IMG/VR virus record: IMGVR_UViG_2595698618_000001
Coordinates: 79,136 to 143,135 of that record
Length of the DNA: 64,000 bases
DNA from: a virus
Taxonomy: Duplodnaviria > Heunggongvirae > Uroviricota > Caudoviricetes
Direction: 5' to 3' (one strand)
Below the pieces are notes generated by a model. The model made no database searches. It had not been told where the DNA came from and saw only the letters and a program-made list of their open reading frames with translations. Numbering within the stretch: position 1 is the stretch's first letter; every line of letters begins with the position of its first letter. Shown piece after piece: positions 1 to 64,000 of this stretch. The position numbers were made by a program, and so were the translations under genes.

Positions 1-94
1 GTCAAGCAGTACCTTCTCTCCAAAGTCCGTCTCCACAATCTCCGTTGCTGTGATTGTCTCAGTCATTACAACCTATACTTGGACTCCCGACTAT

Positions 95-418
95 TTAACT
101 CTTTCGAATTTCTTCGATTACACGCATCGCCAGTTCGTAGCCTTCTCGAAGTTCATCACTCCAATTATCATTATACTCCTGATATGTTCCAATCAATTGC
201 GCCTGACCAGCCTCGTGATTCAACTCCTCGAACACACGATACCCTTTATGACCATCACGCTCGGAAAACTGCTCCTGCCACTCGTCAGTATTCGTATATG
301 CGGAGAGGTAGTATTCGGAACAGGCGAACGTGAATCCACAAAGGCGTGGCGAAATATCAGAGTTAGGCAACTCCCAGTAAGCCATCTCCATCAGCGCGAG
401 AAAGTGTTCTGGCTTCAT
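95..418 (-). CDS. hypothetical protein (107 aa)
   Basis: ORF-track ORF, ATG start. Confidence 0.45.
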   Translation of the reverse strand: MKPEHFLALMEMAYWELPNSDISPRLCGFTFACSEYYLSAYTNTDEWQEQFSERDGHKGYRVFEELNHEAGQAQLIGTYQEYNDNWSDELREGYELAMRVIEEIRKS

Positions 419-771
419 CCTGTAAACGTAAAGTTATCCGTGTTCACGACACGCTGTTCATCCTTCTTGCGGAACTCGAAGTCTGTCTCCTTCGGGTCAT
501 ACTCGCATATGAGAATACCGAAACGCACGCCTTCCTCGAAGTAGCCGCCGTAGTCTTTCACGAGGTCTTGTGCTTCTTTGCGAGCGGCGCTGGTATTACC
601 GTAAGGCCCATCAGCGAATATCGAGTATTTCTCGACAGCCGCGCCTACTCCTGCGAAGAACTGTTCGCGCTTGTTTTTATTGTCGTAGTTATTACGTTGG
701 CGCTTCAACTCGTTTAATCCTCGATTGATTGACGAGAAGAAGGCTTTGGAGTCCTGAATCTTCATACTCAT
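415..771 (-). CDS. hypothetical protein (118 aa)
   Basis: ORF-track ORF; tandem ATGs; 4-nt overlap with neighbour. Confidence 0.5.
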   Translation of the reverse strand: MSMKIQDSKAFFSSINRGLNELKRQRNNYDNKNKREQFFAGVGAAVEKYSIFADGPYGNTSAARKEAQDLVKDYGGYFEEGVRFGILICEYDPKETDFEFRKKDEQRVVNTDNFTFTG

Positions 772-772
772 A

Positions 773-1102
773 CTACGCCTCGGGGCAACTTAACTTTATC
801 GACTGAGCGAGAAACTGCTTCGCATCGTAGAATCCACGACGCGCCTCATCCTCATACTCGTATTGGATGTTGCTCTCCATCTTCTTTTCGTAGTTGGCGA
901 CTGCGTTCAAGCCAGCGCGATAGTCTCCCTCTCCTTTCATATGGCCTTCTATCCCGTTTTGGTAGAATAAACTGCACGGGAATGTGAAGCCTTCGACGTA
1001 TGCTTGTGCCTCTCGGTTGAGGTAGTTGCCTTGTCGTCTAAGGAGATTCCAGATTGCGGTAAATTCGCGTACTCGAATCTCGAATAGTTCTTTTCTCTCC
1101 AT
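773..1102 (-). CDS. hypothetical protein (109 aa)
   Basis: ORF-track ORF, ATG start. Confidence 0.5.
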   Translation of the reverse strand: MERKELFEIRVREFTAIWNLLRRQGNYLNREAQAYVEGFTFPCSLFYQNGIEGHMKGEGDYRAGLNAVANYEKKMESNIQYEYEDEARRGFYDAKQFLAQSIKLSCPEA

Positions 1103-1224
1103 AGTAGACTATTGGCACTACGGGGACTTAAGTGTTGTCAAAAGAATAGTCGCGGTCTGCGCCTTGGCCCACCTGCGTTTTTGCAGGGTTTGTTGATTGT
1201 TAGTCTGTGCGTGTAGGGGAGATG

Positions 1225-1755
1225 TTACATCCCGCCGAAGCGGGCGTTCATCTCCTGAGTCGTGGCGTCGGGGATGGGGGCGTGGCTCGCGGTAGACGCG
1301 GCACTTCCCTCATCAACTCCGAAGTCGCTACCACGTCGTGCGAGTTCGTTCACACCACAATGGCAGTTCGGGTTGTAGTCCATCGACGCGGCCTCGTCGT
1401 CCGACATATCGAACGAGTCAGAGGCACGGTGCTTGTTGGTGTCGTGCATATGGGCAAGCCCACACGTCGGACACTTGAAGCCAGTCACGTCAAAGCCCTC
1501 AGCCATCGAATCGAGAGCGGAGTGAAGGCCCGATGCCTCAACCTCCGTACTACCCTCGACCTGAATGGAGGACTGCATTTCCTCCTGCATCTGCTCAACT
1601 TCAGTCTGCTCAACTTCCTGAATGGTCTTCTGCATTACTTTGTCACCTCTATCTATTTCTTGTAGCCGTAGGTACTTAAGTGTTTCGTTTTGGCACTCTT
1701 TCTCACGGCTTGTCGAGTCCACTCGATTGTCGTCATCGTGGTCATACTCATACAT
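1225..1755 (-). CDS. acidic protein with Cys/His zinc-binding motifs (CPTCG...HCG)
   Basis: ORF-track ORF, ATG; CxxC + HxH motifs in translation. Confidence 0.5.
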   Translation of the reverse strand: MYEYDHDDDNRVDSTSREKECQNETLKYLRLQEIDRGDKVMQKTIQEVEQTEVEQMQEEMQSSIQVEGSTEVEASGLHSALDSMAEGFDVTGFKCPTCGLAHMHDTNKHRASDSFDMSDDEAASMDYNPNCHCGVNELARRGSDFGVDEGSAASTASHAPIPDATTQEMNARFGGM

Positions 1756-1958
1756 TAGTCCTCTCTACCCTTAAGTCTATCGAACACATTCCCGTGAATC
1801 GCCTCATACATCAGCATATTCCCAAGAATGTAGTAATCAATCGAACCATCCTCCATATCCTCAAACCAATCCACAAACGCATCCTCCTTCGACCTACGAG
1901 CCACACGATTCGCCCCATCAAACGCACCCTTCACGAAGTCTTCTTTCTCAACTCTCAT
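1755..1958 (-). CDS. hypothetical small protein
   Basis: ORF-track ORF 1755..1967 begins at GTG; in-frame ATG at 1958 forms ATGA overlap with stop of upstream gene. Confidence 0.4.
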   Translation of the reverse strand: MRVEKEDFVKGAFDGANRVARRSKEDAFVDWFEDMEDGSIDYYILGNMLMYEAIHGNVFDRLKGRED

Positions 1959-2188
1959 TCCATCCACCGTCTAATGGCTTCGTTCTGCTCACTATCTGAC
2001 ATTTCTTGGAAGATTGGATGCCCCTGTGCTATCAGGAGTTGGTCTGCCATCATCCAACCAGCGATATATGCCTCCTCGTAGTCACTTATCAGAGCGTCTT
2101 TAGGGTCCGAGCAGTATCCCTTTGCTGACGCCATCTTCATACCCCACGCAAAGCCTTCAACGAATTGCTCGAACTCAAGAGCCGTCAT
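1955..2188 (-). CDS. hypothetical protein (77 aa)
   Basis: ORF-track ORF, ATG. Confidence 0.45.
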   Translation of the reverse strand: MTALEFEQFVEGFAWGMKMASAKGYCSDPKDALISDYEEAYIAGWMMADQLLIAQGHPIFQEMSDSEQNEAIRRWME

Positions 2189-2804
2189 AGTCTCCCCACT
2201 TGTATTCGTATCCCGGTACAGGCGAGTCTACTGAATCGTAGAAGTCGCTCTGTGAGCGTTTGTTGAAACAAACTCCTCGATAATCTTGGCAGGTGTCAAA
2301 GCCATATGAATTTAACCAGTCACGCAATTCCTCAGAGTTTTCATTGTAACTTGCTATTTGTGGGCGATTGCTTGGTTTTTCCAAATGACCATCGGTGGCA
2401 TACCAATGTTTTAATATTGTTCCTGTTGGTTCTATCTCATTCAACGGGAATTTCTTTTTACCTTTGGGATACCACAAATCACGCATCTCCTTAAATGACG
2501 GATGTGCTACTGTTCTAAGTCTATATTGCAATCCACCAACAGATGTTTCACTTGATACAGGGTGGACCCCGCTCTTAGTAACCAGCCAATCAGGAAATTG
2601 TTCTTCCACATACTGTAGATACTTCTTCTCATTTACTGCAACACCAAACAGCCCACTCTTTTCAATATGTCCATCTCCCATAAGTATACCAGTAACTATT
2701 TCAATTACTTCATCTGATAACTCTGGATATTCACATTCTGTTTGAGCAATATGCATCCCAAGATTCCGCAATCCATCTTTTCCACAATCAGGGCAAGTTT
2801 TCAT
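2175..2804 (-). CDS. LAGLIDADG-type homing endonuclease-like protein with N-terminal zinc finger (MKTCPDCGK...ILMGDGHI...HWYATDGHL)
   Basis: Two LAGLIDADG-like motifs; paralog of 20411..21037; locally AT-rich; start trimmed from ORF-track 2987 to ATG at 2804, which has cgaaagg-TTTATATAG promoter 23 nt upstream. Confidence 0.6.
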   Translation of the reverse strand: MKTCPDCGKDGLRNLGMHIAQTECEYPELSDEVIEIVTGILMGDGHIEKSGLFGVAVNEKKYLQYVEEQFPDWLVTKSGVHPVSSETSVGGLQYRLRTVAHPSFKEMRDLWYPKGKKKFPLNEIEPTGTILKHWYATDGHLEKPSNRPQIASYNENSEELRDWLNSYGFDTCQDYRGVCFNKRSQSDFYDSVDSPVPGYEYKWGDYDGS

Positions 2805-2859
2805 ATGTATTACCATTATGGCTACAACTATATAAACCTTTCGGTATAGCCAGAACGGT

Positions 2860-3642
2860 TTAGTTACCCTGATAATCTCCGGGTTTTGCGTTATTCTTGG
2901 TATCCAAATACAACCAGAATGGCATATCTGGATGGTACTTCGTTCGACCGAGAATCCACTTGACTTTTGCGAGGAACAGCATCTCACGCTCGGTCAACTC
3001 GTGCTTGCTTCCGTTGATGGTCACAGTCACAGGGTCAGGAACGTCACCCGGTCGAAGCATCACCAACTCATACGACTTGTCAGTTTGGACAGCCTGACTA
3101 CCCTGACGCTCGTAGTCTCCCTCGTCGGGGTCGTCGTCTTTCGTGTAGAGATTGCCCTTCCAGTCCACGAGATAGAATCCATCGACCAGCCAGCCGTTCG
3201 CGGCTTTGGTGATGCGCTTCTTATCCGAGGCGCTGAACGTTTCGTAGAGCGCATTGATTAGCGTCTGACGAGCCTGTGTGCTGACAATCTCTCTATGGAC
3301 GCTCAGGATGGTACTCAGGTCGTTGTGTTCAACAACGTCCATCACTCCCTGTAGTACGCTCTCTGCCTGATTCGGCGTAGTCTCGACCGTGTGGCCGCGA
3401 ACTCGAAGCATATACGCATACTCCATTCCCGTAGGTGCGACGATAACTTCAGGGTCGTCGTCATTAAGGATAACAGCGTTATTGCCATTAAGGAACTCGT
3501 ACAGGCCGTGCTTGAATAGTAGGGTGTTCTCGGGAGTTGCGTTCTTCATTTCAGGCTCTCCGTTGTCCCAAATCAGAAGGAACGATTGCAACTCACCCGT
3601 GTTGCGGTCCCTGTTCTCGTCAACGATTTCGTAGTCTCTCAT
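2860..3642 (-). CDS. hypothetical protein (260 aa)
   Basis: ORF-track ORF, ATG. Confidence 0.55.
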   Translation of the reverse strand: MRDYEIVDENRDRNTGELQSFLLIWDNGEPEMKNATPENTLLFKHGLYEFLNGNNAVILNDDDPEVIVAPTGMEYAYMLRVRGHTVETTPNQAESVLQGVMDVVEHNDLSTILSVHREIVSTQARQTLINALYETFSASDKKRITKAANGWLVDGFYLVDWKGNLYTKDDDPDEGDYERQGSQAVQTDKSYELVMLRPGDVPDPVTVTINGSKHELTEREMLFLAKVKWILGRTKYHPDMPFWLYLDTKNNAKPGDYQGN

Positions 3643-3673
3643 AGTAATGTATTGGTCGGCTATCTACTTAAGT

Positions 3674-4018
3674 CTACCTAATCACCGTATCGTCAGGAAA
3701 GTCCGAAAGAGGCTTATACTCCGAGCCTGCAACGCCCATAATGAATAACTCGATGGTTCCATCAAGTTTTCCAGAAGCCGCCTCACTCTCATCGTATTTC
3801 ATCTCTCCCGTCTTAAACCCGGAGAATTGCGTCTCATCAGTTGATGAATTGTAATACTCGTGAATCTGATATTTAGCAATAACGGGATTTCCATCATCAG
3901 CAGTCCCGACTTTCTTGTAACCGTGATGTGTCTCAAGTCGCTCCCACTTGCGAGAGCCATCAAGACGCATCCATCCACGAGTCCACTTCTTCCCAAGTAA
4001 CTTCGTTAACAGTCCCAT
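3674..4018 (-). CDS. hypothetical protein (114 aa)
   Basis: ORF-track ORF, ATG. Confidence 0.5.
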   Translation of the reverse strand: MGLLTKLLGKKWTRGWMRLDGSRKWERLETHHGYKKVGTADDGNPVIAKYQIHEYYNSSTDETQFSGFKTGEMKYDESEAASGKLDGTIELFIMGVAGSEYKPLSDFPDDTVIR

Positions 4019-4057
4019 ATAGAGACTTACGTTACCGTGCTTAAAAAGAGTTTCGGT

Positions 4058-4429
4058 TTAGTAGCCGTCAGCCCGCTCGACTCGGACAAAGCCTTCCATC
4101 GCCATATCTGAAGTCGTCTCCAACCGCACTTCCAAATCGTAACGCCCCGACCTGAACACACGGTGAATCCTACTCGGAGAATCCTCGACAGGACTCTCCT
4201 TACGCTCGAACCCTGCCTTCACAGGCTCGCCGTCTACGACTGCCACGACAGTCTCCTCGTCGTCTAAGCGGGGAGGCTCTGCTCTAACCCAACCCTGTCC
4301 GTCTAAGTCGCTTAGAGCCACGACACACCCCACAATGCGATTCCGAGGAACCACACGGCTACACCAAGCCACCAGAGACTCGACACAGCAACGCCGAAAC
4401 TCACGAATTGGATGAAGATTCCAATCCAT
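4058..4429 (-). CDS. hypothetical protein (true start probably internal)
   Basis: ORF-track ORF; 5' third overlaps a better-supported TM ORF (4312..4470), so the start is uncertain. Confidence 0.3.
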   Translation of the reverse strand: MDWNLHPIREFRRCCVESLVAWCSRVVPRNRIVGCVVALSDLDGQGWVRAEPPRLDDEETVVAVVDGEPVKAGFERKESPVEDSPSRIHRVFRSGRYDLEVRLETTSDMAMEGFVRVERADGY

Positions 4430-4470
4430 TGAATGACGATGCTAATTCCTGCAAGGTCTTCCAGCATCAT
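4312..4470 (-). CDS. small transmembrane protein (~52 aa)
   Basis: Hand-found ORF MMLEDLAGISIVIQWIGIF...; ATGA overlap with stop of 4467..5141; strongly hydrophobic. Confidence 0.45.
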   Translation of the reverse strand: MMLEDLAGISIVIQWIGIFIQFVSFGVAVSSLWWLGVAVWFLGIALWGVSWL

Positions 4471-5141
4471 ACGAGCCTCCCAAGGTGGAATTTAATGGAG
4501 CGAATCCAGTCGGTGAGTGTGCCGGAGCGTCCGAGAATGTCTTGCCGCGTGTTCTCGGAGACGCCCATCCCCTTCATTGCACCGGGTGCAAGGCTCACGT
4601 CACGGAGTTTCTCCCATCCGAACAGTTCGCCAATCTCGTCGTATTCCTCGGTACGCTCGACGCCGATAACGGCATTCTCGTCGTGAATGTCGTGAACGAC
4701 AGCGACCTTATCAGGATGGAACGAACTGTATCCCATATAGACTTGCCCATTTGGATTAGCCGCGACGACGCTTGCAAGATACATCATATCGAATGCATCG
4801 TCGGCTTCGTTTTCGAGTGCAGTCTTGGGTGCGTCTCGTTTGACGACTGGGACGAAGCGGTTCAGCGCCTCGACGTATTCGGTTGCATCCTCGACGGATT
4901 CAGGCTCGACTATCGACAGAGCGCGAACCATTTTGATTCCGAGGTGAACGTTTGCGTCTACGTCCATCTCGTAATTGTCTGCGCTGTCTGGCAGGTTGTA
5001 GAGCATATCCACGAGGCGTGCCATATCGTCCGAAAGTTCGACGCCGTACAGTTCCTCCAAGCCGTGTGAGGCGTCGGTCCCGTAAGACTGGCCGCCAAAC
5101 TTCACGGCATACATCAACACTTGAAGGTCCTGCCGATTCAT
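4467..5141 (-). CDS. hypothetical protein (224 aa)
   Basis: ORF-track ORF, ATG. Confidence 0.55.
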   Translation of the reverse strand: MNRQDLQVLMYAVKFGGQSYGTDASHGLEELYGVELSDDMARLVDMLYNLPDSADNYEMDVDANVHLGIKMVRALSIVEPESVEDATEYVEALNRFVPVVKRDAPKTALENEADDAFDMMYLASVVAANPNGQVYMGYSSFHPDKVAVVHDIHDENAVIGVERTEEYDEIGELFGWEKLRDVSLAPGAMKGMGVSENTRQDILGRSGTLTDWIRSIKFHLGRLV

Positions 5142-6730
5142 TACTGAACCCGTGCCGTGCTTTCCACAAGGTTCTCAGGCTCCAGTTCGAGGATGGTTTG
5201 AAGCGGGTCGTTCGTGCCGTCAATCATATCGAACACGTCAACCACTCGACCTTCGAACTGGTCCTTGAACTGTGCGCCAACCCACTTCCAGAACACGTCG
5301 TGGCTCTGGAGACGGTCACGGTCGCTGGTCGGCTCAGGGAGAGTCAGGTCGCCCGACTCGCTGTGAATGTCGAAAGGCTCCAACTCGTCTTCGGGAACGT
5401 AGAGTTCCGCCCGACCAGCATCCATCGAATCCCACTCATCCTCGTCCACGATGGTCTTACCCTTGTGCGGGCCGAAGATAACACGAGCCTGACCCGGTTC
5501 GTCGTCTTCCGACAGGTCGGAGCGCGTGATGTAATCGTGAGGCGGGAGCGGGCGGTCAGCCGAAAGCGTGTCTTCCGTAACCACCATACTACCCTCATTC
5601 GGACCTTCCGCAACCTCCTGCCCAACAATGTCACCAGCATTGAGCAATTCTCGCGTGATGTACGGGTCCCGTGCTTCCTTCAGCATCTCACGGTAATCCG
5701 AACGCGGGCACGGCATCAGACCCTCGTACCCTTGGTCCGACTTAATAACCTTGCCGGATTCATCCAGCAGGCGAACGTCGAACGGGAAGGGAGCGCCGTG
5801 CTTCCCACCAGAGTCGTTCCGGTCGATGGGCATAGACAGCAGAAGCGTCTTCGTAGAGGCTTCCGCCGAACACGTTGCAACGAAGTCACCCTCCGACTTG
5901 AGTTCGAGGGTAATCATATTGGGGTCGTATTCATCCGTGAACTGCTTGTCACCCCAATCCTCGTTGAAGACCTCCTGACCCGTCTCGTCGTACTCTCGGT
6001 AGATTACGGGGACACGCATCCACTCTGCGAACCGCTCGACAGCGGAGCGAATGTCGAAATTGCCGTCCGGCGTCATCTGGAACTTCGTCCCGTACTGGTC
6101 TTCGGGGAGTTTCCCCATAATCGGCTCAGGACCAGCGAGGCTGACGTAAGTGCTGAAGTTCTCGTCAGTCTGGCGCGAGTGAGTCGTCATAACCATCGAG
6201 TTGTCCAACCCGATAAGTTTGACGAATGACAGCGCACCCATACCGAACTGACCGCTGTAACTACCCGTGTCACGAGCGGCGGAGTTGCCAATCTGACGGA
6301 ACACCTCGTCAACCTCCTTCGACGCCATACCGATACCATTGTCACGAATCTCGACCTTGTTCTCCGAACGGTCCCACGTAACCTCAATACGAGGCTCGTA
6401 GCCATCCTCCGTTCCATAGAGACTGTCCACGTTCAGCGTAGTCTCAGTCCCGTGGTCGAGGAAGTTCTGGACTCGGAGGCAGGCGGTTTCCGCATTCGCC
6501 AGATACTCACGAATCGTAGCCTCCCACGACTCATACAGGTCGTCAGCCACCTTTCGAATCAGGTGTCGCAAGTCAGCCTCAAACGAGAGCGGGTCTGCAC
6601 CGAGCGGGTGGTCGGACCCTGCCGCGTTGAGGTTCTTGTGCTGAACCGAAGTCTTGCCTTCTTGATAGACGGGGTTGAAGCCGTCGTCTGCCGTTTCCGC
6701 ATCTTCCGTGCTGTTATCTCGCTCACTCAT
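5141..6730 (-). CDS. GHKL-superfamily ATPase (Hsp90/MutL/TopoVI-B/MORC-like Bergerat fold)
   Basis: Motifs E-x-x-x-N-A-E-T-A, DNGIGM, GQFGMGALSF in N-terminal half; paralog of 17631..20243. Confidence 0.7.
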   Translation of the reverse strand: MSERDNSTEDAETADDGFNPVYQEGKTSVQHKNLNAAGSDHPLGADPLSFEADLRHLIRKVADDLYESWEATIREYLANAETACLRVQNFLDHGTETTLNVDSLYGTEDGYEPRIEVTWDRSENKVEIRDNGIGMASKEVDEVFRQIGNSAARDTGSYSGQFGMGALSFVKLIGLDNSMVMTTHSRQTDENFSTYVSLAGPEPIMGKLPEDQYGTKFQMTPDGNFDIRSAVERFAEWMRVPVIYREYDETGQEVFNEDWGDKQFTDEYDPNMITLELKSEGDFVATCSAEASTKTLLLSMPIDRNDSGGKHGAPFPFDVRLLDESGKVIKSDQGYEGLMPCPRSDYREMLKEARDPYITRELLNAGDIVGQEVAEGPNEGSMVVTEDTLSADRPLPPHDYITRSDLSEDDEPGQARVIFGPHKGKTIVDEDEWDSMDAGRAELYVPEDELEPFDIHSESGDLTLPEPTSDRDRLQSHDVFWKWVGAQFKDQFEGRVVDVFDMIDGTNDPLQTILELEPENLVESTARVQ

Positions 6731-6758
6731 TGTATTAGTTACTTTGTTGGATTACTAC

Positions 6759-7052
6759 TTAAACCTTTCGCCGCGTCATTTCATTCGCCTCAGAGACAGC
6801 ATCTCGAACGAGGCGTCGAATGTCCTCCTCCGAACGCATACTCTTGATAGCGTCGAACACTTCCGTCAGGGTGACAACATCATCCGTAGAGACAAGAGCC
6901 ACCTCTGCCTCGAAGTTATCACCAAGTTCGACATACATCGTGCTATCGCTGAACGAAGTCTCCTCCGAAACTGTTGCAAGGAAAGCCTCTCCCTCAAGGA
7001 TTTCCTCGGACTCTACCACTACATCTTGACCGTCAGTATACGTGCTTGCCAT
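6759..7052 (-). CDS. acidic hypothetical protein
   Basis: ORF-track ORF, ATG. Confidence 0.5.
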   Translation of the reverse strand: MASTYTDGQDVVVESEEILEGEAFLATVSEETSFSDSTMYVELGDNFEAEVALVSTDDVVTLTEVFDAIKSMRSEEDIRRLVRDAVSEANEMTRRKV

Positions 7053-7076
7053 ATCTTATAATACTCCGGTATCTAC

Positions 7077-7343
7077 TTAACTGTTTCGAATCGACTCAAC
7101 ACTCGCCTCAATAGACTCAAACTGCGTGAGTCCCTGAAACGAATCTCGCACAGTCCCGTCTTCCTCAACGACAATAAACGGGATTCCACGAACGTTGTAA
7201 TTATTAGCAACGCCCTGATGCTCATCCACATCAACACGCTCAACCTCAACGTCAAGTTCGTCTTCGACTCTATCAATAATCGGGTGCTGTGACTCGCAAG
7301 GACCACACCACTCTGCTGTAAACTGTAGAACTTTGATTGTCAT
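7077..7343 (-). CDS. trx: thioredoxin
   Basis: WCGPC active-site motif; size and topology typical of thioredoxin. Confidence 0.8.
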   Translation of the reverse strand: MTIKVLQFTAEWCGPCESQHPIIDRVEDELDVEVERVDVDEHQGVANNYNVRGIPFIVVEEDGTVRDSFQGLTQFESIEASVESIRNS

Positions 7344-7369
7344 ACAATTGTATTTCGCTCGCTATCCAC

Positions 7370-7675
7370 TTAAGGGTTTCGGTCCCAAGGCAATTCATCA
7401 ATCTCCCAATAAATCACATTATCGCCAGAGATAACCGCGCTCGGCTCGAATCCCACAAGATACATCACGCCCATCAGAGCGAGATTATTCCGCATAAATT
7501 CTATGTGGTCAAGAGCGTCGTCACTATCCGAAATGTTCAAATCTTGCTGAACGGCAAACTTCGTGCCATCAGTTTCGGGGAAGTCACACTCTCTCCATTC
7601 GAGTACGACAGGGTTTCCCCACAACTCAAAAACTTTCCGTCCTTTGTCAACTGTAAAGCCTAATGCGAATCCCAT
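7370..7675 (-). CDS. hypothetical protein
   Basis: ORF-track ORF, ATG. Confidence 0.5.
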   Translation of the reverse strand: MGFALGFTVDKGRKVFELWGNPVVLEWRECDFPETDGTKFAVQQDLNISDSDDALDHIEFMRNNLALMGVMYLVGFEPSAVISGDNVIYWEIDELPWDRNP

Positions 7676-7700
7676 ATTGGGATTTACGTGGCCCGTCTAC

Positions 7701-7931
7701 TTAAGGGTATCGACGTTGCACGTATTCGGTGAGTTCGCAATCGGAATCCGAATCGAAGAATAGTAGTTTGTGTACGCGCATATAACCCGAGACTGGGCCA
7801 GACACTTTGATGATTACTTCATCTGTCTCCTTGTCGTACCCCACTACGTCGAATGATGCTTCGCCACTAATATCCATAGTGACCGCACCATTCTCCTTTT
7901 GGAAGTTTACCTTACCAGAATGTTGTCCCAT
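7701..7931 (-). CDS. hypothetical protein
   Basis: ORF-track ORF, ATG. Confidence 0.5.
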   Translation of the reverse strand: MGQHSGKVNFQKENGAVTMDISGEASFDVVGYDKETDEVIIKVSGPVSGYMRVHKLLFFDSDSDCELTEYVQRRYP

Positions 7932-8016
7932 ATATAATAATCCTCCCGAGAGAAACCGCCTACTCTCCTTCCACTCCTTATTCTATATACGATACCCTAC
8001 TACTTAAACCTTTCGA

Positions 8017-8232
8017 TTACTCATTTGTATAATCCTCGGGGTCTATATCTTCGTAGTCTCGTTCCTCCATCTGTTCCTCGATTGACTCGATTGCCTGCTC
8101 CTCTTTGTGAGAAGTAGTATCGTCGTCCACGTCGCAAGAACAGCGAGGATAATCGCAACCAGTCAACGGCCTCGGGCAATCGTGCTTATAATCGTACTGT
8201 CCATAATCGCCTTGATTTGATGGGTTTGCCAT
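8017..8232 (-). CDS. Cys-rich acidic small protein
   Basis: ORF-track ORF starts at GTG inside promoter; ATG (MANPSNQ) has ggcgaaagaCTTAAGTG 22 nt upstream. Confidence 0.5.
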   Translation of the reverse strand: MANPSNQGDYGQYDYKHDCPRPLTGCDYPRCSCDVDDDTTSHKEEQAIESIEEQMEERDYEDIDPEDYTNE

Positions 8233-8248
8233 ACTGTTACTACTCTTG

Positions 8249-8566
8249 CTATTCACTTAAGTCTTTCGCCATACTCAACTCTCCAATTGGCTTCGTCCAA
8301 GCGACACACCGAGAACTGACCGTATACCGAATCGACCAGCCCATTCTGTCAAGAACCATCGTTTTCAGCATACGCTCGTGCGTCCATTGCATAAGTTCTT
8401 CCGTGGTACAGTTATTCGGAACTTTGACACTATCTTTGTGAATTGCTGTGCCCTCGACGTTTCGCATCTTTTTCCAATCCACTTCGAATAGGCGGTCGCC
8501 TAATTGGTATTTTTCGGTTCCCTTCAGAACCATTCTATCATCCTCGTCTCGTCCCCAATTAGCCAT
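8249..8566 (-). CDS. hypothetical protein
   Basis: ORF-track ORF, ATG. Confidence 0.5.
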   Translation of the reverse strand: MANWGRDEDDRMVLKGTEKYQLGDRLFEVDWKKMRNVEGTAIHKDSVKVPNNCTTEELMQWTHERMLKTMVLDRMGWSIRYTVSSRCVAWTKPIGELSMAKDLSE

Positions 8567-8963
8567 CGTGACGCTTGCACGTTTCGATGTAACGCTTACC
8601 CGAGGCGACGAGTTCTGGACTCACAGGAGCGTGACCGGCTCGCGTGTCGTACAGAACCTCCTCCCAGTTCTTGCCTTCCTTTACAGCGAGCATTGCCGTG
8701 ACGACAGCCGTGCTTCGACTGACGCCAGCCTGACAATGGACTAAGAGTTTGTCGCCCGCGTCGTAAGCCTGCCGCGCTTGGCGCACCGCTTGACCGAACG
8801 TGTAGTGGTCGTGTGAGCCATCGGCTATCGGGAATCTATAATCAGCGTTACCCGAATCGTAATCGTCAATTCGGACCATCGAAATGATGGTGTCAAACTG
8901 CTCGTGATGGTTCTTCGCATCAAGGCAGTCACCAATCCACAAGTTGTCTCGTACTTTTCTCAT
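8559..8963 (-). CDS. dual-specificity / tyrosine protein phosphatase
   Basis: CX5R P-loop HCQAGVSRS; upstream WIGD motif. Confidence 0.75.
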   Translation of the reverse strand: MRKVRDNLWIGDCLDAKNHHEQFDTIISMVRIDDYDSGNADYRFPIADGSHDHYTFGQAVRQARQAYDAGDKLLVHCQAGVSRSTAVVTAMLAVKEGKNWEEVLYDTRAGHAPVSPELVASGKRYIETCKRHDG

Positions 8964-9002
8964 ACGAGAGTATACGACGGATAGGGTAAAAAGAGTTTCG
9001 GT

Positions 9003-9866
9003 TTAAACTTGCCAATTATTTCCGCCATATTTCGGACCCACATCTTCCTGCGAGTCGTACATATCTTGGGCGGAGTCGTCCTGTTCTTCAGGCGGGTTCT
9101 TCGGCTGAAGCGTGCCCGTGACCTCACAATCCTGCCGCTCAAGCCAGTCCTGCCACTTATCGTGGGAGTCGCCGCGCTTCTTCTGACCGAACGACGGGAC
9201 ACTATCCGCACGCTTCTGCATATTCCACTCGATGAAGTTGTAGACCGGAACCATCGACCGACCAGCGGCCCACCGCTCCTCACGCTGATTCTGCGGAATC
9301 GGAATCACCAGAATCGGGCCAGCCTCCTCGTCATACTCCTGCGGTTCAGGAGGCAGAGTGCTGAACTTACCGTCGTCAGGGTCGGGAATCGGACGAAAGT
9401 TTTGCGGCATCATCGTCATCTTGAAATCCTGCATATCATCAGGCGTGTCATCATCCATCCCAACCTCGTCCTTCTTGACAGTCTTGACACCATTACCATT
9501 ATCACGCTCGGTCGGCTGTTGGTCATCGTCAGAGGACGGGTCCACGACTTGAGGACCACGTTCCTGCATCTCTAACTCAAATTCCGATAGAGCATCCCAC
9601 GGAACCATATGCCCCTCCGTCTCGATACAGAGGATAGCATCTCCTGCCTCGTGGTCTTCATCATCGCTGTCGGCAACACGCCAATGGTACGAGAAGAACT
9701 CGTTGTCACCGTACTCGTTCTCTGCGATACGCTCAATATCCGACTTGAACTCGTCGGAGAGACGGTAGACCTTGCCGTTAACGCAGACGCTCAAGGCCAT
9801 ATCCTCGTAGGCTTCCGGCTCCTTCTCGGGTTCGTACTCGGACTCTGAATCTTGATTCTCACTCAT
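9003..9866 (-). CDS. very acidic hypothetical protein
   Basis: ORF-track ORF; ATG at 9866 with TTTAAGTA promoter upstream (track start 9872 is GTG). Confidence 0.55.
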   Translation of the reverse strand: MSENQDSESEYEPEKEPEAYEDMALSVCVNGKVYRLSDEFKSDIERIAENEYGDNEFFSYHWRVADSDDEDHEAGDAILCIETEGHMVPWDALSEFELEMQERGPQVVDPSSDDDQQPTERDNGNGVKTVKKDEVGMDDDTPDDMQDFKMTMMPQNFRPIPDPDDGKFSTLPPEPQEYDEEAGPILVIPIPQNQREERWAAGRSMVPVYNFIEWNMQKRADSVPSFGQKKRGDSHDKWQDWLERQDCEVTGTLQPKNPPEEQDDSAQDMYDSQEDVGPKYGGNNWQV

Positions 9867-9904
9867 ACTCACTAATAGGGTAGGGTATTACTTAAACCCT
9901 TCGG

Positions 9905-10498
9905 TTACTGTCTCCAGAAATTCTCAAACTCTGCCTCGGAGGAGAATACGCTGTTGTCTCCTCGAATCAGGTCGAGTTTCTGAGACGAGCCGATGTTGTT
10001 CGTCGTCCCGCTACCATTCGACCGAGACGCCATCTTCCACTTTTCGTTGATGATAATATCCTCGATGGAAACCATATCAATCGTCTTCGCTTCAGGCTCC
10101 CATTGATACGCGAATAGTAGGACCCAATGCTCGTCGTAGGAATTATACGGATACTTAATCCACGGGCTGTCGTCGTCGGGACTACTAAAGTAACTCTTAC
10201 AGGTCCCGAGAGTCACACCGCCTTCGAGCGAGTCGGCATTCTTCATCTGAGCAGTCTTAATATCTAATGCTACTCGCTCGTTCGAATTGAAGGTTATGTC
10301 AGGATATTGGCGTGAGTGGTCTGGTCGTTCTATGTCGTGGACTAATTCAATCTTCTGAATTGCCAATTCCTCGACAATAGCCGTTACTGGATTTGACGTG
10401 CGTGGCACGTCTGAGACGAGGCCGTTTGTATGTAGGATTCCTTCAATGTCCCATTCGAACTCGTCAAATAGCGGCTCGATTTCTCGTTTAACGTTCAT
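9905..10498 (-). CDS. hypothetical protein (197 aa)
   Basis: ORF-track ORF, ATG. Confidence 0.55.
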   Translation of the reverse strand: MNVKREIEPLFDEFEWDIEGILHTNGLVSDVPRTSNPVTAIVEELAIQKIELVHDIERPDHSRQYPDITFNSNERVALDIKTAQMKNADSLEGGVTLGTCKSYFSSPDDDSPWIKYPYNSYDEHWVLLFAYQWEPEAKTIDMVSIEDIIINEKWKMASRSNGSGTTNNIGSSQKLDLIRGDNSVFSSEAEFENFWRQ

Positions 10499-10793
10499 AC
10501 GTTCTTACTTCGATTTTGTGCGGGATAAGTCTTTCGATGTATTCTGTATTGAGATATTCCTTCACTTCAAACTGCGGGCGTGGCTTAAGTGCAGACTGCC
10601 CATAAGTGAAGACAACCATCCATTTCGTCAAGCGGCTGGCATCTTCGAATGGGTAGGTCACGTCAACCAGTTCTTCGACTACAATCTGGTCGCCGTTTAG
10701 TGTTGGCGTAACGCCGACAGTATCGTGATGCAGGAATCTCTCGGTATTTCCGTCCTTCCATTTCACGTCGAATAAAATTCTATAATACTTCAC
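10488..10793 (-). CDS. hypothetical protein (GTG start, coupled)
   Basis: ORF-track ORF; GTGA overlap with upstream stop. Confidence 0.4.
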   Translation of the reverse strand: MKYYRILFDVKWKDGNTERFLHHDTVGVTPTLNGDQIVVEELVDVTYPFEDASRLTKWMVVFTYGQSALKPRPQFEVKEYLNTEYIERLIPHKIEVRTYER

Positions 10794-11077
10794 GTTAGTT
10801 CCTCGATGCGTTCGACTGTTAGTTCTTGCAGTTCGTCCTTAGAATCTGCAATGATTTTAATTTCCCGAGTGTGACCATCGGGGAGTGCCTGAAAGTATGC
10901 GTAGACTCGCTCGTTTTCGTCACGCAGTTCGGCAACCCATTGCTCTACCTCTCCGTAATCTCCATTTAATGCTTTCTTGTGGCGTAGCCTGCGGCCAAAT
11001 TGGACGAGCATCGACGCTCCTCCGACAAAAAGTGTGGCCGCCGCGCCACCAATAATTACAGTAGTTGCTCCTACCAT
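10790..11077 (-). CDS. hypothetical protein with N-terminal TM segment
   Basis: ORF-track ORF, ATG. Confidence 0.5.
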   Translation of the reverse strand: MVGATTVIIGGAAATLFVGGASMLVQFGRRLRHKKALNGDYGEVEQWVAELRDENERVYAYFQALPDGHTREIKIIADSKDELQELTVERIEELT

Positions 11078-11108
11078 AAATCGTAGTACGGCTTACGACT
11101 ACTTAAAT

Positions 11109-11399
11109 CTACTGGTAGTCGAATAAGTCGCCTTGCTTGTCGTCTATATTCGCACGCCTATCGACTTCTCGAATGACGACAACAAAGCCATCGTCTAAGA
11201 GTGGCTCAATCTTCCACGTTTCCAAATCAACGTCAAGTTTACTGGAAACTTTCCTGACTTGTGTGTAAAGCCAATCCCATCCAATGTCCTCGTAGAAGAA
11301 CATATGGTATAAATACCGAGAATCCTCTACTGACTTTTTAGAGTAACCCGCTTGAACTTGATTGTGCAGTTTAGTCTGCACTAAATTTGCGTCTGTCAT
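11109..11399 (-). CDS. hypothetical protein
   Basis: ORF-track ORF, ATG. Confidence 0.5.
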   Translation of the reverse strand: MTDANLVQTKLHNQVQAGYSKKSVEDSRYLYHMFFYEDIGWDWLYTQVRKVSSKLDVDLETWKIEPLLDDGFVVVIREVDRRANIDDKQGDLFDYQ

Positions 11400-11429
11400 T
11401 CATCTCACTATACTATATTTATCGCGCTA

Positions 11430-11660
11430 CTACTTAACGTTTTCGGCTACTACGGGTGGGGTGCGTTGTTCCATAATCCACCAGAAGACCATCCCGATAG
11501 TGGCGGTTACTGCTACAATCACCGCGCACATATGGATTGCCGCAATTATTGGAAGTGTTGCAAACTGAAAAATAACGAATGTTGCAAAAACAATAACTGC
11601 GCTTAACAGATACGCGACCGCACTCACCAACCCCACCGTCTTATGTAATGGTTCAGCCAT
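11430..11660 (-). CDS. small membrane protein (2 TM)
   Basis: ORF-track ORF; hydrophobic. Confidence 0.5.
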   Translation of the reverse strand: MAEPLHKTVGLVSAVAYLLSAVIVFATFVIFQFATLPIIAAIHMCAVIVAVTATIGMVFWWIMEQRTPPVVAENVK

Positions 11661-11663
11661 AAT

Positions 11664-11771
11664 TCATATTTTCGCTCCTACCGCCTTAAGTTTACCAACG
11701 AATAGTTGAACTCCAATCAACGTCCCGACTACAGGAAGTCCTATCAAGACTTTTAGAAGGTTTCGAAGCAT
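11664..11771 (-). CDS. micro membrane protein (35 aa)
   Basis: Hand-found ORF MLRNLLKVLIGLPVVGTLIG...; cgaaaggTTTATATAC promoter ~26 nt upstream. Confidence 0.35.
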   Translation of the reverse strand: MLRNLLKVLIGLPVVGTLIGVQLFVGKLKAVGAKI

Positions 11772-11835
11772 CCTTCCTATTGTGCTATACGTAATCAAGG
11801 TATATAAACCTTTCGATTTAGGCGGCCTCTAACTC

Positions 11836-12180
11836 TCACAACTGGATTCGCATCATATCCATTTCGAGCATTTCATCCAACTTGTCGATTACGTATTGTG
11901 GAATGTCAATATCTGCCTCCGATAAGTGTGCTTTATCCCAATGCACATCCTCGACAGTACGCCAATTCCGACGAGAAATCATCGAATCAGCCGAGCAACG
12001 CTTCTCAACGTAATGCATCAGCGTCCACTTATCCCACTCCTTAGCGTGACTAAACGTAAAGTCCTTCTCAACTAACTCGCCTTCTTCCTCATCACGAACG
12101 GTGAATGTGAAGGAGACAGTAGGCTCTCCGTACAAATGTCCATCATCATCCTGAAACTCAGTCGTATCCGTCAGTTTCAT
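11836..12180 (-). CDS. hypothetical protein
   Basis: ORF-track ORF 11836..12360 begins at TTG; internal ATG (MKLTDTTEF) overlaps ATGA with stop of TM ORF 12177..12353. Confidence 0.45.
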   Translation of the reverse strand: MKLTDTTEFQDDDGHLYGEPTVSFTFTVRDEEEGELVEKDFTFSHAKEWDKWTLMHYVEKRCSADSMISRRNWRTVEDVHWDKAHLSEADIDIPQYVIDKLDEMLEMDMMRIQL

Positions 12181-12353
12181 CGGAGTGCCAGTACCATCCC
12201 TGCGAGCAGACTTAGCACTAAGGCGATTCCACCAAGGACGAATAGCGTTCCTGACCCGAGTAGCACACCCAAGCCGATGAAAATCCACCCACCGACAAAG
12301 CCTCCGGCTAACGGGTCTGTGAATATCTCGGCCATTGCGGTAATCATATTCAT
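12177..12353 (-). CDS. small transmembrane protein (58 aa)
   Basis: Hand-found ORF MNMITAMAEIFTDPLAGGFVGGWIFIGLGV...; textbook promoter ccgaaaagTTTTAATA 22 nt upstream. Confidence 0.5.
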   Translation of the reverse strand: MNMITAMAEIFTDPLAGGFVGGWIFIGLGVLLGSGTLFVLGGIALVLSLLAGMVLALR

Positions 12354-12377
12354 ACCGCAATGTACGCCGTATACGTA

Positions 12378-12752
12378 TTAAAACTTTTCGGTTCGCGTTT
12401 CGATACCCTCACCGTTGAAGCAGATAAGCATTCCACCATCAACGTCGAGATTCGCATCTTCAGCGCCTAAGTTCAAGTAAGAACGCAACTGCTCCATACC
12501 TGCCTTAGAACCAGCCTTAAGTTCGACAATAATGAGAACATCGTCATTGTGACCTACCACAAGGTCAGGGCGGCGGTAGGCGATAGGCTTCCCTCGGTAC
12601 ATAATGGAGAAATTAGACTCAGAGGAAAACTCTACTCCTCTGTGCGAAAGTTCAGTCTCCATTGCATTATGATATGCTCGTTCTGAAAGTCCAGAACCAA
12701 GTTCCTCAAAGACCCGTTCTGCACTCTCCTCAATCTCCTCGTACAAAGACAT
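12378..12752 (-). CDS. PD-(D/E)xK nuclease, Holliday-junction-resolvase (Hjc)-like
   Basis: RRPDLVV...IIVELKAGS (D...E-x-K) pattern; ATG at 12752 has cgaaagATTTATAAG promoter 22 nt upstream (track start 12773 is GTG). Confidence 0.5.
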   Translation of the reverse strand: MSLYEEIEESAERVFEELGSGLSERAYHNAMETELSHRGVEFSSESNFSIMYRGKPIAYRRPDLVVGHNDDVLIIVELKAGSKAGMEQLRSYLNLGAEDANLDVDGGMLICFNGEGIETRTEKF

Positions 12753-12790
12753 ACGTGTGTTTACGTCTTCCACACTTATAAATCTTTCGA

Positions 12791-13015
12791 TTATCTCAAG
12801 TCTTCTCTATCGTACAACATAGCATACGCGACTCGAACCATCCCGCGCATTTCCTCCTGCTCACGCTTGGGAAAGTAGTGTAACGGTTGCTCCTCACGCA
12901 TTTCACGAACTTTACCCCTCGTACAAGAGAGGTAATGATAGCCGCGTGAAGTATCGAATATTAACGTGACCTTCTTTTGAGCCAAGTTATAGCGGAAGCC
13001 ATCTATTTGAACCAT
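12791..13015 (-). CDS. hypothetical protein
   Basis: ORF-track ORF 12791..13105 overlaps plus-strand gene; internal ATG 13015 has ccgaaaTGGTTATATAG promoter 20 nt upstream. Confidence 0.4.
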   Translation of the reverse strand: MVQIDGFRYNLAQKKVTLIFDTSRGYHYLSCTRGKVREMREEQPLHYFPKREQEEMRGMVRVAYAMLYDREDLR

Positions 13016-13039
13016 ACGAATAATTCGACGGCAGACTAT

Positions 13040-13089
13040 ATAACCATTTCGGCCAAAGATATAAGTACCCGTAGCGCGAATAGATTCAT
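13040..13089. promoter_or_regulatory. back-to-back divergent BRE/TATA promoter pair at strand-switch
   Basis: ccgaaatggTTATATAg (minus, drives 13015) and ccaaagaTATAAGTA (plus, drives 13090) share the same ~40 bp. Confidence 0.55.
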
Positions 13090-13200
13090 ATGAATCCAGT
13101 AACATTCATCAAAGAATTAGCACTCGGTATCGCAGTAGCCATCGGACTACTCGCAATCGCATTGTTCTTTATAATCGTACTATTAATCCTCGTACTATGA
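13090..13200 (+). CDS. micro membrane protein (36 aa)
   Basis: Hand-found ORF MNPVTFIKELALGIAVAIGLLAIALFFIIVLLILVL; promoter 22 nt upstream; ATGA junction with next gene. Confidence 0.45.
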   Translation: MNPVTFIKELALGIAVAIGLLAIALFFIIVLLILVL

Positions 13201-13433
13201 GAGTCCGAAAAGAACGTGAAGCGTGGCGCACCTACGATTTCGGAGTATACGGTGGCAAGCCAGTTGCACTTCAACAAAAGTGGGCGCTCTATTCAGTCAA
13301 AGAGCAAGAAACAAAACCCGCGCATCGTGGAAGAAACATCGCCATCTCTACCGATTTAGAAGCGTTCCCGACTGACGAATGGCGTGTCGTAGATATGCGC
13401 GAACTCGTAGACTACGATTTCCTCGATTCGTAA
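13197..13433 (+). CDS. hypothetical protein
   Basis: ORF-track ORF, ATG. Confidence 0.5.
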   Translation: MRVRKEREAWRTYDFGVYGGKPVALQQKWALYSVKEQETKPAHRGRNIAISTDLEAFPTDEWRVVDMRELVDYDFLDS

Positions 13434-13465
13434 CCTTTAAGGTAGTTGGGTCCTAATCTTTGAGT

Positions 13466-13798
13466 ATGGTTAGAAAGATTGCAACGTGTGAACACGAGCG
13501 GCAGTTTGTAAAGCAGGCGATTAAGAGCCTTCGAAATGACTTAGAGGAGAACGTCTCTGGAGTGCAGAAGGTACGTTCTGTCATCGGAGATGAATTTGGC
13601 GACGTGGAAGTTCGCCTCTCTGGAAAGGAGGCCGCACACGACGGAGACTGGATTAATATCTACGAGGTCGAGGAATATGCACAGAAGCATAACTTCAAGA
13701 AGGGGTCGGCTCACGCTTACAACGAGCCGATTCGTGGGCAGATTGATGCTCACGTCAGTATGACCTTCTTCTACACATTTCCCGAGGTGGCAGAATGA
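13466..13798 (+). CDS. hypothetical protein
   Basis: ORF-track ORF (track start 13460 is TTG; ATG at 13466 fits agtATG pattern). Confidence 0.5.
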   Translation: MVRKIATCEHERQFVKQAIKSLRNDLEENVSGVQKVRSVIGDEFGDVEVRLSGKEAAHDGDWINIYEVEEYAQKHNFKKGSAHAYNEPIRGQIDAHVSMTFFYTFPEVAE

Positions 13799-14070
13799 GC
13801 GACGATGGCACGAACGTAAACTTCGACTTCAGCCCGACTGACTTCATCGTGGGTCTGGCGAGTATTTACGTTCTGTTCAATTATGGTGCGTTCCTCGCGT
13901 GGGCGGCAGGACTCGGCGCACCCTTCGCTGGACTTGCGACCATCATCGTGTATCTGCTCATCATTGTCGACGTCATTGAGACAATCGCGCTGGCTATCAT
14001 TGGAATCATCGCAGTCTTGTTCATCGTCGTTGCGCTGTTCAAGATATTACAATGGATTGTTAATCGGTAA
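13795..14070 (+). CDS. membrane protein (2-3 TM)
   Basis: ORF-track ORF; hydrophobic. Confidence 0.5.
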   Translation: MSDDGTNVNFDFSPTDFIVGLASIYVLFNYGAFLAWAAGLGAPFAGLATIIVYLLIIVDVIETIALAIIGIIAVLFIVVALFKILQWIVNR

Positions 14071-14101
14071 GGTTAAGTAACCTCGACTCCTTTTCCCCAA
14101 T

Positions 14102-14419
14102 ATGAGCAAGAAAGTTCCATATTGGGAAACCATCGAATACATTGGTGGCGGCTACGTCTTGCAAAAGAAGATGGCCGCCAAACTCAATTCTGACGGCAAT
14201 GCAGTTAAAGAGCGAGAGCCATACTTAAAGGTAATGGACTCGAATCAGGTGACGAAGACCTATCACTCTCGCAATGGTCCGACTGATTATAAAGTAAACC
14301 AGATTGAGGAATTATCCTCGGTACATAGAATCGTTCACGCTTCTGAATTAGAGGGAGTGGATACGGACGAACTTGCGGCAGATGCCGTGAAACGCTTCGG
14401 TTCAGAAATGGAACTATGA
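14102..14419 (+). CDS. hypothetical protein
   Basis: ORF-track ORF, ATG. Confidence 0.5.
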   Translation: MSKKVPYWETIEYIGGGYVLQKKMAAKLNSDGNAVKEREPYLKVMDSNQVTKTYHSRNGPTDYKVNQIEELSSVHRIVHASELEGVDTDELAADAVKRFGSEMEL

Positions 14420-14793
14420 AGCGAACAAAGACAGAGTTCCGCGTAGAGTCGGAGGAGATTGAAGTAATGGATTGTGAGTTCTGTGGGCAGGAGGAGCCTG
14501 TTGACGAATTAAAAGAAGTGAAGATTAACCCTCGCGCTCACCTCGCAGTAGATTATAGCGACACGATGCAGAAAGTAATTGAAAAGAAGGAGAACGAAGG
14601 GTGGGTCTTTGAAGAACGAGCGCCAACGTGGGACAGAGACGAATATCCAACTCCGAAGATGCATTCGTACAATCCGGGGATGGTCAAACTCTCTGTGAAA
14701 GAGATGATGGAAATCTTCGACGAGGCGTTGCAGATGCACGACGATGGCTCTATGAAAGTCTGCGCCTTCTGTGCGAAAAACTTAAGTAGATAG
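14416..14793 (+). CDS. zinc-ribbon protein (CEFCG...CAFC)
   Basis: ORF-track ORF; two CxxC pairs. Confidence 0.5.
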   Translation: MKRTKTEFRVESEEIEVMDCEFCGQEEPVDELKEVKINPRAHLAVDYSDTMQKVIEKKENEGWVFEERAPTWDRDEYPTPKMHSYNPGMVKLSVKEMMEIFDEALQMHDDGSMKVCAFCAKNLSR

Positions 14794-14810
14794 CCCGCGT
14801 TTGACTGAGT
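14781..14810 (+). promoter_or_regulatory. BRE/TATA core promoter (aaaaaCTTAAGTAgatagc...gagtATG)
   Basis: Consensus element 22 nt upstream of ATG 14811. Confidence 0.5.
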
Positions 14811-15938
14811 ATGACTTGGATTACAGAGACGGCTGACCGAATCGAGGCAGAACGTGATGCGCCTTATGTCGTAAAGGGAGGCGTCTCTCCCTCGGGGACT
14901 ATTCACGTCGGGCACTTAAACGAACTTCTCTTGCCGTACTTCGTGGCAGAGGAACTACGCTCGCGTGATTATCGTGTCACACAGTATATGACTGTAGACG
15001 ACCTCGACCCAAATGTGGATAACGCAGACGCACACGTTGACGAGTTAGAACGAGTAATCAATGCACTCGGCATCGACGTTCACATCTGGCGAGCAAGCGA
15101 TGCTTACGGGGGCGGCGCACACTTAATTAACCTCTCCCACGCTCGAAAGAGTCGAAGCCGGATTGAAAGCATCGTCTCTGACTATCAGGATACTGAAGAC
15201 TTCCAAATCTTTGATGGCGAGAAGATGCCGTGGCGTCTCGAATGGGCGGCACAATGGGCTACCCTCGAAGTAGACTTTGAGCCTTACGGAAAGGACCACG
15301 CTGAAGGCTCCTTTGAAAGTGCGGCACGAATCGCAGAAGCCGCGTTTGGAATCGAGCCTCCTGTAGACTTCGTGTACGAATGGTTCACTCTCGACGGAGC
15401 CGCAATGTCTTCTTCGAGCGGCGTGAACGTCTCGGCAGAAGACGTGCTACGCTGGATTTGCCCACAAGACTTGATGGCACTCTTTCGACGGAATCCGCAA
15501 AAGCAACGCGACTTCTCCGTTGAAGACATTCCATCAATGGTGGGAAGTGTAATCGAGGATGGACCAACCTACAAGGAGGCGAGTCGCTACTGGCTTGGAT
15601 ATACGTCCCCGTCTCGAAACCTATTCCGCGAGCAATCGTGGAGTATGGATTACTTCCCGCGAGTCGAAGCCGCCGGTCAATGGGCAGAAGACTTCGGAGA
15701 AGACTACACGCTTGAATCAACCGAAGCGGATTCGGATGTGGACGAGGTAAACGCCCTGCTCGAATACGCAATGGACGGCTATTCGCCAGAAGACGTGCAA
15801 TCCTACGCATACGAGCAGGCGAAGGAGTACGGTGACGTGGGCGACTTCTTCACTCAACTGTATCGACACGTTGTTGGGCAAGATGACGGCCCGCAGGCAG
15901 GAGAACTACTCTCGGCAATCTATGGGAGTAACACTTAA
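14811..15938 (+). CDS. class-I lysyl-tRNA synthetase-like protein, truncated (catalytic Rossmann core only)
   Basis: VSPSGTIHVGHLNE resembles archaeal class-I LysRS HIGH region (ITPSGxxHxGNxRE); AAMSSSSG resembles its KMSSS(KG) motif; ~375 aa versus ~520 aa for full LysRS. Confidence 0.5.
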   Translation: MTWITETADRIEAERDAPYVVKGGVSPSGTIHVGHLNELLLPYFVAEELRSRDYRVTQYMTVDDLDPNVDNADAHVDELERVINALGIDVHIWRASDAYGGGAHLINLSHARKSRSRIESIVSDYQDTEDFQIFDGEKMPWRLEWAAQWATLEVDFEPYGKDHAEGSFESAARIAEAAFGIEPPVDFVYEWFTLDGAAMSSSSGVNVSAEDVLRWICPQDLMALFRRNPQKQRDFSVEDIPSMVGSVIEDGPTYKEASRYWLGYTSPSRNLFREQSWSMDYFPRVEAAGQWAEDFGEDYTLESTEADSDVDEVNALLEYAMDGYSPEDVQSYAYEQAKEYGDVGDFFTQLYRHVVGQDDGPQAGELLSAIYGSNT

Positions 15939-15962
15939 GTAGATAGCCACCAATGTTCTAAT

Positions 15963-16271
15963 ATGGTCAAAATCAATCTGGACGACTACGACAAAGCGGC
16001 AGAGTTCGGTCCTGTGACGAAGTTCGAGCAGACTGTTCGGACTCCCGGCTGGCCTGACGATGAGGCTGAGTGCCGTAAGGTGATGTACGAAGCCGGGCAC
16101 TACTTCAAGGTCGCACGAATCAGCACCCTCGGTTGGGGCGTCACGGAATACAACGAGAACGGGCGTCCAATTCGACGCAGTTCCAGCGAGAACCTCGGTT
16201 ACTTCGATAACGAGGAAGATGCTCACGCTCAGGCCCGAGAGTGGGTGGAGGAATATGTATCGGAGCAGTAA
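15963..16271 (+). CDS. hypothetical protein
   Basis: ORF-track ORF, ATG. Confidence 0.5.
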   Translation: MVKINLDDYDKAAEFGPVTKFEQTVRTPGWPDDEAECRKVMYEAGHYFKVARISTLGWGVTEYNENGRPIRRSSSENLGYFDNEEDAHAQAREWVEEYVSEQ

Positions 16272-16530
16272 GCCAAGCAAGGAATACGCTTGGGAGACTG
16301 TTGACGTGATGACGATTGGACAAACTGCTTACGCCTATCAGCAGAAGTATGAAGTTCGGCAAGAGATGGAGAAGAAAAGTGATAGGCCCTCGTACAGCGA
16401 TGGCCTTGGACTCGGTGTAGGTGTTGGCCTTACGATGGTCCCGACTGACGAGCATCGGTTGAAGAAGATGAAGGATACGCTCAACGAAGAAAGCATCAAG
16501 GAAGCAACGCAGGCGTGGGAAAATGAGTAA
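16255..16530 (+). CDS. hypothetical protein
   Basis: ORF-track ORF trimmed to ATG 16255 to reduce overlap. Confidence 0.4.
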   Translation: MYRSSKPSKEYAWETVDVMTIGQTAYAYQQKYEVRQEMEKKSDRPSYSDGLGLGVGVGLTMVPTDEHRLKKMKDTLNEESIKEATQAWENE

Positions 16531-16753
16531 GTATATCTGTAGCCAATGTACCGGGCGCTCTGGTGAGGAACACACGTTTCACCTGAGTCAGACGCCTAAA
16601 GCGTGCCCGTATAATGGTTGTCCCGAGCGATACATCAAGTCTATCGAAACGTATTTACGGGAGCAACTCGAAGATGCAGAGTGGGAAGCAGAGCGATGGG
16701 AAGACAAATACTACGAGTTAAAGGAGAAACAAGATGGAGATACCGATAACTAA
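16523..16753 (+). CDS. zinc-ribbon small protein
   Basis: CSQC...CPYNGC. Confidence 0.5.
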   Translation: MSKYICSQCTGRSGEEHTFHLSQTPKACPYNGCPERYIKSIETYLREQLEDAEWEAERWEDKYYELKEKQDGDTDN

Positions 16754-17441
16754 TCACCCGAACCTGCCCGAAGGCGTGCCGCTTGTTGCGGATTTCCACG
16801 ATATGCGGAATCGGTTGAGTTACTACTATCCAATCCTTCGAGATACGGATGGGGTTCGTACACCGATTACCCAATTTTACCGAATCGAGGGAGACTTCGG
16901 CTCATATCCCGAACTCGAATACCGCGAGATTACACGCTTTATGCAGGAACAGCAGATGCGCGAAGCGTTCGTGCGCGGAGATTATTCGAGTGCGAAATAC
17001 GACGAGTCAGGGAGACATATCGAGAGTCAGGACCCTTACGATATTGAGGGAACTGTCATTGAAATGATGCGACAACTCGCCCGAGGGAAACGGTATCTCG
17101 GTTCCCGAATTGCAGTACGGGAATGGGTTCCACCAGAGAAGGAGGTTCGCTACTTCTTCAAGAATGGACATATCTCGTATAAGGCAAGCCTTGACGACCC
17201 GATGGAGTTCCCCGATGAACAGGCCGAACGTGCGGCAAAGGCATTTGACAAGTATGCGTGGTCCTGCGATTTCATCAAGCACGAGGATACCGGAAAGTGG
17301 TATTGTATAGATATGGGACTCGACGGACTCTACCATAGCAAGAAGTACGGCTGGACTCCGCATAGTGAGCATCACGACGAGAAGTATTCCCCGAAGCAGT
17401 ACGTCGATGAGATGCCGAATCCGAAGGCTTTAAGGTACTAA
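16734..17441 (+). CDS. hypothetical protein (235 aa)
   Basis: ORF-track ORF, ATG. Confidence 0.55.
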   Translation: MEIPITNHPNLPEGVPLVADFHDMRNRLSYYYPILRDTDGVRTPITQFYRIEGDFGSYPELEYREITRFMQEQQMREAFVRGDYSSAKYDESGRHIESQDPYDIEGTVIEMMRQLARGKRYLGSRIAVREWVPPEKEVRYFFKNGHISYKASLDDPMEFPDEQAERAAKAFDKYAWSCDFIKHEDTGKWYCIDMGLDGLYHSKKYGWTPHSEHHDEKYSPKQYVDEMPNPKALRY

Positions 17442-17457
17442 GCGAGAATTGTAGAGT

Positions 17458-17595
17458 ATGCCAGCAAAATGCAAATACTGCGGTTACGAGATGAGCATCT
17501 GGACACTCATATGGGAGCGCATCAAGAGTGGTGCTATCCCTGTGTGTCCCGGTTGTGAAGCGAACGATGAAACTGTCGAAGTACGAATCGAGTAG
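17458..17595 (+). CDS. zinc-ribbon mini-protein (45 aa)
   Basis: Hand-found ORF MPAKCKYCGYEM...CPGCEAN; agtATG context. Confidence 0.4.
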   Translation: MPAKCKYCGYEMSIWTLIWERIKSGAIPVCPGCEANDETVEVRIE

Positions 17596-17630
17596 AAAGA
17601 GTTAAGTAGATACCCACCCAATCAACTAAT

Positions 17631-20243
17631 ATGAGTTCAGAACAAGACGCGGCCAAGACCGACGACGAGTTTGCACAGTACCGCTCCACCGCTGGAGCCG
17701 AGGTTAAGACGGCAGATGTTGCGAGTGATACGCACCCCCTCAAGGCAGAAATCGGGGACCAGAAGGAGCGCATCTATGACGCAAAAATCGCCGGAGAACG
17801 GTTCGTTCAGTTCTACGACGATAGTGCGGCGGCTATCCGCGAGTATCTTTCCAACGCGGAGACTGCCTGCATCCGTCGAGCGCGGCACGAGTTGCTGGAT
17901 GCTGGTGTCTCGGAGCAGGACATTCCGAGTAACGTGGCAGACCTCATCGAGATGGCGCAGGAGGTTGCTGGATACGAACCTCTTATTGAAGTGACGTACA
18001 ATCGCAAGAGCGACGAGACTCGCCTCGTTATCGAGGATAACGGTATCGGCATCTCTGTCGAGGAATATCAGGTGCTTCAGCGCATCGGCTACTCCACGTC
18101 TCACGGAAACGGTGAGCGTCTTGGGCAGTTCGGGATGGGCTTTATGTCAGGGTTCCAACTGACGAGTATTCACGGTGCGTTCCGTATGTTCACCCGGTCG
18201 TACCTCACGGAAGAAGCGTACAGCACGGTGGAGTACGTGGCAAACTGTGAATATCTGGATGGCGCACCCGAGACTTACGGGACCCGTTTCGAGTTCCCCG
18301 AGTTCGGTGAGGCGGCGAAGGAGATTCACATCCCCGCAAAAGTGGCAGAATATGCGGAGGGGATGCGCGTCCCCGTCCTGTACCGGGATTTCAACTCCTC
18401 GGGTCAGGAGACTGCGGAGAGTGACGACTTCCTTCCCCGCAATATCGAGGATGATTACAGCGATGATAGTCTCGTCGTTACGTTCGAGAACGACTACTTC
18501 AAGGCTGTTATGAGTCCTGATAAGCCGACGAACCGCCCCAACTCTCACGAACTTGTCACGTACAACGTGACGATGCCTATTCGACGCAACCTCGATTCGT
18601 GGAGTACGAACGACAAGTTCGAGGCTCCGTGGAAGTGGGACTTCCGTGGCAAGAAGGAAGACGGCCCCATCGTGAAGTGCGAGTCCGATGCCTCCGTCGA
18701 GGGTCTGGTTCCTGTCGAGAACAGCAAGTACGACAATATGATTCAGGAACAGCAGGCCAAGCATCTCCCGATGAGCGACGTTCCCGACGACGCAATCGTG
18801 ATGCCCGGTCCTGCGTCCAGCCGAGACTCCTATATGGGAGGCCACGACGACTTCTGGAAGTACGTGTCGGAGTGCCTGAACGAAGCGTGGGCTGAGATTG
18901 CCAAGGAGCGTTTCGAGAACCTCTCGTCGTGGGATGACTTCAAGGCTCTTGAGCGTGACGAGAAGAACGCGCTCTACCGCGCCTACAGCCAGTTCGGTCC
19001 TTCTTACGGGACGAACGACCCTGATAACATTCAGGAGACGCTCGAAGATGCATTCGGCGTCACGGTCCCGAAGGACGTGTGTGAGAAGATTGACAAGTCT
19101 CGCAAGAGTCTGATGGTGGTTCCACGAGGTCACAATCAGGCTCACCACAAGAAGCCTGCCAAGCGCAACAAGAAGAAGATTTGGCAGATTATTGACGAAG
19201 CGCCCGATGGCGTCTATATGGGCAAGTCCGTCAGTCAGAAGAAGGCGGAGATTGCGTGGGGTCTTGGCGATACTCACGTCATTCGGATTCAGCCTGACGA
19301 TGGGCAGACCTCTAAAGAGCGATACGCGGAATTGGAGGAACTGTGGGGCTTCAAGAAGTTGAAGGACCTTCCCAACTCGAAACTCAAGGAGCGTCTTCCG
19401 AATCTGGACGACGACGTTGCTGAGGAGTGGGAGAACGCGGATTACGTCAACAACACGTCCTCGTCTGGCGGTCGTCGGACGAGCCGTGACCCTACCACGA
19501 AGCGTATCAAGGTTCGTGTCGGGAAGCGTAGCCACCGCTACTTCAGCCGCTCGAAAGTGTCGTACATCGTGGACCAGTTGGAGAACGACGATGGGATTCG
19601 TGCAGGCAACTACACGGTGAAGAAACTCATCATCTACGACCAGACGAAGGTGGGTTCTACCCCAAGCACTCGGCACGCTGACAAGTACGGCGAGCCGGGA
19701 ATCGCTGTCGCCGCTGTCCCGAAGTACGTCTACAACTACCTCAAGGACAAGAAGAACGTCTACACGGACTACGACTCCCTCAAGGATGAACTGGTGCAGG
19801 ACGAGTTGGACGAGTATGACAATTCGGAGACGCTTATCTTCGCATCGAGCGAAGTGTTCAACGAGTACGAATCGAACGAGCAGGAACTTGTCAGCCTCCT
19901 GAACGAACACTCCGACGCTGGCCTCAACGAAGACGCAGACATTGAGGTTTACAGCACGAGTGACGCGAAGAACATCAGCCACGCACAGGGCACGGACTTC
20001 AATGCGAAGGTCGTCTCTGTTAACGGGAACCGTGCGGCTCGCGGCCTGAGCGAAGCCGACTACAAACTCAATCTGGTGGACCTGAAGTTCGCCCGAGAGG
20101 TTCCTGAGATGGACTTCGACGCGCCTGAGTTCAAGCAGGTCTTCGGTCGCAAGAAGTACCTCGACGCGGATTCCGCGAAGATGAACCGTGGCATCGAGAT
20201 TGTTAAAGCCTGCGGAGGTAAGTGGCCGAGTCAGCAGGACTGA
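17631..20243 (+). CDS. large GHKL-superfamily ATPase-domain protein (870 aa)
   Basis: N-terminal region paralogous to 5141..6730 (REYLSNAETACIRRA; IEDNGIGIS; GQFGMGFMSGF); long basic/acidic C-terminal extension. Confidence 0.7.
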   Translation: MSSEQDAAKTDDEFAQYRSTAGAEVKTADVASDTHPLKAEIGDQKERIYDAKIAGERFVQFYDDSAAAIREYLSNAETACIRRARHELLDAGVSEQDIPSNVADLIEMAQEVAGYEPLIEVTYNRKSDETRLVIEDNGIGISVEEYQVLQRIGYSTSHGNGERLGQFGMGFMSGFQLTSIHGAFRMFTRSYLTEEAYSTVEYVANCEYLDGAPETYGTRFEFPEFGEAAKEIHIPAKVAEYAEGMRVPVLYRDFNSSGQETAESDDFLPRNIEDDYSDDSLVVTFENDYFKAVMSPDKPTNRPNSHELVTYNVTMPIRRNLDSWSTNDKFEAPWKWDFRGKKEDGPIVKCESDASVEGLVPVENSKYDNMIQEQQAKHLPMSDVPDDAIVMPGPASSRDSYMGGHDDFWKYVSECLNEAWAEIAKERFENLSSWDDFKALERDEKNALYRAYSQFGPSYGTNDPDNIQETLEDAFGVTVPKDVCEKIDKSRKSLMVVPRGHNQAHHKKPAKRNKKKIWQIIDEAPDGVYMGKSVSQKKAEIAWGLGDTHVIRIQPDDGQTSKERYAELEELWGFKKLKDLPNSKLKERLPNLDDDVAEEWENADYVNNTSSSGGRRTSRDPTTKRIKVRVGKRSHRYFSRSKVSYIVDQLENDDGIRAGNYTVKKLIIYDQTKVGSTPSTRHADKYGEPGIAVAAVPKYVYNYLKDKKNVYTDYDSLKDELVQDELDEYDNSETLIFASSEVFNEYESNEQELVSLLNEHSDAGLNEDADIEVYSTSDAKNISHAQGTDFNAKVVSVNGNRAARGLSEADYKLNLVDLKFAREVPEMDFDAPEFKQVFGRKKYLDADSAKMNRGIEIVKACGGKWPSQQD

Positions 20244-20286
20244 GAAAATCGAAAGATTTAAGTAGTAGTGCTACGTAGTGCTATGT

Positions 20287-20418
20287 ATGGCACGAGATAA
20301 GAGTGTTGCAGTTTCAGAGTATGAATTAAATCTGCTTCGAGAGAAGCGGATGGAGTTATTCGGTACAGACGAAGTACCATATGGTGTAGTTATTTCTACA
20401 CTTTGTGAAGATGACTGA
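20287..20418 (+). CDS. small 'MARD' protein (43 aa), paralog of 40010..40156
   Basis: Hand-found ORF MARDKSVAVSEYELNLLREKRMELFGTDEVPYG; overlaps start of downstream endonuclease gene. Confidence 0.4.
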   Translation: MARDKSVAVSEYELNLLREKRMELFGTDEVPYGVVISTLCEDD

Positions 20419-21037
20419 ATGCCCTGCGTGCGGCAAGTCGTTTGAATCTATTGGTACACATTGGAGATACAATAACCATAGACCAGACTTTACTCCATAT
20501 CAACACGATGTTATTATAGGTTTACTTATGGGAGATGGTTCCATAAATAGAGGCGATAAGAATCCATATCTACAAGTAGAGATGATTACAGAGCCATATA
20601 TGAAATATTTGTGTGAGATATTTGATAAACTCGGCAGAGGGTACAGCATTTCCAAAGAATCAAACGGTAATCATAAAAAGAAGTTTCAGTTTACAACCAG
20701 AAATAATCCAAATTTAAAAGAGTATTCAGACTGGTATTCAACTGGCAAGAAGGTTTGGCCGAGTGATATTCATCTCACACCAACGGTGTTGACGCATTGG
20801 TATGTTGGGGATGGTCATTTTAATGAGAGTAATGCTACTCCATTTATTGAAATATCAATGGCTAATGAGATTGATAACAGAGATAAAGTGTGCGATATGT
20901 TCCGACGTGTAGATTTACCGGAGCCTACATTCAACTACTCATCAGCAAGGTGGTCTGTCAATGAATCTAAAGAACTATTTGAATATATGAACGACCCATT
21001 ACCCGGATTCGAGTATAAGTTCCCCTCGCAGAAGTAA
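20411..21037 (+). CDS. LAGLIDADG-type homing endonuclease-like protein with N-terminal zinc finger
   Basis: ECPACGK...GLLMGDGSI...HWYVGDGHF; strongly AT-rich relative to surroundings; paralog of 2175..2804; ATG 20411 (track start 20405 is GTG). Confidence 0.65.
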   Translation: MTECPACGKSFESIGTHWRYNNHRPDFTPYQHDVIIGLLMGDGSINRGDKNPYLQVEMITEPYMKYLCEIFDKLGRGYSISKESNGNHKKKFQFTTRNNPNLKEYSDWYSTGKKVWPSDIHLTPTVLTHWYVGDGHFNESNATPFIEISMANEIDNRDKVCDMFRRVDLPEPTFNYSSARWSVNESKELFEYMNDPLPGFEYKFPSQK

Positions 21038-21084
21038 CGCGAATCGAAACTCTTTTTAGGTAGTGGTGCGTCTGTAGAGACGTA

Positions 21085-21336
21085 ATGATACTCGAATTGA
21101 TTATCCTGATTTTCGTCGCTGGTGTCTCCGTATTCAACGTGAGTCACATCCGACGACAGTATAGACAGAATCGTGTGACCGCAGGCTGGACCTTCTGGTT
21201 GCTCTACGCCGTAGCCTTTGTGATGGTATTCTGGACGGCAATCACCGGAGCCTACATCCTGCTTCTTGCGTGGCTTATTATGCTCGGAGTGGACTCGCTT
21301 CAGGCGTACTACTACTTCGAGCAGGACGACGAGTAG
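21085..21336 (+). CDS. membrane protein (3 TM)
   Basis: ORF-track ORF; hydrophobic. Confidence 0.5.
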   Translation: MILELIILIFVAGVSVFNVSHIRRQYRQNRVTAGWTFWLLYAVAFVMVFWTAITGAYILLLAWLIMLGVDSLQAYYYFEQDDE

Positions 21337-21377
21337 AAAGAGTTAAGTACCCATAGCAACAATAATAGAGTGTAACA

Positions 21378-22394
21378 ATGAGTCGAGATTACAACCTAAG
21401 CGAACTGGCAGAAGCGGAGATTGTTCCCAATCAGGGCGGCCCGAATGCGTGGCTCGTCCGGTTTGGCGAAGGAGACTACGACCTCGTGAGCAAGACGGCG
21501 AAGCACCGCCTCATTCTTGAGGATGGCGTGCTGGACCGAGACTCGTTCGAGTACGGTGGTGTCACGGTCGGCGTGAACTTCCAGAACGACGAGTATACGC
21601 TGGAGCGAGGCGGCGATGAGGTGCGTGTTCCTACGGAGAAGCACGAACACGTTCTGTGGAGCCTCCACGACGAGGATGGCCCACGCCTCAACAAACTGTT
21701 CGATGAACTGCACGTCCCCACCGTCCGACAGGGTGTGATGGATATGCTGATGCCCCGCTTCCGTGAGGCGAAGACTGACATTCGCAAGACGGAAGACGGC
21801 TGGCTCGTCTCGGGAGATATTCTCGTCTCGTGGGACGGCTCGAACCACCCCGTTGACGTGGGACAGACTCACGTTGTTCGAGGCGGCGATGCAGTCGTCG
21901 CAGACGAGGATAAGCAGGCTCGTGAGATTAACTTCTCCCTTCCGTCTGATACGAGCGTGACGCTTCCGAATGGAACGAGTACGGACCTCGATGAAGTCGA
22001 GGTTAAGTTCCTCACCACGGTCGGCCTGATTCTCGGTCGAGGCACGCCCGGTCTGTACGACGATGGGCTGTCTCAGGCGATTCAGGATTCGCGCATCGTC
22101 GGCTTCACCGATACGAAGTCCGGCCTGCACCACGGTCACGGGATGAGCAAGCACACTCTCGATATGCTTGGCGTCACGGATGAGGCGACGGAACGCCTCT
22201 GGTACAACGAGTACGACCACGCTGGCGTCCACGAACTCTACGTTCGCCGCAACGAGTTCGAGACTGCCCCCATCGACGTGTTCGAGGATGCGGCCAACGA
22301 CGACCCCTCCAAATGGAGCAAGATTCAGAACACCTCTCGCAAGGCCCCCATCCCGAAGTCCGTTCGACAGGACCTCGAATCCCGCTACGAGTGA
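21378..22394 (+). CDS. hypothetical protein (338 aa)
   Basis: ORF-track ORF; consensus promoter gaaagagTTAAGTA upstream. The equally long antisense ORF has none. Confidence 0.55.
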   Translation: MSRDYNLSELAEAEIVPNQGGPNAWLVRFGEGDYDLVSKTAKHRLILEDGVLDRDSFEYGGVTVGVNFQNDEYTLERGGDEVRVPTEKHEHVLWSLHDEDGPRLNKLFDELHVPTVRQGVMDMLMPRFREAKTDIRKTEDGWLVSGDILVSWDGSNHPVDVGQTHVVRGGDAVVADEDKQAREINFSLPSDTSVTLPNGTSTDLDEVEVKFLTTVGLILGRGTPGLYDDGLSQAIQDSRIVGFTDTKSGLHHGHGMSKHTLDMLGVTDEATERLWYNEYDHAGVHELYVRRNEFETAPIDVFEDAANDDPSKWSKIQNTSRKAPIPKSVRQDLESRYE

Positions 22395-22432
22395 GGGAAA
22401 CACTTAAGTAAGTAGCGGCCCTCTCTTTCTGT

Positions 22433-23152
22433 ATGAGCAAAGTCTTAGTATTCAGCGACGTTCACGGCAACCTTCCAGCAATGGAGGCTGTTCTCACGGA
22501 AGGCTTAAACCGTAACGTCGATTCATTCGTTTCAGTCGGTGACACAATGGGCGTCCTCGGCTGGCCGCAAGACACGGCGAAACTCGTCCGTGACGTGACA
22601 GAACACGCCGTCTACGGCAACCACGACGCCTACTTCCGTAGTGACTTCAATTGGGTCCCACACCACCCAAGCCAAAAACAAGAGCATCGTGTCGTTACTG
22701 AAAATATGTACGGATGCGTCCAAAAATGGCTGGACGACCTACCCGAAGAAGTCTACGCCGAGTACGGCGATAAGACTCTCTACATCGTCCACGCTAATCC
22801 GTTCACACCTCGCCTACTTGACAAACGTTGGGGCGAGTATAAGTGCGGCTACCCCGCTGACGGCTACTGCGGCAAAGGAAAATATACCAAAGTCGCATCT
22901 TTCGTGGATGCAGATTACGTTGCCTTGGGACACACGCACCAGCAAGCCAAACTCGACTGCTCGAAATTTGGTCACGATACCATCGTGTTCAATCCCGGTA
23001 GTGTCGGCGCACCTTACGACGAACCTGCCCGCTTCGCAATCCTTAATACTACGGAGAACGAAGTAGAACTATGCTCAACGGAATACGACGTGGAGAAAGT
23101 CAAAACACGCTTCGAGGAATTGAACATCACGGAGGACGGTGATTACCCGTGA
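22433..23152 (+). CDS. calcineurin-like metallophosphoesterase
   Basis: VFSDVHGN...GDTMG...GNHD...GHTH motifs. Confidence 0.7.
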   Translation: MSKVLVFSDVHGNLPAMEAVLTEGLNRNVDSFVSVGDTMGVLGWPQDTAKLVRDVTEHAVYGNHDAYFRSDFNWVPHHPSQKQEHRVVTENMYGCVQKWLDDLPEEVYAEYGDKTLYIVHANPFTPRLLDKRWGEYKCGYPADGYCGKGKYTKVASFVDADYVALGHTHQQAKLDCSKFGHDTIVFNPGSVGAPYDEPARFAILNTTENEVELCSTEYDVEKVKTRFEELNITEDGDYP

Positions 23153-23406
23153 CTGTAGAGTTAGTCTGGAAGAACAAGGAATACCTCGGCAAAGGTCTTG
23201 TTCTCCAACGAGCAAACGTGTCAAATGTAAAGAGTTGCAGTTCCGGCAGTTACGAGAAGAACCCTGACCCTGCACTCAAGAGCGAGAATGGCGAGTACGT
23301 TGAGCGATGGCGCATCGTACACTTGTCAGAGTTCGTGGAGAACTATGACGAGATTGAAATGAACATCGAGAACCGAATCGGAGAATTGGTCACAGATGGG
23401 GAGTAG
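23149..23406 (+). CDS. hypothetical protein, tandem paralog A
   Basis: VWKNKEYLGKGLVLQ...RIVHLSEF resembles next gene. Confidence 0.5.
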   Translation: MTVELVWKNKEYLGKGLVLQRANVSNVKSCSSGSYEKNPDPALKSENGEYVERWRIVHLSEFVENYDEIEMNIENRIGELVTDGE

Positions 23407-23668
23407 TTACGTCTGGAAGGTCGAGAGATGGCTGGACAAGGGATTCGTCTTGCAACAGAAGTACGAGGCTAACACGAGCCGCAGAAGCGGCGTGAAAGAA
23501 GTCAAAGGACCAGCCTACCAAGAGACGGACGACAGTTCTCGATACAACCAAGAGTACGAGGAAGTATTCAGAATCGTACACATTTCGGAGATTGGTTCTA
23601 TCGACCGAGAAGAAGTCGAGGCAAAAGCCGTGGAGCATATCGGAAATGAAGTCCTCAAAGACGATTAG
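23396..23668 (+). CDS. hypothetical protein, tandem paralog B
   Basis: VWKVERWLDKGFVLQ...RIVHISEI. Confidence 0.5.
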   Translation: MGSSYVWKVERWLDKGFVLQQKYEANTSRRSGVKEVKGPAYQETDDSSRYNQEYEEVFRIVHISEIGSIDREEVEAKAVEHIGNEVLKDD

Positions 23669-23729
23669 CAAGACTCGAACTTGCGAGTGGTGCAAAAGAC
23701 TTAAGTAACAACTCCACGTATTACAAAGT

Positions 23730-23948
23730 ATGACAGACCTTACCGATGATTACAACCGAATCGTGGCAAGCCTCGAAGGGCGCACCTTAGAGGACGAATG
23801 GGAAGACAACCCCGAGCCTGAGAAGACAGAACTCGACGGTCGCGTTATCCTTGACACCAACATCGAAGGACAGGCGTGGCTTTGGCACTCGGAGAATCCT
23901 GACGCCAACCTCACCTACGTCGGAGAAACGATGGAGTTAAGTAGATAG
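23730..23948 (+). CDS. hypothetical protein
   Basis: ORF-track ORF. Confidence 0.5.
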   Translation: MTDLTDDYNRIVASLEGRTLEDEWEDNPEPEKTELDGRVILDTNIEGQAWLWHSENPDANLTYVGETMELSR

Positions 23949-23958
23949 CCCCACAACT

Positions 23959-24681
23959 ATGAGTATGCACAAAGCAGAACGCATCTACCGAGATTTCAGC
24001 AAGGAGCGTGGCCCCTTCGAGCAGATGGACTTCCCCGAGAAGCGCCTCCTCGATGCAGTCGGTGGCAACAACGAGTACGAAGACGCAATGCTCCTGACGG
24101 CATTCTCAACGTGCGATTACAACCGAGACGCAATGCAACTCACGGATAACCTCATCGAGTTGTACGAGGAGAGCGGCGTCTACTTCGCTCCCAAGACCTA
24201 CAGCAAGGACGGCTCCGAAGATGAACTTGCAGAAGTCCTCGAAGGCATCGGCTTCCGGTATCCAAACCGAGACGCCCACGCGCTGTTCGTCAATTACGAG
24301 ATTATCGCAGATAAGTACGGAACAATCCAGAATCTCCTCAAGGGAGTCAACTACGACGCACCCAAACTCGTCTACCGCCTCCGAGAAGACGACTTCCTCT
24401 GCGTCAAGGGAAAGAAGATTGCCCCTATGTACGCACGCTTCCTATCAGATTACATTCACTCCCTCGACCGCCTGTGGGAGTTGGACATTCCCGTGGATAC
24501 TCACATCCGACGCCTATCCCACGATATGTTCCACTCGGACCTCTCAGACGACGAGATTCGTCAGCGATGGCGGAACATCGGCCACAACACAGGAGTCTCG
24601 CCACACGTCGTAGACGGCGCTCTGTGGCTAATCGGAAACAACTGGGACGACTGGGGAGAAAACTACTGGAACGAGGTGTAA
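23959..24681 (+). CDS. HhH-GPD-type DNA glycosylase-like protein (EndoIII/AGOG-like)
   Basis: IPVDTHIRRL resembles the VDTHVxR motif of endonuclease-III family. Confidence 0.4.
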   Translation: MSMHKAERIYRDFSKERGPFEQMDFPEKRLLDAVGGNNEYEDAMLLTAFSTCDYNRDAMQLTDNLIELYEESGVYFAPKTYSKDGSEDELAEVLEGIGFRYPNRDAHALFVNYEIIADKYGTIQNLLKGVNYDAPKLVYRLREDDFLCVKGKKIAPMYARFLSDYIHSLDRLWELDIPVDTHIRRLSHDMFHSDLSDDEIRQRWRNIGHNTGVSPHVVDGALWLIGNNWDDWGENYWNEV

Positions 24682-24682
24682 A

Positions 24683-24913
24683 ATGGGAGTCTCAATGGAG
24701 ACGCGGGAATTGGAAACTGGTTGGATTACCATCAACTCCGCAGTAGAACACGGCGTCCTCTACGCAATCCAAGCGGAAGTAACCCTTTACGGAGTCGCGT
24801 GGTTCTCGATGAATATCAACGGCGCTGACGAGTTAAAACTACAACTCGTTCCAACTGGCAACGTTCGGACGAAAGAAGTCGCATCGAAAGACTTAAGTAG
24901 TGGGAGTGCGTAA
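24683..24913 (+). CDS. hypothetical protein
   Basis: ORF-track ORF. Confidence 0.45.
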   Translation: MGVSMETRELETGWITINSAVEHGVLYAIQAEVTLYGVAWFSMNINGADELKLQLVPTGNVRTKEVASKDLSSGSA

Positions 24914-24914
24914 T

Positions 24915-24950
24915 TCAAATAAGGCTTGAAAGGGGTGACGAGTCCCTTTC
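24915..24950 (+). terminator. hairpin (gaAAGGGgtgacgagtCCCTTtcggg) after gene. An inverted copy of this element is at 47103..47145
   Basis: 6-bp stem directly after stop codon. Confidence 0.3.
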
Positions 24951-24966
24951 GGGAGGATTATAATAT

Positions 24967-25149
24967 ATGATAGGCGCTTATATCGCAATCACAGCATTGG
25001 TAGTAGTATGGGGATACATCCTCTACAAAATTAACAAGAACACCTCGTGGCGTAAATTATACAAGTCACTACGACTATCCAAGAAAGACGTAGAACGTCA
25101 GGAGAAAGTCCACTACCGCAAGAAAGGATGGACGGATAGACTTGAGTAA
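24967..25149 (+). CDS. small TM protein
   Basis: ORF-track ORF; N-terminal hydrophobic helix. Confidence 0.45.
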   Translation: MIGAYIAITALVVVWGYILYKINKNTSWRKLYKSLRLSKKDVERQEKVHYRKKGWTDRLE

Positions 25150-25180
25150 GGTTTAAGTACGTACAACACGAAGGGATAGT

Positions 25181-25855
25181 ATGGAACTGAAAGACCTTGA
25201 AGTACGCAAGATGAACTCGTCTAAGGGGCGAGACTTCATCTTAGAGCATCACTACAGCGGCTCCTGTCACGGAGGCCCTATGTGTTGGGGTTTGTACGAG
25301 CAGGTAGACGAGGAAGACGCTCGCGGTAAGGAGTATAGCGAACGCCTCGTCGGAGTCTGCGCCTTCGCTACCCCAATCAGCGAGAACGTCCGACGCTCTA
25401 TCTGGCGAGACGACGTAGCAGAAGAAATGAAGAATCACGTCACGGAGTTGCATCGACTCGTCACCTTAGACGAGTGCCCAAAGAATACGGAGACGTGGTT
25501 CATCAGCCGCGCCCTCAAGGGATTGAAGGATTACAAAGAGAAGTATAAGGCTGTCATCAGTTTCGCAGATTCCACCGAGGGACACGCTGGCACTATTTAT
25601 CAAGCCAGTAACGCCATTTATTACGGCAGAACCGGAGAGAATACATTCTATCGAGACGGTGATGGCAACCTCCGAGCGCCTCGGCAGAACGGAGTCAACA
25701 TCTCTAAGAAGGAAGCACGAGAGCGAGGCTGGACTCCTGAGAAGCGTAAGGCGAAGCATCGGTATCTATTCCTGCTCCCTGACGCTTACGAAAGCAAGGA
25801 CGACGTTCGAGAGTTACTCGACGTTCCTGAACAAGACTACCCCGAGGGATTATAA
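25181..25855 (+). CDS. hypothetical protein (224 aa)
   Basis: ORF-track ORF. Confidence 0.55.
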   Translation: MELKDLEVRKMNSSKGRDFILEHHYSGSCHGGPMCWGLYEQVDEEDARGKEYSERLVGVCAFATPISENVRRSIWRDDVAEEMKNHVTELHRLVTLDECPKNTETWFISRALKGLKDYKEKYKAVISFADSTEGHAGTIYQASNAIYYGRTGENTFYRDGDGNLRAPRQNGVNISKKEARERGWTPEKRKAKHRYLFLLPDAYESKDDVRELLDVPEQDYPEGL

Positions 25856-26001
25856 TGGCTCCTGACATTTTCATCGCATTCTTAATCATTGGAATGTTCT
25901 TCCCTATCGTGTCGCTTATTGGAGCAATCCTGCTATTCCTCGATGGATTCGGCGGGGCGGCTCTCATACTGTTCGTTTGGTGGCTCTTGTGGGAAGAATG
26001 A
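25855..26001 (+). CDS. micro membrane protein (48 aa)
   Basis: Hand-found; TAATG junction; hydrophobic. Confidence 0.4.
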   Translation: MAPDIFIAFLIIGMFFPIVSLIGAILLFLDGFGGAALILFVWWLLWEE

Positions 26002-26036
26002 AAAGGTTTAAGTGGATAGCAACCTTCTAAAGAAGT

Positions 26037-26999
26037 ATGAGAAAGTATCCGAAGATTAAATATCCTAACGACGAGGAGGCTCGCGGCGTTTTCGCCAAGG
26101 GCGATATTGTCATTCAGGAGAAACTTGACGGTGGTAACTTTCGCTTCACACACGAGCGGAATTTGGACGAGGAATATCACACAGACTCCCGTGATATAGT
26201 GTTCGGTAGTCGCAACGTTCAGTTCAAGAATGTGCGCGATGAAAACAAGCAGTTCGAGCGACCGATGAACTACATTCGAGAGAACGTCAACCCTCAGCAC
26301 ATCCTCGACGTTGAGGATTGGTATGATGGGCGGCTGACGTTCTTCGGAGAGGCAATGACTCCCCACACGCTTGAGTACGATTGGGAGGAAACACCCGGCT
26401 TCGTCGGATTCGACGTGTACGACGAGGCTTCTGGTCGCTGGCTCAACCACACGGAACTCGAACGTGCCTTCGAGCATCTCGGCCTCCCGACTGCGGAGAT
26501 TGTAGATATTGTCTCCGCTGAAGCGTGGGACGATTACGAGGTCGAAGTTCCGCAGAGCGAGTACGGAGAAGTCGAGGCAGAGGGCCTGACCTTCAAGAAC
26601 TACGAGACACAGACCTTCTCCAAGTTCGTGCGAGACGACTTCAAGGAGAAGAACAAGAAGACGTTCGGCGGAGGCGGCGGCAATCCCAACAAAGAGCCGT
26701 CCGGTGCTGAGAAACTCTCGTACCAGTACGTGACGAACGCTCGTATCGAGAAGAACGCTCACAAGATGGTAGACGAAGGGCCGTTTGAGAGTCTCAAGAT
26801 GGAGATGATGCAACCCACGGATGGGCACGACGGCCTCCCGCAAGCGGTCATTCGTGATATGGCCGAGGAGGAAGGCGTGAACATCTTCCTCAACGAGCGA
26901 TGGGAAGTTGACATTGGCGAGTTCCGCTCCATCACGGCAAGCCGCTGTGCCGCTGTCTTGAAGCAGATGATTCAAAAGCGGGCGGTCGAGGAACTATGA
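26037..26999 (+). CDS. RNA-ligase-like covalent nucleotidyltransferase
   Basis: Motif I EKLDGGN; motif IV EGLTFK; ~320 aa, no OB/DNA-ligase C-terminal motif VI. Confidence 0.55.
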   Translation: MRKYPKIKYPNDEEARGVFAKGDIVIQEKLDGGNFRFTHERNLDEEYHTDSRDIVFGSRNVQFKNVRDENKQFERPMNYIRENVNPQHILDVEDWYDGRLTFFGEAMTPHTLEYDWEETPGFVGFDVYDEASGRWLNHTELERAFEHLGLPTAEIVDIVSAEAWDDYEVEVPQSEYGEVEAEGLTFKNYETQTFSKFVRDDFKEKNKKTFGGGGGNPNKEPSGAEKLSYQYVTNARIEKNAHKMVDEGPFESLKMEMMQPTDGHDGLPQAVIRDMAEEEGVNIFLNERWEVDIGEFRSITASRCAAVLKQMIQKRAVEEL

Positions 27000-27256
27000 A
27001 CAGCCTTAAGTGGACGGGCGACGAATCCATTGAAGACGTGCAAGAACCGATGCGAACGCTGGCACAAGAAGGTGAGGAACACGCTCTCACCAAAGAGATT
27101 TACCTCGCAATCAACGGACACGGCTCCGGCCACGAGTTGACGGACGATGGCTACGAATACGTGGGACCGACCTTTGATAGCGAGGAATTGCTAATCATTG
27201 CACTCGCGTATCGCAACGATGCAAAGAAAATGATTGAACTTGCCCAAAAGACTTAA
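26996..27256 (+). CDS. hypothetical protein
   Basis: ORF-track ORF. Confidence 0.5.
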   Translation: MNSLKWTGDESIEDVQEPMRTLAQEGEEHALTKEIYLAINGHGSGHELTDDGYEYVGPTFDSEELLIIALAYRNDAKKMIELAQKT

Positions 27257-27281
27257 GTAGATGACGCACGAAACTCGTAGT

Positions 27282-27680
27282 ATGGAGACAGATGCACACA
27301 AGCGGGGTCTTCCTATCCCGCTCAAACCCGGTGACAGAATCTATATGAGCAAAGATGGCGTGAGCGCACCCATCGAGTTCCGCTCCTACGTCAAAAAGAC
27401 CGGACTCGTCAGATACGTGATGCTACCAACTGACGAAGAAGTGGAGTCCGGCGTAGCGGCATTCTCAAAAATGCTGGAAGACGTAGACTTCAAGGTAGAG
27501 CGTAAGAGCAATCGCTTAGACGAGCGTTACAATCGCCTCATTCGTAACCTGTCAATCTCAGGAGAAATCCACGAGGAAACTGTCAGAGACGAATGCCCTG
27601 ACGGATTCATCGAGCGCCTACACGAAGACGAGCGCATCGAGTATTCCGAAGGCTATAAGTCGTTCGCCTACGTAGGCTAA
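27282..27680 (+). CDS. hypothetical protein
   Basis: ORF-track 27261 start abuts the TATA box; ATG 27282 is 21 nt after TTAAGTAG. Confidence 0.45.
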   Translation: METDAHKRGLPIPLKPGDRIYMSKDGVSAPIEFRSYVKKTGLVRYVMLPTDEEVESGVAAFSKMLEDVDFKVERKSNRLDERYNRLIRNLSISGEIHEETVRDECPDGFIERLHEDERIEYSEGYKSFAYVG

Positions 27681-27683
27681 GGT

Positions 27684-28130
27684 ATGCAACTACCCCTCGA
27701 CTTAGACGAGTACGGCTTCGCTTGGCAGGAGTCGGATAACGTTCAATTCGACCTACAAAAGTTGGACCACATCTGGAGAGTCCTCAAGTACGGTGAGCGT
27801 AACCGAAAATTCGAGGATTACTACCACGTTCAATACGGTGACTCGCACCTAATTATTTCAATGCGAGTAAACCCGTACATTGTGGGAGCATTCACAGCCG
27901 AAGAACTACCGGCAGTCCACGAAGGTTATGAGAACAGCAAGCACGCTTTAAGCAAGATGATGGAGCGACGAATCCACTCGAAAGACAGAACTATCGCTCT
28001 ACGCAATCACCTCGTGTACGACAGACTCGGCCACTACAAGTGGAAGTTGCTGTCAGTTATATCAGGAGAGCGTGTCTTCCTCGTTGTCGATTCGAGGAAC
28101 GAAAGAGTTATAACAATGTGGCGTGATTAA
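27684..28130 (+). CDS. hypothetical protein
   Basis: ORF-track ORF. Confidence 0.5.
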   Translation: MQLPLDLDEYGFAWQESDNVQFDLQKLDHIWRVLKYGERNRKFEDYYHVQYGDSHLIISMRVNPYIVGAFTAEELPAVHEGYENSKHALSKMMERRIHSKDRTIALRNHLVYDRLGHYKWKLLSVISGERVFLVVDSRNERVITMWRD

Positions 28131-28136
28131 CTAAGT

Positions 28137-28442
28137 ATGAGTGACCGACGATTTACCGAGGTTGTGCAGAATGGTGGCGCAACAGGGCACGGCGAGAAGG
28201 AGCGCGGCTATCGTGCAATCTGTACCGATTGCGGGAGCAACCACGTTTGCCGACGCAAAGAGTTCGGAGAGGAACGAGAGGCTTTCCGAAGCGAGTTCTT
28301 CTACGTACCACACGACATAGATATGGATGCCTTCAAGTACGTAGCACGAATGCGAGCGTGGAATTGTTGCAACGAAGGAGACACACCACTCGACGGATTC
28401 CCCGAGTGCCCCGAACCAGTAAAGACCTTCATCAAACGATGA
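28137..28442 (+). CDS. Cys-rich small protein
   Basis: CTDCGSNHVC...CC...C. Confidence 0.5.
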   Translation: MSDRRFTEVVQNGGATGHGEKERGYRAICTDCGSNHVCRRKEFGEEREAFRSEFFYVPHDIDMDAFKYVARMRAWNCCNEGDTPLDGFPECPEPVKTFIKR

Positions 28443-28687
28443 CGCTGGAATCCAAAGATGACGTGGAGAAATTCTTATGGAGTATTTGTCAGGGAGGATA
28501 CGATAATTACCGCTCGTCAAGTGACCATCACCGGAGGATTTTTGCTATTCGGATGATGCTCAAACGGCACGTCGATAGAGATACATATGATACGAAGTGT
28601 CGTGCCGAGTGTCGTGACGGGTCGCCTTGTCACCAGATGGTGAAGGTGTATCGGAAACGATGCAATCATCACGTAAGACTTAAGTAG
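28439..28687 (+). CDS. Cys/His-rich small protein
   Basis: ATGA-coupled internal start of ORF-track 28229..28687. Confidence 0.4.
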   Translation: MTLESKDDVEKFLWSICQGGYDNYRSSSDHHRRIFAIRMMLKRHVDRDTYDTKCRAECRDGSPCHQMVKVYRKRCNHHVRLK

Positions 28688-28708
28688 GTAGCCAACTAAG
28701 TAGATAGT

Positions 28709-30136
28709 ATGACGACGCAATCAGAATTACGAGACGCGCTGGACTACATTAAGAACGAGTCCGGCTCTGGCTCCAAGGCTCGCAAGCAGGAACGATTCGT
28801 AGACGTTTACACGGAGAACGTCGGCCACATCGTCACGGGAGAACGATACGACGATGCGGGAATTGGCAAGAAGACTGCGGAGAGCGCCGTAGAAGAACTC
28901 TACGGAGAACTCGACGGCCCTACTGTTAGCGAGTCTTTGCTCGATGCGTGGGGTGGCGATATTCAGTCGCTCGAAATCCTCGTGTCAGATTTGGACGAAC
29001 TTGCAAAACTGTCAGGCAACGAGCAGAAGGAGATGCTCGTCAATATGCTTGATGCACACGCAGAGCCAAGCCTCGTAACGCTGGCTCTCTTGGACGATGA
29101 AAGCATCGGCCTCGGGACAAGTCAGATGCGTGAGGCATTCTTCGACGGTACTCGTGATGAGCGGAAGCACGCTGAAGCCTTCGTAGAAACCACTACGGAG
29201 TTTATTTCACTCGCTCGTGACGAGGCACTTCCCACTCGGCCAATCGTCGGTCGTCCATTCGACCCGATGCTCGCGGTTCCTGAGAGTCGCGGCGAACCGG
29301 ATAATCCGATTGCACAGCGGAAGGTGGACGGATACCGTGTCCTGATTCACGTCAAGCAGGAGGAACTTGGCCCGAGAGCCTATGCCTTCTCCCGAGCGCG
29401 TAACGACGTTACAGCATCTCTCCCCGAGTTGAACGAAATCGACTGGCCGGAGCGTGGCGAATACATCCTCGACGGAGAGGTGATTGCGGAGAACGGTTCG
29501 TACAGCGACACGTCCTCGCGGGTTGGACGGAAGGCGGAGAACGTAGACCGCTCCACAGAGATGCACTTCTCTCTGTTCGACGTAGTGGTTCTAAACTCCG
29601 AGTACGTTGCCGAGCGTCCGTACAGCGATAGGTACGGTGGCCTCAAGGTCTTTATTCAAGAAGTCGATTCAGAGTATGTCAACCTTCTGGACATTTCAGA
29701 AGATGTTGAGGAAGCAAAGGACGAGGCTGTTGCGGCAGGCGAGGAAGGAATCATCGTGAAGGACTGGCACGCTCCTTACGAATTTGGCAAGCGGTCTACA
29801 TATTGGCAGAAGCGCAAGTTCGACGCAGAAACCGTGGACGTAAAGATTGTTGGATTCGATGAAGCCACGGGTGAAAAGAGTGGCACGCTCGGTGCTGTTC
29901 ACATTGAGAGTGCGGATGGCGTTCACGTCGGGAACAGCGGAAGTGGTTTCTCGGACGAACAGCGGCGTAAGATTTGGGAGAATCAGGACGACTGGATGAA
30001 CCGTTGTATTGAAGTCGAGGCTCGCGGTATCGGTACGCAGGGGAAACTGCGTATGCCCATCTTCAAGCGGGACCGTTCAGAGGATGGTGAGCCTGACTCC
30101 TACGACCGTATCTGCGAGATTATGAAGGAGATTTAG
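28709..30136 (+). CDS. lig: ATP-dependent DNA ligase
   Basis: Motif I KVDGYR, motif III FDVV, motif IV EGIIVKD, C-terminal motif VI LRMPIFKRDRSED. Confidence 0.85.
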   Translation: MTTQSELRDALDYIKNESGSGSKARKQERFVDVYTENVGHIVTGERYDDAGIGKKTAESAVEELYGELDGPTVSESLLDAWGGDIQSLEILVSDLDELAKLSGNEQKEMLVNMLDAHAEPSLVTLALLDDESIGLGTSQMREAFFDGTRDERKHAEAFVETTTEFISLARDEALPTRPIVGRPFDPMLAVPESRGEPDNPIAQRKVDGYRVLIHVKQEELGPRAYAFSRARNDVTASLPELNEIDWPERGEYILDGEVIAENGSYSDTSSRVGRKAENVDRSTEMHFSLFDVVVLNSEYVAERPYSDRYGGLKVFIQEVDSEYVNLLDISEDVEEAKDEAVAAGEEGIIVKDWHAPYEFGKRSTYWQKRKFDAETVDVKIVGFDEATGEKSGTLGAVHIESADGVHVGNSGSGFSDEQRRKIWENQDDWMNRCIEVEARGIGTQGKLRMPIFKRDRSEDGEPDSYDRICEIMKEI

Positions 30137-30171
30137 AAAGATTTAAGTAGATAGCGGCCCTCTTTTCGAGT
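30136..30171 (+). promoter_or_regulatory. BRE/TATA core promoter (gaaagaTTTAAGTAgatagcggccctcttttcgagtATG)
   Basis: Consensus. Confidence 0.5.
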
Positions 30172-30351
30172 ATGACGAAGATAGAAATCGAAGTCTCTGA
30201 CGACGACGTGGCGCTCGAAGTAGCGTATGGCATCCTCGGACGAGCGCAGGATATTCACGACAACCCTGACGACGAGTTCGAGGAAGTCGCGCTGGAACTC
30301 CGAGACGTGGGGCAGAACCTCGCGGCAGAGTACGGAGACAGTTTCAAATGA
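30172..30351 (+). CDS. acidic mini-protein (59 aa)
   Basis: Hand-found; promoter upstream. Confidence 0.45.
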   Translation: MTKIEIEVSDDDVALEVAYGILGRAQDIHDNPDDEFEEVALELRDVGQNLAAEYGDSFK

Positions 30352-30482
30352 GTCGTGGTATAGCGGTAGGACACCTCACCGGAGGGTTAATTATCCTCTG
30401 TGGAATCTTGCTTGGCGGCTCACCCCTCGCTCTTGCGGTGGGCGTCGTAACTGGTGGTATAATTGGGCTGATACTTGGATAA
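30348..30482 (+). CDS. Gly-rich TM mini-protein (44 aa)
   Basis: Hand-found; ATGA junction. Confidence 0.4.
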   Translation: MSRGIAVGHLTGGLIILCGILLGGSPLALAVGVVTGGIIGLILG

Positions 30483-30619
30483 TGCCATTCAACTTCAAAG
30501 ACGCTGATGGAAAGCAGGTCGTTTACTCGTGTCAAGAGTGTATCTACTGCTCGACGCGCAAGCACTTCCGAGAGGATGGAACGTGCGTCCTGTGTGGAGG
30601 TGAATCGAAGAAGATATGA
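30482..30619 (+). CDS. zinc-ribbon mini-protein (45 aa)
   Basis: CQEC...CVLCGG; in-frame inner start of track ORF 30227..30619. Confidence 0.4.
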   Translation: MPFNFKDADGKQVVYSCQECIYCSTRKHFREDGTCVLCGGESKKI

Positions 30620-30882
30620 ATCGGGAGAAAGCAGAACAAATAGCCGAAGAATATTTCGATGAGTATACTATCGACCATCGAATGTTCCAAGATGGCGACG
30701 AACGTTGGCTAATCGTTCACAATGTCGGCTGGTCGAGTAGTGATTACGTGACGATTACCATCTGGCTTACACGAGAGCGCGTTCAGGTCGAGTGGTTCGA
30801 GGATGATAGGCGCGTCTCGACGGAGTGGCACGACTTCTGGCATTGGGAGCGTGGCGACGTGTTCGGTAAGTACCGTGCTTAA
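30616..30882 (+). CDS. hypothetical protein
   Basis: ORF-track ORF. Confidence 0.5.
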   Translation: MNREKAEQIAEEYFDEYTIDHRMFQDGDERWLIVHNVGWSSSDYVTITIWLTRERVQVEWFEDDRRVSTEWHDFWHWERGDVFGKYRA

Positions 30883-30920
30883 TCGAAAGACTTAAATACC
30901 TTACCTACGTATATCGTGGT

Positions 30921-31121
30921 ATGGTAAACCACGCTACCCGATTTTGGTCGGAAAACGAGAAGTACCACGACCTCGTGGAAGAATACGAGAAGAACATCGA
31001 GGAATACCACCCCGGTAGCGTAACCTCGAAGCGAATGTGCGTCTGCCTCGATTACTGCTCCTATTGCGGATGGGCGGCAAGCAAAGTCACGTACTACCGC
31101 CACAACGGACCCAACTTTTAA
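30921..31121 (+). CDS. Cys-rich small protein
   Basis: ORF-track ORF. Confidence 0.45.
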   Translation: MVNHATRFWSENEKYHDLVEEYEKNIEEYHPGSVTSKRMCVCLDYCSYCGWAASKVTYYRHNGPNF

Positions 31122-31146
31122 ATAGGTGTAGTACGTATCTCCTACT

Positions 31147-31548
31147 ATGGGAGAAACGTATCAAGAGAAGGTCGATGAAGCCCTGTCACCCGAGCGGCTG
31201 GCAGACTTAAAGCCTTCGACTGAGGAACTTTTCGAGAACACGTATAGAGCAACGGTCTGGTATAATGAGTGTGTCTGGACAGCGGCGGCGCTGTTCGTCC
31301 AATCGGCGGATGATAGCGATATGTTCCGCCGAGCATTCCTCACCGAAGCACAAGTTTCCAAGCAGGTTGGAGATATGCAAGTCGAGGTAGATGCGTGGCG
31401 TGACACAATGGCAAAGGAATGTCCTGAGTTATACGAAGACCTGAATGCAATCGGCCTGTCTGCCTTTCAGGGTGGTTCGGCGGAACAGGTTGCGCGAAAA
31501 GTCATCCGAGGTTCGGAAGACTTAAGTAGTAATCACCCGAATAACTGA
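31147..31548 (+). CDS. hypothetical protein
   Basis: ORF-track ORF. Confidence 0.5.
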   Translation: MGETYQEKVDEALSPERLADLKPSTEELFENTYRATVWYNECVWTAAALFVQSADDSDMFRRAFLTEAQVSKQVGDMQVEVDAWRDTMAKECPELYEDLNAIGLSAFQGGSAEQVARKVIRGSEDLSSNHPNN

Positions 31549-31556
31549 GTGTAACA

Positions 31557-32459
31557 ATGAGTGCAAAACTGAAAGCGATTGGCGTTGGTATGGCCCTGCT
31601 GGTATTCTTCTCGATGATTGGAGGAGTGCTGGCGTATGAACAAATTCCCGAAGGTCACGTCGGGGTAGAGAAGGATTGGGGTGCTGTCAATGGAGACACA
31701 CTTCAGTCTGGTGCTAACTGGATTGTCCCTGTGATGCAGTCTTCGCAAAGCGTGGAGACTCGTGCCCGCACCTATACGATGAGTGCTACGCAGGGTGAAG
31801 GGGAGAAAGCCCGTGGTGATGCAATCGACGTGAAGACCGCTGACGGTAACTCTGTCAAGGTTGACATTACGGTGCGCTACCGCATCGAGGGAGACAAGGC
31901 AGACCAGTTCGTTTCGGACTGGAACAACGAGGAGCAGATGGAACGCCGCCTGATTCGACCGACGATTCGGACGGTCCTTCGGGACGAGGCATCTGGTCTT
32001 TCCACGACTGGTGACGGCGCAATCTACACGCAGGATGGCCGTGCGGCTCTCGAAGACACGGCTCGTGCCGCTCTGGAGAAGGACTTCGAGGGTGAGCCGA
32101 TTGTCCTCGAAGCAGTCCAGATTCGCAACATCGAACTCCCCTCGTCCATCGACCAGACGCTAAACGAGAAGGAGCAGGCCAAACAGCAGGTCGAAGTTGA
32201 GAAGCAGAAGGTCCAGCAGGCCGAGCAGGAGAAGCAACGTCGTATCGTTGAGGCAGAGGCCGAGGCAGAGGAAGTTCGGATTGCCGCAGAAGCCGACGCC
32301 GACGCTACTCGCATCCGTGGTGAGGCTCTGGCCGAGTACCCGATTGTGCTTGACCAGCAATACATCGACGCTCTCAAGGAGGGCAACACCATCTACGTCG
32401 GACAGGATGGCGTGACTCTCACGAAGGAGACGGACGACGAAGACGATAAGGACAACTAA
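31557..32459 (+). CDS. SPFH/band-7 (stomatin/prohibitin-like) membrane protein with Glu/Ala-rich coiled-coil tail
   Basis: N-terminal TM + SPFH-like core + EAEAEAE coiled coil. Confidence 0.6.
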   Translation: MSAKLKAIGVGMALLVFFSMIGGVLAYEQIPEGHVGVEKDWGAVNGDTLQSGANWIVPVMQSSQSVETRARTYTMSATQGEGEKARGDAIDVKTADGNSVKVDITVRYRIEGDKADQFVSDWNNEEQMERRLIRPTIRTVLRDEASGLSTTGDGAIYTQDGRAALEDTARAALEKDFEGEPIVLEAVQIRNIELPSSIDQTLNEKEQAKQQVEVEKQKVQQAEQEKQRRIVEAEAEAEEVRIAAEADADATRIRGEALAEYPIVLDQQYIDALKEGNTIYVGQDGVTLTKETDDEDDKDN

Positions 32460-32545
32460 GGGTTAACTCCCCTCTAACGAGTTACGGCGGGGCAGGTGCT
32501 AACTGAAGGCTCGATTCCTTCACCCGCCATTTGAGGTGAACAAAT

Positions 32546-32710
32546 ATGGTAGTCAAACTGGTGTTCGTACTGCTACTTCTCGTAGTGGTGCTGGCGCTTG
32601 CAATTGCGGCGGCGTATAGATACTTCGATAATCAGGCAGAACGGAAACACGAGAAGGAGATGCAGGAGTTGGAGAACACCGAGAAACTGTTCGAGCGAGA
32701 CGACCTATAG
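32546..32710 (+). CDS. small TM protein (54 aa)
   Basis: Hand-found downstream of SPFH gene. Confidence 0.4.
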   Translation: MVVKLVFVLLLLVVVLALAIAAAYRYFDNQAERKHEKEMQELENTEKLFERDDL

Positions 32711-32745
32711 AAAGAGTTAAGTAGATAGCCACCCTCTCTTTGAGT
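32711..32745 (+). promoter_or_regulatory. BRE/TATA core promoter (gaaagagTTAAGTAgatagccaccctctctttgagtATG)
   Basis: Consensus. Confidence 0.5.
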
Positions 32746-33198
32746 ATGAGCCGCAGACCCTACATCGAGAACCTCAAGATTGCCGACGAGTACCGTACCG
32801 GAGCAAGCAGTTCCTCTCGCCCGAGGGGATACATCTCCGGCTCTCTCAATAAAGAAGTTGTCGGAATGGATGGCCGCGTCGATTACTTCCGTGGAGACTG
32901 CCGCGAGTGTGGCCGGACGCACATCACACGACGTGGTGAGAAGTCCTCTCGATACTACGCCTGTCAGGAGTGCGGGACGTGGCATCACATTAACCGTGGC
33001 TTCTTCAATCACGATAGATTCGAGACGGTTCCGCTCAAAAACGACGAGTTCAGCGAGCAACTGTATCGCATCAAGATGGCGTACAGCAAGTCCTCCTTTG
33101 ACGACCCCGCGTGGTTCTACGGAAGCAAGGACTACCTTCGGGAGAAAGCACAGGGAGACTTTTGGGAGACGGTCGAGCCTATCGAGGAAGTCCAATGA
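32746..33198 (+). CDS. zinc-ribbon protein
   Basis: CRECGRTH...CQECGTWH; ATG 32746 (track start 32740 is TTG). Confidence 0.5.
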   Translation: MSRRPYIENLKIADEYRTGASSSSRPRGYISGSLNKEVVGMDGRVDYFRGDCRECGRTHITRRGEKSSRYYACQECGTWHHINRGFFNHDRFETVPLKNDEFSEQLYRIKMAYSKSSFDDPAWFYGSKDYLREKAQGDFWETVEPIEEVQ

Positions 33199-33356
33199 AT
33201 GAGCCAACCGGCGTGCTATACCTTATAGCAATCGTCCTGATGCTCGCCTCGTGGCTCCCCTTTGTACCAATGCTCGCCTTATGGATAGGATGGCTGTTCT
33301 TCGTGGTCGGATTCGCCTCAGACCTATACCACAACTATTATAAGGATGGGCGTTGA
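33195..33356 (+). CDS. TM mini-protein (53 aa)
   Basis: ATGA junction; hydrophobic. Confidence 0.4.
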   Translation: MNEPTGVLYLIAIVLMLASWLPFVPMLALWIGWLFFVVGFASDLYHNYYKDGR

Positions 33357-33365
33357 AGTAGGAGT

Positions 33366-34430
33366 ATGACGCGACAAAGTTTCAGGCAGGTTTGTGTAGA
33401 GCGAGACGGCGGTGAGTGCGTCTCCCCACATTGTAACAACCCTGTCACGAGCGACCCCGATGGACCGGGTGAGGTTCATCACATCATCGAGCGCAAACTA
33501 TGGGACGACGGTGGCTATATCCCCAACAATGGTGCATCCGTATGCAACGATTGTCACCGGATGGCAGAGGATAACATCATCCCACCACAAGCCTTCTGGC
33601 GATGGATTGGCATTGAGAATCCACCGCTCCCTGAAGGCATCGAGTCGATGCACATTGATAAATGGGGAGAACCGCTGGAAGAACCACCGTGGAAAGAGTA
33701 CCGTGAGAACATCAAGTATCCGAGTACCCGCCACCTCCCATTCAGCCACGAGCGAGACGCTGACGATACCGCACATCAAAGTGTTGACGTATTCCTCAAC
33801 ATTCCACTCGTCGCAACGTACAAGATGGACGGAGGAAACGCAATGCTCGTGAAAGATACCGAGAACCCCGTTCGAGCAAGGAACGGTCGCCAAGCCAACA
33901 AGGAACACTTCGATATGGCAAAGCAATGGTACTGGAGCGAAGGACTCTACGAGAAAATCCCCGAGCATCTACAAATCTTCGGAGAATGGCTCTACGCCAA
34001 GCACAGCATTCATTACGGCTGTGACTGCGAGGAAGAATGCGAAGACGTTGGACCAGCACTCCGAGATTATTTCCAAGTCTTCGGCGTGTACGATACTCGC
34101 TACGACTTATGGCTCGGCTGGATTGAGACGAAACGAGTCGCCGCAGAGTTGGGCCTGACGATGGCACAAGGCGTTGACGACCGAGAACACGAAGACAACT
34201 TCGCACCAATAGGAGAATTTGACAATCGCCAAAAGTTTTGGGATTATGCTTGGAGTTTGTCACAAAAGGCCGTAAACGAAGGACACGAGGGCATAGTCGT
34301 CCGTTCAGCCCTGCCTTTCCACTATGGACAAATCGGAGAGCGTCTTGGCAAATACGTTCGTCCCGGTCACGTCAAGGAGGGTGAAGAACATTGGTCGAAG
34401 CGACCCCTCGTTCAAAATCGACGGAGTTAA
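33366..34430 (+). CDS. HNH endonuclease domain fused to ligase-type nucleotidyltransferase (RNA/DNA-ligase-like)
   Basis: N-terminal HNH (C..C..HHIIE...NG..VCNDCH); then motif I YKMDGGN and motif IV EGIVVRS. Confidence 0.55.
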   Translation: MTRQSFRQVCVERDGGECVSPHCNNPVTSDPDGPGEVHHIIERKLWDDGGYIPNNGASVCNDCHRMAEDNIIPPQAFWRWIGIENPPLPEGIESMHIDKWGEPLEEPPWKEYRENIKYPSTRHLPFSHERDADDTAHQSVDVFLNIPLVATYKMDGGNAMLVKDTENPVRARNGRQANKEHFDMAKQWYWSEGLYEKIPEHLQIFGEWLYAKHSIHYGCDCEEECEDVGPALRDYFQVFGVYDTRYDLWLGWIETKRVAAELGLTMAQGVDDREHEDNFAPIGEFDNRQKFWDYAWSLSQKAVNEGHEGIVVRSALPFHYGQIGERLGKYVRPGHVKEGEEHWSKRPLVQNRRS

Positions 34431-34449
34431 GTAGGTAGACGAGAAAGAT

Positions 34450-34581
34450 ATGAGTATGAACATCAGAAACGTAGTCCGGCAAGAACTTGCACGCATCGAG
34501 GAAGAACACAACTTCTTCTTCGCAACACTCTACCTCCTGCTCCTTCTTCTTGGAGCGTTCGCGCTGGTGATGCTCCTATGA
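34450..34581 (+). CDS. TM mini-protein (43 aa)
   Basis: Hand-found. Confidence 0.35.
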   Translation: MSMNIRNVVRQELARIEEEHNFFFATLYLLLLLLGAFALVMLL

Positions 34582-34850
34582 CGGACGTGGAGCAAATCGC
34601 AATCGACATTCTCAACGAGATGTACGAACAGGCAGAACCCGGCCTCGACTTTGACGACCTTCGGGAAAACCCTGACGAGTATCCCGACGACTGGTATAGT
34701 CGGCACTACCTCTCCGACGAGGAATCGGAGCGGATTCTGGAGAAGCATATGGAGCAGTACGACCTGACCGAAAGCGAGCGCAGTTCATTGCGATGGGAGT
34801 GCATCCTCAACAAAGGCCCGAGCAACGTTCCGCCGGAGGAAAAGCCTTAA
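34578..34850 (+). CDS. acidic hypothetical protein
   Basis: ORF-track ORF. Confidence 0.5.
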   Translation: MTDVEQIAIDILNEMYEQAEPGLDFDDLRENPDEYPDDWYSRHYLSDEESERILEKHMEQYDLTESERSSLRWECILNKGPSNVPPEEKP

Positions 34851-34874
34851 GTAATGTCCTCACGTATTACGAGT

Positions 34875-35798
34875 ATGGAGAACGTACTTGATTTGTTCTG
34901 TGGCGCAGGCGGTCTGTCCCACGGATTCGAGCAGGCAGGCTATCGAGTCCTCGCAGGAGTAGACGTATGGGACGATGCACTCGAAACGTATCGCCTCAAT
35001 CACCCAAGCGTCGGCCTCGAAGTAGATATGCACACCGTCGAGCCATCGGAACTCCCGCTCTCCAAAGAGCAGGTAGACGTTGTTATTGGAGGCCCACCCT
35101 GCAAGGGCTTCAGTCTTGCAGGAGAACGAGACTCTGACGACGAGCGGAATCAACTCGTCGCACGGTTCCTCGATTACGTGGAGTATTTCGAGCCAGCAAC
35201 GGTTGTAATGGAGAATGTCGTCGGCATCCTCTCGATGGACCTACCCGGCTACGACGGGAGCGTTCCTGATTATATCCACGATAGGCTTCGCTCGATGGGT
35301 TTCGAGACGGACCATCAAACGCTGGACGCAACTAATTATGGTATCGCTCAGACGAGGCGACGTGTGTTCTTCGTTGGAACTCGCGGGCGGTTCCCGTCCT
35401 ATCCGAAGCCCACGACGGCTGATGTTACGATGCCAGTTGCAGGGGTCTTGGAGTATGACTTCACGGGTTTCCCGAATCACACGTACACGAACCATCAGCA
35501 GTCCACGATTGATAAGATGGCCGCCCTCGATTACGAGGAATCCGTGTACGATACATATCAGGAGGCGTGGAAGCGTCTGCATCCGTTGAAGCCTGCACCG
35601 ACGATTAAGGAGAATCATAACGCTCCATTCGTCCACTACTCGGAAGACCGTGTAGGTACTCCCCGAGAGTGTACGGCGATTCAGACCTTCCCAAATAATT
35701 ACGAGTTCCGTGGAACGAAGTCGAGCGTTCTTAAGCAGATTGGCAACGCCGTGCCACCAGAACTCGCACGACACGTTGCGAAAGCCTTAAGTGAATAG
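34875..35798 (+). CDS. dcm: C5-cytosine DNA methyltransferase
   Basis: FCGAGG (motif I), GGPPCKGFS (motif IV PC), ENV (VI), QIGNAVPP (X); start set at agtATG 34875. Confidence 0.85.
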   Translation: MENVLDLFCGAGGLSHGFEQAGYRVLAGVDVWDDALETYRLNHPSVGLEVDMHTVEPSELPLSKEQVDVVIGGPPCKGFSLAGERDSDDERNQLVARFLDYVEYFEPATVVMENVVGILSMDLPGYDGSVPDYIHDRLRSMGFETDHQTLDATNYGIAQTRRRVFFVGTRGRFPSYPKPTTADVTMPVAGVLEYDFTGFPNHTYTNHQQSTIDKMAALDYEESVYDTYQEAWKRLHPLKPAPTIKENHNAPFVHYSEDRVGTPRECTAIQTFPNNYEFRGTKSSVLKQIGNAVPPELARHVAKALSE

Positions 35799-35814
35799 CA
35801 ATCCAAGTAAGAGT

Positions 35815-36009
35815 ATGAGCCGAACTTACCAATACTACGCGAATCAGGTCTTCGAGCAGGCTATGCACGACCCTGACGTGAATGGACTCGATATGAATGA
35901 GGTGGTCGAGTATTCAGACGAGATTGCAGAGATGCTCGTCTTGGATAAAGACCGCCTTCGCACCGAGGTCGAGCGAATGGCAGAAATTCAGATAATGTCA
36001 CACTTCTAA
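35815..36009 (+). CDS. hypothetical protein
   Basis: Trimmed to agtATG. Confidence 0.45.
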   Translation: MSRTYQYYANQVFEQAMHDPDVNGLDMNEVVEYSDEIAEMLVLDKDRLRTEVERMAEIQIMSHF

Positions 36010-36011
36010 CA

Positions 36012-36263
36012 ATGGACGAAAGAATCGAAGTGGAGCAAAGCATCGGAACGTATAAATTCGTTGACGTAGGCCACGAGATAATCTTCCTCGGAGTCGAACA
36101 CGTCTTCGACGGATGGCAAAACGGCGAGGAATACGGAAGTGTCAGCACACCAGTCTACAACGAACTTCGCAAGAAGGTAGACCGTGAAATTAAGGCAGAC
36201 TTAATCCGCCACGGCGTCAACGGAAAAACCGGCGCGGAAAAACTACAAGAACAATTCAAATGA
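36012..36263 (+). CDS. hypothetical protein
   Basis: ORF-track ORF. Confidence 0.5.
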   Translation: MDERIEVEQSIGTYKFVDVGHEIIFLGVEHVFDGWQNGEEYGSVSTPVYNELRKKVDREIKADLIRHGVNGKTGAEKLQEQFK

Positions 36264-36454
36264 ACGAGCAAGAACGACTGTACGCAATCGGCGTACTTGA
36301 GCAGAGTCCACACGAGATTGACCACATTAGAGCGACGATACTCAAGCGACGGTCGAGCATTACGTTCAGCGATGAAGACCAACCCATCGGGGAGAAGGGG
36401 AAATGGATGGCGTTTGACACGACGCTCAAAGACTCACTCGAAACGCTTAAGTAG
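36260..36454 (+). CDS. hypothetical protein
   Basis: ATGA-coupled. Confidence 0.45.
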   Translation: MNEQERLYAIGVLEQSPHEIDHIRATILKRRSSITFSDEDQPIGEKGKWMAFDTTLKDSLETLK

Positions 36455-36474
36455 TTACCCGAGTAAGTAGAAGT

Positions 36475-36957
36475 ATGAAAATTTGGGAGAATATCAAACT
36501 GTTGCTCGTCGTACTGTTCCTGATTAGCATACCAATGACGCTGTTCGGTGCAGGTGCGGTGCTGGTCGGCGGGTTCTTCCCGCAGGAAACATCCTATCAG
36601 TACGAGGTGAAGGCACAACAGGTATTCGACGGCGATAGGGTCGAGGATAGCGACGTGACTGAGTTCGAGGAATTGTCAGCGGATGAACAGGATGTGCTGT
36701 TTCGAGCATTCAAGAAGTCTGACCACTTTATGGGAACCAGTCAGGTAACTGTCTATAATGGGAACGAGCGCCTCGATACGTTTACAAATTGGCGCACGGT
36801 TGAGAGCAACGGAGTCCTGCTACTGGTTGCAATCAACGAGCATCAGGAGACACAGCCCGATACCTCAGAGCATAAGTGGTATCATTGGATGGTCCTATAC
36901 TCGATGATATATTGTATGGTCGGGTTCTTCGTGATACTGTTCCTGCCGCCGATGTAG
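36475..36957 (+). CDS. membrane protein
   Basis: N- and C-terminal TM helices. Confidence 0.5.
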   Translation: MKIWENIKLLLVVLFLISIPMTLFGAGAVLVGGFFPQETSYQYEVKAQQVFDGDRVEDSDVTEFEELSADEQDVLFRAFKKSDHFMGTSQVTVYNGNERLDTFTNWRTVESNGVLLLVAINEHQETQPDTSEHKWYHWMVLYSMIYCMVGFFVILFLPPM

Positions 36958-36991
36958 AAAGAGTTAAGTACCTATCCCACGAAGTAGAAGT

Positions 36992-37762
36992 ATGAGCAAG
37001 GAAGTAGACCAAATGCTGTCGAACCTCAAGGCAATCAAGAACGGGGACGACCCCCGAGAATCGAAGGAGGAAGAAGCGGCAGTCCAGCAAGCAACGAGCG
37101 AGCCTGTCCCCGCATCGTCACAGCAAGATGATGCACTCGCTGTTGCGGAGAAGGAAGTGGACCGACTCTACGACGAGTACCCCGAGTTGGCAGACCACCT
37201 CCCCCGCTCGAATCTTCATATGGGCGTGGCTCGATGGGATGGACGCAATGGCTACTGCAAGTATAACACTCGCTTCGGTGGCAAGCGCCGGTTCAACAAG
37301 CGGGTGACGCAGACGAAGCATCGGAGCGGGCATCACATCAATGTCATCAACGAGAAGATTTTCGAGCAGGGCAACGTCGAAGACTTCCTCGATACGGTGC
37401 GCCACGAGGTAGCCCACGCCGTCGTTTACGAGATGCACGGCTCCTCGCAGAAGCACAACCACAACTGGAAGGCACTCGCCGCAAAGTTGGGTGCAGACCC
37501 GTCCTCGTGTCACTCCAAGCGGGACCGAAGCGACGAGTATAACTACTATATCGGATGCCCCAACTGTGGCTACAAGGGTGGCAAGACGAAGCGCAGTAAG
37601 GTCATCAAGCAACCGTTCAATCGGATGTGTGGCCGCTGTGGTGAGACGGGAATGGTGTCGTTTGATGCAGGCGATGAAATGCCTGACGAGAACGGTGTCG
37701 TCGCAGTCGAGTCAATCCCGTGGGATAACAAGGACGAGTGGTACGACGCAGGAATGCCGTAA
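36992..37762 (+). CDS. SprT-like zinc metalloprotease with C-terminal zinc ribbon
   Basis: HEVAHAVVYEMH (HExxH) + CPNCGY...CGRCG. Confidence 0.55.
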   Translation: MSKEVDQMLSNLKAIKNGDDPRESKEEEAAVQQATSEPVPASSQQDDALAVAEKEVDRLYDEYPELADHLPRSNLHMGVARWDGRNGYCKYNTRFGGKRRFNKRVTQTKHRSGHHINVINEKIFEQGNVEDFLDTVRHEVAHAVVYEMHGSSQKHNHNWKALAAKLGADPSSCHSKRDRSDEYNYYIGCPNCGYKGGKTKRSKVIKQPFNRMCGRCGETGMVSFDAGDEMPDENGVVAVESIPWDNKDEWYDAGMP

Positions 37763-37794
37763 CACTTAAGGTAGTGGCTCCCCTCTCTTTGGGT

Positions 37795-39075
37795 ATGGAA
37801 CATACGCTACCAGAACTACCATCCGAGTTTGACGGACTCCCAACGTTTGTCGTTGGTGGATGGGTTCGTGACGCCTTCCGAGAGGGAGTCGAGCCTTCGG
37901 ACGTTGACTTGATGGTTACGGAAGTTACGCCAGAAGAAATGCGTGAGCGTGGCTTCACGGAGATTGATAACTCCGGCAACGACACATTCGCCGTCTTCCT
38001 CGATAGCCTCGGCAGAGAGGTTGCGATAGCAAGAGAGGAAGTCTCCACGGGAGAAGGGCACACGGATTTCACGGTCGAGCCAGTCCCGGCAAACGTTCGC
38101 GCTCTTGAAGCAGTCGAGCGTGACCTTTTGCGTAGGGATTTCACGGTTAACAGTATGGCGGTTGACGCTCGCAGAGGAATCCTCCACGACCCTCACGGTG
38201 GACGCCAAGCCTTAGAAGACGGCACGCTCCGTCACGTCAACGAGTCCGGCTTCATCGAAGACCCGCTACGCATCCTTCGAGGGGCACGGTTCGCCGCACG
38301 ACTCGGCGCAGAAGTCGCAGACGAGACGAAGATACTAATGGCAGAAATGTCACCACGCCTCCAAGACCTGCCCGGTGAGCGAATCCGTATGGAATTGGAG
38401 AAGAACTTCAAGCAAGCGAAGAATCCACGCATATTCTTCGACGTTCTTGAAGAAGTCTTCGCACTCGAATGGGCATTCCCCGAGTTGATGGCACTCAAGC
38501 ACGTTCCGGCAGGACCACCCGAGTTCCACAATGAAGGCTCCGCCTTTGAACACACGATGCTCGTCCTCGAAGAAATGTTCGAGTTACGCGGAAACGACGA
38601 GTTGGGTCTGCTGATGGCCTTAGCCCACGACTTAGGCAAGGTCGAGACGCCCGAAGACGAGTTACCAAGCCACCGTGGTCACGGTAACAGAGACGCTCCC
38701 CTATGGAGAATGAGCGATAGGCTTAAGTTCAGCAACCGCCAAGAGCGTGCAATGAGTGAAGCAATGCACCACCATATGCGCCTCAAGCACATCGAGGATA
38801 TGAACGAGAAGACGCTATTCGACACGTTCACGCACGTTCACAATCCAGATAGGCTGGTTGACTTGATGATAGCCGACGCTCGTGGGAGGGACCCGCAAGG
38901 AGACTTCCCTGCCGAGACGCTCAGGGACGCATTCGAGCGAGCCGAGCAAGCCTGCGAGAACGTCACGGGCCAAACGCTAATCAACGCCGGAAAACAGCCC
39001 GACGAGATAGGCGGCGAGAAGTTCGGCAAGTTGCTCAGAGACGCACGCATCAGCGAGATGAAAAGGCTTAAGTAA
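37795..39075 (+). CDS. class-II nucleotidyltransferase (CCA-adding / poly(A)-polymerase head) fused to HD phosphohydrolase domain
   Basis: GGWVRD...DVDLMV polβ head; HD...LAHDLGK; domain order as in bacterial CCA enzymes. Confidence 0.7.
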   Translation: MEHTLPELPSEFDGLPTFVVGGWVRDAFREGVEPSDVDLMVTEVTPEEMRERGFTEIDNSGNDTFAVFLDSLGREVAIAREEVSTGEGHTDFTVEPVPANVRALEAVERDLLRRDFTVNSMAVDARRGILHDPHGGRQALEDGTLRHVNESGFIEDPLRILRGARFAARLGAEVADETKILMAEMSPRLQDLPGERIRMELEKNFKQAKNPRIFFDVLEEVFALEWAFPELMALKHVPAGPPEFHNEGSAFEHTMLVLEEMFELRGNDELGLLMALAHDLGKVETPEDELPSHRGHGNRDAPLWRMSDRLKFSNRQERAMSEAMHHHMRLKHIEDMNEKTLFDTFTHVHNPDRLVDLMIADARGRDPQGDFPAETLRDAFERAEQACENVTGQTLINAGKQPDEIGGEKFGKLLRDARISEMKRLK

Positions 39076-39096
39076 TCTCCTCCCCTCTGTTCAAGT

Positions 39097-39330
39097 ATGA
39101 ATCCAGCAAAGTTCCTCAAAGACTTCGAGGCAGACACGGATAGAGATAGACTCGTCAACCTCGTGTACGACGAGATGGTAGCCTACTGCCGCAAGGCAAA
39201 TATCTCGATAGATGATATATCCAACGACGAATTGGAACAACTCGCAGAAGCCTTTGTAGACAGAGGCTTCAGTCGCACGAGTGAGGAAGCACGGAAAGCA
39301 GACGAAAGGTTTAAGGTAGATAGCAACTAA
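39097..39330 (+). CDS. hypothetical protein
   Basis: ORF-track ORF. Confidence 0.5.
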   Translation: MNPAKFLKDFEADTDRDRLVNLVYDEMVAYCRKANISIDDISNDELEQLAEAFVDRGFSRTSEEARKADERFKVDSN

Positions 39331-39339
39331 TACGTAAGT

Positions 39340-39966
39340 ATGAGTCAAGAAGAATACCCCAGTTGGCGGAAGGCATTGTTCGGTCAGGACACCGTAGCAA
39401 ACATTCGATGTGCTGTCAAGTACGCGGTTTGGCACACCGGATACCTGCTACTCACCCTCGTCGGCCTACTCCTACTCGGAGTGGCTTACGTGGTCAAGGG
39501 CATCGGTCGCCTCATTCCCGGTGACGCAATCGGACGAGGCGCAGGGCGGCTCGCTGACGCAATCTTTCGCCCCATCGAGATTGCCGTGGATAAGTATCAG
39601 AACAGTAGCACGGCAAAGCGACTCGCAGAATACGGGGCGATGCTGGTCCTCGGACTCGCATTCCTCGCCGCAGTTGGCCTAATCGTGTGGCACATCTGGA
39701 TGTACCCGATGGTCGCACTCCAAGTCGCAGGCTTCATCGTCGGCCTCGCAGTAGTCGCCTTCGTCACCCTGTACGTCATCGGCTACATTCGAGAGGAAAC
39801 CAACGCTGGCGAGAACGTCAGTCGCGGCATTCAGGGAGCCAAGGAACGAGCCGTCGATACTCCCGGTGTGCGACGAATTTACGGGGAATGTCCTGTAGCG
39901 TTTGAAATCGAGCCTCGGTGGTTCGAGGCGATTGACGAGCGAATGGAGAAACTGATGAACGAGTAA
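39340..39966 (+). CDS. membrane protein (4 TM)
   Basis: Hydrophobic segments. Confidence 0.5.
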   Translation: MSQEEYPSWRKALFGQDTVANIRCAVKYAVWHTGYLLLTLVGLLLLGVAYVVKGIGRLIPGDAIGRGAGRLADAIFRPIEIAVDKYQNSSTAKRLAEYGAMLVLGLAFLAAVGLIVWHIWMYPMVALQVAGFIVGLAVVAFVTLYVIGYIREETNAGENVSRGIQGAKERAVDTPGVRRIYGECPVAFEIEPRWFEAIDERMEKLMNE

Positions 39967-40009
39967 GCAAACCGAAAGACTTAAGTAGTAGTAAACCGTT
40001 GTATACAGT

Positions 40010-40156
40010 ATGGCAAGAGACAATCTTGTGAGACTGTCAGATAGAGAGAAGAAATTACTCGAAGAAGTGAGGGATACGGAGTATGGAAGCGATAGCGTGC
40101 CTCTCGGTGAAGCCCTCGAAGTTGCGTGCGAGCAGTACCTCGAAAATGTCGAGTGA
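40010..40156 (+). CDS. small 'MARD' protein (48 aa), paralog of 20287..20418
   Basis: MARDNLVRLSDREKKLLEEVRDTEYGSDSVPLG; overlaps start of HNH gene. Confidence 0.45.
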   Translation: MARDNLVRLSDREKKLLEEVRDTEYGSDSVPLGEALEVACEQYLENVE

Positions 40157-40727
40157 TTGTCCATCGTGTGACAGGTCATTCGGTTCACAGAAAGGTATGA
40201 AGATTCACCACGCAAAAGCGCACGGTGAAAAGATTACCGAGAGCCACATCTGTCAAGAATGTGACGAACCATTCGAGCAAGAGTCATATATTCAATCTGA
40301 TAAGAAGTATTGCTCTCCCGAATGCGTCTACGAGGCTCGAAAAGATAGACTCACCACCGAGTGCGCTAACTGTGGGGAACCTGTCACGAAGAAACGCCAA
40401 CGCATCGAGCGAGTCGATACCGTCTACTGCGACGAGGATTGCTGGCGTGAGGCATTGCCAGACCCTTCATTCAGAGACAGCCAAGCCGCAAAGAACTTTC
40501 GAGAATCAGTTTTCGAGCGAGATGATTACATCTGTCAGGATTGTGACGAGCAAGGCGTAACGCTTAATGCACATCACATCGAACGAGTATCCGAGAATGA
40601 ACAACGAGCCTACGATACGGATAATGGTGTCACGCTGTGTGTGTCCTGTCACATCGAGCGGCACGAGTCTGCTGGTGAGAATAACGCGGCACGACTACTG
40701 CGGAGCAAGTACGAAACGCTTAAGTAG
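40146..40727 (+). CDS. HNH endonuclease with N-terminal C2H2-like and zinc-ribbon modules
   Basis: CPSCDRSF...HHAKAH; CQDCDEQG...NAHHIE...CVSCHIERH. Confidence 0.65.
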   Translation: MSSDCPSCDRSFGSQKGMKIHHAKAHGEKITESHICQECDEPFEQESYIQSDKKYCSPECVYEARKDRLTTECANCGEPVTKKRQRIERVDTVYCDEDCWREALPDPSFRDSQAAKNFRESVFERDDYICQDCDEQGVTLNAHHIERVSENEQRAYDTDNGVTLCVSCHIERHESAGENNAARLLRSKYETLK

Positions 40728-40748
40728 ATAGACCCCCTCTTTTCGAGT

Positions 40749-41321
40749 ATGATTACACACGCTTACAACATCCTACGCTCGTGGGTTACAACGAGCCGAA
40801 GAACGGAAATTCACGGAGTCACCGTCACCTACTCCGGTACACGAGAAACGTACTGGAACGAGTGGCAAGACGTACTCAACGAATGGCTCCCACGCTTCGA
40901 GGAAGCAGGATGGCTTCGCAAACTCAACGCTATCCACATCGACCGTGCCCGATTTATGGGAGACGGGACGGGTGAGTACCAATGGTTATTTAAAACCATC
41001 TGCCTCGACCCCAACCCACGAATGAGTCGAGGATACAATATGTCAACGAAGCGAGAACACATCCTCATTCACGAGATGGCACACCACGCACACAACCTCG
41101 AAGTAGGAGCATTCCCAAGCCACAAGAGCGAAGTAGTCTTCAACCGACACAAACGAATGTTCGAGCAACACGTCTCGGAATACGCAGGCACGGACTTCTA
41201 CGAGGCTGTTGCAGAAACGGCTACCGGAAGTGTCATCGGCCACGAATATCCAGACGAGTTGATGAACGCATACTGGAAGTTGGGCGGGCCAAAAGAGTTA
41301 AGTGCCTTGCGAGAGAAGTAG
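40749..41321 (+). CDS. putative zinc metallopeptidase-like protein (HExxH)
   Basis: ILIHEMAHHAH. Confidence 0.4.
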   Translation: MITHAYNILRSWVTTSRRTEIHGVTVTYSGTRETYWNEWQDVLNEWLPRFEEAGWLRKLNAIHIDRARFMGDGTGEYQWLFKTICLDPNPRMSRGYNMSTKREHILIHEMAHHAHNLEVGAFPSHKSEVVFNRHKRMFEQHVSEYAGTDFYEAVAETATGSVIGHEYPDELMNAYWKLGGPKELSALREK

Positions 41322-41325
41322 AAGT

Positions 41326-41478
41326 ATGCCCTGCCGAGAATGCGGCGAATCCGCAAAGAAGAAGCACGGTGGCATCTGCGTAGGATTATCCTACGACGAC
41401 GATGGCACAGCACGATACTGGTGTCTCGATTGCACCATTGAAGAATTAGAAGAATCCATAGAGGAAGACAATGCATAG
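41326..41478 (+). CDS. zinc-ribbon mini-protein (50 aa)
   Basis: CRECG...CLDC. Confidence 0.4.
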   Translation: MPCRECGESAKKKHGGICVGLSYDDDGTARYWCLDCTIEELEESIEEDNA

Positions 41479-41887
41479 AATGGAAGTCGTCCGAATGCTC
41501 GAACGCTATCAGAAATACCTCAAAGCAGACGGACGCTCAGGCAAAGCACAAGCAGTAGGACGAGCGGCACAATCAATCCGAGAAGCAGACTCAATCCCAC
41601 CCAATCCCGCAGAACTCGACGGAGTGGGACCAGCACTACGCGACGTAATTTCGGATTATCAAATCCGTGGAAGAAACGACGAACTCGAACGACTCAAACG
41701 AGAATACCCATATCTGGAAAACCTCACTCGCGTAAACGGCATCGGACCAGAAATGGCAAAACGAATCCACGAAGAATGCAACGTTTCAAAAGTTTCAGAA
41801 CTAATTGACGCCGATTTGGAAAGCGTCTACGGCATCGGAGATAAAACCGCAAACAAGATTCGAGGAAGCGCAAGACGACAGACTTAA
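41471..41887 (+). CDS. tandem helix-hairpin-helix DNA-binding protein
   Basis: LDGVGPALRD, VNGIGPEMAKRI, VYGIGDKTANKI HhH repeats. Confidence 0.55.
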   Translation: MHRMEVVRMLERYQKYLKADGRSGKAQAVGRAAQSIREADSIPPNPAELDGVGPALRDVISDYQIRGRNDELERLKREYPYLENLTRVNGIGPEMAKRIHEECNVSKVSELIDADLESVYGIGDKTANKIRGSARRQT

Positions 41888-41911
41888 GTAGATACCCGAG
41901 AAAGTAGAAGT

Positions 41912-42130
41912 ATGCCACGACAGACTGAACTTCACCACGACGTTGAGGGCAACGGAGTCCTCGGAGTCCACGTCAAACTCGACCGAACGAGTATGCCCTA
42001 CACAGTAGCCACGTTCGACGGAAACGAACGGCTATCCTCGTGGAAGGCGGCGTTGCAGAAGGACGACGAGATACTATTCGCCCAAGGCGTCCTCGCTGGC
42101 AAAACCGGAGAACAGGAGAGCAATTGGTAA
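41912..42130 (+). CDS. hypothetical protein
   Basis: ORF-track ORF. Confidence 0.5.
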   Translation: MPRQTELHHDVEGNGVLGVHVKLDRTSMPYTVATFDGNERLSSWKAALQKDDEILFAQGVLAGKTGEQESNW

Positions 42131-42364
42131 ATGAGCCACAACGTACCAGAAGACAAAATCATCGCACGCAAAGAAGGCCACATTAACGGACGAAAGGTAG
42201 AACACCTAATCGTAGACGTTCCCGGCCTTTCATTCAAAAGCCTCGTCTGCATCGAACAAGACGACGGGACAATGGGCGCACCAGTCTCCGCAGACAACGG
42301 AGCAATCGCCCTACTCAAACCCTCGATGCTAATGGGAGAGTACCGCCTCGGTCGAAACCTATAA
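42131..42364 (+). CDS. hypothetical protein
   Basis: ORF-track ORF. Confidence 0.5.
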   Translation: MSHNVPEDKIIARKEGHINGRKVEHLIVDVPGLSFKSLVCIEQDDGTMGAPVSADNGAIALLKPSMLMGEYRLGRNL

Positions 42365-42389
42365 ATACATACACCCCCTACTAAGAGAT

Positions 42390-42653
42390 ATGACGCAAGT
42401 TACAATCGCAGTCCCCACGTTCACCGGAGTCCACGAACAGTTCACCGTCGAGGTTGACACCACATACCCTGACGGGACAGACCTCCCCGACGAAGTGACC
42501 GCACTCGTTGGAGGCCGACCCGACAACTGGAACGACGAGATTCTCGGATTCATCGTCGGAGGCGGCGGCTCGTCAGCCCGAAGCGCAGACGAAATGCCCT
42601 ACCTCGCAGACGACATTCGAGCAAAACTCGCAATCCGAAGTATCACGGGATAA
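42390..42653 (+). CDS. hypothetical protein
   Basis: ORF-track ORF. Confidence 0.5.
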   Translation: MTQVTIAVPTFTGVHEQFTVEVDTTYPDGTDLPDEVTALVGGRPDNWNDEILGFIVGGGGSSARSADEMPYLADDIRAKLAIRSITG

Positions 42654-42720
42654 TGCTTTGGATACTCGGAGGCTTCATCGCATACGCCATCGTAACACTT
42701 ATACTACTACGACTGGAAGT

Positions 42721-42918
42721 ATGAGTATGAACTTCGAGATATTCCAAAGCACCACCGAACGCGAACCACGAGCAGGCAACCCACGAGTCCCTGCCTACGT
42801 GACCTACGTAGAGATTACAGCAAGCGGTCGGCATCTCGGCGTAGACAGCGTGATAGACTCGGACGAGGTGTGGAGTCGCGTGACAAACGAATACGGAGAA
42901 ACGGTGTTAATCGAATGA
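42721..42918 (+). CDS. hypothetical protein
   Basis: agtATG inner start of track ORF. Confidence 0.4.
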   Translation: MSMNFEIFQSTTEREPRAGNPRVPAYVTYVEITASGRHLGVDSVIDSDEVWSRVTNEYGETVLIE

Positions 42919-43139
42919 GTGAAACAATCGAAATTAAAGAACATCATATGGAAGGCAAAGTCGTGTACGAAGCGGCCATCCCCGGCTACGGAGACGTGAC
43001 AAGCCCGTGTATCGACCTACCAACCAGCCATATGACAGGAGTATGGATGGAGGCGGGACTCACACGAATGGAGTTTCCATCGAATGCCGAGTTTCACGTC
43101 GAAGAATCTGAGAACATAGTTCGGGTGTCCACCAAATGA
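42915..43139 (+). CDS. hypothetical protein
   Basis: ATGA-coupled inner start. Confidence 0.4.
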   Translation: MSETIEIKEHHMEGKVVYEAAIPGYGDVTSPCIDLPTSHMTGVWMEAGLTRMEFPSNAEFHVEESENIVRVSTK

Positions 43140-43173
43140 AAAGGTTTATACCCCATCCCCTCCAAATAGAAGT

Positions 43174-43416
43174 ATGGAACGAAAGACAATCACAGTAATC
43201 GCGCTCGTCCTCCTCGCAGGACTGGCTGGCTGTGTCGGTGGAGCAGAACAGGCTGACGCAAATAACGGAGACACGGAACTCACCTCGGGCGAAGAATACG
43301 ATACCCACACGTATCAGGCCGCAGGCACGGATAAGGTCTGGACCTGCATCGAGTGGGAAGACTACAACGGTCACAAGATGGAATGCGAACTTGTCAACTC
43401 GACGGAGGAATACTAA
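43174..43416 (+). CDS. lipoprotein (lipobox LAGC)
   Basis: Signal peptide + LAGCVGG. Confidence 0.55.
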   Translation: MERKTITVIALVLLAGLAGCVGGAEQADANNGDTELTSGEEYDTHTYQAAGTDKVWTCIEWEDYNGHKMECELVNSTEEY

Positions 43417-43685
43417 TGCGGAAAGTGTTCGCAATCTGTCTCGTCGCAGGGATGCTCCTGCTCGCAGGCTGTACGGGAGGCGGAAGCACACCTGAACCAA
43501 GCGACAGTTCGGACGTTACGGATAGCGGGTCAATCGTCTACGACGGCGTTCAAACGAGCAACGACGTTGTACGATTCGTGGACCACGAGGCAGGAGTCGT
43601 CTGCTACTACTTCGCGCACCCTGACGGGTATGCCGGACAGGGTGGCATCTCCTGCGTTCCCCTAAACCAGACCAACCTCGAATAA
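43416..43685 (+). CDS. lipoprotein (lipobox LAGC)
   Basis: MRKVFAICLVAGMLLLAGCTGG; TAATG junction. Confidence 0.55.
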   Translation: MRKVFAICLVAGMLLLAGCTGGGSTPEPSDSSDVTDSGSIVYDGVQTSNDVVRFVDHEAGVVCYYFAHPDGYAGQGGISCVPLNQTNLE

Positions 43686-43719
43686 ACAGACTTAAGTAGA
43701 TACACGAGAATACATAGAT

Positions 43720-43956
43720 ATGGAACTTGCAAAGACAATCGTTGGACTCGCGGTGCTGGTAGTAGCACTCGCCCTGTACGCAATCAGCGGGGCTGTATCA
43801 TTCGGAGTAGGAGCGGCTGTCATCGCGGCGGCCATCTACTTCCTCGGAATCGTAGGAATCGGCACAGCCAAGGCCGTCTTCCTCGCAATCCTCGCAGTCG
43901 GCGCAGTCCTCGGCGTAATCATCGGCATCCTACAAGCCGTCATCCTCACCAACTAA
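43720..43956 (+). CDS. membrane protein (Ala/Gly-rich TM)
   Basis: Hydrophobic. Confidence 0.5.
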   Translation: MELAKTIVGLAVLVVALALYAISGAVSFGVGAAVIAAAIYFLGIVGIGTAKAVFLAILAVGAVLGVIIGILQAVILTN

Positions 43957-44195
43957 TGCCAGAAATAACCTTCGGGCCAAGCGCAACCGAAACAATACTC
44001 GAAGTCTTCAACTGGCACGTCGATTCAGACGGATACGTGCGTGACGAAAACGGCGAGTACGCACCCGTCAAGGGAGACTCAAAGCGCGTCACCAAAGAAC
44101 ACGTCGGCGGCATCGTAAAAGGCGACGACGGAGAACCCGTAATACTCCGCGACAACTTTTGCGATATAGTCGATTACGTCGAAGACGAACGATAG
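43956..44195 (+). CDS. hypothetical protein
   Basis: ORF-track ORF. Confidence 0.5.
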   Translation: MPEITFGPSATETILEVFNWHVDSDGYVRDENGEYAPVKGDSKRVTKEHVGGIVKGDDGEPVILRDNFCDIVDYVEDER

Positions 44196-44225
44196 ACTTA
44201 AGTAGATACCCAAGTAAGTAAGAGT

Positions 44226-44690
44226 ATGGACGTAAACACTCGAACGCAGAACGAAGCCCGCCGCATCATCGAGGTAAACGACGTAGAGTTCTACGTTGAA
44301 AACCTCGTTCAACCCCTCGGCTGGCTACGCCACGGCTCAATCAAGGACGACCTCGTTGACACGAGCGTACTCCGTCGAATGAAAGAAGCCGGACTCGTCA
44401 GATACGACGACGGCACTCGAATGATGAGCCAAGACACCGGCCCGGCAAAATGGCACGACGTAGACGGCCAATGCCGAGAACTGTTCGATGAATTAAACGA
44501 ACCATACTGCCGCCTTCGACCAAAGGTAGAAACAGTCGGCCAAAACAAGTTCGGAATGTTTGACGAGAACGAAGACCCACAAGCACGACGAAAAGCAGAA
44601 CAAGTCCTCGCCAAACTCGAAGAACGCAACCCCGACGTAAAATTCAAATTAGACGAAGAAGAACTAAACGCAATCCCCATCCGAGAATAA
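44226..44690 (+). CDS. hypothetical protein
   Basis: ORF-track ORF. Confidence 0.5.
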   Translation: MDVNTRTQNEARRIIEVNDVEFYVENLVQPLGWLRHGSIKDDLVDTSVLRRMKEAGLVRYDDGTRMMSQDTGPAKWHDVDGQCRELFDELNEPYCRLRPKVETVGQNKFGMFDENEDPQARRKAEQVLAKLEERNPDVKFKLDEEELNAIPIRE

Positions 44691-44728
44691 ATCGACAGAC
44701 TTAAGTAGATACCCGAGAAAGTAAGAGT

Positions 44729-45127
44729 ATGGCACGAATCGAAGAAGACACGACCCACGAAGTGTATCTAACCGACGAGGAAATGCACCGAATCAACGAA
44801 GGCGGCGTAGCCGTCTTCGAGATTAACGGAGACGAAGTTAGAGTCGGCGCAGAACCGGAATACTTTGAAGAACCAGACTACCCCGTACCCAACGATGGAA
44901 TGCACGTCTTCGACCCCGAAGCCCCACGTTGGTCAAGCGGCGAGATGGAGGTTATCGAAGTGACCGACGTTCCAGCAGACGAATACGAAATTACGGTTAA
45001 GGGACGTGACACGACAGTATTCCGAGAGAATCCATCCTGCGACCCCGATGCTCCGGTCGTGCGAGCGCGGTACGTCGCTGGTTCCGACCGCATATACGCA
45101 TTCCCGTGCGACAGGCTCGATTATTAA
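44729..45127 (+). CDS. hypothetical protein
   Basis: ORF-track ORF. Confidence 0.5.
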   Translation: MARIEEDTTHEVYLTDEEMHRINEGGVAVFEINGDEVRVGAEPEYFEEPDYPVPNDGMHVFDPEAPRWSSGEMEVIEVTDVPADEYEITVKGRDTTVFRENPSCDPDAPVVRARYVAGSDRIYAFPCDRLDY

Positions 45128-45206
45128 CCAAAGTCTGTCAATTATTAAGACCTTCGCACAACACTCGAATAGACAGACTTAAGTGATAGTGCGATAAAGA
45201 CTAAGT

Positions 45207-45368
45207 ATGCACAAATGCGAAGAATGCGGGCGTCGAATTAGCCCGATGCAAGCCAACGACTCGTACAACGCGACGTACACAATTGGCGACGAGGGACGCT
45301 ACCTCTGCCGAAAGCATTTAGACCAGCACCGCCGGAACGAGTGGAACGAGGAAAGCCGATGGGTTTAA
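45207..45368 (+). CDS. zinc-ribbon mini-protein (53 aa)
   Basis: CEECGRR...CRKH. Confidence 0.4.
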   Translation: MHKCEECGRRISPMQANDSYNATYTIGDEGRYLCRKHLDQHRRNEWNEESRWV

Positions 45369-45392
45369 GTAGATACGGAGACAAGTAGAAGT

Positions 45393-45569
45393 ATGTACGT
45401 TACAGTCAAGATGCCGGACGGAGAAGCGCAGAACTTCAACCACGTCTCGTCCTTCTTCGATAGGGGCGACGTGCTTGAGTTGAACTTCCACGGACCTGAC
45501 GGCGAGGAATACGGCGAGCAGGACATTCCCGGTGGCGTGGTCTACTACGCCGAGGCGGAGGACCGCTAA
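45393..45569 (+). CDS. hypothetical mini-protein (58 aa)
   Basis: Hand-found; promoter upstream. Confidence 0.4.
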   Translation: MYVTVKMPDGEAQNFNHVSSFFDRGDVLELNFHGPDGEEYGEQDIPGGVVYYAEAEDR

Positions 45570-45850
45570 TGCGAGAACGCCTGACGGCAGACGAGGTTCG
45601 CAACGTCGAGGAAGGTGAGCATTTGGTCGTCCACCTCCACGAAGACGAATACTGGATGATGGGCGAAGGGAAAGTGCAGTACGTCTCGAAAGAGCAGAAC
45701 GGCGATACACGAATTAGCCTGCGTAGCCTGACTGGACACTCGTGTACGCTCAAAGTCCCAAGTGACGCCCGCGCTGGATTGAGGTTCGACGGTGCGGCTC
45801 GCGGTAGTCGAAACCTCCGAGTCAAGAGAGTCGAGTCGAAAGGGTTATAA
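45569..45850 (+). CDS. hypothetical protein
   Basis: TAATG-coupled. Confidence 0.5.
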   Translation: MRERLTADEVRNVEEGEHLVVHLHEDEYWMMGEGKVQYVSKEQNGDTRISLRSLTGHSCTLKVPSDARAGLRFDGAARGSRNLRVKRVESKGL

Positions 45851-45872
45851 GGATAGCCGCCCTACTAAGAGT

Positions 45873-46070
45873 ATGAAGGGAGAAGACTTCGACGCGATAA
45901 TCGCACGGCTCAACGAACTACAGGAGGAAGCGATTGAAGAACGCGAAGAACACGAGGGACCGAACGGCGAACCCACGTCCAAAGGAATGTATTTCCTCGG
46001 CAAAGACGTGGGCATCGCTCGGGCGAAAGCAGTCCTGCGAGAACGCATCGACGTAGAACGACAGCCTTAA
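45873..46070 (+). CDS. hypothetical protein
   Basis: agtATG. Confidence 0.45.
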   Translation: MKGEDFDAIIARLNELQEEAIEEREEHEGPNGEPTSKGMYFLGKDVGIARAKAVLRERIDVERQP

Positions 46071-46094
46071 GTAACCATAACACCTACTAAGAGT

Positions 46095-46247
46095 ATGAAG
46101 GACGCAACCCTCGAACTACACGGCGGCTTCGCTGGCGCAAAACTCGTGCTGACTAATCCCGAGACGGGCGAGGGAACGGTAGTCAACGTAAGCCCGAGCG
46201 TCACGCGAGAAATTGAGAGCATCTTTGAATTTGATGCACCCGAGTAA
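46095..46247 (+). CDS. hypothetical mini-protein (50 aa)
   Basis: Hand-found; promoter. Confidence 0.4.
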   Translation: MKDATLELHGGFAGAKLVLTNPETGEGTVVNVSPSVTREIESIFEFDAPE

Positions 46248-46309
46248 TACTCGCTCGTGGGAGGCCACGGGATGAACAGACTTAAGTAATACCACGATAA
46301 AGACTAAGT

Positions 46310-46519
46310 ATGAACGTAGACGCAATAGAACACCACCTCAACGAGAACGACTACACATACAACCTAAGCGAAGACGGCTTCGACATACTCGACCCTCACC
46401 TGACAAGCGATACCCTACTCGAAGTCGGGGCCTGCGACGGCACGGTACTCCACCGAGCAATCGGCTTCCGAATCGTGGATAAGGAGTATGCCGAGACTCT
46501 GACAAGTGGTGAAACCTAA
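46310..46519 (+). CDS. hypothetical protein
   Basis: ORF-track ORF. Confidence 0.5.
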   Translation: MNVDAIEHHLNENDYTYNLSEDGFDILDPHLTSDTLLEVGACDGTVLHRAIGFRIVDKEYAETLTSGET

Positions 46520-46671
46520 TCCGACAATAGGAGGTTTGAGGCTTACGAAATGGTTAAAACATCGAGTTTTCACCCATTATATAAGTCTTACGGTAAATAT
46601 AGAATTAGGCCCTTGCACCTCTCAGGACCCTGACAAACGAAAGGCTTAAGCCTGAATGAAGGTGTTTAGAA

Positions 46672-46775
46672 TCCGACAATTGACGAACTCGACTTCGACT
46701 AAACGGCGACTGTCGAAAAGGCGACACGTTGATTGACGAAATAGCGACAGGTCAAGTCTTCGACAAGAAGGAAAT
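46672..46775. promoter_or_regulatory. cluster of ≥8 TCGACA / TGTCGA hexamers in a ~400-bp noncoding island (candidate origin / regulator-binding region)
   Basis: Direct reading: ccgacaat, ctcgac, ttcgact, ctgtcgaaa, gcgacac, gcgacagg, ttcgacaag. Confidence 0.35.
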
Positions 46776-47308
46776 TGTCAAAGGCTTGGCCTATTTTTCG
46801 ACCACGTTTATTTCATGATGAAAGTGTCAGAAATCATGGAAGCGGCATGAGGAGTCTTATGGTATATAAAGATTGCGCCGAGCGCCGACCTCGCAAGAGT
46901 TAAGTAGTCACCCCTCCTACTAAGAGTATGAACACCTTAGACAAGATGGAGGCCGCGTTGAATCGCCAATTGGAAAAAGTGGGCGAGCATTCGGCAAGTC
47001 TTGAGCCACGGGTTAGGGGATGACAGCACCACACTACCTATCATATGATGCACCCCTATGGAGAGTATCCACTATCATATGACTACCACATATACAAAAC
47101 TCTCCCAAGGGAACCCTTTCGGGATACCCGTCACCCCTTCCAAGCCTTGTATAATATATGGGGCTACAGGTACTTAAGTCTTTCGGTCCCACGATTGACG
47201 AAGGGTATTTCGATAATTGTCTAATCGGTGGCTTTATATACCAAAAGGCTCGCCTTGCCCCGAAGGGCGAATCGACAGGTTTATAAGGATGTACCCCCTA
47301 CTATGGGT

Positions 47309-47521
47309 ATGGAAGGAAATTCCAACTCCGACGAGGAACAGGTTACGATGAAGCCCGTCTACGAGTTTACGTGGAGCGACGGTTCCACTCGGCGTACCGA
47401 CGAACTCGAAAACGACGGCCCTCACTTCCGCGAGGAGGGTGTCGAGTGTCTCGCGGCGATGGGTCGAGAAGACCCTGATTGCGAGGTGAAGATGGTTGGG
47501 CTTCAGCAGATTGGAGCCTAA
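47309..47521 (+). CDS. hypothetical protein
   Basis: agtATG inner start; degenerate copy of array repeat upstream (47225..47290). Confidence 0.45.
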   Translation: MEGNSNSDEEQVTMKPVYEFTWSDGSTRRTDELENDGPHFREEGVECLAAMGREDPDCEVKMVGLQQIGA

Positions 47522-47559
47522 CCGGAACCTTTAAGTAGTGGGAAGCCGTATCATAGTGT

Positions 47560-47841
47560 ATGGCGACTACTGCCAACAACAATTCGAGTGACGAGGTACA
47601 GTACGAACCTCTCGTGATGCTCACGGTCGAGCCTGACGGGACTGGTCGGTTCACGGTTAGCGTGGACGAGGAGGACCACAGGTTTGAAGTAGTTGCGGAA
47701 GCGGGGAGTGTCGAGATTGAGTATATCGAGACTCTGAGTTGGCGTGGACAGATTCGGACGAGCGACCCTGACGACGAGGTATACGACGTTCTGACCTCAA
47801 GTGAGGAGTTTCAGGACTTCGTGCAGGGCGTCCTCAACTAA
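47560..47841 (+). CDS. hypothetical protein
   Basis: ORF-track ORF. Confidence 0.5.
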   Translation: MATTANNNSSDEVQYEPLVMLTVEPDGTGRFTVSVDEEDHRFEVVAEAGSVEIEYIETLSWRGQIRTSDPDDEVYDVLTSSEEFQDFVQGVLN

Positions 47842-47886
47842 GGGCATACCGGAACCCTTAAGTCAATCCGGTGCGTATACAATAAT

Positions 47887-48261
47887 ATGAGTCAAGCACT
47901 ACAGTCGAGGCAGGAGCGAGCAGAGGAGATTACGTTTGAAGACATTCGCGTTATTGATAACGGCGATGGCGCGACTGTGTTCGAGGTGGATGCTGTCAAC
48001 GAGGAGGGGTATCTTCGAGAGAACCTGACCCTCATTCCGGGCATCCGTTACGAAGCGACTAAGGACGTTCGGTATCGTCACGACGAGGGTGTTATCGGGA
48101 AGTATACCCGTGCCCTCATTCGAGAGAACAGCACCGCAAGAGAGGAACTGCTGGCCTTCATCGAGGAGGAGCGCGACGAACTTCAGGAGAAGATTACGGA
48201 ACTGTCGGAGAAGGACACGCGCCTGATGGTCGCGGCAGTCGAAGCACGCGACTCGCAGTAG
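47887..48261 (+). CDS. hypothetical protein
   Basis: ORF-track ORF. Confidence 0.5.
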   Translation: MSQALQSRQERAEEITFEDIRVIDNGDGATVFEVDAVNEEGYLRENLTLIPGIRYEATKDVRYRHDEGVIGKYTRALIRENSTAREELLAFIEEERDELQEKITELSEKDTRLMVAAVEARDSQ

Positions 48262-48397
48262 GATAGGTCGAGAAACAAACACTTTTTCTGCAAGGGGAGT
48301 TACCCCTACTTAAATCTTTTCGCCACGGGGAGTCTGCCATTACTTAACTCTTACCGAAAGGTTTAAGTAGTAGCAAGCCCTCTGTAAGTACGTAATT

Positions 48398-48619
48398 ATG
48401 ACTGAAGAAAATGACCCTGCTCCGGCGATGGAACTTGATTTTGGAATTGGACGTATTTACGTAAAGGGAGACGAGGACACGTCTTTTGAAGAAGTAGTTG
48501 ATGAATTTAACCGTCAGAAGGATGATATGACTGAGACGATTCAGGAGTTGAAGGAGTTTGACTACGAGTTGCGGGAGGAGTACGATACAGAGACTCCGAG
48601 CGGTCCTTCGTTCTCGTAA
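48398..48619 (+). CDS. acidic hypothetical protein
   Basis: Promoter tTTAAGTAg 27 nt upstream. Confidence 0.5.
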   Translation: MTEENDPAPAMELDFGIGRIYVKGDEDTSFEEVVDEFNRQKDDMTETIQELKEFDYELREEYDTETPSGPSFS

Positions 48620-48788
48620 GCGACTCTCCTTTTTCGATTGGTGGAACTACGAATAACCCAATAGCGATTGCTGGAATGCCGACTACAGCGACTACGGCAA
48701 TTCCCGTCGCGCCAATTAGCGAAATGGCGACTGCGGTTCCAATTAGCGACAAGCCGACTATACCCAAGATTGCATCATAAACCTGCAT
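48507..48788 (-). CDS. membrane protein (convergently overlapping previous gene)
   Basis: Start MQVYDAIL has gcgaaaccTTTTTATAG promoter 24 nt upstream; 3' end overlaps plus-strand gene by ~110 nt. Confidence 0.35.
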   Translation of the reverse strand: MQVYDAILGIVGLSLIGTAVAISLIGATGIAVVAVVGIPAIAIGLFVVPPIEKGESLTRTKDRSESLYRTPPATRSQTPSTPESSQSYHPSDG

Positions 48789-49236
48789 ACAGTATACTAC
48801 GCGGGCCAACTATAAAAAGGTTTCGCTTTACGTACCCATAACTTATGAGTGACAGAAGCCCGTAGCGGGTTCTGCCAGAACTATGTTAGTTCTGGTCGCT
48901 CGTCAGAGCCAGCCAAATTGCGAACAGGATGACGAACAGGACTATCACCTCTACCACGGCATCACCTTCTGGTAGAGCATTCGGAGAGCGAAACGAATTT
49001 GGGGAAGGCTATGCGGCGTTAATAGGACGAGTAGTTCACCTGTTGCTTGGAGTTCGTTCATACTCATACTACGGGAGTGCCAACCTTAAACCTTTCGCAT
49101 CTACTGCCTCGACCCATACCTTTAAGTAGTAGGTGGCTCCTCATGCGAAAATTGTAAAAAGAGTTACTCTTTTGGGAAATGCCGAATATCGACAGTCGGC
49201 GGATTGGCCTTCCACGCTCGTCGGAAACGTGCGACC

Positions 49237-49485
49237 TTAATTCGACAATACGCTACGAGCCTTTTCGACAGACGGGGCTTGCTTTCCTGCACGAATGAGA
49301 ACACCTCCGTTTAACTCCTGACTGATTTCCGACAGGGGCTTGACGTATTCGTGATAGCCGTCTTTGGTCTTTTCAGCGACACGAACCTCGCCGTTAGCCG
49401 AATCGCTGATTATAGCCATAGCGACGACACCTTCGCCGTTGCCTTTGACTCCCTTGAACACGTCGAGTTTCTGGAATCCTTCCAT
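49237..49485 (-). CDS. array gene: hypothetical protein
   Basis: ATG + promoter gaaacCCTTAAGTC 22 nt upstream. Confidence 0.5.
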   Translation of the reverse strand: MEGFQKLDVFKGVKGNGEGVVAMAIISDSANGEVRVAEKTKDGYHEYVKPLSEISQELNGGVLIRAGKQAPSVEKARSVLSN

Positions 49486-49542
49486 ACTCGTAGTAGGGTA
49501 GCGACTGACTTAAGGGTTTCGATGCATTGGCTAATCGGTACA

Positions 49543-49596
49543 CTTATATACTTAAGCACTCCCCGTGCCACGAGGAGTATACCACTATAAAAAGGA
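49543..49596. repeat. array repeat copy 1 (TATA-like + palindrome CTCCCCGTGcCACGAGGAG + TATACCACTATAAAAAGG)
   Basis: Direct reading. Confidence 0.8.
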
Positions 49597-49619
49597 TTCG
49601 GTCTTACTCCGAGGTGGCC

Positions 49620-50048
49620 TTACTGGAGGAGGCCAGCCGCTTCGTCCTGCATCTCGGTATCTTCGCTCTCCTCCTCGAAGTCTTCCTCGGTGGCTCCGGC
49701 GAGGGAGAAGGGAATCTCCTGCGGGAAGTCGTCGGGGTCGGCGTCACCGTCAACGCCGAGGGTGTCTCGACTGATGTAGAGTCCCGTGACTGCGCCGGAC
49801 TCGGTTTCGTAGACGCCGTAGTTGCCAGTACCCGAACCGCTGACTGACGCGAGGTGGAGGGTCCCGGTGGCGTTCTCGGAGTTGAGAACGATGTTGAGGA
49901 ACTCGGGGGCCTCCTCTCCGAATGCCTCTCCCACGATGTAGGAGGTGCAGATGGCCTGACCCGAGGCGAGGCTCGGACTGGCGAACTCGTGCTTACCGGC
50001 GCTGGTCGTCTTCTGGTGCTGAGTCGTGATGGTGGTGTTGTCTTCCAT
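49620..50048 (-). CDS. array gene: hypothetical protein (142 aa)
   Basis: ATG + promoter. Confidence 0.5.
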   Translation of the reverse strand: MEDNTTITTQHQKTTSAGKHEFASPSLASGQAICTSYIVGEAFGEEAPEFLNIVLNSENATGTLHLASVSGSGTGNYGVYETESGAVTGLYISRDTLGVDGDADPDDFPQEIPFSLAGATEEDFEEESEDTEMQDEAAGLLQ

Positions 50049-50090
50049 TGTATTTGTATTGAGGGTCGCTATGGTTATAAGGCTTTCGAC

Positions 50091-50333
50091 TTACCGCTTG
50101 AACAGGCTGGCGAGACTCGTGGAACGCTCTGCCGGAATGTGCGCGACGAGAGTATCACCGAGGCGACGAGTCGTGGCCGTCTCCTGATACCCGTTCACGC
50201 GCATCGTCCGAAAGAAGGAACCCGCGTCCTCCTCCGAAACGGTGACACGAATCCCGTTAGCGAGGTCCGAGTCCTGAAACTCTGCCGAGTCGATACCGCT
50301 GAACGCCTTGTGAACTTCGTCTGTAGTCACCAT
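50091..50333 (-). CDS. array gene: hypothetical protein
   Basis: ATG + promoter. Confidence 0.5.
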   Translation of the reverse strand: MVTTDEVHKAFSGIDSAEFQDSDLANGIRVTVSEEDAGSFFRTMRVNGYQETATTRRLGDTLVAHIPAERSTSLASLFKR

Positions 50334-50394
50334 TGCAATCTATAGTAGGGGAGTATCTGTATTAAGTCTTTCGTCTCATCGCTTGAGCAGTAGG

Positions 50395-50445
50395 TTTATA
50401 TACTAAAACACTACTCGTGCAAGACGAGTATACACCTATAAAAGA
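50395..50445. repeat. array repeat copy 2 (variant palindrome TACTCGTgcaagACGAGTA)
   Basis: Direct reading. Confidence 0.75.
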
Positions 50446-50468
50446 GTTGTGGCCTATTCCCGAACGGC

Positions 50469-51206
50469 TTAGTGGATATGGATAGCCACGTCGGGGCCTT
50501 CGGGGTTAATACAAAGGCGACACTCGCCGCATTGAATACGCTCGTCGGCGGGGACACCTTCGCTTTGCTGGATACTGTTAGGACACCATACGGCGGAGTC
50601 CGGCTTTTCGGCGGCTTCGGGAATAGCCATAAACCGGCGGTTCCCGTAGTCAGCGAGTCCGTTACTCGCGTTAACGGTGAAGTTTTCCGCTAAGTCCCAA
50701 TTGAGTTTATGACTCGCGGAGTACGTGTAAACGTCCACGTCAACTAATTCCGCGATTCTATTCACCTTAATTATGTCGGCGTTACTCCGAAAGTCACCCG
50801 CTTCGGAAAAGCGAATACTGTCGAACGGCTTACGCTTTCGGGAATTGAGACTGTTGAAAGCCTCGGCCCACATTTCAGCCGTCATACAATCCCAAAGGTA
50901 TTCCTGACGACGACGGTACGGGAGCGTTTGGGGATAGATGTTTTCGGCTTTAGCCGCGTAACACGACTCTTTGGGAACCTGACATAAGCCAGTCTCCGAC
51001 TCGCCCGACTCGGCGGTTCCGAAATTCGGACAGTCGTGTGCGCTATTCATATTGAAGATAGCGGTCGTGTTAGTTATCTTAGTGTTCCCCGACGTAATGT
51101 AGTCGCTAAGGATAAACGACCAGTCGCGGTTTGTTTCAGCGTCGGCCATCCGCGAACGAAGGTCGTCAATTCCCGATACGTCGTCTATGTCGTAGTCGTA
51201 GGCCAT
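50469..51206 (-). CDS. array gene: hypothetical protein with C-terminal CxxC
   Basis: Track start 51293 is GTG inside repeat; ATG 51206 has cgaaacACTTATA promoter 23 nt upstream. Confidence 0.5.
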   Translation of the reverse strand: MAYDYDIDDVSGIDDLRSRMADAETNRDWSFILSDYITSGNTKITNTTAIFNMNSAHDCPNFGTAESGESETGLCQVPKESCYAAKAENIYPQTLPYRRRQEYLWDCMTAEMWAEAFNSLNSRKRKPFDSIRFSEAGDFRSNADIIKVNRIAELVDVDVYTYSASHKLNWDLAENFTVNASNGLADYGNRRFMAIPEAAEKPDSAVWCPNSIQQSEGVPADERIQCGECRLCINPEGPDVAIHIH

Positions 51207-51264
51207 ACCCTTATTTGGAGAGGTAGGCATATAAGTGTTTCGTCTCGTCAGTCGAGGGGATAGG

Positions 51265-51318
51265 CTTAAGTACCAAAAGACTCCTCGTGCCACGAGGAGT
51301 ATACCACTATAAAAAGGT
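51265..51318. repeat. array repeat copy 3 (perfect palindrome)
   Basis: Direct reading. Confidence 0.8.
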
Positions 51319-51326
51319 TCCGGCGT

Positions 51327-51578
51327 TTAGACTTCTGCGCGTCGTGCGCCTTCGGCCTTGTGGAAGTAGTCGCTTGCCAGCACATCCTCGTCCCACACGA
51401 CGACGCGGAATTGTACCGAGCCGAGTTCGGCGTCCCACGCTTCGATAGTGTAATCTGCGCCGTGCTTCATATCCTTCCAGAGTAGGCCCTGTGCGACCAT
51501 ACGCGCCTCCCACACGTTTGAGACGGGCAGTTCTACTTCGTACATCACGTCGAACACAGTATGTGCGTCCATATTCAT
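51327..51578 (-). CDS. array gene: hypothetical protein
   Basis: ATG. Confidence 0.5.
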   Translation of the reverse strand: MNMDAHTVFDVMYEVELPVSNVWEARMVAQGLLWKDMKHGADYTIEAWDAELGSVQFRVVVWDEDVLASDYFHKAEGARRAEV

Positions 51579-51603
51579 TGATAGGGTCGGGGGTACTTAT
51601 ATG

Positions 51604-51939
51604 TTACGCTTCTGCCTGAACGTCGGGTCCGTGAATCTGGACAGTAGCGGCGTAGCCGAGATTGTTCTCAAGGCCGCAATGCCAGATAGTCTTGTCAACC
51701 GGGAACTCCGGGTCACTCGGACTCGAACGCAGACCTTCGACTCGGGACAGGACTACCTCCTCTCCGTTGAGGTCGAAGTGCCAGATAGTCGTCTCACGAA
51801 CTTCACCCGTTCGGGGGTCGGCGTTGTGTTTCTCAATATCCGAACACGTCATATTGAGCGTGTCACCTTCCGTCGTCTCGATAGTCACGTCGTCGCCTTC
51901 TGCGATATTCCGAACGTCGTCTGTATGGGATTCGTCCAT
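51604..51939 (-). CDS. array gene: acidic hypothetical protein
   Basis: ATG + promoter. Confidence 0.5.
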   Translation of the reverse strand: MDESHTDDVRNIAEGDDVTIETTEGDTLNMTCSDIEKHNADPRTGEVRETTIWHFDLNGEEVVLSRVEGLRSSPSDPEFPVDKTIWHCGLENNLGYAATVQIHGPDVQAEA

Positions 51940-51996
51940 ATCTTATCATAGTTGGATACACGTATAAGTCTTTCGGCTTTCGCACGAGTCCAAGGG

Positions 51997-52047
51997 TTTA
52001 TATACAATAACGCTCCTCGTGCATGACGAGTATACGGGTATAAAAGG
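51997..52047. repeat. array repeat copy 4 (variant palindrome CTCGTgcatgACGAG)
   Basis: Direct reading. Confidence 0.75.
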
Positions 52048-52285
52048 TTGGGGTCAGTAGTCGCTCAACTCGCTCTGCTCGCTTGGCGCAGGCGGGTCGA
52101 GGTAGTAGCGCGGATTATGCTCAGTCGGTTCGTTCTCCCCGAAGTCGTGTAGTATCATTCTCCTGAATTTCCTCCATCCCGAAGCCGTATTCTTCTACAT
52201 CACGAGCGCCAATCGCGGTCTTACGGTAGCGGTTGAGTTCCATTGCAATCTATTGTATGCTGGCTATTACCTTAAAGGTGTCGAT

Positions 52286-52651
52286 TCACCACGGGGGACT
52301 CGGCGCACCTCTCGGGGCAGGAGCCGTGTATCGCTCGATGAAACGGTCGCCGTCTTCCATTTCGAGCGAGGACGGGTCTATCTCGATAGTGTTCCCGTTC
52401 ATCCCCGAATATCGCTCGTAAGCGAATACGAGTTTCTTCGGGCAGTCTTCGGCGTCTCGCGTATCGCACCACGAGGACTTCGACACGACTTCGACTAACT
52501 CGCATACGTCGCCAATCTCGGTATCGAGATAGTCGTGGCCGACCTTCCAGTAGGTTCCGAATAGCCGAATACCGTTCGGGCGAGAGTCGTCACTCGGGGG
52601 AGTTGCGTGGCTGGCGTACTGGGTTCCGGTTCCGGGTTCTGCTCCGTGCAT
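52286..52651 (-). CDS. array gene: hypothetical protein
   Basis: ATG + promoter. Confidence 0.5.
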   Translation of the reverse strand: MHGAEPGTGTQYASHATPPSDDSRPNGIRLFGTYWKVGHDYLDTEIGDVCELVEVVSKSSWCDTRDAEDCPKKLVFAYERYSGMNGNTIEIDPSSLEMEDGDRFIERYTAPAPRGAPSPPW

Positions 52652-52698
52652 ACTCTCAGTAGGGGACCTGTTGACTTAAGGCTTTCGCTATCGGTGGG

Positions 52699-52750
52699 TT
52701 TATATACCTAAACGATACTCATGCCACGAGGAGTATACCACTATAAAAGG
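52699..52750. repeat. array repeat copy 5
   Basis: Direct reading. Confidence 0.75.
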
Positions 52751-52909
52751 TTCCGCCTGAAGGCTACCGGGAGTAGGGTCCGTCGTAGTCGTCGAAGGCG
52801 GCGGCCTTCACGAACTCGGGCGCACACTCGGGACAGACGTGGCTCATCTTAGTCGTGTCGAGGTCTGTCTCTCGAAGCGGTGTGTCACACTTCGGACAGG
52901 TTCGGTCGC

Positions 52910-53176
52910 TCACTTCGTCCACCCCTTTTCGCCGTGAACGTCGTCCATCGTCTCGATGACGCTACCGGGAAGGCGTGCGCGAGATTGGGTCCAGTTGTGA
53001 GTCGGTTCGGAAACGTCGCCACGAGTCTTTAGCGACCACTTGCCCGAATCCTCGAAACGCTGAAACTCGTAGATAGAGCCAGCGTCAGTCACGACTACGA
53101 ACAGTAGCCGGTCGGGGCCGAACGACTGTTGAATCGGGTCACGGAACTCGACGGCGTGAGTCACTTCTTGTGCCAT
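52910..53176 (-). CDS. array gene: hypothetical protein
   Basis: ATG + promoter. Confidence 0.5.
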   Translation of the reverse strand: MAQEVTHAVEFRDPIQQSFGPDRLLFVVVTDAGSIYEFQRFEDSGKWSLKTRGDVSEPTHNWTQSRARLPGSVIETMDDVHGEKGWTK

Positions 53177-53224
53177 ACCCTTACTACGGGTCCCCCTATA
53201 TTAAGTCTTGCGGAATCGGTGGCT

Positions 53225-53276
53225 TTATATACCATAAGTCTCCCCTTGCCACGAGGAGTATACGGGTATAAAAAGG
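53225..53276. repeat. array repeat copy 6
   Basis: Direct reading. Confidence 0.75.
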
Positions 53277-53313
53277 TTGCGGTTACTATGAGGCTCCCCG
53301 CCGCTTAAGGGCC

Positions 53314-53619
53314 TTAGCCCTCGTACTCGAAGGTCACGACGTTTGGCGAGTTGTAGTTGTCGGTTCGCACCATCCCGAAGCGTTCTGCCAACAGGTCGAG
53401 GGCTTCGGGGAGGTTCTGGTCGATACGCACTCTGTCACACGACACCATCACGTCTCCTTCGAGACTGTAGAACTGTGCCCGGAATCCGGGGAGCGAACCC
53501 ACCGCCTCGATGAAGCGGTTATCTGCCGCGTTCGGGAGAGCGTAGGGTCCGGTGTTCTCCGAGTTGAAGGAGTCCTTGTCGTACATCGCGTGCGTCAGTC
53601 GGGCATTGTCTCGTGCCAT
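53314..53619 (-). CDS. array gene: hypothetical protein
   Basis: ATG + promoter. Confidence 0.5.
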   Translation of the reverse strand: MARDNARLTHAMYDKDSFNSENTGPYALPNAADNRFIEAVGSLPGFRAQFYSLEGDVMVSCDRVRIDQNLPEALDLLAERFGMVRTDNYNSPNVVTFEYEG

Positions 53620-53678
53620 ACTACACAGTAGGGGAGGTTCACGTATAAGTCTTTCGTGTCATTGCCTACACCCCAAGC

Positions 53679-53731
53679 CTTAAGTACCAAAAGACTCCCC
53701 TTGCCACGAGGAGTAAATCACTATAAAAAGG
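53679..53731. repeat. array repeat copy 7
   Basis: Direct reading. Confidence 0.75.
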
Positions 53732-53753
53732 TTCCCATCCGCCTCGGCTTCCG

Positions 53754-54167
53754 CTACTCCGTGCGTCCCTTTGAGGTACGGTTGGGAATCATATTCTTGT
53801 GACCCAGTTCACGGAGACTCTCGGGAGGCGTACCCACAGTCGGGCGAGTGGACTTCATCTCGAAGTCGCGCCCGGATTCGAGGAGGTACTGGATGAGTTC
53901 TCGCGTGTGCCGACGAGTGGTTGCCTCACCGCCGCCGTGGTACTCCTCCTCGAAGCGGCGTTGCGCCCAGTCAGCCCATCCGCCGAAGACGCGAATCTCG
54001 CCCTCGGGAGACACGTCAGCGATTTTGCCCCAGTTGTACGCGAGGAGCGCGAACGTCCCGTCAGGCAGTTCCGTCAGGTTCAGACTGTTCCGGTGGTTGG
54101 AACCGGGGAACGTCCGGTTCTTGAAGGCGCGTCGAATCTCGTCGTTGGTGTACGTAATTTCACTCAT
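53754..54167 (-). CDS. array gene: hypothetical protein, paralog of 56853..57266
   Basis: Shared NRT.P.S..N...L.NG..ALL.Y.W..IA.V.P.G.I pattern. Confidence 0.55.
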   Translation of the reverse strand: MSEITYTNDEIRRAFKNRTFPGSNHRNSLNLTELPDGTFALLAYNWGKIADVSPEGEIRVFGGWADWAQRRFEEEYHGGGEATTRRHTRELIQYLLESGRDFEMKSTRPTVGTPPESLRELGHKNMIPNRTSKGRTE

Positions 54168-54392
54168 TGTCTGCGTTTGTGTTATGGTTAGGGTTTGTAT
54201 TAAGTCTTTCTACTCGCCGCGAATCTCTCGCTCCATCTCGACGTAATCCCGAAACTCCTCGGGAGCCTGCTGTTCGTCTTGAGCGATACGCTGGTACTGC
54301 TCCTCATCCTCAGTCTCTTGGGTTCTTCGTCCCATACACTACAGTAGGGGACACCCTATATTAAGCCTTTCGCCTCTCGTGCAATCGGTGGC

Positions 54393-54444
54393 TTTAAGTA
54401 CCATAACACTCCCCATGCACGAGGAGTATACCACTATAAAAAGA
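54393..54444. repeat. array repeat copy 8
   Basis: Direct reading. Confidence 0.75.
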
Positions 54445-54461
54445 TTCCGCCTGCCCCTTCC

Positions 54462-54785
54462 CTACTCCCAACGCTCAACCACAGGTCCGTCAGTAGGTCC
54501 GTGGTAGAAAGCGTAGGAGAACTCATCCTTGTGGTAGTGTCGGCATTGCGGATTGTTGCAGTAATACCCAACGTCGTCTCTTTCGACAGGGCTGACGTGC
54601 CAATGTCGGAGCATCGTCGGGTGTCCACACTTCGGACAGTCGTGTTCGACTATCTGAATACGCTGGCCGCTGTCTCCGAGTCCTCGAACGAACGACACGC
54701 TATCCTTCGCTGTGCTGATAACTTCTACCGAGCGGTCTTCCTCACCGTAGTACCCTTCAATCGCGGGAGTGGCGCTTCGTGCCAT
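54462..54785 (-). CDS. array gene: zinc-finger protein (CPKCGH...CNNPQC)
   Basis: ATG + promoter. Confidence 0.5.
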   Translation of the reverse strand: MARSATPAIEGYYGEEDRSVEVISTAKDSVSFVRGLGDSGQRIQIVEHDCPKCGHPTMLRHWHVSPVERDDVGYYCNNPQCRHYHKDEFSYAFYHGPTDGPVVERWE

Positions 54786-54834
54786 ACACCTACTTGGAGA
54801 CGTACTGTATTAAGTCTTCCGGTTAACCGAAGGC

Positions 54835-54887
54835 TTTATATACCTAAACGATACTCATGCCACGAGGAGCGTAAGGGTATAAAAAGG
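54835..54887. repeat. array repeat copy 9
   Basis: Direct reading. Confidence 0.75.
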
Positions 54888-55039
54888 TTGCGTCGTTCAG
54901 ATGACGCTTTCGCCTTGCTTCTCGAAGTAGCAGACGATGGTTAATTCTTCTCGATGCTCGAAGGAAATATCCCGAGCGTTGTCGGGAATCTCTATCTTGT
55001 CACCGGAGACGACGGCCTTCCGTCGAAAGATGTATTCGG

Positions 55040-55360
55040 TCATCGTAGGTTGTGTTCGTCCACGAAGTCTTTCACGGCGACTAACTCTTGACCGAGGAAG
55101 TAGCCGTCAGCGAAGTCGTAGGCGACGGGATACTTCAAGTCCGTACCCTCGCGGTAGTCGCTCATCGAGTGATTCGACAGCGCACCGTAGAAATGCGTCT
55201 GGAAAGCCGACCACGCATCTCCCGAAAACTCGACTGCCGTATCGTCGATTACGAGAATCACGCCTCGACCGACACCGGGACGCTTTGCTACGAGAAACTC
55301 GCGGGACGAGTCTACTTCAATGGACGGGACGTGCGGGTTGATGGCTTCGTGTTCTGCCAT
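55040..55360 (-). CDS. array gene: hypothetical protein
   Basis: Start trimmed to ATG (MAEHEA) 21 nt after gcgaaaggCTTAAGTG. Confidence 0.5.
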   Translation of the reverse strand: MAEHEAINPHVPSIEVDSSREFLVAKRPGVGRGVILVIDDTAVEFSGDAWSAFQTHFYGALSNHSMSDYREGTDLKYPVAYDFADGYFLGQELVAVKDFVDEHNLR

Positions 55361-55407
55361 ACCTTTGCTACGCACCATACTCACTTAAGCCTTTCGCAAT
55401 ACGAGGG

Positions 55408-55459
55408 TTTAAGTACCAAAGACTCCCCGTGCCACGAGGAGTATACGGGTATAAAAGGT
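55408..55459. repeat. array repeat copy 10
   Basis: Direct reading. Confidence 0.75.
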
Positions 55460-55519
55460 TGCGGTCCTACTCCTTCTCGTCAGAAGGGTAGGCTATCTGA
55501 CTTAACCAGAGCCAGAATT

Positions 55520-55735
55520 TCATCGGAACAGGTACTCGTACTCTCCGAAGGGGTTTTGGCCTTCGACCTTCATTACAGCGTCCGTCTCCTCGCATATTTC
55601 ATCGAGGGTATCGAGCGGCACTTCCGAGTCTGCCGAGATTTGGACGTGAGGGCCGTAAGCGTCGTCGTACTCGATAGACGCACGCACTCCGGCAATCTGT
55701 TCCGCCTTCCGCTTGAGGTTGGTAAGAGAGGTCAT
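55520..55735 (-). CDS. array gene: hypothetical protein
   Basis: ATG. Confidence 0.45.
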   Translation of the reverse strand: MTSLTNLKRKAEQIAGVRASIEYDDAYGPHVQISADSEVPLDTLDEICEETDAVMKVEGQNPFGEYEYLFR

Positions 55736-55745
55736 CTCCGTTTAG

Positions 55746-55856
55746 TTAGAGGGACCACGACCCCTTAAGGGTTTCGATACGCCGCGCCCTTTCTTGCAGT
55801 CGCTTACACTTCTCACAATTCACGTCTCCACTCGGATGGCGTTTACAACTTGCCAT
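55746..55856 (-). CDS. array gene: zinc-binding mini-protein (36 aa)
   Basis: Track start lies in repeat (GTG); ATG 55856 has promoter ggaagACTTATTA 22 nt upstream. Confidence 0.4.
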   Translation of the reverse strand: MASCKRHPSGDVNCEKCKRLQERARRIETLKGSWSL

Positions 55857-55914
55857 ACACTCTACTACTCGCAACAGGGTAATAAGTCTTCCTACTTCGA
55901 GGCACACCAAAGGC

Positions 55915-55967
55915 TTTATATAGGTAAAGCCTCCCCGTGCCACGAGGAGTAAACCCCTATAAAAAGG
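55915..55967. repeat. array repeat copy 11
   Basis: Direct reading. Confidence 0.75.
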
Positions 55968-56032
55968 TGTCGGTTATCCTCCTGTGAGGGCGAGCCAAAT
56001 CGCAAAAAGTATCAGGAGGAATACAATTACCT

Positions 56033-56716
56033 CTACCACGCAACCTCCTTGAAGAATACCTTGTGGTCTGACGTGTCACCACGCTGATAGTCGAACAGCG
56101 CCCATTGGAACAGGAAGGAACTGCCGGTTTCTTCTACGAGGGTCGGGAAGTGCGACTTGATTTCATCGACAGCGGCCTCGTACTTTTCCACGACCACAGT
56201 AGTCGGGCGTTCCGTACCTGTAGCCTGCATTACATTAGTGTCGATACACATCTTTTCCGTAAACCCGAGCATCGCTAAGACGAACGGGGCTTTTGCAGGA
56301 CCAACACCCTTGAAATTATCAAGGACGAACTTGTGTGCCTTGTCTAATTCGTCCGACATTAGGAGATTAGCGACCTTCTCCCACTCGCGGCCAGACTGAA
56401 GCGAATCCATAATGTAATCCGCCTTATTCTTGTAGTAGTTGCACGACTTGATTGAATCCCGAATTTCCGAAACGGAAAGGGGAAGCCCATTAGCGAACAG
56501 GTTCCGAAACGCCTTTTCGTGAACGTTGACAGGTGTTTGAACTGACAGGACCGCCCAAGCGTGACTCTTTTGAAGCATTTCCACTTTGACCGACATATCA
56601 CTATTCTCGAATTTCTTGCGAGTGAATAGTAATTCGTTCCGAACCTTACGGTAGTGGGTACGGTTGCGGCGGAAGTGGTTCGTTGCGTGCAGGGCCGTTA
56701 TCGGGTCCATACCCAT
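56033..56716 (-). CDS. array gene: hypothetical protein (227 aa)
   Basis: ATG + promoter. Confidence 0.5.
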   Translation of the reverse strand: MGMDPITALHATNHFRRNRTHYRKVRNELLFTRKKFENSDMSVKVEMLQKSHAWAVLSVQTPVNVHEKAFRNLFANGLPLSVSEIRDSIKSCNYYKNKADYIMDSLQSGREWEKVANLLMSDELDKAHKFVLDNFKGVGPAKAPFVLAMLGFTEKMCIDTNVMQATGTERPTTVVVEKYEAAVDEIKSHFPTLVEETGSSFLFQWALFDYQRGDTSDHKVFFKEVAW

Positions 56717-56767
56717 AGTAGGGGAGTGACTGTATTAAGGCTTTCGGTTGGCTCCTCCGAGCGGTAG

Positions 56768-56820
56768 TTTTATATACCATAATCCTCCTCGTGCCACGAG
56801 GAGTATACCCCTATAAAAAG
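56768..56820. repeat. array repeat copy 12 (perfect palindrome)
   Basis: Direct reading. Confidence 0.8.
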
Positions 56821-56852
56821 ATGCCGGTGCGCCTTCGCGTTATTACCGGCTT

Positions 56853-57266
56853 CTACTTGCGGTGCTTGAGGCGGCGGTTCATCGTGGTTCGCACACTCTC
56901 CTGAGCGTTCTGCTCCACGGGGGAGAGGCTCTCGAAGTCGCCCACGTAGTTGCCAGAGTATTCGATAGTCTCCGGCACAGTACCGTCCACGGGGTTACTC
57001 TTGAGGGAAGTCAGGCGAGCGTCATCGAAGTGACCCTTCACTCTGTCGATGTGGTTGTCCGTAGTCTTCGACGTACCGTAGTGGCCCTCGTACACGAGAA
57101 TGTCGCCAGTAGGCGTCACTTCCGCGATACGCGCCCAATCGTAGGACAGAAGCGCGACGTTCCCATTACCGAGACGCACGGTGTTGATGGAGCAGGACGG
57201 GATGGTACGGTTCGGCGTGTGGTTGTCGAACGCTTCGAGCAGGTCGGCGGTGGTGTTGACGTACAT
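56853..57266 (-). CDS. array gene: hypothetical protein, paralog of 53754..54167
   Basis: Shared motif pattern. Confidence 0.55.
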   Translation of the reverse strand: MYVNTTADLLEAFDNHTPNRTIPSCSINTVRLGNGNVALLSYDWARIAEVTPTGDILVYEGHYGTSKTTDNHIDRVKGHFDDARLTSLKSNPVDGTVPETIEYSGNYVGDFESLSPVEQNAQESVRTTMNRRLKHRK

Positions 57267-57360
57267 AGTCGGATTTGTCGGAGGGCTTCTTTGTCCCTCC
57301 TTACTCTATCCAAAGAGAGGCATACGTATAAACCTGTCGCTTCTCTCGCCAGTCGGTAGT

Positions 57361-57413
57361 TTTATATACCATAATCCTCGCCATGTCACGAGGAGTAAAC
57401 CCCTATATAAAAG
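57361..57413. repeat. array repeat copy 13
   Basis: Direct reading. Confidence 0.75.
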
Positions 57414-57431
57414 TATCGCCCGCCGTCGCCT

Positions 57432-57899
57432 TCAGCCAGTCGGCGTCGTGCTTTTCGTAGCCGGGCACTTCTGGCACGAGTATTTCGTCGCTACCCGAGC
57501 GTTGTGCTTTTGGTGAGGATTCGTACACTTCCAGTCGTGCGAGTCACCGTCCGTACACGTCGCGTCACGGTTGGCACACTTGCCACACTTCACGCCAGCG
57601 AAGCCCGTGCTTACGTTGTTCTCGAACGGGAAGGTATCGCTACACTTCTTGCACACGAGTCGGTCTTCTGACACGAGCCACGACACGACTTTCTCAACTT
57701 CCGACACGTCCATCAGGTCAGACGGTCGAAACGCTTCGGGGACTATCTTCGGGTTCTCCTCGATTACGCTGAGATAAACCGCCTTACCGTCAATCCACGC
57801 ACCGGGTTCGGACGCACCCATACGTGAGTCGGGGCCACGGACTTGCTGGATAGTCACGTCTCGCCCGTTCGCTTCGTATTCTGCCTTGTAGTGAGGCAT
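57432..57899 (-). CDS. array gene: Cys-rich protein (multiple CxxC)
   Basis: ATG + promoter. Confidence 0.5.
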   Translation of the reverse strand: MPHYKAEYEANGRDVTIQQVRGPDSRMGASEPGAWIDGKAVYLSVIEENPKIVPEAFRPSDLMDVSEVEKVVSWLVSEDRLVCKKCSDTFPFENNVSTGFAGVKCGKCANRDATCTDGDSHDWKCTNPHQKHNARVATKYSCQKCPATKSTTPTG

Positions 57900-57957
57900 A
57901 CCCTACCTTGGGGCTATGGGTACTTAATCCTGTCGGTACGCTCGTGCGAGGGTAAGG

Positions 57958-58010
57958 TTTATATACCATAACGCTCGTCTTGCACGAGGAGTATACCACT
58001 ATAAAAAGGT
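57958..58010. repeat. array repeat copy 14
   Basis: Direct reading. Confidence 0.75.
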
Positions 58011-58030
58011 TTCGCCGCACCGCCCGCCCC

Positions 58031-58423
58031 TTACTTCAGGGGTTCGTAGTCGTAACGAGCCGCCCTTTCGTTCACCATCGTAGTGCAGTATTCTATGTCG
58101 TACTTCTCGATGGCCGCGCCAGCGTTGCGGATTTTTGCAGGACCGAACACTTCGAGGAGAAGCGGCGTGTTACTCCCGTCAGCGTGCAGGAATGCGTCGA
58201 ACAGGTAGCCCTTCCAGAGTTTCGTGAAGAAGCCGCCAGCCACCTCACACGGGTTCCGGCCTTCTTCGAGGACCGTACCACCGTATCCCGAATCGAGTTC
58301 CTGCCGAACGCTGTGCCGACCCTCAGCCGCCGACAGGTACACCGAGATGAACGCCTCACTCGCGCCAGCGTCTTTCAGGTCAGCCGTGCCAAACTTCCGC
58401 TCGTTGTTGGAGTGTTGCTCCAT
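58031..58423 (-). CDS. array gene: hypothetical protein
   Basis: ATG + promoter. Confidence 0.5.
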   Translation of the reverse strand: MEQHSNNERKFGTADLKDAGASEAFISVYLSAAEGRHSVRQELDSGYGGTVLEEGRNPCEVAGGFFTKLWKGYLFDAFLHADGSNTPLLLEVFGPAKIRNAGAAIEKYDIEYCTTMVNERAARYDYEPLK

Positions 58424-58480
58424 ACCCTTTCTTGGAGAGGTACTGTATTAAGCGTTTCGGTATGAAGCCGCGTCGAAGCC

Positions 58481-58532
58481 TTTAAGTACCATAACGCTCC
58501 TCGTGCCACGGGAAGTATACCACTATAAAAAG
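58481..58532. repeat. array repeat copy 15
   Basis: Direct reading. Confidence 0.75.
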
Positions 58533-58544
58533 ATTCCGGCTACC

Positions 58545-58811
58545 CTACCAAGGCTCAACCGTAGGGTCGCGTGTCATTTCATGCATCATTTGAGCCTGCC
58601 GGTCGCGTTCCATCTCACAGTACGGGCACTCGCCAGACGGGTACGGGCTTTTTCGCAGTTCATGAATCGTGCAACAAACGTCGGGGTCGTCGCTCGTGAA
58701 ACGCCCGCAGTCGGTGCAACGGTTCACGCCCTCGCCCGCAGGGTGTCCCTTGACGAAGCCGCAGGACTGGCAAAACGTCGCTACTTTGAGTCGGCCAAGT
58801 TCTCGGGCCAT
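58545..58811 (-). CDS. array gene: zinc-ribbon protein
   Basis: CQSCG...CTDCG...CPYC. Confidence 0.5.
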   Translation of the reverse strand: MARELGRLKVATFCQSCGFVKGHPAGEGVNRCTDCGRFTSDDPDVCCTIHELRKSPYPSGECPYCEMERDRQAQMMHEMTRDPTVEPW

Positions 58812-58868
58812 ACTCTGTATAGGGGTTAGGGGTACTTAAACCTGTCGCCATGAATCATGGTCGAAGGG

Positions 58869-58920
58869 TTTATATACTATAATACTCGTCGTGCCACGAG
58901 GAGTATACCACTATAAAAAG
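58869..58920. repeat. array repeat copy 16
   Basis: Direct reading. Confidence 0.75.
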
Positions 58921-58944
58921 GTTCCGCCCAAGCCACCGCTTGCT

Positions 58945-59190
58945 TTATCGGTCGTGCTTTGCCGCTTCTTTCACCGCCGCCTTTCGCGCCTTCGAGTGAG
59001 GCACGCCCTTCTTTTCCACGAGGCGGTTCGTGAGGCGCACGGCAAGGTCTTCTTGCCCTTCGGTGAGGCCAGCGTCGAACGAGGCGATGCGCGTGTGTCC
59101 GTCCCAATGGTCGGGCATCACTCCGGCCATACCCTCGTCCTGCTCGTTCGTGTAGGCTCTCATATCGAATCCGCTTTGGCTTTCTGCCAT
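58945..59190 (-). CDS. array gene: hypothetical protein
   Basis: ATG + promoter. Confidence 0.5.
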   Translation of the reverse strand: MAESQSGFDMRAYTNEQDEGMAGVMPDHWDGHTRIASFDAGLTEGQEDLAVRLTNRLVEKKGVPHSKARKAAVKEAAKHDR

Positions 59191-59247
59191 ACTCTATACT
59201 TATCGCATACCCACTTAAGTCTGTCGCTTCGAGGCGGCGTCGATACC

Positions 59248-59300
59248 TTTATATATCATAATACTCCTCGTGCCACGAGGAGTAAACCCATATAAAAAGG
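59248..59300. repeat. array repeat copy 17 (perfect 11-bp arms)
   Basis: Direct reading. Confidence 0.8.
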
Positions 59301-59314
59301 TTTCGCCCGCTCGC

Positions 59315-59752
59315 TTACCGGAGGTAACTGTATTCCTGTTCGCCCACTTCCGCGAGGTCGGGGTACTCTTTGGCGAGGGTACTCGCGTTGACGCTCACGA
59401 AGTCGTGGAAGTTGATGCCCTTCGCCACCGCACGCATCACCACAGACGTTTCATCTTCCGCGAGGTACTTCCGGTGGCTCTCGATGTGGCTGATTCCGAG
59501 GAGGCTCTCGCCCGGAGCCACACGCTCCTTGAGTTCGGCGTCGGCCACGTCTTTCCGCACAGACTCGCTCACTTTCTCCACGGCCTTGATAGCCTCACGG
59601 AGTCGGACGAGTTCGGTGTTCGTCATTGCCGCAACGTCCATCGCATCGAGCGAATCGAGTTCACTCTCGATTGCCCACAGGTTCGCCGTGGTGTCGCTGT
59701 TGTTCGTCGGCGTGGTGCTGGTTGACGCGATTGCGGCTTCGTTGTCTTCCAT
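59315..59752 (-). CDS. array gene: hypothetical protein
   Basis: Start trimmed to ATG (MEDNEA). Confidence 0.45.
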   Translation of the reverse strand: MEDNEAAIASTSTTPTNNSDTTANLWAIESELDSLDAMDVAAMTNTELVRLREAIKAVEKVSESVRKDVADAELKERVAPGESLLGISHIESHRKYLAEDETSVVMRAVAKGINFHDFVSVNASTLAKEYPDLAEVGEQEYSYLR

Positions 59753-59814
59753 TGCGTATGAACACAAGGGAGGTAGTGGTATAAGTCTTGTGGTGTGTTG
59801 TTACTACCACAACC

Positions 59815-59866
59815 TTTAAGTACCATAATCCTCCTCGTGCCATGCGGAGCATAACACTATATAAAA
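59815..59866. repeat. array repeat copy 18
   Basis: Direct reading. Confidence 0.75.
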
Positions 59867-60001
59867 GTACCGCCCGCCTACCTCAAAAGCCGCACTTGTG
59901 GCAGACGAGGACGTTCCCAACGCCTTCTCCCGCGTACATCGGTACGAGTTCCATCCGCTCCTCGCACCGCTCGCACCAGTCGTATTGAGTGAGCGTCGGC
60001 A

Positions 60002-60208
60002 TTATTCGATGAACAGAACGCCGCGTGCGTGCATCAGTTTATCCACCTGAACTGTCGCCTCGGGGAAGTGAATCTCCGAACCGTCGCCTAACGCGAGACG
60101 CTCGCCGTGGAAGTTGAGTGCGCCCGCGTCACCGATTGGCTCGCCCTCGTCCGAGTGCGCGACGTACTTGCCCGCTCGCTTCACGACCGAAGTGGCTTTG
60201 CTTGCCAT
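60002..60208 (-). CDS. array gene: hypothetical protein (~68 aa)
   Basis: Track start in repeat (GTG); internal ATG (MASKATS). Coordinates ±2 nt. Confidence 0.4.
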   Translation of the reverse strand: MASKATSVVKRAGKYVAHSDEGEPIGDAGALNFHGERLALGDGSEIHFPEATVQVDKLMHARGVLFIE

Positions 60209-60265
60209 ACCTTTGCTACGAGGGATAGGGTAATAAGTGTTTCGCCGTGTTGTTACTACCCGAAG

Positions 60266-60319
60266 GCTTAAGTAGGGTAATCCTCCTCGTGCCACGAGGA
60301 GTAAACCCCTATAAAAAGG
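60266..60319. repeat. array repeat copy 19 (perfect)
   Basis: Direct reading. Confidence 0.8.
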
Positions 60320-60328
60320 TTTCGCCCC

Positions 60329-60538
60329 TTACGCTTCTTCGCAGGGCGTGTAGGTGTCGCAAGTCGGGCACAATTCAGCCACGCCGCCGTACTCGCGTAG
60401 GGCGATGGCCTTGCCCCCGTAGGCTACGGGGAAGACGGTGTTACACTCTTGGCACTCAAGGGCGTGGGTCGCCCACAGGTCGGTGTCAGCGTCGAATCCC
60501 ACACGAGTCCTCTCGTCAGCAGTCTGGCTCTCTGCCAT
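60329..60538 (-). CDS. array gene: zinc-ribbon protein
   Basis: CQECN...CPTCD. Confidence 0.5.
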   Translation of the reverse strand: MAESQTADERTRVGFDADTDLWATHALECQECNTVFPVAYGGKAIALREYGGVAELCPTCDTYTPCEEA

Positions 60539-60597
60539 GATTCTACCTACGAGGGATAGGGTAATAAGTGTTTCGATGTTGGCTCATGAACGTAAGC

Positions 60598-60650
60598 CTT
60601 ATATACCATAACGCTCGTCGTGCCACGAGGAGTAATCCCCTATATAAACC
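60598..60650. repeat. array repeat copy 20
   Basis: Direct reading. Confidence 0.75.
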
Positions 60651-60698
60651 TTCCGCCTGCTTCTACTTCCGCAAAAAAGTGTCGCTTCTCTGAGGCTT

Positions 60699-60986
60699 CT
60701 ACTTCTCGACGTAGGCCACCTTGCCAATGTCGCTGTATCGCCCGAGGCCGTCGTGGTGTCCGTGGATGTACCCAATGTCGCTGTACCACGTATGGGTGTC
60801 CATTTCTGCCTGAAGGTTGCTCGTCGGCTTGAAGCACACGTCTCCGAAACTCGTGGAATCGACCGTCGCCTCGAAAGAGCGAACGCCGAGGTGTCCCGCC
60901 GCTCGGGAATTGACGTGAACGATAACCGTGTCGCCTGCTTCGAGGTCTTCCGCGCTAACACGTTCGAGGGTGGAGTTTTGCTCCAT
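60699..60986 (-). CDS. array gene: hypothetical protein
   Basis: ATG + promoter. Confidence 0.5.
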   Translation of the reverse strand: MEQNSTLERVSAEDLEAGDTVIVHVNSRAAGHLGVRSFEATVDSTSFGDVCFKPTSNLQAEMDTHTWYSDIGYIHGHHDGLGRYSDIGKVAYVEK

Positions 60987-61068
60987 ACTCTATACAGGAG
61001 GGGAGGGTATATAAGGTTGTCGCATCACATCTAATCTCATGAAATAAACCCTGCAAGTAAGGGTAACG

Positions 61069-61121
61069 CTTATATACCAAAAGACTCCTCATGCCACGAG
61101 GAGTAAACCCCTATATAAAAG
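61069..61121. repeat. array repeat copy 21
   Basis: Direct reading. Confidence 0.75.
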
Positions 61122-61145
61122 TTCCGCCTGACGCTCCGCCTCGCG

Positions 61146-61328
61146 CTATCGCACCACGCCGAGCCTTCGGTTCAGAGCGGGGCTTTCCAGACGCCGCTTC
61201 GCCGCCTCCGCCTCACGCTTGCTCTCGTGTCGCTCTAACACACGCTCCTCGACGCCGAAGGGCGTACTGGTGTGCGCGATTACCTTCCACTTGCCTTGCT
61301 CCGAGTTGATGGCCTTCTGTCGTGCCAT
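61146..61328 (-). CDS. array gene: basic small protein
   Basis: ATG + promoter. Confidence 0.45.
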   Translation of the reverse strand: MARQKAINSEQGKWKVIAHTSTPFGVEERVLERHESKREAEAAKRRLESPALNRRLGVVR

Positions 61329-61386
61329 ACTACTACTCTATCGGGTAAGGTAATAAGTCTTCTGGTGTGTTGTCGCTACCAATACC

Positions 61387-61440
61387 TTTAAGTAGGGTAA
61401 TCCTCCTCGTGCCACGAGGAGTAAACCCCTATATAAAAGT
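61387..61440. repeat. array repeat copy 22 (perfect)
   Basis: Direct reading. Confidence 0.8.
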
Positions 61441-61456
61441 TCCGCCCGAGTTTCCT

Positions 61457-61717
61457 TCAGCGTTTCGCGGGCTTGAAGTAAGCCACCTCGTCGTCAATCC
61501 CGTCAGCCCACCACGCTGTACCCTCCTCGAAGTCGTCGCACTCCGCTTGTGCCGCTTCCTTCGAGTGGAAGGCTTCGGTTCGGTAGAGTTCGTTCCCGTC
61601 CTCGTCAAACGCCGCGAGTTCCCACGGGGGAGCGTCCTGTTGCTCTAACCGCCGCATCTCTCGCATATGCTTGCGTTCCGAGGCCATCGACGCCATTCCG
61701 TCAGGGGTTCGTCCCAT
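61457..61717 (-). CDS. array gene: hypothetical protein
   Basis: ATG + promoter. Confidence 0.5.
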   Translation of the reverse strand: MGRTPDGMASMASERKHMREMRRLEQQDAPPWELAAFDEDGNELYRTEAFHSKEAAQAECDDFEEGTAWWADGIDDEVAYFKPAKR

Positions 61718-61776
61718 ACCTCTACCAAGGGTAGCTATCGTATTAAGTGTTTCGGTTCGCTCGCACGAGGGGAAGG

Positions 61777-61826
61777 TTTATATACCATAACACTACTCGT
61801 GCAAGGCGAGTAAACCCCTATAAAAA
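61777..61826. repeat. array repeat copy 23 (variant palindrome TACTCGtgcaaggCGAGTA, same type as copy 2)
   Basis: Direct reading. Confidence 0.75.
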
Positions 61827-61852
61827 CATTGCGCCTTCCGCAAGTTTCGCTC

Positions 61853-62104
61853 CTACTGCGAGCCGCGCACCATCCTCCGGCCAGTCTCAACCTTGCCCTT
61901 ATCTTCCACGTCGAAGCCCGCATCATACAAGTCCGTCAGGAGGTTGACGTAATCCTTCGCGTCACGGGCCGCCTCGATGAACACCGTCACGTCAGTCGTC
62001 AGACCACTACTGCCAACGTTAACCTCCATTGACACTTGGCTGACGTTCTCGTAATCCATCTTGATTTGCTGGACGGCCTTGCGCGGGTTGGTTGCTTCAA
62101 CCAT
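61853..62104 (-). CDS. array gene: hypothetical protein
   Basis: ATG + promoter. Confidence 0.5.
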   Translation of the reverse strand: MVEATNPRKAVQQIKMDYENVSQVSMEVNVGSSGLTTDVTVFIEAARDAKDYVNLLTDLYDAGFDVEDKGKVETGRRMVRGSQ

Positions 62105-62160
62105 ACTCTTACTCTATTTGCCAAGGGTATAAGTCTTCCGGTATCAAACGCCGTCGAAGC

Positions 62161-62212
62161 CTTTATGTATCATAACACTCCTCGTGCCACGGGGAGCAAA
62201 CCCCTATATAAA
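62161..62212. repeat. array repeat copy 24
   Basis: Direct reading. Confidence 0.75.
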
Positions 62213-62226
62213 TCCTGCGGCCAGCC

Positions 62227-62289
62227 CTAACTCGTCAGAGCCAGCCAAGCCGCAAATATCAGCAGGATTACAAGTCCTTCAACTATCAT
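62227..62289 (-). CDS. hydrophobic micro-ORF (MIVEGLVILLIFAAWLALTS), one of three conserved copies
   Basis: TAAATG junction after 62290..62562; similar peptides at ~48896..48965 and ~55985..56045. Confidence 0.35.
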   Translation of the reverse strand: MIVEGLVILLIFAAWLALTS

Positions 62290-62562
62290 TTACTCCACGA
62301 TTTCGTAACCCATTTTCTCCATCCGGTACTTCGCGTGGTCGCGCTTCTCCTCCTCGAATTTTGAGGCGATTCCCGCGAGTTCGCCCGAGGTGAAGTGGTC
62401 CACCTCCTGCCAGTCACGCGCCGCGTCGTAGACGTTGAACGAGTAGCCGCCGTACCAGACACACGCGAGGCCGTCGTCGTTGAATCCGATGAGTTTCGCG
62501 CCGTCCGTCGCTCGGGTAACTTTCTGCGCCATACCGCTTCTGGTTGCGTTGACTCCAACCAT
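62290..62562 (-). CDS. array gene: hypothetical protein
   Basis: ATG + promoter ggaaggTTTATACC 23 nt upstream. Confidence 0.5.
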   Translation of the reverse strand: MVGVNATRSGMAQKVTRATDGAKLIGFNDDGLACVWYGGYSFNVYDAARDWQEVDHFTSGELAGIASKFEEEKRDHAKYRMEKMGYEIVE

Positions 62563-62619
62563 ACTATACCATTATCGCGTTAGGGTATAAACCTTCCGGT
62601 TCGTCGCCCCGCCGGTAAC

Positions 62620-62672
62620 TTTATATACCATAATACTCCTCGTGCCACGGGGAGCAAACACCTATATAAAAG
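62620..62672. repeat. array repeat copy 25
   Basis: Direct reading. Confidence 0.75.
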
Positions 62673-62979
62673 CACCGCAAAGCCGCCCGCCTTTCTTACA
62701 GGCAGGCCGCGATAAATCCAATCAGGCCGATTCCCCACAACACCGCACCAAACAGGGCAACTTTCACTTGAGGTGTCATTTAGATGATGTGTCGCAGGGG
62801 GTTCTTGTGTTCGCAGGGGAAACCGCCGTCCACCTCAGTCTTGTTACCGCACGGACAAATTGGGTGTCCAAATTGGTCTTGGGTGAAGCCTTCGGGTAGG
62901 AGTTCGCTTGGTATCTCCATACTCTGTATAGTATCGGGGGTATATTAAGCCTTTCGGTTCGCTCGTCCGAGGGAAACGC

Positions 62980-63031
62980 TTATATAGGTGTTTCCTCCTC
63001 GTGCCATGGGGAGTATTCGGGTATATAAACT
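62980..63031. repeat. array repeat copy 26 (most divergent, terminal)
   Basis: Direct reading. Confidence 0.7.
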
Positions 63032-63052
63032 TTCGGGTAGGGGCCAAAATTG

Positions 63053-63122
63053 CGAAATACTGAAATGCTGACAGGATTCCGAAATGTCGAAATACTGAAA
63101 TGTCGAAAAGCCGAAATGCTGA
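63053..63122. repeat. ~8 tandem copies of 8-bp unit (c/t)GAAAT(G/A)(C/T)T
   Basis: cgaaatac tgaaatgc tgac... cgaaatgt cgaaatac tgaaatgt cgaaaagc cgaaatgc tgac. Confidence 0.6.
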
Positions 63123-63126
63123 CTAC

Positions 63127-63250
63127 TTGACAGATTGCTGACTGTCAACCGAATTTCATGAATCAGCCGACATATCAGCGAATTGATATGTTAGCTATTT
63201 CATGATTTTGGGAAGTGTCAATTCCCAAAGGGGTTATCCACCCCCTTTAT
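63127..63250. promoter_or_regulatory. structured noncoding region: palindrome TTGACAGattgctgaCTGTCAA, direct repeats ATTTCATGA, hairpins GGGAAgtgtcaaTTCCC and AAAGGGGttatccaCCCCCTTT followed by TATTTC
   Basis: Direct reading; shares the 'tttcatgat...agtgtca' motif with 46806..46835. Confidence 0.4.
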
Positions 63251-63251
63251 T

Positions 63252-63956
63252 TCAGAGGGAGTGGAACCACTCGTAATCTCGAAGGTCGTCGAAGTTAACC
63301 ATGTAGGTTTCCTGAAGTTTCTTCGTTACGTCGGTGTAGTCGTCGGACACAACGATTTTGTCACCGACCCAACCGTAGAAACGAAGTTCGGCGTTTCCGT
63401 CGAATTTCAGGCCGTGAATCCCGTGAGTGAAACTTTTCAGTTGAATGAACGTTTCACCTTCCTGAAAGTCCTGACCGGCGAGGTCGTTCGACTCCCAAAG
63501 TTTCGAGATTCCTGACATGTCGGCCACTTGACTCTCAGCCAGCCAACCCTTAGCGACGATGTATAGGTTGTATGACATAACGGCCTCCGCGACTTCGCGC
63601 GAAAGGTCGTCGTCGTATTCCATCAGGTTGCTGACAGAATCCTCGAATTGACCGGATTCTATCAGGTGGCTGACAGCCTCGGGAATCGTGTAATCGAAAT
63701 TAACGAACCGCGCCGTGAAGACCGAACGGTTAGTCTGATTGACAGCACCTTTTTCCGCCGGGAGCGACCACGAACGAAACGCCGCGTTTCCTTCACGGAC
63801 CTGACGGGCGAAATTAGCGAATGCCGGTTTTCTGACACCAATCATGTCAGATTCCAGAGGTGCGAAGAAAATGTCATTTTCCTCACAGATTTCGCTGACG
63901 GTCGCCGCGACGTTTTCCGCGCTTTTCTCCGCGTCGGCTTGGGTTATCTGACCCAT
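63252..63956 (-). CDS. hypothetical protein (234 aa)
   Basis: ATG + promoter ccggaaCACTTATAC 22 nt upstream. Confidence 0.55.
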   Translation of the reverse strand: MGQITQADAEKSAENVAATVSEICEENDIFFAPLESDMIGVRKPAFANFARQVREGNAAFRSWSLPAEKGAVNQTNRSVFTARFVNFDYTIPEAVSHLIESGQFEDSVSNLMEYDDDLSREVAEAVMSYNLYIVAKGWLAESQVADMSGISKLWESNDLAGQDFQEGETFIQLKSFTHGIHGLKFDGNAELRFYGWVGDKIVVSDDYTDVTKKLQETYMVNFDDLRDYEWFHSL

Positions 63957-64000
63957 ACACTACCCTACGAGGGATTCACGTATAAGTGTTCCGGTTGACG

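Follow-up and report, generated by a model that had tools for sequence, protein, structure and literature searches.

Unannotated genes for hydrophobic micro-proteins of about 20 amino acids lie directly behind ordinary genes in Halogranum tailed virus 1 and its relatives

Bacteria and phages encode hydrophobic membrane proteins shorter than 50 amino acids, including KdpF, AcrZ, MgtS, CydX and the type-I toxins of the Ibs/TisB type, of which the Ibs-type toxins, with 18-19 aa, are the smallest known from bacteria. An isolated transmembrane helix can also act through specific contacts between helices, by which it binds a membrane protein of the host, as is the case for the papillomavirus E5 protein and for artificial 'traptamer' proteins. 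A comparable genomic setting is provided by the promoter-early stem-loop (PeSL) cassettes of T4-type phages (PMC2839356, PMC4122927), and an intergenic motif of Halogranum tailed virus 1 (HGTV-1) has been described and compared with PeSLs (PMC3950731, citing Sencilo 2013); the available secondary descriptions of the HGTV-1 repeat make no mention of micro-ORFs. Coupling of termination and re-initiation at overlapping or very closely spaced genes is established in the haloarchaeon Haloferax volcanii (PMC6728339, PMC10666635).

The window analysed here, a stretch of 64,000 nucleotides, belongs to HGTV-1, an archaeal virus with a genome of 143,855 bp, and while the PeSL-like repeat of this virus was already known, the finding reported here is the micro-ORFs found next to it. 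In HGTV-1 and its uncultured relatives, between one and three genes, all unannotated, encode peptides of about 20 aa and are located directly behind ordinary genes. In HGTV-1, three minus-strand micro-ORFs (m1, m2 and m3) are real protein-coding genes of one hydrophobic peptide family, and a fourth (m4) represents a second, unrelated family (Table 1); all four are missing from the GenBank annotation. The first-pass annotation had proposed these micro-ORFs and their peptides, and all four are present with the sequences it gave. Its position for m3 was exact, whereas small shifts were needed for m1 (from about 48896..48965 to a GTG at 48957 and a stop at 48886), m2 (from about 55985..56045 to a GTG at 56039, ending at 55974) and m4 (from about 62700..62783 to an ATG at 62779, ending at 62696). 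In m1, m2 and m3 alike, the start codon is the earliest possible start of the open frame. A hidden Markov model (HMM) built from these three peptides recovers exactly these three loci from the whole HGTV-1 genome (E 2e-14 to 2e-11), the next-best match having an E of 0.38, and a comparable hydrophobicity is reached by only 23 of the 1691 small ORFs of the genome. The Kyte-Doolittle maximum over 15 residues is 2.6-3.3 for the HGTV-1 copies, and the peptide is almost wholly one hydrophobic helix with a length just sufficient to cross a bilayer.

Table 1. Micro-ORFs of HGTV-1 with their upstream cistrons and adjacent elements (positions within the window).
Feature	Position	Strand	Remarks
m1	48886..48957	-	GTG start, 23 aa, MVEVIVLFVILFAIWLALTSDQN; slot C, end of minus-strand cassette array
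Shine-Dalgarno-like AGGTGAT	48961..48967	-	3 nt upstream of m1 start
Gene 275	48951..49067	-	36-38 aa, upstream cistron of m1; own BRE/TATA, leaderless-type start
Two adjacent hairpins	48853..48895	-	after m1; degenerate repeat module, no standard box A
m2	55974..56039	-	GTG start, 21 aa, MVEVIVFLLILFAIWLALTGG; slot A, behind Ogg/endonuclease-III-like gene
Shine-Dalgarno-like AGGAGGT	56043..56049	-	3 nt upstream of m2 start
Gene 294	56033..56716	-	annotated endonuclease III (Ogg-HhH/HhH-GPD-like), upstream cistron of m2
PeSL-like repeat copy	55909..55976	-	after m2; begins 8 nt past m2 stop
m3	62227..62289	-	ATG start, 20 aa, MIVEGLVILLIFAAWLALTS; slot B, behind gene 309
Gene 309	62290..62562	-	90 aa, upstream cistron of m3
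PeSL-like repeat copy	62156..62223	-	downstream of m3
m4	62696..62779	-	ATG start, 27 aa, MTPQVKVALFGAVLWGIGLIGFIAACL; unrelated to m1-m3
Gene 311	62780..62920	-	46 aa, CxC...C zinc-finger-like, upstream cistron of m4
PeSL-like repeat copy	62614..62681	-	downstream of m4; GenBank gene 310 drawn across

Selection on the encoded peptide is evident from the comparison of m1 with m2, which differ at 18 of 60 bases, yet at just 4 of 20 residues, all of them conservatively. Five of the 20 codons are identical, 11 differ synonymously and four carry conservative replacements, so that pS is 0.87 and pN 0.11 when the start codon is excluded. The differences number 4, 0 and 14 at the first, second and third codon positions, and this excess at the third position (14/18, P about 4e-4) cannot by itself separate the two strands, because the antisense frame that shares the wobble position is open in all 13 family sequences. 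This openness could be cited in favor of the micro-ORFs being chance open frames within a duplicated nucleotide element, or of the true gene lying on the opposite strand, but either is highly improbable: nothing more than the reverse reading of NTN codons as NAN keeps the antisense frame open, it lacks a start codon in 3/13 sequences and varies in length (10 to 106 aa), and between m1 and m2 it is conserved at 12/19 residues with non-conservative changes, against 16/20 in the sense frame. Moreover, nucleotide similarity ends at the borders of the ORFs, and the relatives retain the start, stop and length of the sense frame.

These relatives were found via the neighbouring Ogg/endonuclease-III-like gene, which has metagenomic homologs; the comparative set is small, with 13 distinct peptides from metagenomic contigs. 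With GC contents of 33-52%, the contigs carry hydrophobic ORFs of 20 codons in the same three genomic slots. Behind homologs of the slot A gene that are 88% down to 55% identical (GC from 0.52 to 0.33), L041, L040, L034/35, L042, L043, L044/L057, L045 and L046 carry an ORF of 19-21 codons with its start at a distance of 0 to 7 nt from the stop of that gene, and counterparts in slots B and C are found in L034, L044 and L036. The slot B counterpart of m3 (L034 5225-5287, MIEIALIITLIVFALSVLLT) lies behind a gene-309 homolog with an identical TAAATG junction, and those of m1 in slot C are L044 7861-7923 and L036 11796-11858, the former of which was recovered by an HMM of 11 members although it was outside the training set (E 1.3e-4). 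The peptides are 19-23 aa long and exactly 20 aa in 10/13, with Glu or Gly at position 3 in 10 of the 13 and Gly or Ala at position 17 in 11, and 12 of them contain neither Lys nor Arg. The L044 and L057 peptides are identical, their genes having one synonymous change, and m2 shares 10/19 residues with its L041 relative; beyond hydrophobicity, length and a few positions, constraint between viruses is weak. The slot A copy has decayed in L036-L039 and is absent behind the Ogg-like gene in L048-L056, a clade at about 50% identity, and hence it is dispensable at least at this slot. The proposed lack of relationship between m4 and the other three holds, and m4 is itself conserved: its ortholog (L034 4747-4830) has the equal length of 84 nt without indels and 18/27 identical amino acids (tblastn 66.7%), the codon changes amounting by reading to about seven synonymous and nine conservative ones. 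The view that conserved single-helix peptides of about 20 aa had been overlooked by annotation is therefore borne out; conservation of nucleotides only, which had been named as the outcome that would speak against it, is not what was found, as the amino acid sequence is conserved both between paralogs and in related genomes.

The micro-ORFs lie on the strand of the upstream gene and start at or near its stop codon, as translationally coupled cistrons do. The starts of m1-m4 and of all relatives in slots A and B are offset by -7, -4 or 0 nt relative to the stop of the gene in front, unlike those of the slot C copies of L044 and L036, each of which comes with its own promoter-like sequence. Both m1 and m2 overlap the stop of the preceding gene (275 and 294, respectively) as GTGGTAG, and m3 and m4 abut genes 309 and 311 as TAAATG, in agreement with the initial description of starts placed directly at a gene stop. 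The Shine-Dalgarno motifs of m1 and m2 are independent 7-nt matches, both ending 3 nt before the GTG within non-homologous upstream sequence; about 0.3% of random positions show such a match. That of m1 agrees with AGGAGGTGATCC at all 7 nt and also precedes HGTV-1 structural genes, while that of m2 is kept in L041 and L040 (AAGGAGGTcgcGTG); no convincing motif was found before m3 or m4. Matches of at least 6 nt precede 13% of HGTV-1 internal genes vs. 1.6% of random positions. We infer that the micro-ORFs are co-transcribed and translationally coupled with the upstream genes, such that ribosomes ending the upstream gene would re-initiate at the overlapping or abutting start (GTGGTAG, GTGA, TAAATG, TGATTG or TAAGTG), possibly aided in some copies by the Shine-Dalgarno motif. 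The same junctions could be taken to mean that the helices, rather than being separate products, serve the upstream proteins as C-terminal membrane anchors, to which they would be joined by programmed frameshifting or read-through of the stop codon, since m3 and m4 continue the frame of the upstream gene straight past its TAA, and m1 and m2 overlap the stop in the -1 frame. Such an origin is hardly credible, as homologous peptides would require three different recoding mechanisms (a -1 shift, read-through and the -4/0 offsets in relatives), a slippery heptamer is absent at CCGTGGTAG and GCGTGGTAG, every copy begins with a start codon of its own in a conserved position, one member is encoded separately behind a promoter of its own, and the upstream proteins are mutually unrelated.

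The setting of the micro-ORFs is an array in which a TATA-like box and an inverted repeat precede most ORFs, as in PeSL arrays. The repeat consists of a T-run with a TATA-like box A, a stem-loop and an inverted TATA-like box B, and its 68-nt unit occurs in at least 21 in-register copies according to a repeat finder and as 26 hairpin cores in a scan. In every case the micro-ORF is the final ORF ahead of a T-run or PeSL-like repeat, its end lying 8-27 nt before a T-run or stem-loop, and the distance from gene stop to repeat is 11-39 nt at ordinary cassettes vs. 67-108 nt at micro-ORF sites. A repeat copy had been noted behind each micro-ORF, which is correct for m2, m3 and m4, whose ends precede it by 10-27 nt, whereas m1 is followed by a degenerate copy with a different pair of hairpins (-24.9 kcal/mol, z -4.15), the first of which includes the final codons of m1 together with its stop. 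The micro-ORF would be the 3'-most cistron on a short mRNA, transcribed from the preceding cassette gene's leaderless-type promoter and ending at the T-run/stem-loop of the next repeat. For the next gene, a separate BRE/TATA lies about 25 nt before a leaderless-type ATG, and L044 7861-7923 has a TATA box to itself and only a convergent gene behind it. A role as leader peptides, which had also been suggested, or as attenuators is disfavored, as are recoding and an antisense gene. Leader-peptide ORFs are located in the 5' leader of the gene they regulate and share its transcript, on which alternative RNA structures form; the ORFs of HGTV-1 follow a gene and lie at the 3' end of the transcription unit, the T-run/stem-loop and the promoter of the next gene intervene, and in L044 only the convergent gene follows. 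It is also very unlikely that the act of translation matters rather than the peptide, in that ribosomes near the T-run/stem-loop would tune termination or read-through into the next cassette, or protect the 3' end of the mRNA. The spacing of the ORF ends from these elements and the stable hairpin at the end of m1 would fit such a role, but the amino acid sequence is held through saturated synonymous change, the ORFs stay hydrophobic and 20 codons long over the range of 33% to 52% GC, the next gene has a separate promoter, the micro-ORF of L044 has a TATA box to itself and precedes only a convergent gene, and 19 of the 26 cassettes have no such ORF.

On the basis of these sequence features, the micro-ORFs are best explained, and probably so, as translationally coupled genes whose micro-proteins span the bilayer and act in the membrane of the host. 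Because a 20-residue peptide stays in the ribosome tunnel until release, insertion into the host membrane would follow translation, and as it has no soluble domain, the peptide would have to act inside the membrane. Its most likely mode of action, a reasoned guess, would be to pack against the transmembrane segments of a membrane protein, be it of the host or of the virus, or against its own copies. No feature points to a particular target; the fast divergence between viruses together with the near-identical paralogs in HGTV-1 may be read as tuning to a host-specific membrane target. Unlikely, although it equally accepts the genes as real, is that the peptides damage the membrane, as helices like those of type-I toxins, viroporins or minimal holins that depolarize or permeabilize the host for shut-off or timing of lysis, with several copies raising the dose. 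With 20-23 aa and one helix, the m1-m3 peptides fall within the type-I toxin range (about 18-60 aa, one transmembrane helix) and resemble the smallest bacterial members in size and hydrophobicity, several copies are present per genome, and the small residues found close to the C-terminal end (Gly/Ala and Ser/Thr) could help helices to pack against one another. Against damage speaks that searches of Pfam, NCBIfam and PHROGs at E up to 10 matched no toxin family such as Ibs, Ldr, Hok, TisB, ShoB or Fst, and no holin family, the sole exception being a composition-level match to phrog_29988 (E 0.028); m4 scored 14.5 bits against small_MgtS, below the cut-off of 35, and no Rfam family matches. Furthermore, there is no charged tail and almost no polar residue to line a pore, and no antisense promoter specific to the micro-ORFs was seen: TATA-like elements within or particular to them are lacking, and the inverted box B that faces them is found at 26/26 repeat copies, with or without a micro-ORF. 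Holins combine at least one transmembrane domain with a C-terminal domain that is charged and hydrophilic, and are usually 60-150 aa long. The earlier comparison with holins does not fit peptides of 19-23 aa with 0-4 residues past the helix, no charged C-terminal domain and, in 12/13, no Lys or Arg, whose neighbors are the Ogg/endonuclease-III-like gene and small proteins, with no lysis gene annotated or recognized nearby.

As putative membrane-acting micro-proteins, the HGTV-1 peptides share with KdpF, AcrZ, MgtS, CydX and the Ibs/TisB toxins that they consist of one transmembrane helix and little more, that annotation routinely misses them and that they are often encoded as a second cistron behind a larger gene, and the members of this group act in the membrane on proteins or on the bilayer. 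They differ in having no sequence relationship to any of these, in being shorter than nearly all of them, in lacking flanking basic residues, and in their origin from an archaeal virus, where one to three copies of the gene occupy fixed slots in the genome. The micro-ORFs resemble haloarchaeal coupled gene pairs in the short offsets of their starts from the stop in front (-7, -4 or 0 nt) and in the Shine-Dalgarno motif that some of them have, but such pairs often encode subunits of one complex, whereas the same peptide family stands behind three unrelated upstream genes, so that the peptide is unlikely to be a fixed partner of the upstream protein. As in the PeSL cassettes of T4-type phages, they are found in an array of single-gene cassettes separated by composite promoter/terminator-like stem-loops; in contrast, they lie upstream of the repeat, within the preceding transcription unit, and the repeat is their setting only. 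The likeness to E5 and the traptamers, which are also essentially one transmembrane helix, may be drawn as a purely mechanistic analogy, E5 being 44 aa long, dimeric and eukaryotic.

Four unannotated micro-ORFs lie on the minus strand of Halogranum tailed virus 1 (HGTV-1, KC292026.1), a haloarchaeal myovirus of 143,855 bp of which the window covers bases 79136-143135 (window coordinate = record coordinate - 79135), namely m1, m2 and m3, which encode one family of hydrophobic peptides, and the unrelated m4. Direct reading and six-frame translation recover all four, which the first-pass annotation had recognized with coordinates that were 4-10 nt off for m1, m2 and m4. The GenBank entry contains none of them. 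The starts of m1 and m2 lie inside the sequence GTGGTAG, in which TAG is the stop codon of gene 275 and gene 294, respectively, while m3 and m4 begin immediately behind the TAA that ends gene 309 and gene 311, respectively (TAAATG). In none of the four does the open frame contain a possible start codon ahead of the one used.

A hidden Markov model (HMM) of m1-m3 run against the complete genome returned exactly these three (E 2e-14 to 2e-11; next match E 0.38). m1 and m2 are 70% identical in DNA (42/60) and 80% in peptide; their 20 aligned codons comprise 5 identical, 11 synonymous and 4 conservatively changed ones (L/F, F/L, V/L, S/G), and the 18 nucleotide differences are distributed over the three codon positions as 4, 0 and 14 (probability ~4e-4), with pS 0.87 and pN 0.11 (Nei-Gojobori, start codon excluded). 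The nucleotide similarity extends from the start codon to approximately codon 20 and is confined to the ORF, hence the conserved unit is the ORF rather than a wider repeat, and a pure nucleotide repeat can be rejected. Stops are also lacking in the antisense frame whose wobble positions coincide with those of the sense frame; the reason is composition, as NTN codons become NAN in reverse. An antisense gene was rejected, since its start codon is missing in 3 of the 13 family members, its length varies from 10 to 106 aa, and its conservation (12/19, with non-conservative changes) is below that of the sense frame, which is open in 13/13. A frameshift or read-through fusion to the upstream protein was likewise rejected. 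The four micro-ORFs are real ORFs, with purifying selection acting on the peptide.

AGGTGAT stands before m1 and AGGAGGT before m2, each agreeing over 7 nt with the haloarchaeal Shine-Dalgarno consensus AGGAGGTGATCC without a mismatch and each ending 3 nt short of the GTG. Of random positions in the HGTV-1 genome, 0.3% show such agreement, and the two motifs are independent, because they lie in the non-homologous coding sequence of unrelated upstream genes. The Shine-Dalgarno motif is clearly in use by HGTV-1; the gene for the major capsid protein and further structural genes are preceded by GAGGTGAT and AGGTGAT, and a match of at least 6 nt is found at 13% of annotated internal genes compared with 1.6% of random positions. 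Upstream of m3 there is GGAG only, and upstream of m4 no Shine-Dalgarno sequence.

The surrounding region is a minus-strand array of single-gene cassettes with a repeat between them (26 copies in the gap table). Read on the minus strand, the module consists of the stop codon, an 11-39-nt spacer, cGAAAC-CTTTTTATAG (box A, with a T-run), the stem-loop ACTCCTCGTGGCACGAGGAGT, GGTATATAAAG (box B, an inverted TATA-like box), a spacer of ~25 nt, the BRE/TATA-like CGAAAGaCTTAAtAC, a spacer of ~22 nt and ATG. In a review, the group that sequenced the virus reported that most ORFs in this part of HGTV-1 are preceded by a conserved motif comprising a TATA-like box and an inverted repeat, and likened this motif to the PeSL promoter/terminator cassettes of T4-type phages (PMC3950731; for PeSL cassettes, PMC2839356, PMC4122927). 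The PeSL-like repeat is thus already known, and what is new is that which precedes some of its copies: the gap from stop codon to box A is 11-39 nt at 19/26 copies and 67, 77 and 108 nt at m2, m3 and m4, respectively, while m1 is followed by a degenerate module that has two stable hairpins. The repeat core CTCGTGCCACGAGGAGTA has zero matches in IMG/VR. In all repeat copies of the array, box A looks on the gene strand like both a full BRE+TATA promoter and a T-run terminator, and box B is a TATA-like box in the opposite direction, so that the module could fire both ways, which bears on any antisense RNA hypothesis.

Relatives of the micro-ORFs were reached only via gene 294, the neighbouring Ogg-like gene annotated as endonuclease III. 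The HGTV-1 peptides found no relatives in a phage collection (tblastn), in IMG/VR (peptide alignment) or, searched as peptides or motif, in JGI metagenome contigs and GTDB genomes; a degenerate DNA pattern gave 29 matches in IMG/VR, all of them chance matches inside longer unrelated ORFs, a tandem m1+m2 query gave no candidate in a large protein database, and an HMM built solely from HGTV-1 missed the divergent relatives. These searches were empty because the motif FA[IA]WLALT is specific to HGTV-1, and not because relatives are absent. Gene 294 is Ogg-HhH-like at a sub-threshold 24.9 bits and has 74 homologs in a large protein collection, several of them 65-88% identical, the contigs of which were examined (loci L034-L057). 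A relationship to the other annotated endonuclease III (gene 212) was considered and rejected, and no relative of the Ogg-like gene occurs in GTDB genomes.

Coordinates of the micro-ORFs, their relatives and other features (window coordinates unless a locus or the record is named; slot A, behind gene 294; slot B, behind gene 309; slot C, array end)
Feature	Position	Strand	Sequence	Junction or remark
m1	GTG 48957 to stop 48886	-	MVEVIVLFVILFAIWLALTSDQN	
m2	GTG 56039 to 55974	-	MVEVIVFLLILFAIWLALTGG	
m3	ATG 62289 to 62227	-	MIVEGLVILLIFAAWLALTS	
m4	ATG 62779 to 62696	-	MTPQVKVALFGAVLWGIGLIGFIAACL	
Slot A, L041			MVEVILALILLFILWLGLSS	GTGGTAG, Shine-Dalgarno kept
Slot A, L040			MVEAILALILLFI...	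peptide cut by contig end
Slot A, L034/L035			MIGAALIITVLITSTLLVLQ	GTGA overlap
Slot A, L042			MIGIIIILLVLFAAWLGLQ	GTGA overlap
Slot A, L043			MVGYAFVIVIIVMIIIGLFC	TGATTG
Slot A, L044 and L057			MIGYILIIWILIILFIGTFL	TAATTG; one synonymous change between the two
Slot A, L045			MLAYAIILLIFIIMFVGLLI	TAAGTG
Slot A, L046			MIGYIIACGIIIMIIIGLLI	TAAGTG
Slot A remnant	L036 5973-6062 (also L037, L038)		TTGATAGGATAC... (MIGY...)	~30-nt deletion, frame enters repeat
Slot B, L034	5225-5287		MIEIALIITLIVFALSVLLT	behind gene-309 homolog, TAAATG as in m3
Slot C, L044	7861-7923		MIEYLLAILLIVMITTGTLC	m1 counterpart, own promoter-like sequence
Slot C, L036	11796-11858		MIVKLCIAVILILLFIGTFF	m1 counterpart, own promoter-like sequence
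m4 ortholog, L034	4747-4830		MTPQVKVTIFACILWAIGLLGFMAAAL	84 nt like m4, no indels, 18/27 residues identical (tblastn 66.7%)
16-codon ORF	L051 604-654; L052 549-599		MLFTAILLILLIAIFL	abuts upstream TAA, then T7 run
14-codon ORF	L003 19922-19966 (HGTV-1 record 69922-69966)	-	MIGYILVRGVSNEC	overlaps stop of 15-codon ORF as GTGA
18-codon ORF	55467-55523	-	MKFWLWLSQIAYPSDEKE	overlaps gene 292 stop as ATGA
93-aa ORF	48507-48788	-	MQVYDAILGIVGLSLIGTAVAISLIGATGIAVVAVVGIPAIAIGLFVV...	CGAAACCTTTTTATAG ~27 nt before ATG
Gene 274	48668-48841	+		TTG start
44-aa ORF	30348-30482	+	MSRGIAVGHLTGGLIILCGILLGGSPLALAVGVVTGGIIGLILG	ATGA overlap at start, 1-nt overlap at end
Gap after gene 313	63029-63251			222 nt
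8-nt tandem unit	especially 63053-63119	-	CATTTCGG	~5 copies and further ATTTCG repeats
Box A	copies in 48800-64000, e.g. 55956-55976		cGAAAC-CTTTTTATAG	
Repeat-translation calls	50469-51293, 60002-60295, 60543-60626, 62580-62738, 62945-63148; 64282-64500 (L001 17783-18001)			last one beyond window end

Amino-acid conservation in related genomes, on which the first-pass annotation had made its reading depend, is indeed found, as peptides of the family occupy slots A, B and C in relatives. The slot A lineages range from 88% to 55% identity of the upstream protein, with contig GC from 0.52 down to 0.33, and the L042 peptide bridges two sequence styles, having the MIG... N-terminus and ...FAAWLGL near its C-terminus. 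Slot C faces a convergent gene-273 homolog, and its L044 copy was found by an HMM of 11 members from which it had been left out (E 1.3e-4); no more members turned up in the loci examined when the scan was widened to all possible start codons. In total the family comprises 13 distinct peptides, 10 of them exactly 20 residues long, with Met at position 1, Ile, Val or Leu at position 2, Glu/Gly at position 3 (10/13), Gly/Ala at position 17 (11/13) and hydrophobic residues throughout between positions 3 and 17; Lys and Arg are wholly absent from 12/13. m4 has an ortholog in one relative, from which it differs by ~7 synonymous codons and ~9 conservative replacements (alignment read by eye), and it bears no relationship to other small hydrophobic HGTV-1 ORFs. 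None of the micro-ORFs matches Pfam, PHROGs, NCBIfam, PDB sequences or Rfam. Position, start and length of the micro-ORF are conserved across related viruses, and in every case no further ORF lies between it and the following T-run or stem-loop.

Losses are seen as well. In L036-L039 the slot A copy is a truncated remnant, and the decayed slot A of L036 represents a naturally occurring loss-of-function allele in a lineage whose slot C copy is retained. The slot A copy is absent from the ~50%-identity clade (L048-L056), where a T-run directly follows the stop codon, the gene-311 homologs of L036, L047 and L042 have no m4 behind them, and no micro-ORF lies behind the distant Ogg-like homolog of HATV-2 (33% identical). 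In L051 and L052, whose Ogg-like gene is ~49% identical, the slot A peptide is missing and a different hydrophobic ORF of 16 codons is present; cassette-end micro-ORFs may be a wider habit of the HGTV-1-like virus group. Outside the window, HGTV-1 carries a 14-codon ORF with a MIGYIL start like that of the L044-type peptides, which could be a family relic or a chance match.

Several other gene calls nearby are missing or doubtful. GenBank genes 279, 302, 304, 310, 312 and 314 start with or consist of translated intergenic repeat (VARGxxWYI.., ..RRNTY..), gene 310 also overlapping m4; they look like mis-started or spurious calls, and their true starts seem to lie at the ATG that follows the BRE/TATA-like element by ~25 nt. 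The unusually long gap after gene 313, over which gene 312 is drawn, holds a tandem array that could be a protein-binding site. The stop-to-repeat gap behind gene 292 is also oversized (63 nt) and holds an 18-codon ORF that is not a transmembrane helix. An unannotated 93-aa ORF with two predicted hydrophobic helices and a promoter-like sequence has no family matches; it is antisense to gene 274, whose product is arginine-rich and which is probably spurious. Further away, a hydrophobic ORF of 44 aa, missing from the annotation, occupies exactly the space between genes 224 and 225, and its overlaps suggest that it is probably another missed membrane micro-protein.

Judging from established haloarchaeal biology, the BRE/TATA of the upstream cassette gene would give rise to a leaderless mRNA, with transcription running through the micro-ORF and presumably ending at the oligo-T of box A. 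A ribosome terminating on the upstream gene could then re-initiate at the overlapping or abutting start; in Haloferax volcanii, termination-reinitiation was shown to operate where genes overlap or lie very close together (PMC6728339, PMC10666635). A 20-residue helix would span ~30 Å, i.e., one bilayer thickness. Being too short to leave the ribosome before release, the peptide should insert after translation, and as it has no soluble part, it would be expected to act only within the membrane, most likely through helix-helix contacts, either with a membrane protein or among its own copies.

m1 and m2 encode near-identical peptides despite saturated synonymous sites, which suggests that the HGTV-1 copies are kept alike by selection and not by recent gene conversion. 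m2 and its L041 ortholog have 10/19 residues in common, whereas the Ogg-like gene of the two viruses is 85% identical (pS 0.53, pN 0.10). That copies are held alike within HGTV-1 while the family drifts or adapts between viruses is, given the very few sequences, a lead and not a result. A more speculative and rather unlikely extension regards the 20-residue helices as host-specific transmembrane 'keys'. Selection, not gene conversion, would keep the copies of each virus matched, either to the transmembrane segment in a single membrane protein of the host or to one another, forming a minimal homo-oligomeric pore. If so, no smaller effector protein would be known from an archaeal virus, and the helices would help to determine host takeover or the range of hosts.

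Most HGTV-1 genes are without known function, and the genome is, to our knowledge, the largest of any described archaeal virus. Its annotation gains at least four real genes, probably more, and the cassette array proves to contain bicistronic units. We know of no gene caller whose threshold does not lie above 20-residue proteins, and of no conserved 20-residue protein family described for archaeal viruses; the new micro-protein family and the one further micro-protein in HGTV-1-like viruses are real. A 2026 paper on HGTV-1 and its host does not deal with promoters, small ORFs or transmembrane proteins. Synthesis and mutation of the peptides are simple, and virus and host were recently developed into a laboratory system (PMC13532342). 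Should the peptides target membrane proteins of the host, virus-host interaction in haloarchaea could be approached through them in a very simple way, and they would help to define the minimum sequence of a functional transmembrane protein.

The main rival to helix-helix interaction is a role as membrane-damaging toxin or viroporin. The HGTV-1 peptides are alike in size to the smallest type-I toxins, one of the likenesses proposed in the first-pass annotation, but have the sequence features of no described family, and no antitoxin RNA is evident. Its two other suggestions do not fit, as the peptides are too short and lack the charged tail for holin-like proteins, and lie at the wrong end of the transcription unit for leader peptides. 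The repeat array around the micro-ORFs corresponds to the PeSL-like motif already described. In their way of working, the peptides would be akin to the small membrane proteins with a single helix known from bacteria and phages.

Follow-up and report, generated by a model that had tools for sequence, protein, structure and literature searches.

What are the palindromic repeats that punctuate a long block of small genes in Halogranum tailed virus 1 (HGTV-1), an archaeal virus with a genome of 143,855 bp, and do they act as hairpins, binding sites or points of gene exchange? The repeats lie in a 64,000-nucleotide stretch of this genome (the window; record position = window position + 79135), where a repeat search recovered them as one family.

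Census and anatomy of the element

An nhmmer profile built from twenty-one seed copies and run against the whole genome identified exactly 26 full copies of a ~66-nt element, all within the array and all in one orientation (E-values from 1e-12 to 6e-21). Element starts run from 49537 to 62973 with a start-to-start spacing of 319-869 bp, in line with the 26 copies at 320-870 bp intervals counted in an earlier sequence-only reading. Outside the array, the genome contains only partial or degenerate matches, at four sites (Table 1); the profile match to the degenerate copy spans 49118-49146. The half-site CTCCTCGTG occurs twenty-nine times in the array and three times elsewhere in the genome (~1.1 expected). 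Across 185,579 representative prokaryotic genomes, the full dyad turned up only as six single bacterial matches, and by these searches it is virus-specific.

On the gene strand, each unit runs from a stop codon through a BRE-like CGGAAC, the T5/TATA box CTTTTTATAG, 7 nt, a 9+1+9 dyad, 8 nt, TATATAAAG with an inverted BRE-like CG, and 12-25 variable nt to a generic leaderless promoter (CGAAAG-n-CTTAAGT-N22/23-ATG). The two TATA-like boxes flank the dyad at an invariant spacing, the T5 tract is shortened to T3-T4 in eight copies, and the promoter consensus is the one that precedes genes genome-wide in HGTV-1. In a strict pattern search, at least 22 of the 26 units had this promoter N22/23 ahead of the ATG; the remaining four are near variants. 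As first proposed, all 26 copies sit between a stop codon and a BRE/TATA promoter once the reading frames that run through the repeat are treated as annotation artefacts (the GTG starts annotated for genes 279, 302 and 304, plus ORFs 310 and 312, which overlap it). Annotated gene 304, which overlaps element c20, is probably spurious; annotated gene 312 overlaps c26. The array genes include one paralog pair (287 and 295) and many small Cys-rich proteins, both already recognized, and the gene previously given as 274 aa comes to about 245 aa from its ATG at 51206.

Aligning the copies gives a perfect 9+1+9 dyad in copies 3, 12, 17, 19 and 22 and shifted self-complementary cores in copies 2, 4 and 23, again as described before. 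These last three, together with copies 8 and 14, are variants missing one base of the 19-nt core. The symmetric invariant positions of the dyad are T36/A52, C40/G48 and T42/A46.

Table 1. Elements of the array and partial copies outside it, in window coordinates. E-values are from nhmmer.
Feature	Position	Strand	Core or description	TATA	ATG (gene)	E
Whole array	49537..63037	-	26 elements; about 36 small minus-strand HGTV-1 genes lie between them
c01	49537..49602	-	CTCCTCGTG-G-CACGGGGAG	49508-49514	49485 (276)	5e-18
c02	50391..50454	-	variant without one base, TACTCGT-CTTGC-ACGAGTA		50333 (278)	2e-12
c03	51260..51324	-	perfect dyad	51229-51235	51206 (corrected start of 279)	9e-21
c04	51993..52050	-	variant, CTCGTCATG-CACGAGGAG	51962-51968	51939 (281)	2e-12
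c05	52693..52758	-	CTCCTCGTG-G-CATGAGTAT	52674-52680	52651 (283)	2e-17
c06	53219..53283	-	CTCCTCGTG-G-CAAGGGGAG	53199-53205	53176 (285)	4e-19
c07	53675..53735	-	CTCCTCGTG-G-CAAGGGGAG	53643-53649	53619 (286)	5e-17
c08	54387..54452	-	18-nt core, CTCCTCGTG-CATGGGGAG	54359-54365	54335 (two-gene cassette, 288-287)	1e-17
c09	54830..54894	-	CTCCTCGTG-G-CATGAGTAT	54808-54814	54785 (289)	2e-15
c10	55404..55465	-	CTCCTCGTG-G-CACGGGGAG	55383-55389	55360 (predicted true start of 291)	9e-15
c11	55911..55974	-	CTCCTCGTG-G-CACGGGGAG	55880-55886	55856 (293-292)	2e-19
c12	56763..56828	-	perfect dyad	56733-56739	56710 (294, HhH-GPD-like)	6e-21
c13	57355..57421	-	CTCCTCGTG-A-CATGGCGAG; unusually long spacer		57266 (295)	5e-18
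c14	57953..58016	-	18-nt core, CTCCTCGTG-CAAGACGAG	ATTAAGT-N22-ATG	57899 (296)	5e-18
c15	58476..58541	-	CTTCCCGTG-G-CACGAGGAG	58446-58452	58423 (297)	3e-19
c16	58864..58929	-	CTCCTCGTG-G-CACGACGAG	58834-58840	58811 (298)	7e-21
c17	59242..59308	-	perfect dyad	59213-59219	59190 (299)	4e-20
c18	59811..59875	-	CTCCGCATG-G-CACGAGGAG		59752 (300)	3e-17
c19	60263..60326	-	perfect dyad	60231-60237	60208 (corrected start of 302, then 301)	8e-20
c20	60593..60658	-	CTCCTCGTG-G-CACGACGAG	60562-60568	60538 (303)	6e-19
c21	61064..61129	-	CTCCTCGTG-G-CATGAGGAG	61009-61015	60986 (305)	1e-19
c22	61383..61447	-	perfect dyad	61351-61357	61328 (306)	1e-19
c23	61771..61836	-	variant, TACTCG-CCTTGCA-CGAGTA	61741-61747	61717 (307)	1e-15
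c24	62156..62221	-	CTCCCCGTG-G-CACGAGGAG	62127-62133	62104 (308)	3e-18
c25	62614..62678	-	CTCCCCGTG-G-CACGAGGAG; annotated gene 310 overlaps	62586-62592	62562 (309)	8e-18
c26, first in transcription order	62973..63037	-	CTCCCCATG-G-CACGAGGAG	62943-62949	62920 (311)	1e-13
Degenerate copy, genes 276/275 intergenic	49105..49146	-	right arm, TATA-like box and proximal promoter kept; left half decayed; repeat families D15/D16
Lone BRE/T5-TATA element end	48808..48827	-	GCGAAACCTTTTTATAGT on minus strand, downstream of gene 275; profile positions 47-66; repeat family D8			0.04
Half copy	46844..46879	+	right arm GGCATGAGGAG + TATATAAAG, sense orientation, ahead of plus-strand gene 268		46928 (268)	3e-5, 6e-3
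Partial copy	47228..47264	+	TTTATATACC box + different small hairpin; precedes plus-strand gene 270			1e-5

Taken as a whole, the unit consists of [CGGWAC + TATA + 7 nt + half-site] and its inverted copy, at the same invariant spacing in four viral lineages, and the profile of the element also picks it up on the opposite strand, with E-values as low as 3e-13 (nhmmer). Such symmetry would suit a convergent or bidirectional promoter whose inward-facing BRE/TATA boxes fire across the dyad as a shared initiation region, the plus-strand box giving RNAs antisense to the upstream gene's 3' end. There is a precedent in HF2, where repeats between genes that carry a CTTTAAGT TATA box have been proven to act as promoters, with transcription starting about 26 nt downstream, where long counter-transcripts occur and where some repeats have reverse promoter activity (PMC8707807). 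However, the single orientation of all 26 copies relative to the genes indicates that the asymmetry between the T5 side and the TATATAAAG side matters, and an initiation region read by host polymerase does not explain cores that differ by lineage (see below). The related suggestion that the plus strand of the element mimics a gene start fails on spacing, which is about N28 as against N22 at real gene starts. We consider a bidirectional promoter quite unlikely.

Short length, high copy number and terminal inverted TATA-like ends would also fit a selfish, MITE-like miniature inverted-repeat element dispersed among the intergenic spacers and without a part in regulation. Against this, every copy keeps its fixed place between stop codon and promoter as well as its orientation, copies are restricted to one gene block, the architecture holds the same relative position in four lineages, and neither a transposase nor target-site duplications were seen. 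A mobile element of this kind is very improbable.

Conserved flanks, divergent cores and the role of the dyad

Four uncultured lineages carry this architecture, among them L005, L014 and the group L013/L015-L018. Their flanks are conserved as CGGWAC-CTTTTTATAG-N14-TG-N-CA-N15-TATATAAAG, and the dyad core differs from genome to genome. Within genomes the identity of the cores is 0.85-0.93, against 0.36-0.80 between genomes; the corresponding values for the flanks are 0.81-0.93 and 0.82-0.89. At gene 296, the 45 nt from the ATG are identical in L005 and L016, and the element upstream is of each genome's own type. The core is homogenised genome by genome, including in front of orthologous genes, a pattern of concerted evolution. 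A fifth relative, L010, carries a different perfect palindrome, TTTCACCATGGTGAAA, which is 16 bp long, invariant (n = 19) and abuts the TATA box.

The sequence-only reading took the maintained dyad symmetry as an argument for a selected hairpin, with a dimer-binding site as an alternative. In a classical PeSL, the dyad would form an RNA stem-loop or extruded DNA and, with the T-tract, terminate or attenuate read-through out of the preceding cassette, leaving the TATA boxes as promoters only. Folding is indeed predicted for the HGTV-1 copies (mean -8.8 kcal/mol, z = -2.4; five perfect 9-bp stems), and from one lineage to another the two arms change in step. In phi1/RB49, PeSL stem-loops have been proven to act as terminators (PMC2839356), and a stem-loop is how the HGTV-1 motif is read in the literature, as summarised in PMC3950731. 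The pairing tests point the other way. No base pair in the HGTV-1 copies has changed on both sides, and paired cells make up 88.2%, compared to 89.6% with shuffled arms. Pairs 38/50, 39/49 and 41/47 often show a change on one side only. RNAalifold found no consensus helix, and compensatory covariation is absent in all four lineages, with pairing in cis never above that of shuffled arms (arm-shuffle P = 1.0, 0.155, 1.0 and 0.76), in tests whose power is limited because copies within a genome are paralogous and homogenised. The conserved modal (commonest) copy of L005 forms only six of nine pairs, with a folding energy of about -1.5 kcal/mol (median -1.9 kcal/mol) and z about 0. With no compensatory covariation and a commonest L005 copy that barely folds, a selected hairpin is not supported. 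In addition, the T-tract lies upstream of the stem rather than downstream, and archaeal termination needs no hairpins. We therefore regard the classical stem-loop as unlikely.

A dimer-type operator fits these pairing results, and the symmetric placement of the invariant positions, better. Our preferred explanation, to which we give somewhat better than even credence, is that HGTV-1-like archaeal viruses carry the unit as a composite regulatory cassette between genes, with the dyad as a putative operator. The T5 tract, by itself only a modest archaeal terminator, would end transcription of the upstream gene, and the BRE/TATA boxes would be bound by host TBP and TFB. The dyad, probably not mainly an RNA hairpin, would be recognized by a lineage-specific, probably virus-encoded, dimeric regulator. 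It sits at the expected transcription start of the flanking TATA box, about 22-24 nt downstream, and such a regulator would switch roughly 26 early transcription units together. No candidate regulator gene for the dyad was identified, and the operator reading leaves the role of the two inward-facing BRE/TATA boxes without account.

Cassette exchange and known systems

Cassette maps of metagenomic relatives show the same genes between equivalent elements in different orders, and two-gene cassettes move as units. L005 and L016 differ by an indel of one single cassette; between L005 and L015, the g311 and F17 cassettes have traded places, and it is at the elements that the alignments stop. In the relatives that carry a terminase, L006-L010, structural genes 2-8 and 11 remain collinear over the length that each contig covers. 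Among relatives, the array is reordered one cassette at a time and the structural module keeps its order, which bears out the gene shuffling suggested earlier. Selection against disrupted genes, rather than exchange mediated by the elements, could account in part for breakpoints falling between genes. The description of the array as small-gene cassettes, each with its own promoter and set apart by a composite TATA/dyad element, is supported.

The 26 near-identical direct repeats may themselves be substrates for homologous recombination or gene conversion, which would keep the copies alike and excise, insert and reorder cassettes. HGTV-1 encodes RadA, Hjc and RecB-like nucleases, and with these genes repeats of such length and similarity should suffice for homologous exchange. 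Shuffling of whole cassettes, together with dyad-symmetric, lineage-specific cores of the sort expected under co-evolution with a recombinase, would also suit a site-specific recombination site of integron attC or resolvase type, at which a dedicated enzyme recognizes the dyad and moves cassettes. Yet the annotation of the 143.9-kb HGTV-1 record lists no integrase or recombinase, the largest array proteins are without recombinase domains, and the L010 palindrome lies directly against each TATA box, as a transcription-factor site would. We find a dedicated recombination site distinctly improbable. The likeness to an integron attC array drawn in the sequence-only reading is rejected on similar grounds: elements are homogenised within each genome, and, in contrast to the cassettes of integrons, each one in HGTV-1 has a promoter to itself.

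The element is a known feature, although it had first not been recognized as a described family. According to the summary of Sencilo et al. 2013 (PMC3950731), a TATA-plus-inverted-repeat motif was reported in HGTV-1, published as 'promoter stem-loop'-like and likened to the PeSLs of T4-type phages, with transcription control and genome shuffling as proposed roles. New here are the architecture in relatives, the lineage-specific cores, the lack of covariation, the cassette reshuffling and the L010 palindrome. Shuffled cassettes between equivalent elements strengthen the PeSL-like shuffling reading and uphold the earlier PeSL analogy, and the composite cassette would be an archaeal counterpart of the PeSL.

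Census and anatomy of the array

From 49000 to 63500 the window is 100% identical (megablast) to Halogranum tailed virus 1 (HGTV-1; NC_021328.1/KC292026.1, 143,855 bp, Halomagnusviridae). Adding 79135 to a window position gives the record position, which we checked across all 64 kb. The array region occupies 128.7-142.2 kb, at the right-hand end of the record as deposited, and contains ~40 small minus-strand genes, nearly all annotated as hypothetical. Because the HGTV-1 genome is circularly permuted, this block lies directly left of the terminase gene.

We built an nhmmer profile from twenty-one copies and ran it on the whole HGTV-1 genome. It found exactly twenty-six full copies, all in one orientation (E-values from 1e-12 to 6e-21) and spaced 319-869 bp from start to start; matches outside the array were partial or degenerate. 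All twenty-six fall within one 13.5-kb block of ~36 small genes, most without a Pfam or PHROG match, and every one is placed between a stop codon and the next gene start. The half-site CTCCTCGTG behaves similarly (29 in the array, three elsewhere in the genome, ~1.1 expected). The repeat array claimed from the sequence alone is thus correct and far beyond chance, as judged by repeat search, profile census, and half-site count. A selfish MITE-like element might also be repetitive and self-complementary; with one orientation and one fixed place relative to the genes, we rejected this reading as hardly credible. Positions of individual features are collected in the first table.

Positions of features of the HGTV-1 array and of two related contigs (window positions for HGTV-1, contig positions for L005 and L010)
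Feature	Genome	Position	Remark
Array, copies c01-c26	HGTV-1	49537-63037	minus strand
Half/variant copy	HGTV-1	46844-46879	ahead of plus-strand gene 268, sense orientation for gene 268
Half/variant copy	HGTV-1	47228-47264	ahead of plus-strand gene 270; different small hairpin, TCGCCTTGCCCCGAAGGGCGA
Sub-variants c02/c23	HGTV-1	50391, 61771	
Sub-variants c05/c09	HGTV-1	52693, 54830	
Sub-variants c19/c22	HGTV-1	60263, 61383	
Gene 279	HGTV-1	50469-51206	Pfam GP88 (PF17338, E=4e-10); phrog_1392 (E=5e-62)
Gene 279, GTG start inside dyad	HGTV-1	51207-51293	predicted start 51206
Gene 302, GTG start inside dyad	HGTV-1	60209-60295	predicted start 60208
Gene 304, GTG start inside dyad	HGTV-1	60543-60626	
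Gene 291, annotated sequence ahead of predicted start	HGTV-1	55361-55375	predicted start 55360
Gene 294, annotated sequence ahead of predicted start	HGTV-1	56711-56716	predicted start 56710
Paralogs 287, 295	HGTV-1	53754-54167, 56853-57266	137 aa each
Genes 287 and 295	L005	3270-3650, 7384-7797	
ORF 310	HGTV-1	62580-62738	overlaps element
ORF 312	HGTV-1	62945-63148	overlaps element
Non-coding stretch between gene 313 and c26	HGTV-1	63040-63250	short tandem-like CAGCATTTCGG / CGACATTTCAGTATTTCG units
AT-rich spacer upstream of gene 313	HGTV-1	63957 to window end (on to record 143416)	325 nt; repeated TTCATGACATGAA and CATGAATTTAAC motifs
18-nt tandem repeats	L005	150-300, 2660-2770	TTTTGGCAAGTCTCAAAT
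Equivalent array	L010	600-5500	upstream of terminase

Read on the minus strand, each unit begins with a stop codon and 5-60 nt, followed by (CGGAAC/CGAAAC)-C-TTTTTATAG and 7 nt, the dyad CTCCTCGTG-G-CACGAGGAG and 8 nt, TATATAAA and 12-25 nt (48 nt in one copy), and finally CGAAAG-n-CTTAAGT, N22/23, and the ATG. The 9+1+9 dyad is perfect in copies 3, 12, 17, 19, and 22, and the core is one base short in copies 2, 4, 8, 14, and 23. The ~66-nt unit is pseudo-palindromic over its full length, since the profile also recognises the element when read on the other strand (E down to 3e-13).

The last module of the array units has the same consensus as the promoter found before genes and operons genome-wide. 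A strict pattern places it at N22/23 from the ATG in at least twenty-two of the twenty-six units, and the remaining four come close to that pattern. This generic promoter (CGAAAG-n-CTTAAGTAG, ~20 nt, (A)GTATG) occurs before genes or operons on both strands throughout the HGTV-1 record. Its genome-wide recurrence ~20 nt before the start implies that HGTV-1 mRNAs would be mostly leaderless, and the consensus is usable for re-annotating start codons across the genome. Where an interval holds two genes, the second has the generic promoter and no element, so the element is an extra, array-specific module rather than the basic promoter.

Several annotated ORFs and starts are apparent artefacts of the repeat. 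Three GTG starts fall inside the dyad, and ORFs 304, 310, and 312 overlap elements and have a common pseudo-motif, MARG..WY..L..RRNTY, which is translated repeat. The rule TATA-N22/23-ATG predicts new starts for genes 279, 302, 291, and 294.

Nearly all of the other array proteins tested had no family match beside gene 279, which is conserved better than any other array gene (71-72% identity in the related contig L005), and gene 294, with a weak HhH-GPD/Ogg-like match under the Pfam cut-off. The two half or variant copies outside the array sit at the convergent end of the neighbouring gene block. Within the array, three pairs of sub-variants have private substitutions in common and lie kilobases apart rather than adjacent, which is consistent with gene conversion or with movement of cassettes within the genome. 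The array is headed by two repeat-rich non-coding stretches, which may have a regulatory or origin-like role. Tandem repeats of 18 nt occur in L005.

Relatives, lineage-specific cores, and cassette order

The phage collection that we searched contains no isolate of the family other than HGTV-1, and tblastn with the large terminase found no isolate closer than ~30% identity among 50,697 phage records. The exact HGTV-1 dyad had no match in IMG/VR. A homolog of gene 279 (72% identity) identified the IMG/VR contig 3300003629_000015 (L005), and a pattern made of the flanks only, CTTTTTATAG-N14-TG-N-CA-N15-TATATAAA, identified six further metagenome contigs (L013-L018). All seven have the same architecture and spacing on the gene strand, with a copy every 250-900 bp followed by the generic promoter and a small gene.

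The flanks are common to the four lineages and include a BRE-like CGGWAC outside each TATA box, so that the unit is an inverted repeat of BRE-like box, TATA box, 7 nt, and half-site. Identity in the TATA flanks is 0.82-0.89 between genomes and 0.81-0.93 within them; for the core it is 0.85-0.93 within genomes and 0.36-0.80 between. The four lineages have 26, at least 20, 16, and at least 22 copies in the same orientation, each lineage with its own core (second table).

Dyad cores and cassette maps of HGTV-1 and related contigs (a slash stands for one element)
Genome	Dyad core	Cassette map
HGTV-1	CTCCTCGTG.CACGAGGAG	...303 / 302-301 / 300 / 299 / 298 / 297 / 296 / 295 / 294 / 293-292 ... 288-287 / 286 ... 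281-280 / 279 / 278-277 / 276
L014	ATCCTCATG.CATGRGGAT	303 / u / u / F19 / 298 / 302-301 / 300 / 302' / 299 / 296 / u / 281 ... 294-295
L005	TACGATATG.CATAGTGGA; few perfect TACGATATG.CATATCGTA	299 / 311 / F17 / F18 / F25 / F9 / ..295 / 292 / 278 / 296 / 294 / 297 / .. / 288-287 / 281..280 / .. / 279 / .. / 276
P_1C contigs (L013, L015-L018)	TCCAGTATG.CATAGTGGA	
L016		295 / 292 / 296 / 294 / 286
L015		299 / F17 / 311-F19 / F9 / 303 / F18

Another contig, L010 (IMGVR_UViG_3300003629_000035), has a terminase 72% identical and an equivalent array that is a different solution to the same layout. Here an invariant perfect 16-bp palindrome, TTTCACCATGGTGAAA, is present in nineteen copies, each directly adjoining the TATA box of a leaderless promoter, with T-runs or small terminator/GC hairpins ahead of it.

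Among 185,579 representative prokaryotic genomes the flank-only pattern was absent. The exact dyad was absent from the haloarchaea in this set and gave six single matches in unrelated bacterial MAGs, which we took as chance. An origin as a host operator or from a provirus is therefore unsupported, and the absence of the exact dyad from haloarchaeal genomes argues for a viral rather than a host partner of the dyad.

For the cassette maps, we clustered the ORFs of all contigs and marked the elements in HGTV-1, L005, L014, L016, L017, and L015/L018. The two-gene cassettes 288-287 and 302-301 move as units. Compared with L016, L005 has one extra cassette (an element and a gene 278 homolog) between the homologs of genes 292 and 296. 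The gene 311 and F17 cassettes are swapped in order between L005 and L015, and the alignment ends at the elements. We used structural genes 2-8 and 11 as a control; in contigs L006-L010, which carry the terminase, they are collinear up to the contig ends, at 34-92% protein identity. Cassette order thus differs among relatives and the structural module does not, which bears out the idea of gene shuffling in the sequence-only reading.

In L005 and L016, the first 45 nt of gene 296 from the ATG are identical, and in each the preceding element is of its own genome's type. Within a genome, then, the elements evolve together and independently of the neighbouring genes. Such concerted evolution points to frequent exchange between copies, and the same process would move cassettes. 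Genes 287 and 295 are paralogs; both are present in L005, with a homolog also in L014, L016, and L017. Genes 281 and 302 are also duplicated in relatives, so cassette duplication accompanies the shuffling.

Shuffling of whole cassettes would also suit a site-specific recombination site. No integrase or recombinase is annotated in the whole record, and no such domain was found in the flanking gene 313 or in the large array proteins; we regard this explanation as quite improbable. HGTV-1 does encode RadA, a Holliday junction resolvase, and RecB-like/PD-(D/E)XK nucleases. Homologous recombination among the direct repeats may both homogenise the elements and excise, insert, and reorder cassettes.

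Hairpin or protein-binding site

The dyad had been read as a selected hairpin or a dimer-binding site. Copies from HGTV-1 do fold (mean -8.8 kcal/mol, z = -2.4), as an RNA hairpin terminator would. The commonest and well-conserved version in L005 has six of nine pairs, and the median across L005 copies is -1.9 kcal/mol (z ~0). Across the nine pairs of the HGTV-1 dyad there is no change on both sides, and the proportion of paired cells is 88.2%, compared with 89.6% after shuffling of the 3' partners. Three of the symmetric pairs are invariant (T-A, C-G, T-A), and pairs 38/50, 39/49, and 41/47 vary freely on one side. RNAalifold gave no consensus helix for the HGTV-1 copies, and window 47000-64000 had no Rfam match at the gathering threshold. 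In none of the four lineages do arms pair better with their own partner than with the arms of other copies (P = 1.0, 0.155, 1.0, and 0.76), an analysis in which the within-genome homogenisation of copies limits what pairing and covariation can reveal. We consider a terminator hairpin unlikely.

Between lineages both arms have changed together, so the dyad symmetry is functional at the level of the consensus. The arms appear to behave as two half-sites, each fitting a degenerate, lineage-specific consensus, as a dimeric DNA-binding protein would select. On the sequence evidence, the dyad is likely a lineage-specific putative protein-binding site rather than a terminator hairpin. Of the two original readings, the dimer-type site fits better; the selected hairpin is not supported, as there is no covariation and the L005 version hardly folds.

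Two other ideas were dropped. Minus-strand c14 resembles plus-strand c02, and we considered flip-flop inversion of the core behind c02, c04, c08, c14, and c23; this was over-reading, as the same tolerant symmetric positions are affected in either arm. We also considered a bulge-helix-bulge splicing motif, since the virus encodes RtcB and RNA ligases, and the dyad lacks 3-nt bulges flanking a 4-bp helix.

Our preferred reading, which we hold to be somewhat probable, is that the element is a composite terminator, operator, and promoter cassette, an archaeal functional analogue of the promoter-early stem-loop (PeSL) of T4-type phages. The T5 tract would end transcription of the upstream unit. The BRE/TATA boxes would recruit TBP and TFB and, by analogy with the HF2 repeats described below, transcription would start 22-24 nt downstream, inside the dyad. 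A dimeric regulator, lineage-specific and probably encoded by the virus, may use the dyad itself as its operator.

A convergent promoter giving antisense RNA would use both of the inward-facing BRE/TATA boxes, and the sequence-only reading saw the plus strand of the element as a mimic of the gene start. The spacing there is ~28 nt rather than the 22 nt claimed, and we give the antisense promoter little credence.

More tentatively, and with a good chance of being wrong, we propose that the dyad is no hairpin but the putative operator of a virus-encoded, co-evolving dimeric transcription factor, set between two inward-facing BRE/TATA boxes before every early unit. One protein would then switch ~26 promoters, relatives would be split into specificity groups, and the homogenised repeats would drive cassette exchange. 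The groups of HGTV-1-like viruses would be CTCCTCGTG, ATCCTCATG, TACGATATG/TCCAGTATG, and the unrelated TTTCACCATGGTGAAA. If true, this would be an archaeal-virus analogue of phage repressor/stoperator co-evolution joined to PeSL-type shuffling.

Comparison with known systems

The feature is real and had been described before. Sencilo et al. (2013, RNA Biol 10:803), according to the summary of Sencilo and Roine (2014, PMC3950731), found a TATA-box-like motif with an inverted repeat in HGTV-1 and, from its likeness to T4-type PeSLs, proposed that it may act in transcription regulation and genome shuffling. Our whole-genome scan found no other TATA-plus-inverted-repeat family in HGTV-1, the rest of the genome having only generic promoters and tRNA-related repeats, so the published motif must be this element. 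The sequence-only reading had taken it for an undescribed family, which the same summary contradicts; its PeSL-like interpretation independently re-derived the published one. The motif was noted when HGTV-1 was sequenced, at a time when there were no relatives to compare, and was never followed up. The accessible literature on it does not mention relatives, lineage-specific cores, covariation tests, or cassette maps. These comparative results make shuffling more credible and a hairpin less so, and they point to a possible operator regulon.

Integron attC arrays are alike in having tandem single-gene cassettes between imperfect palindromes, with gene content and order varying among relatives. 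The HGTV-1 array, in contrast, has no integrase, attI, or common promoter; each unit has its own BRE/TATA-N22/23-ATG promoter, and the repeats are homogenised and near-identical within the genome rather than cassette-specific. The integron reading therefore fails. A CRISPR array, with uniform non-coding spacers of 25-50 bp, was also rejected, given intervals filled by expressed-looking, promoter-bearing genes and no cas genes in the record.

The class I repeats of the haloarchaeal myovirus HF2 (Russ, Pfeiffer, and Dyall-Smith 2021, PMC8707807) are conserved 58-bp intergenic repeats that include a BRE, a TATA box of the CTTTAAGT type, and an initially transcribed region that is likewise conserved. 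They were proven to be promoters by reporter assay and primer extension, their positions are conserved across the genus, and the TATA box lies ~26 nt upstream of the mapped start. However, there are only seven copies, heading long operons; the 9+9 dyad is absent (bar one variant copy), as is a second, symmetric TATA box, and cassette shuffling has not been reported. HF2 belongs to the Hafunaviridae, a family unrelated to the Halomagnusviridae, and there is no sequence homology. The layouts are compatible, the HGTV-1 dyad lying 22-24 nt past the TATA box, at the place of initiation in the HF2 repeats.

Stoperators of Cluster A mycobacteriophages (Mavrich and Hatfull 2019, PMC6550527; PMC9283540) likewise occur in 20-30 intergenic copies oriented with transcription, with a genome-specific consensus that co-varies with the cognate repressor. 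Many same-orientation copies with a genome-specific consensus are what we found in four lineages, and L010 adds another palindrome, repeated nineteen times without variation. Stoperators, for their part, are 13-14 bp, asymmetric, monomer-bound, mostly not promoter-associated, and spread over the whole genome of a temperate phage, whereas the HGTV-1 putative operator is dyad-symmetric, lies between TATA boxes, and, in a virulent archaeal virus, is restricted to a single block of genes.

PeSLs (Arbiol 2010, PMC2839356; Comeau 2014, PMC4122927) are the nearest in kind. Both are repeated intergenic motifs in a plastic block of small ORFan genes, positioned from stop to next start, and both combine a dyad with a host-type promoter, a predicted one in HGTV-1. 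Genes between PeSLs show indels and reordering in close relatives, and those between HGTV-1 relatives also fall at the elements. Because the host is an archaeon, the element has no sigma-70 promoter with its -35/-10 boxes; BRE-like CGGWAC followed by a TATA box, conserved in four lineages, is the predicted archaeal equivalent, and the genes are leaderless without a Shine-Dalgarno sequence. PeSLs have five stem-loop placements and the element one fixed architecture. Its dyad has no evidence of selection as a stem, its core is genome-specific, and there is no sequence homology. The element would work like a PeSL, is not homologous to one, and is not clearly a stem-loop. PeSL-like shuffling in an archaeal virus, suggested in 2013, now has data behind it. 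If confirmed, modular exchange through repeated regulatory cassettes would have arisen in both bacterial and archaeal tailed viruses, and the array would offer a tractable multi-promoter regulon for the study of archaeal transcription control.
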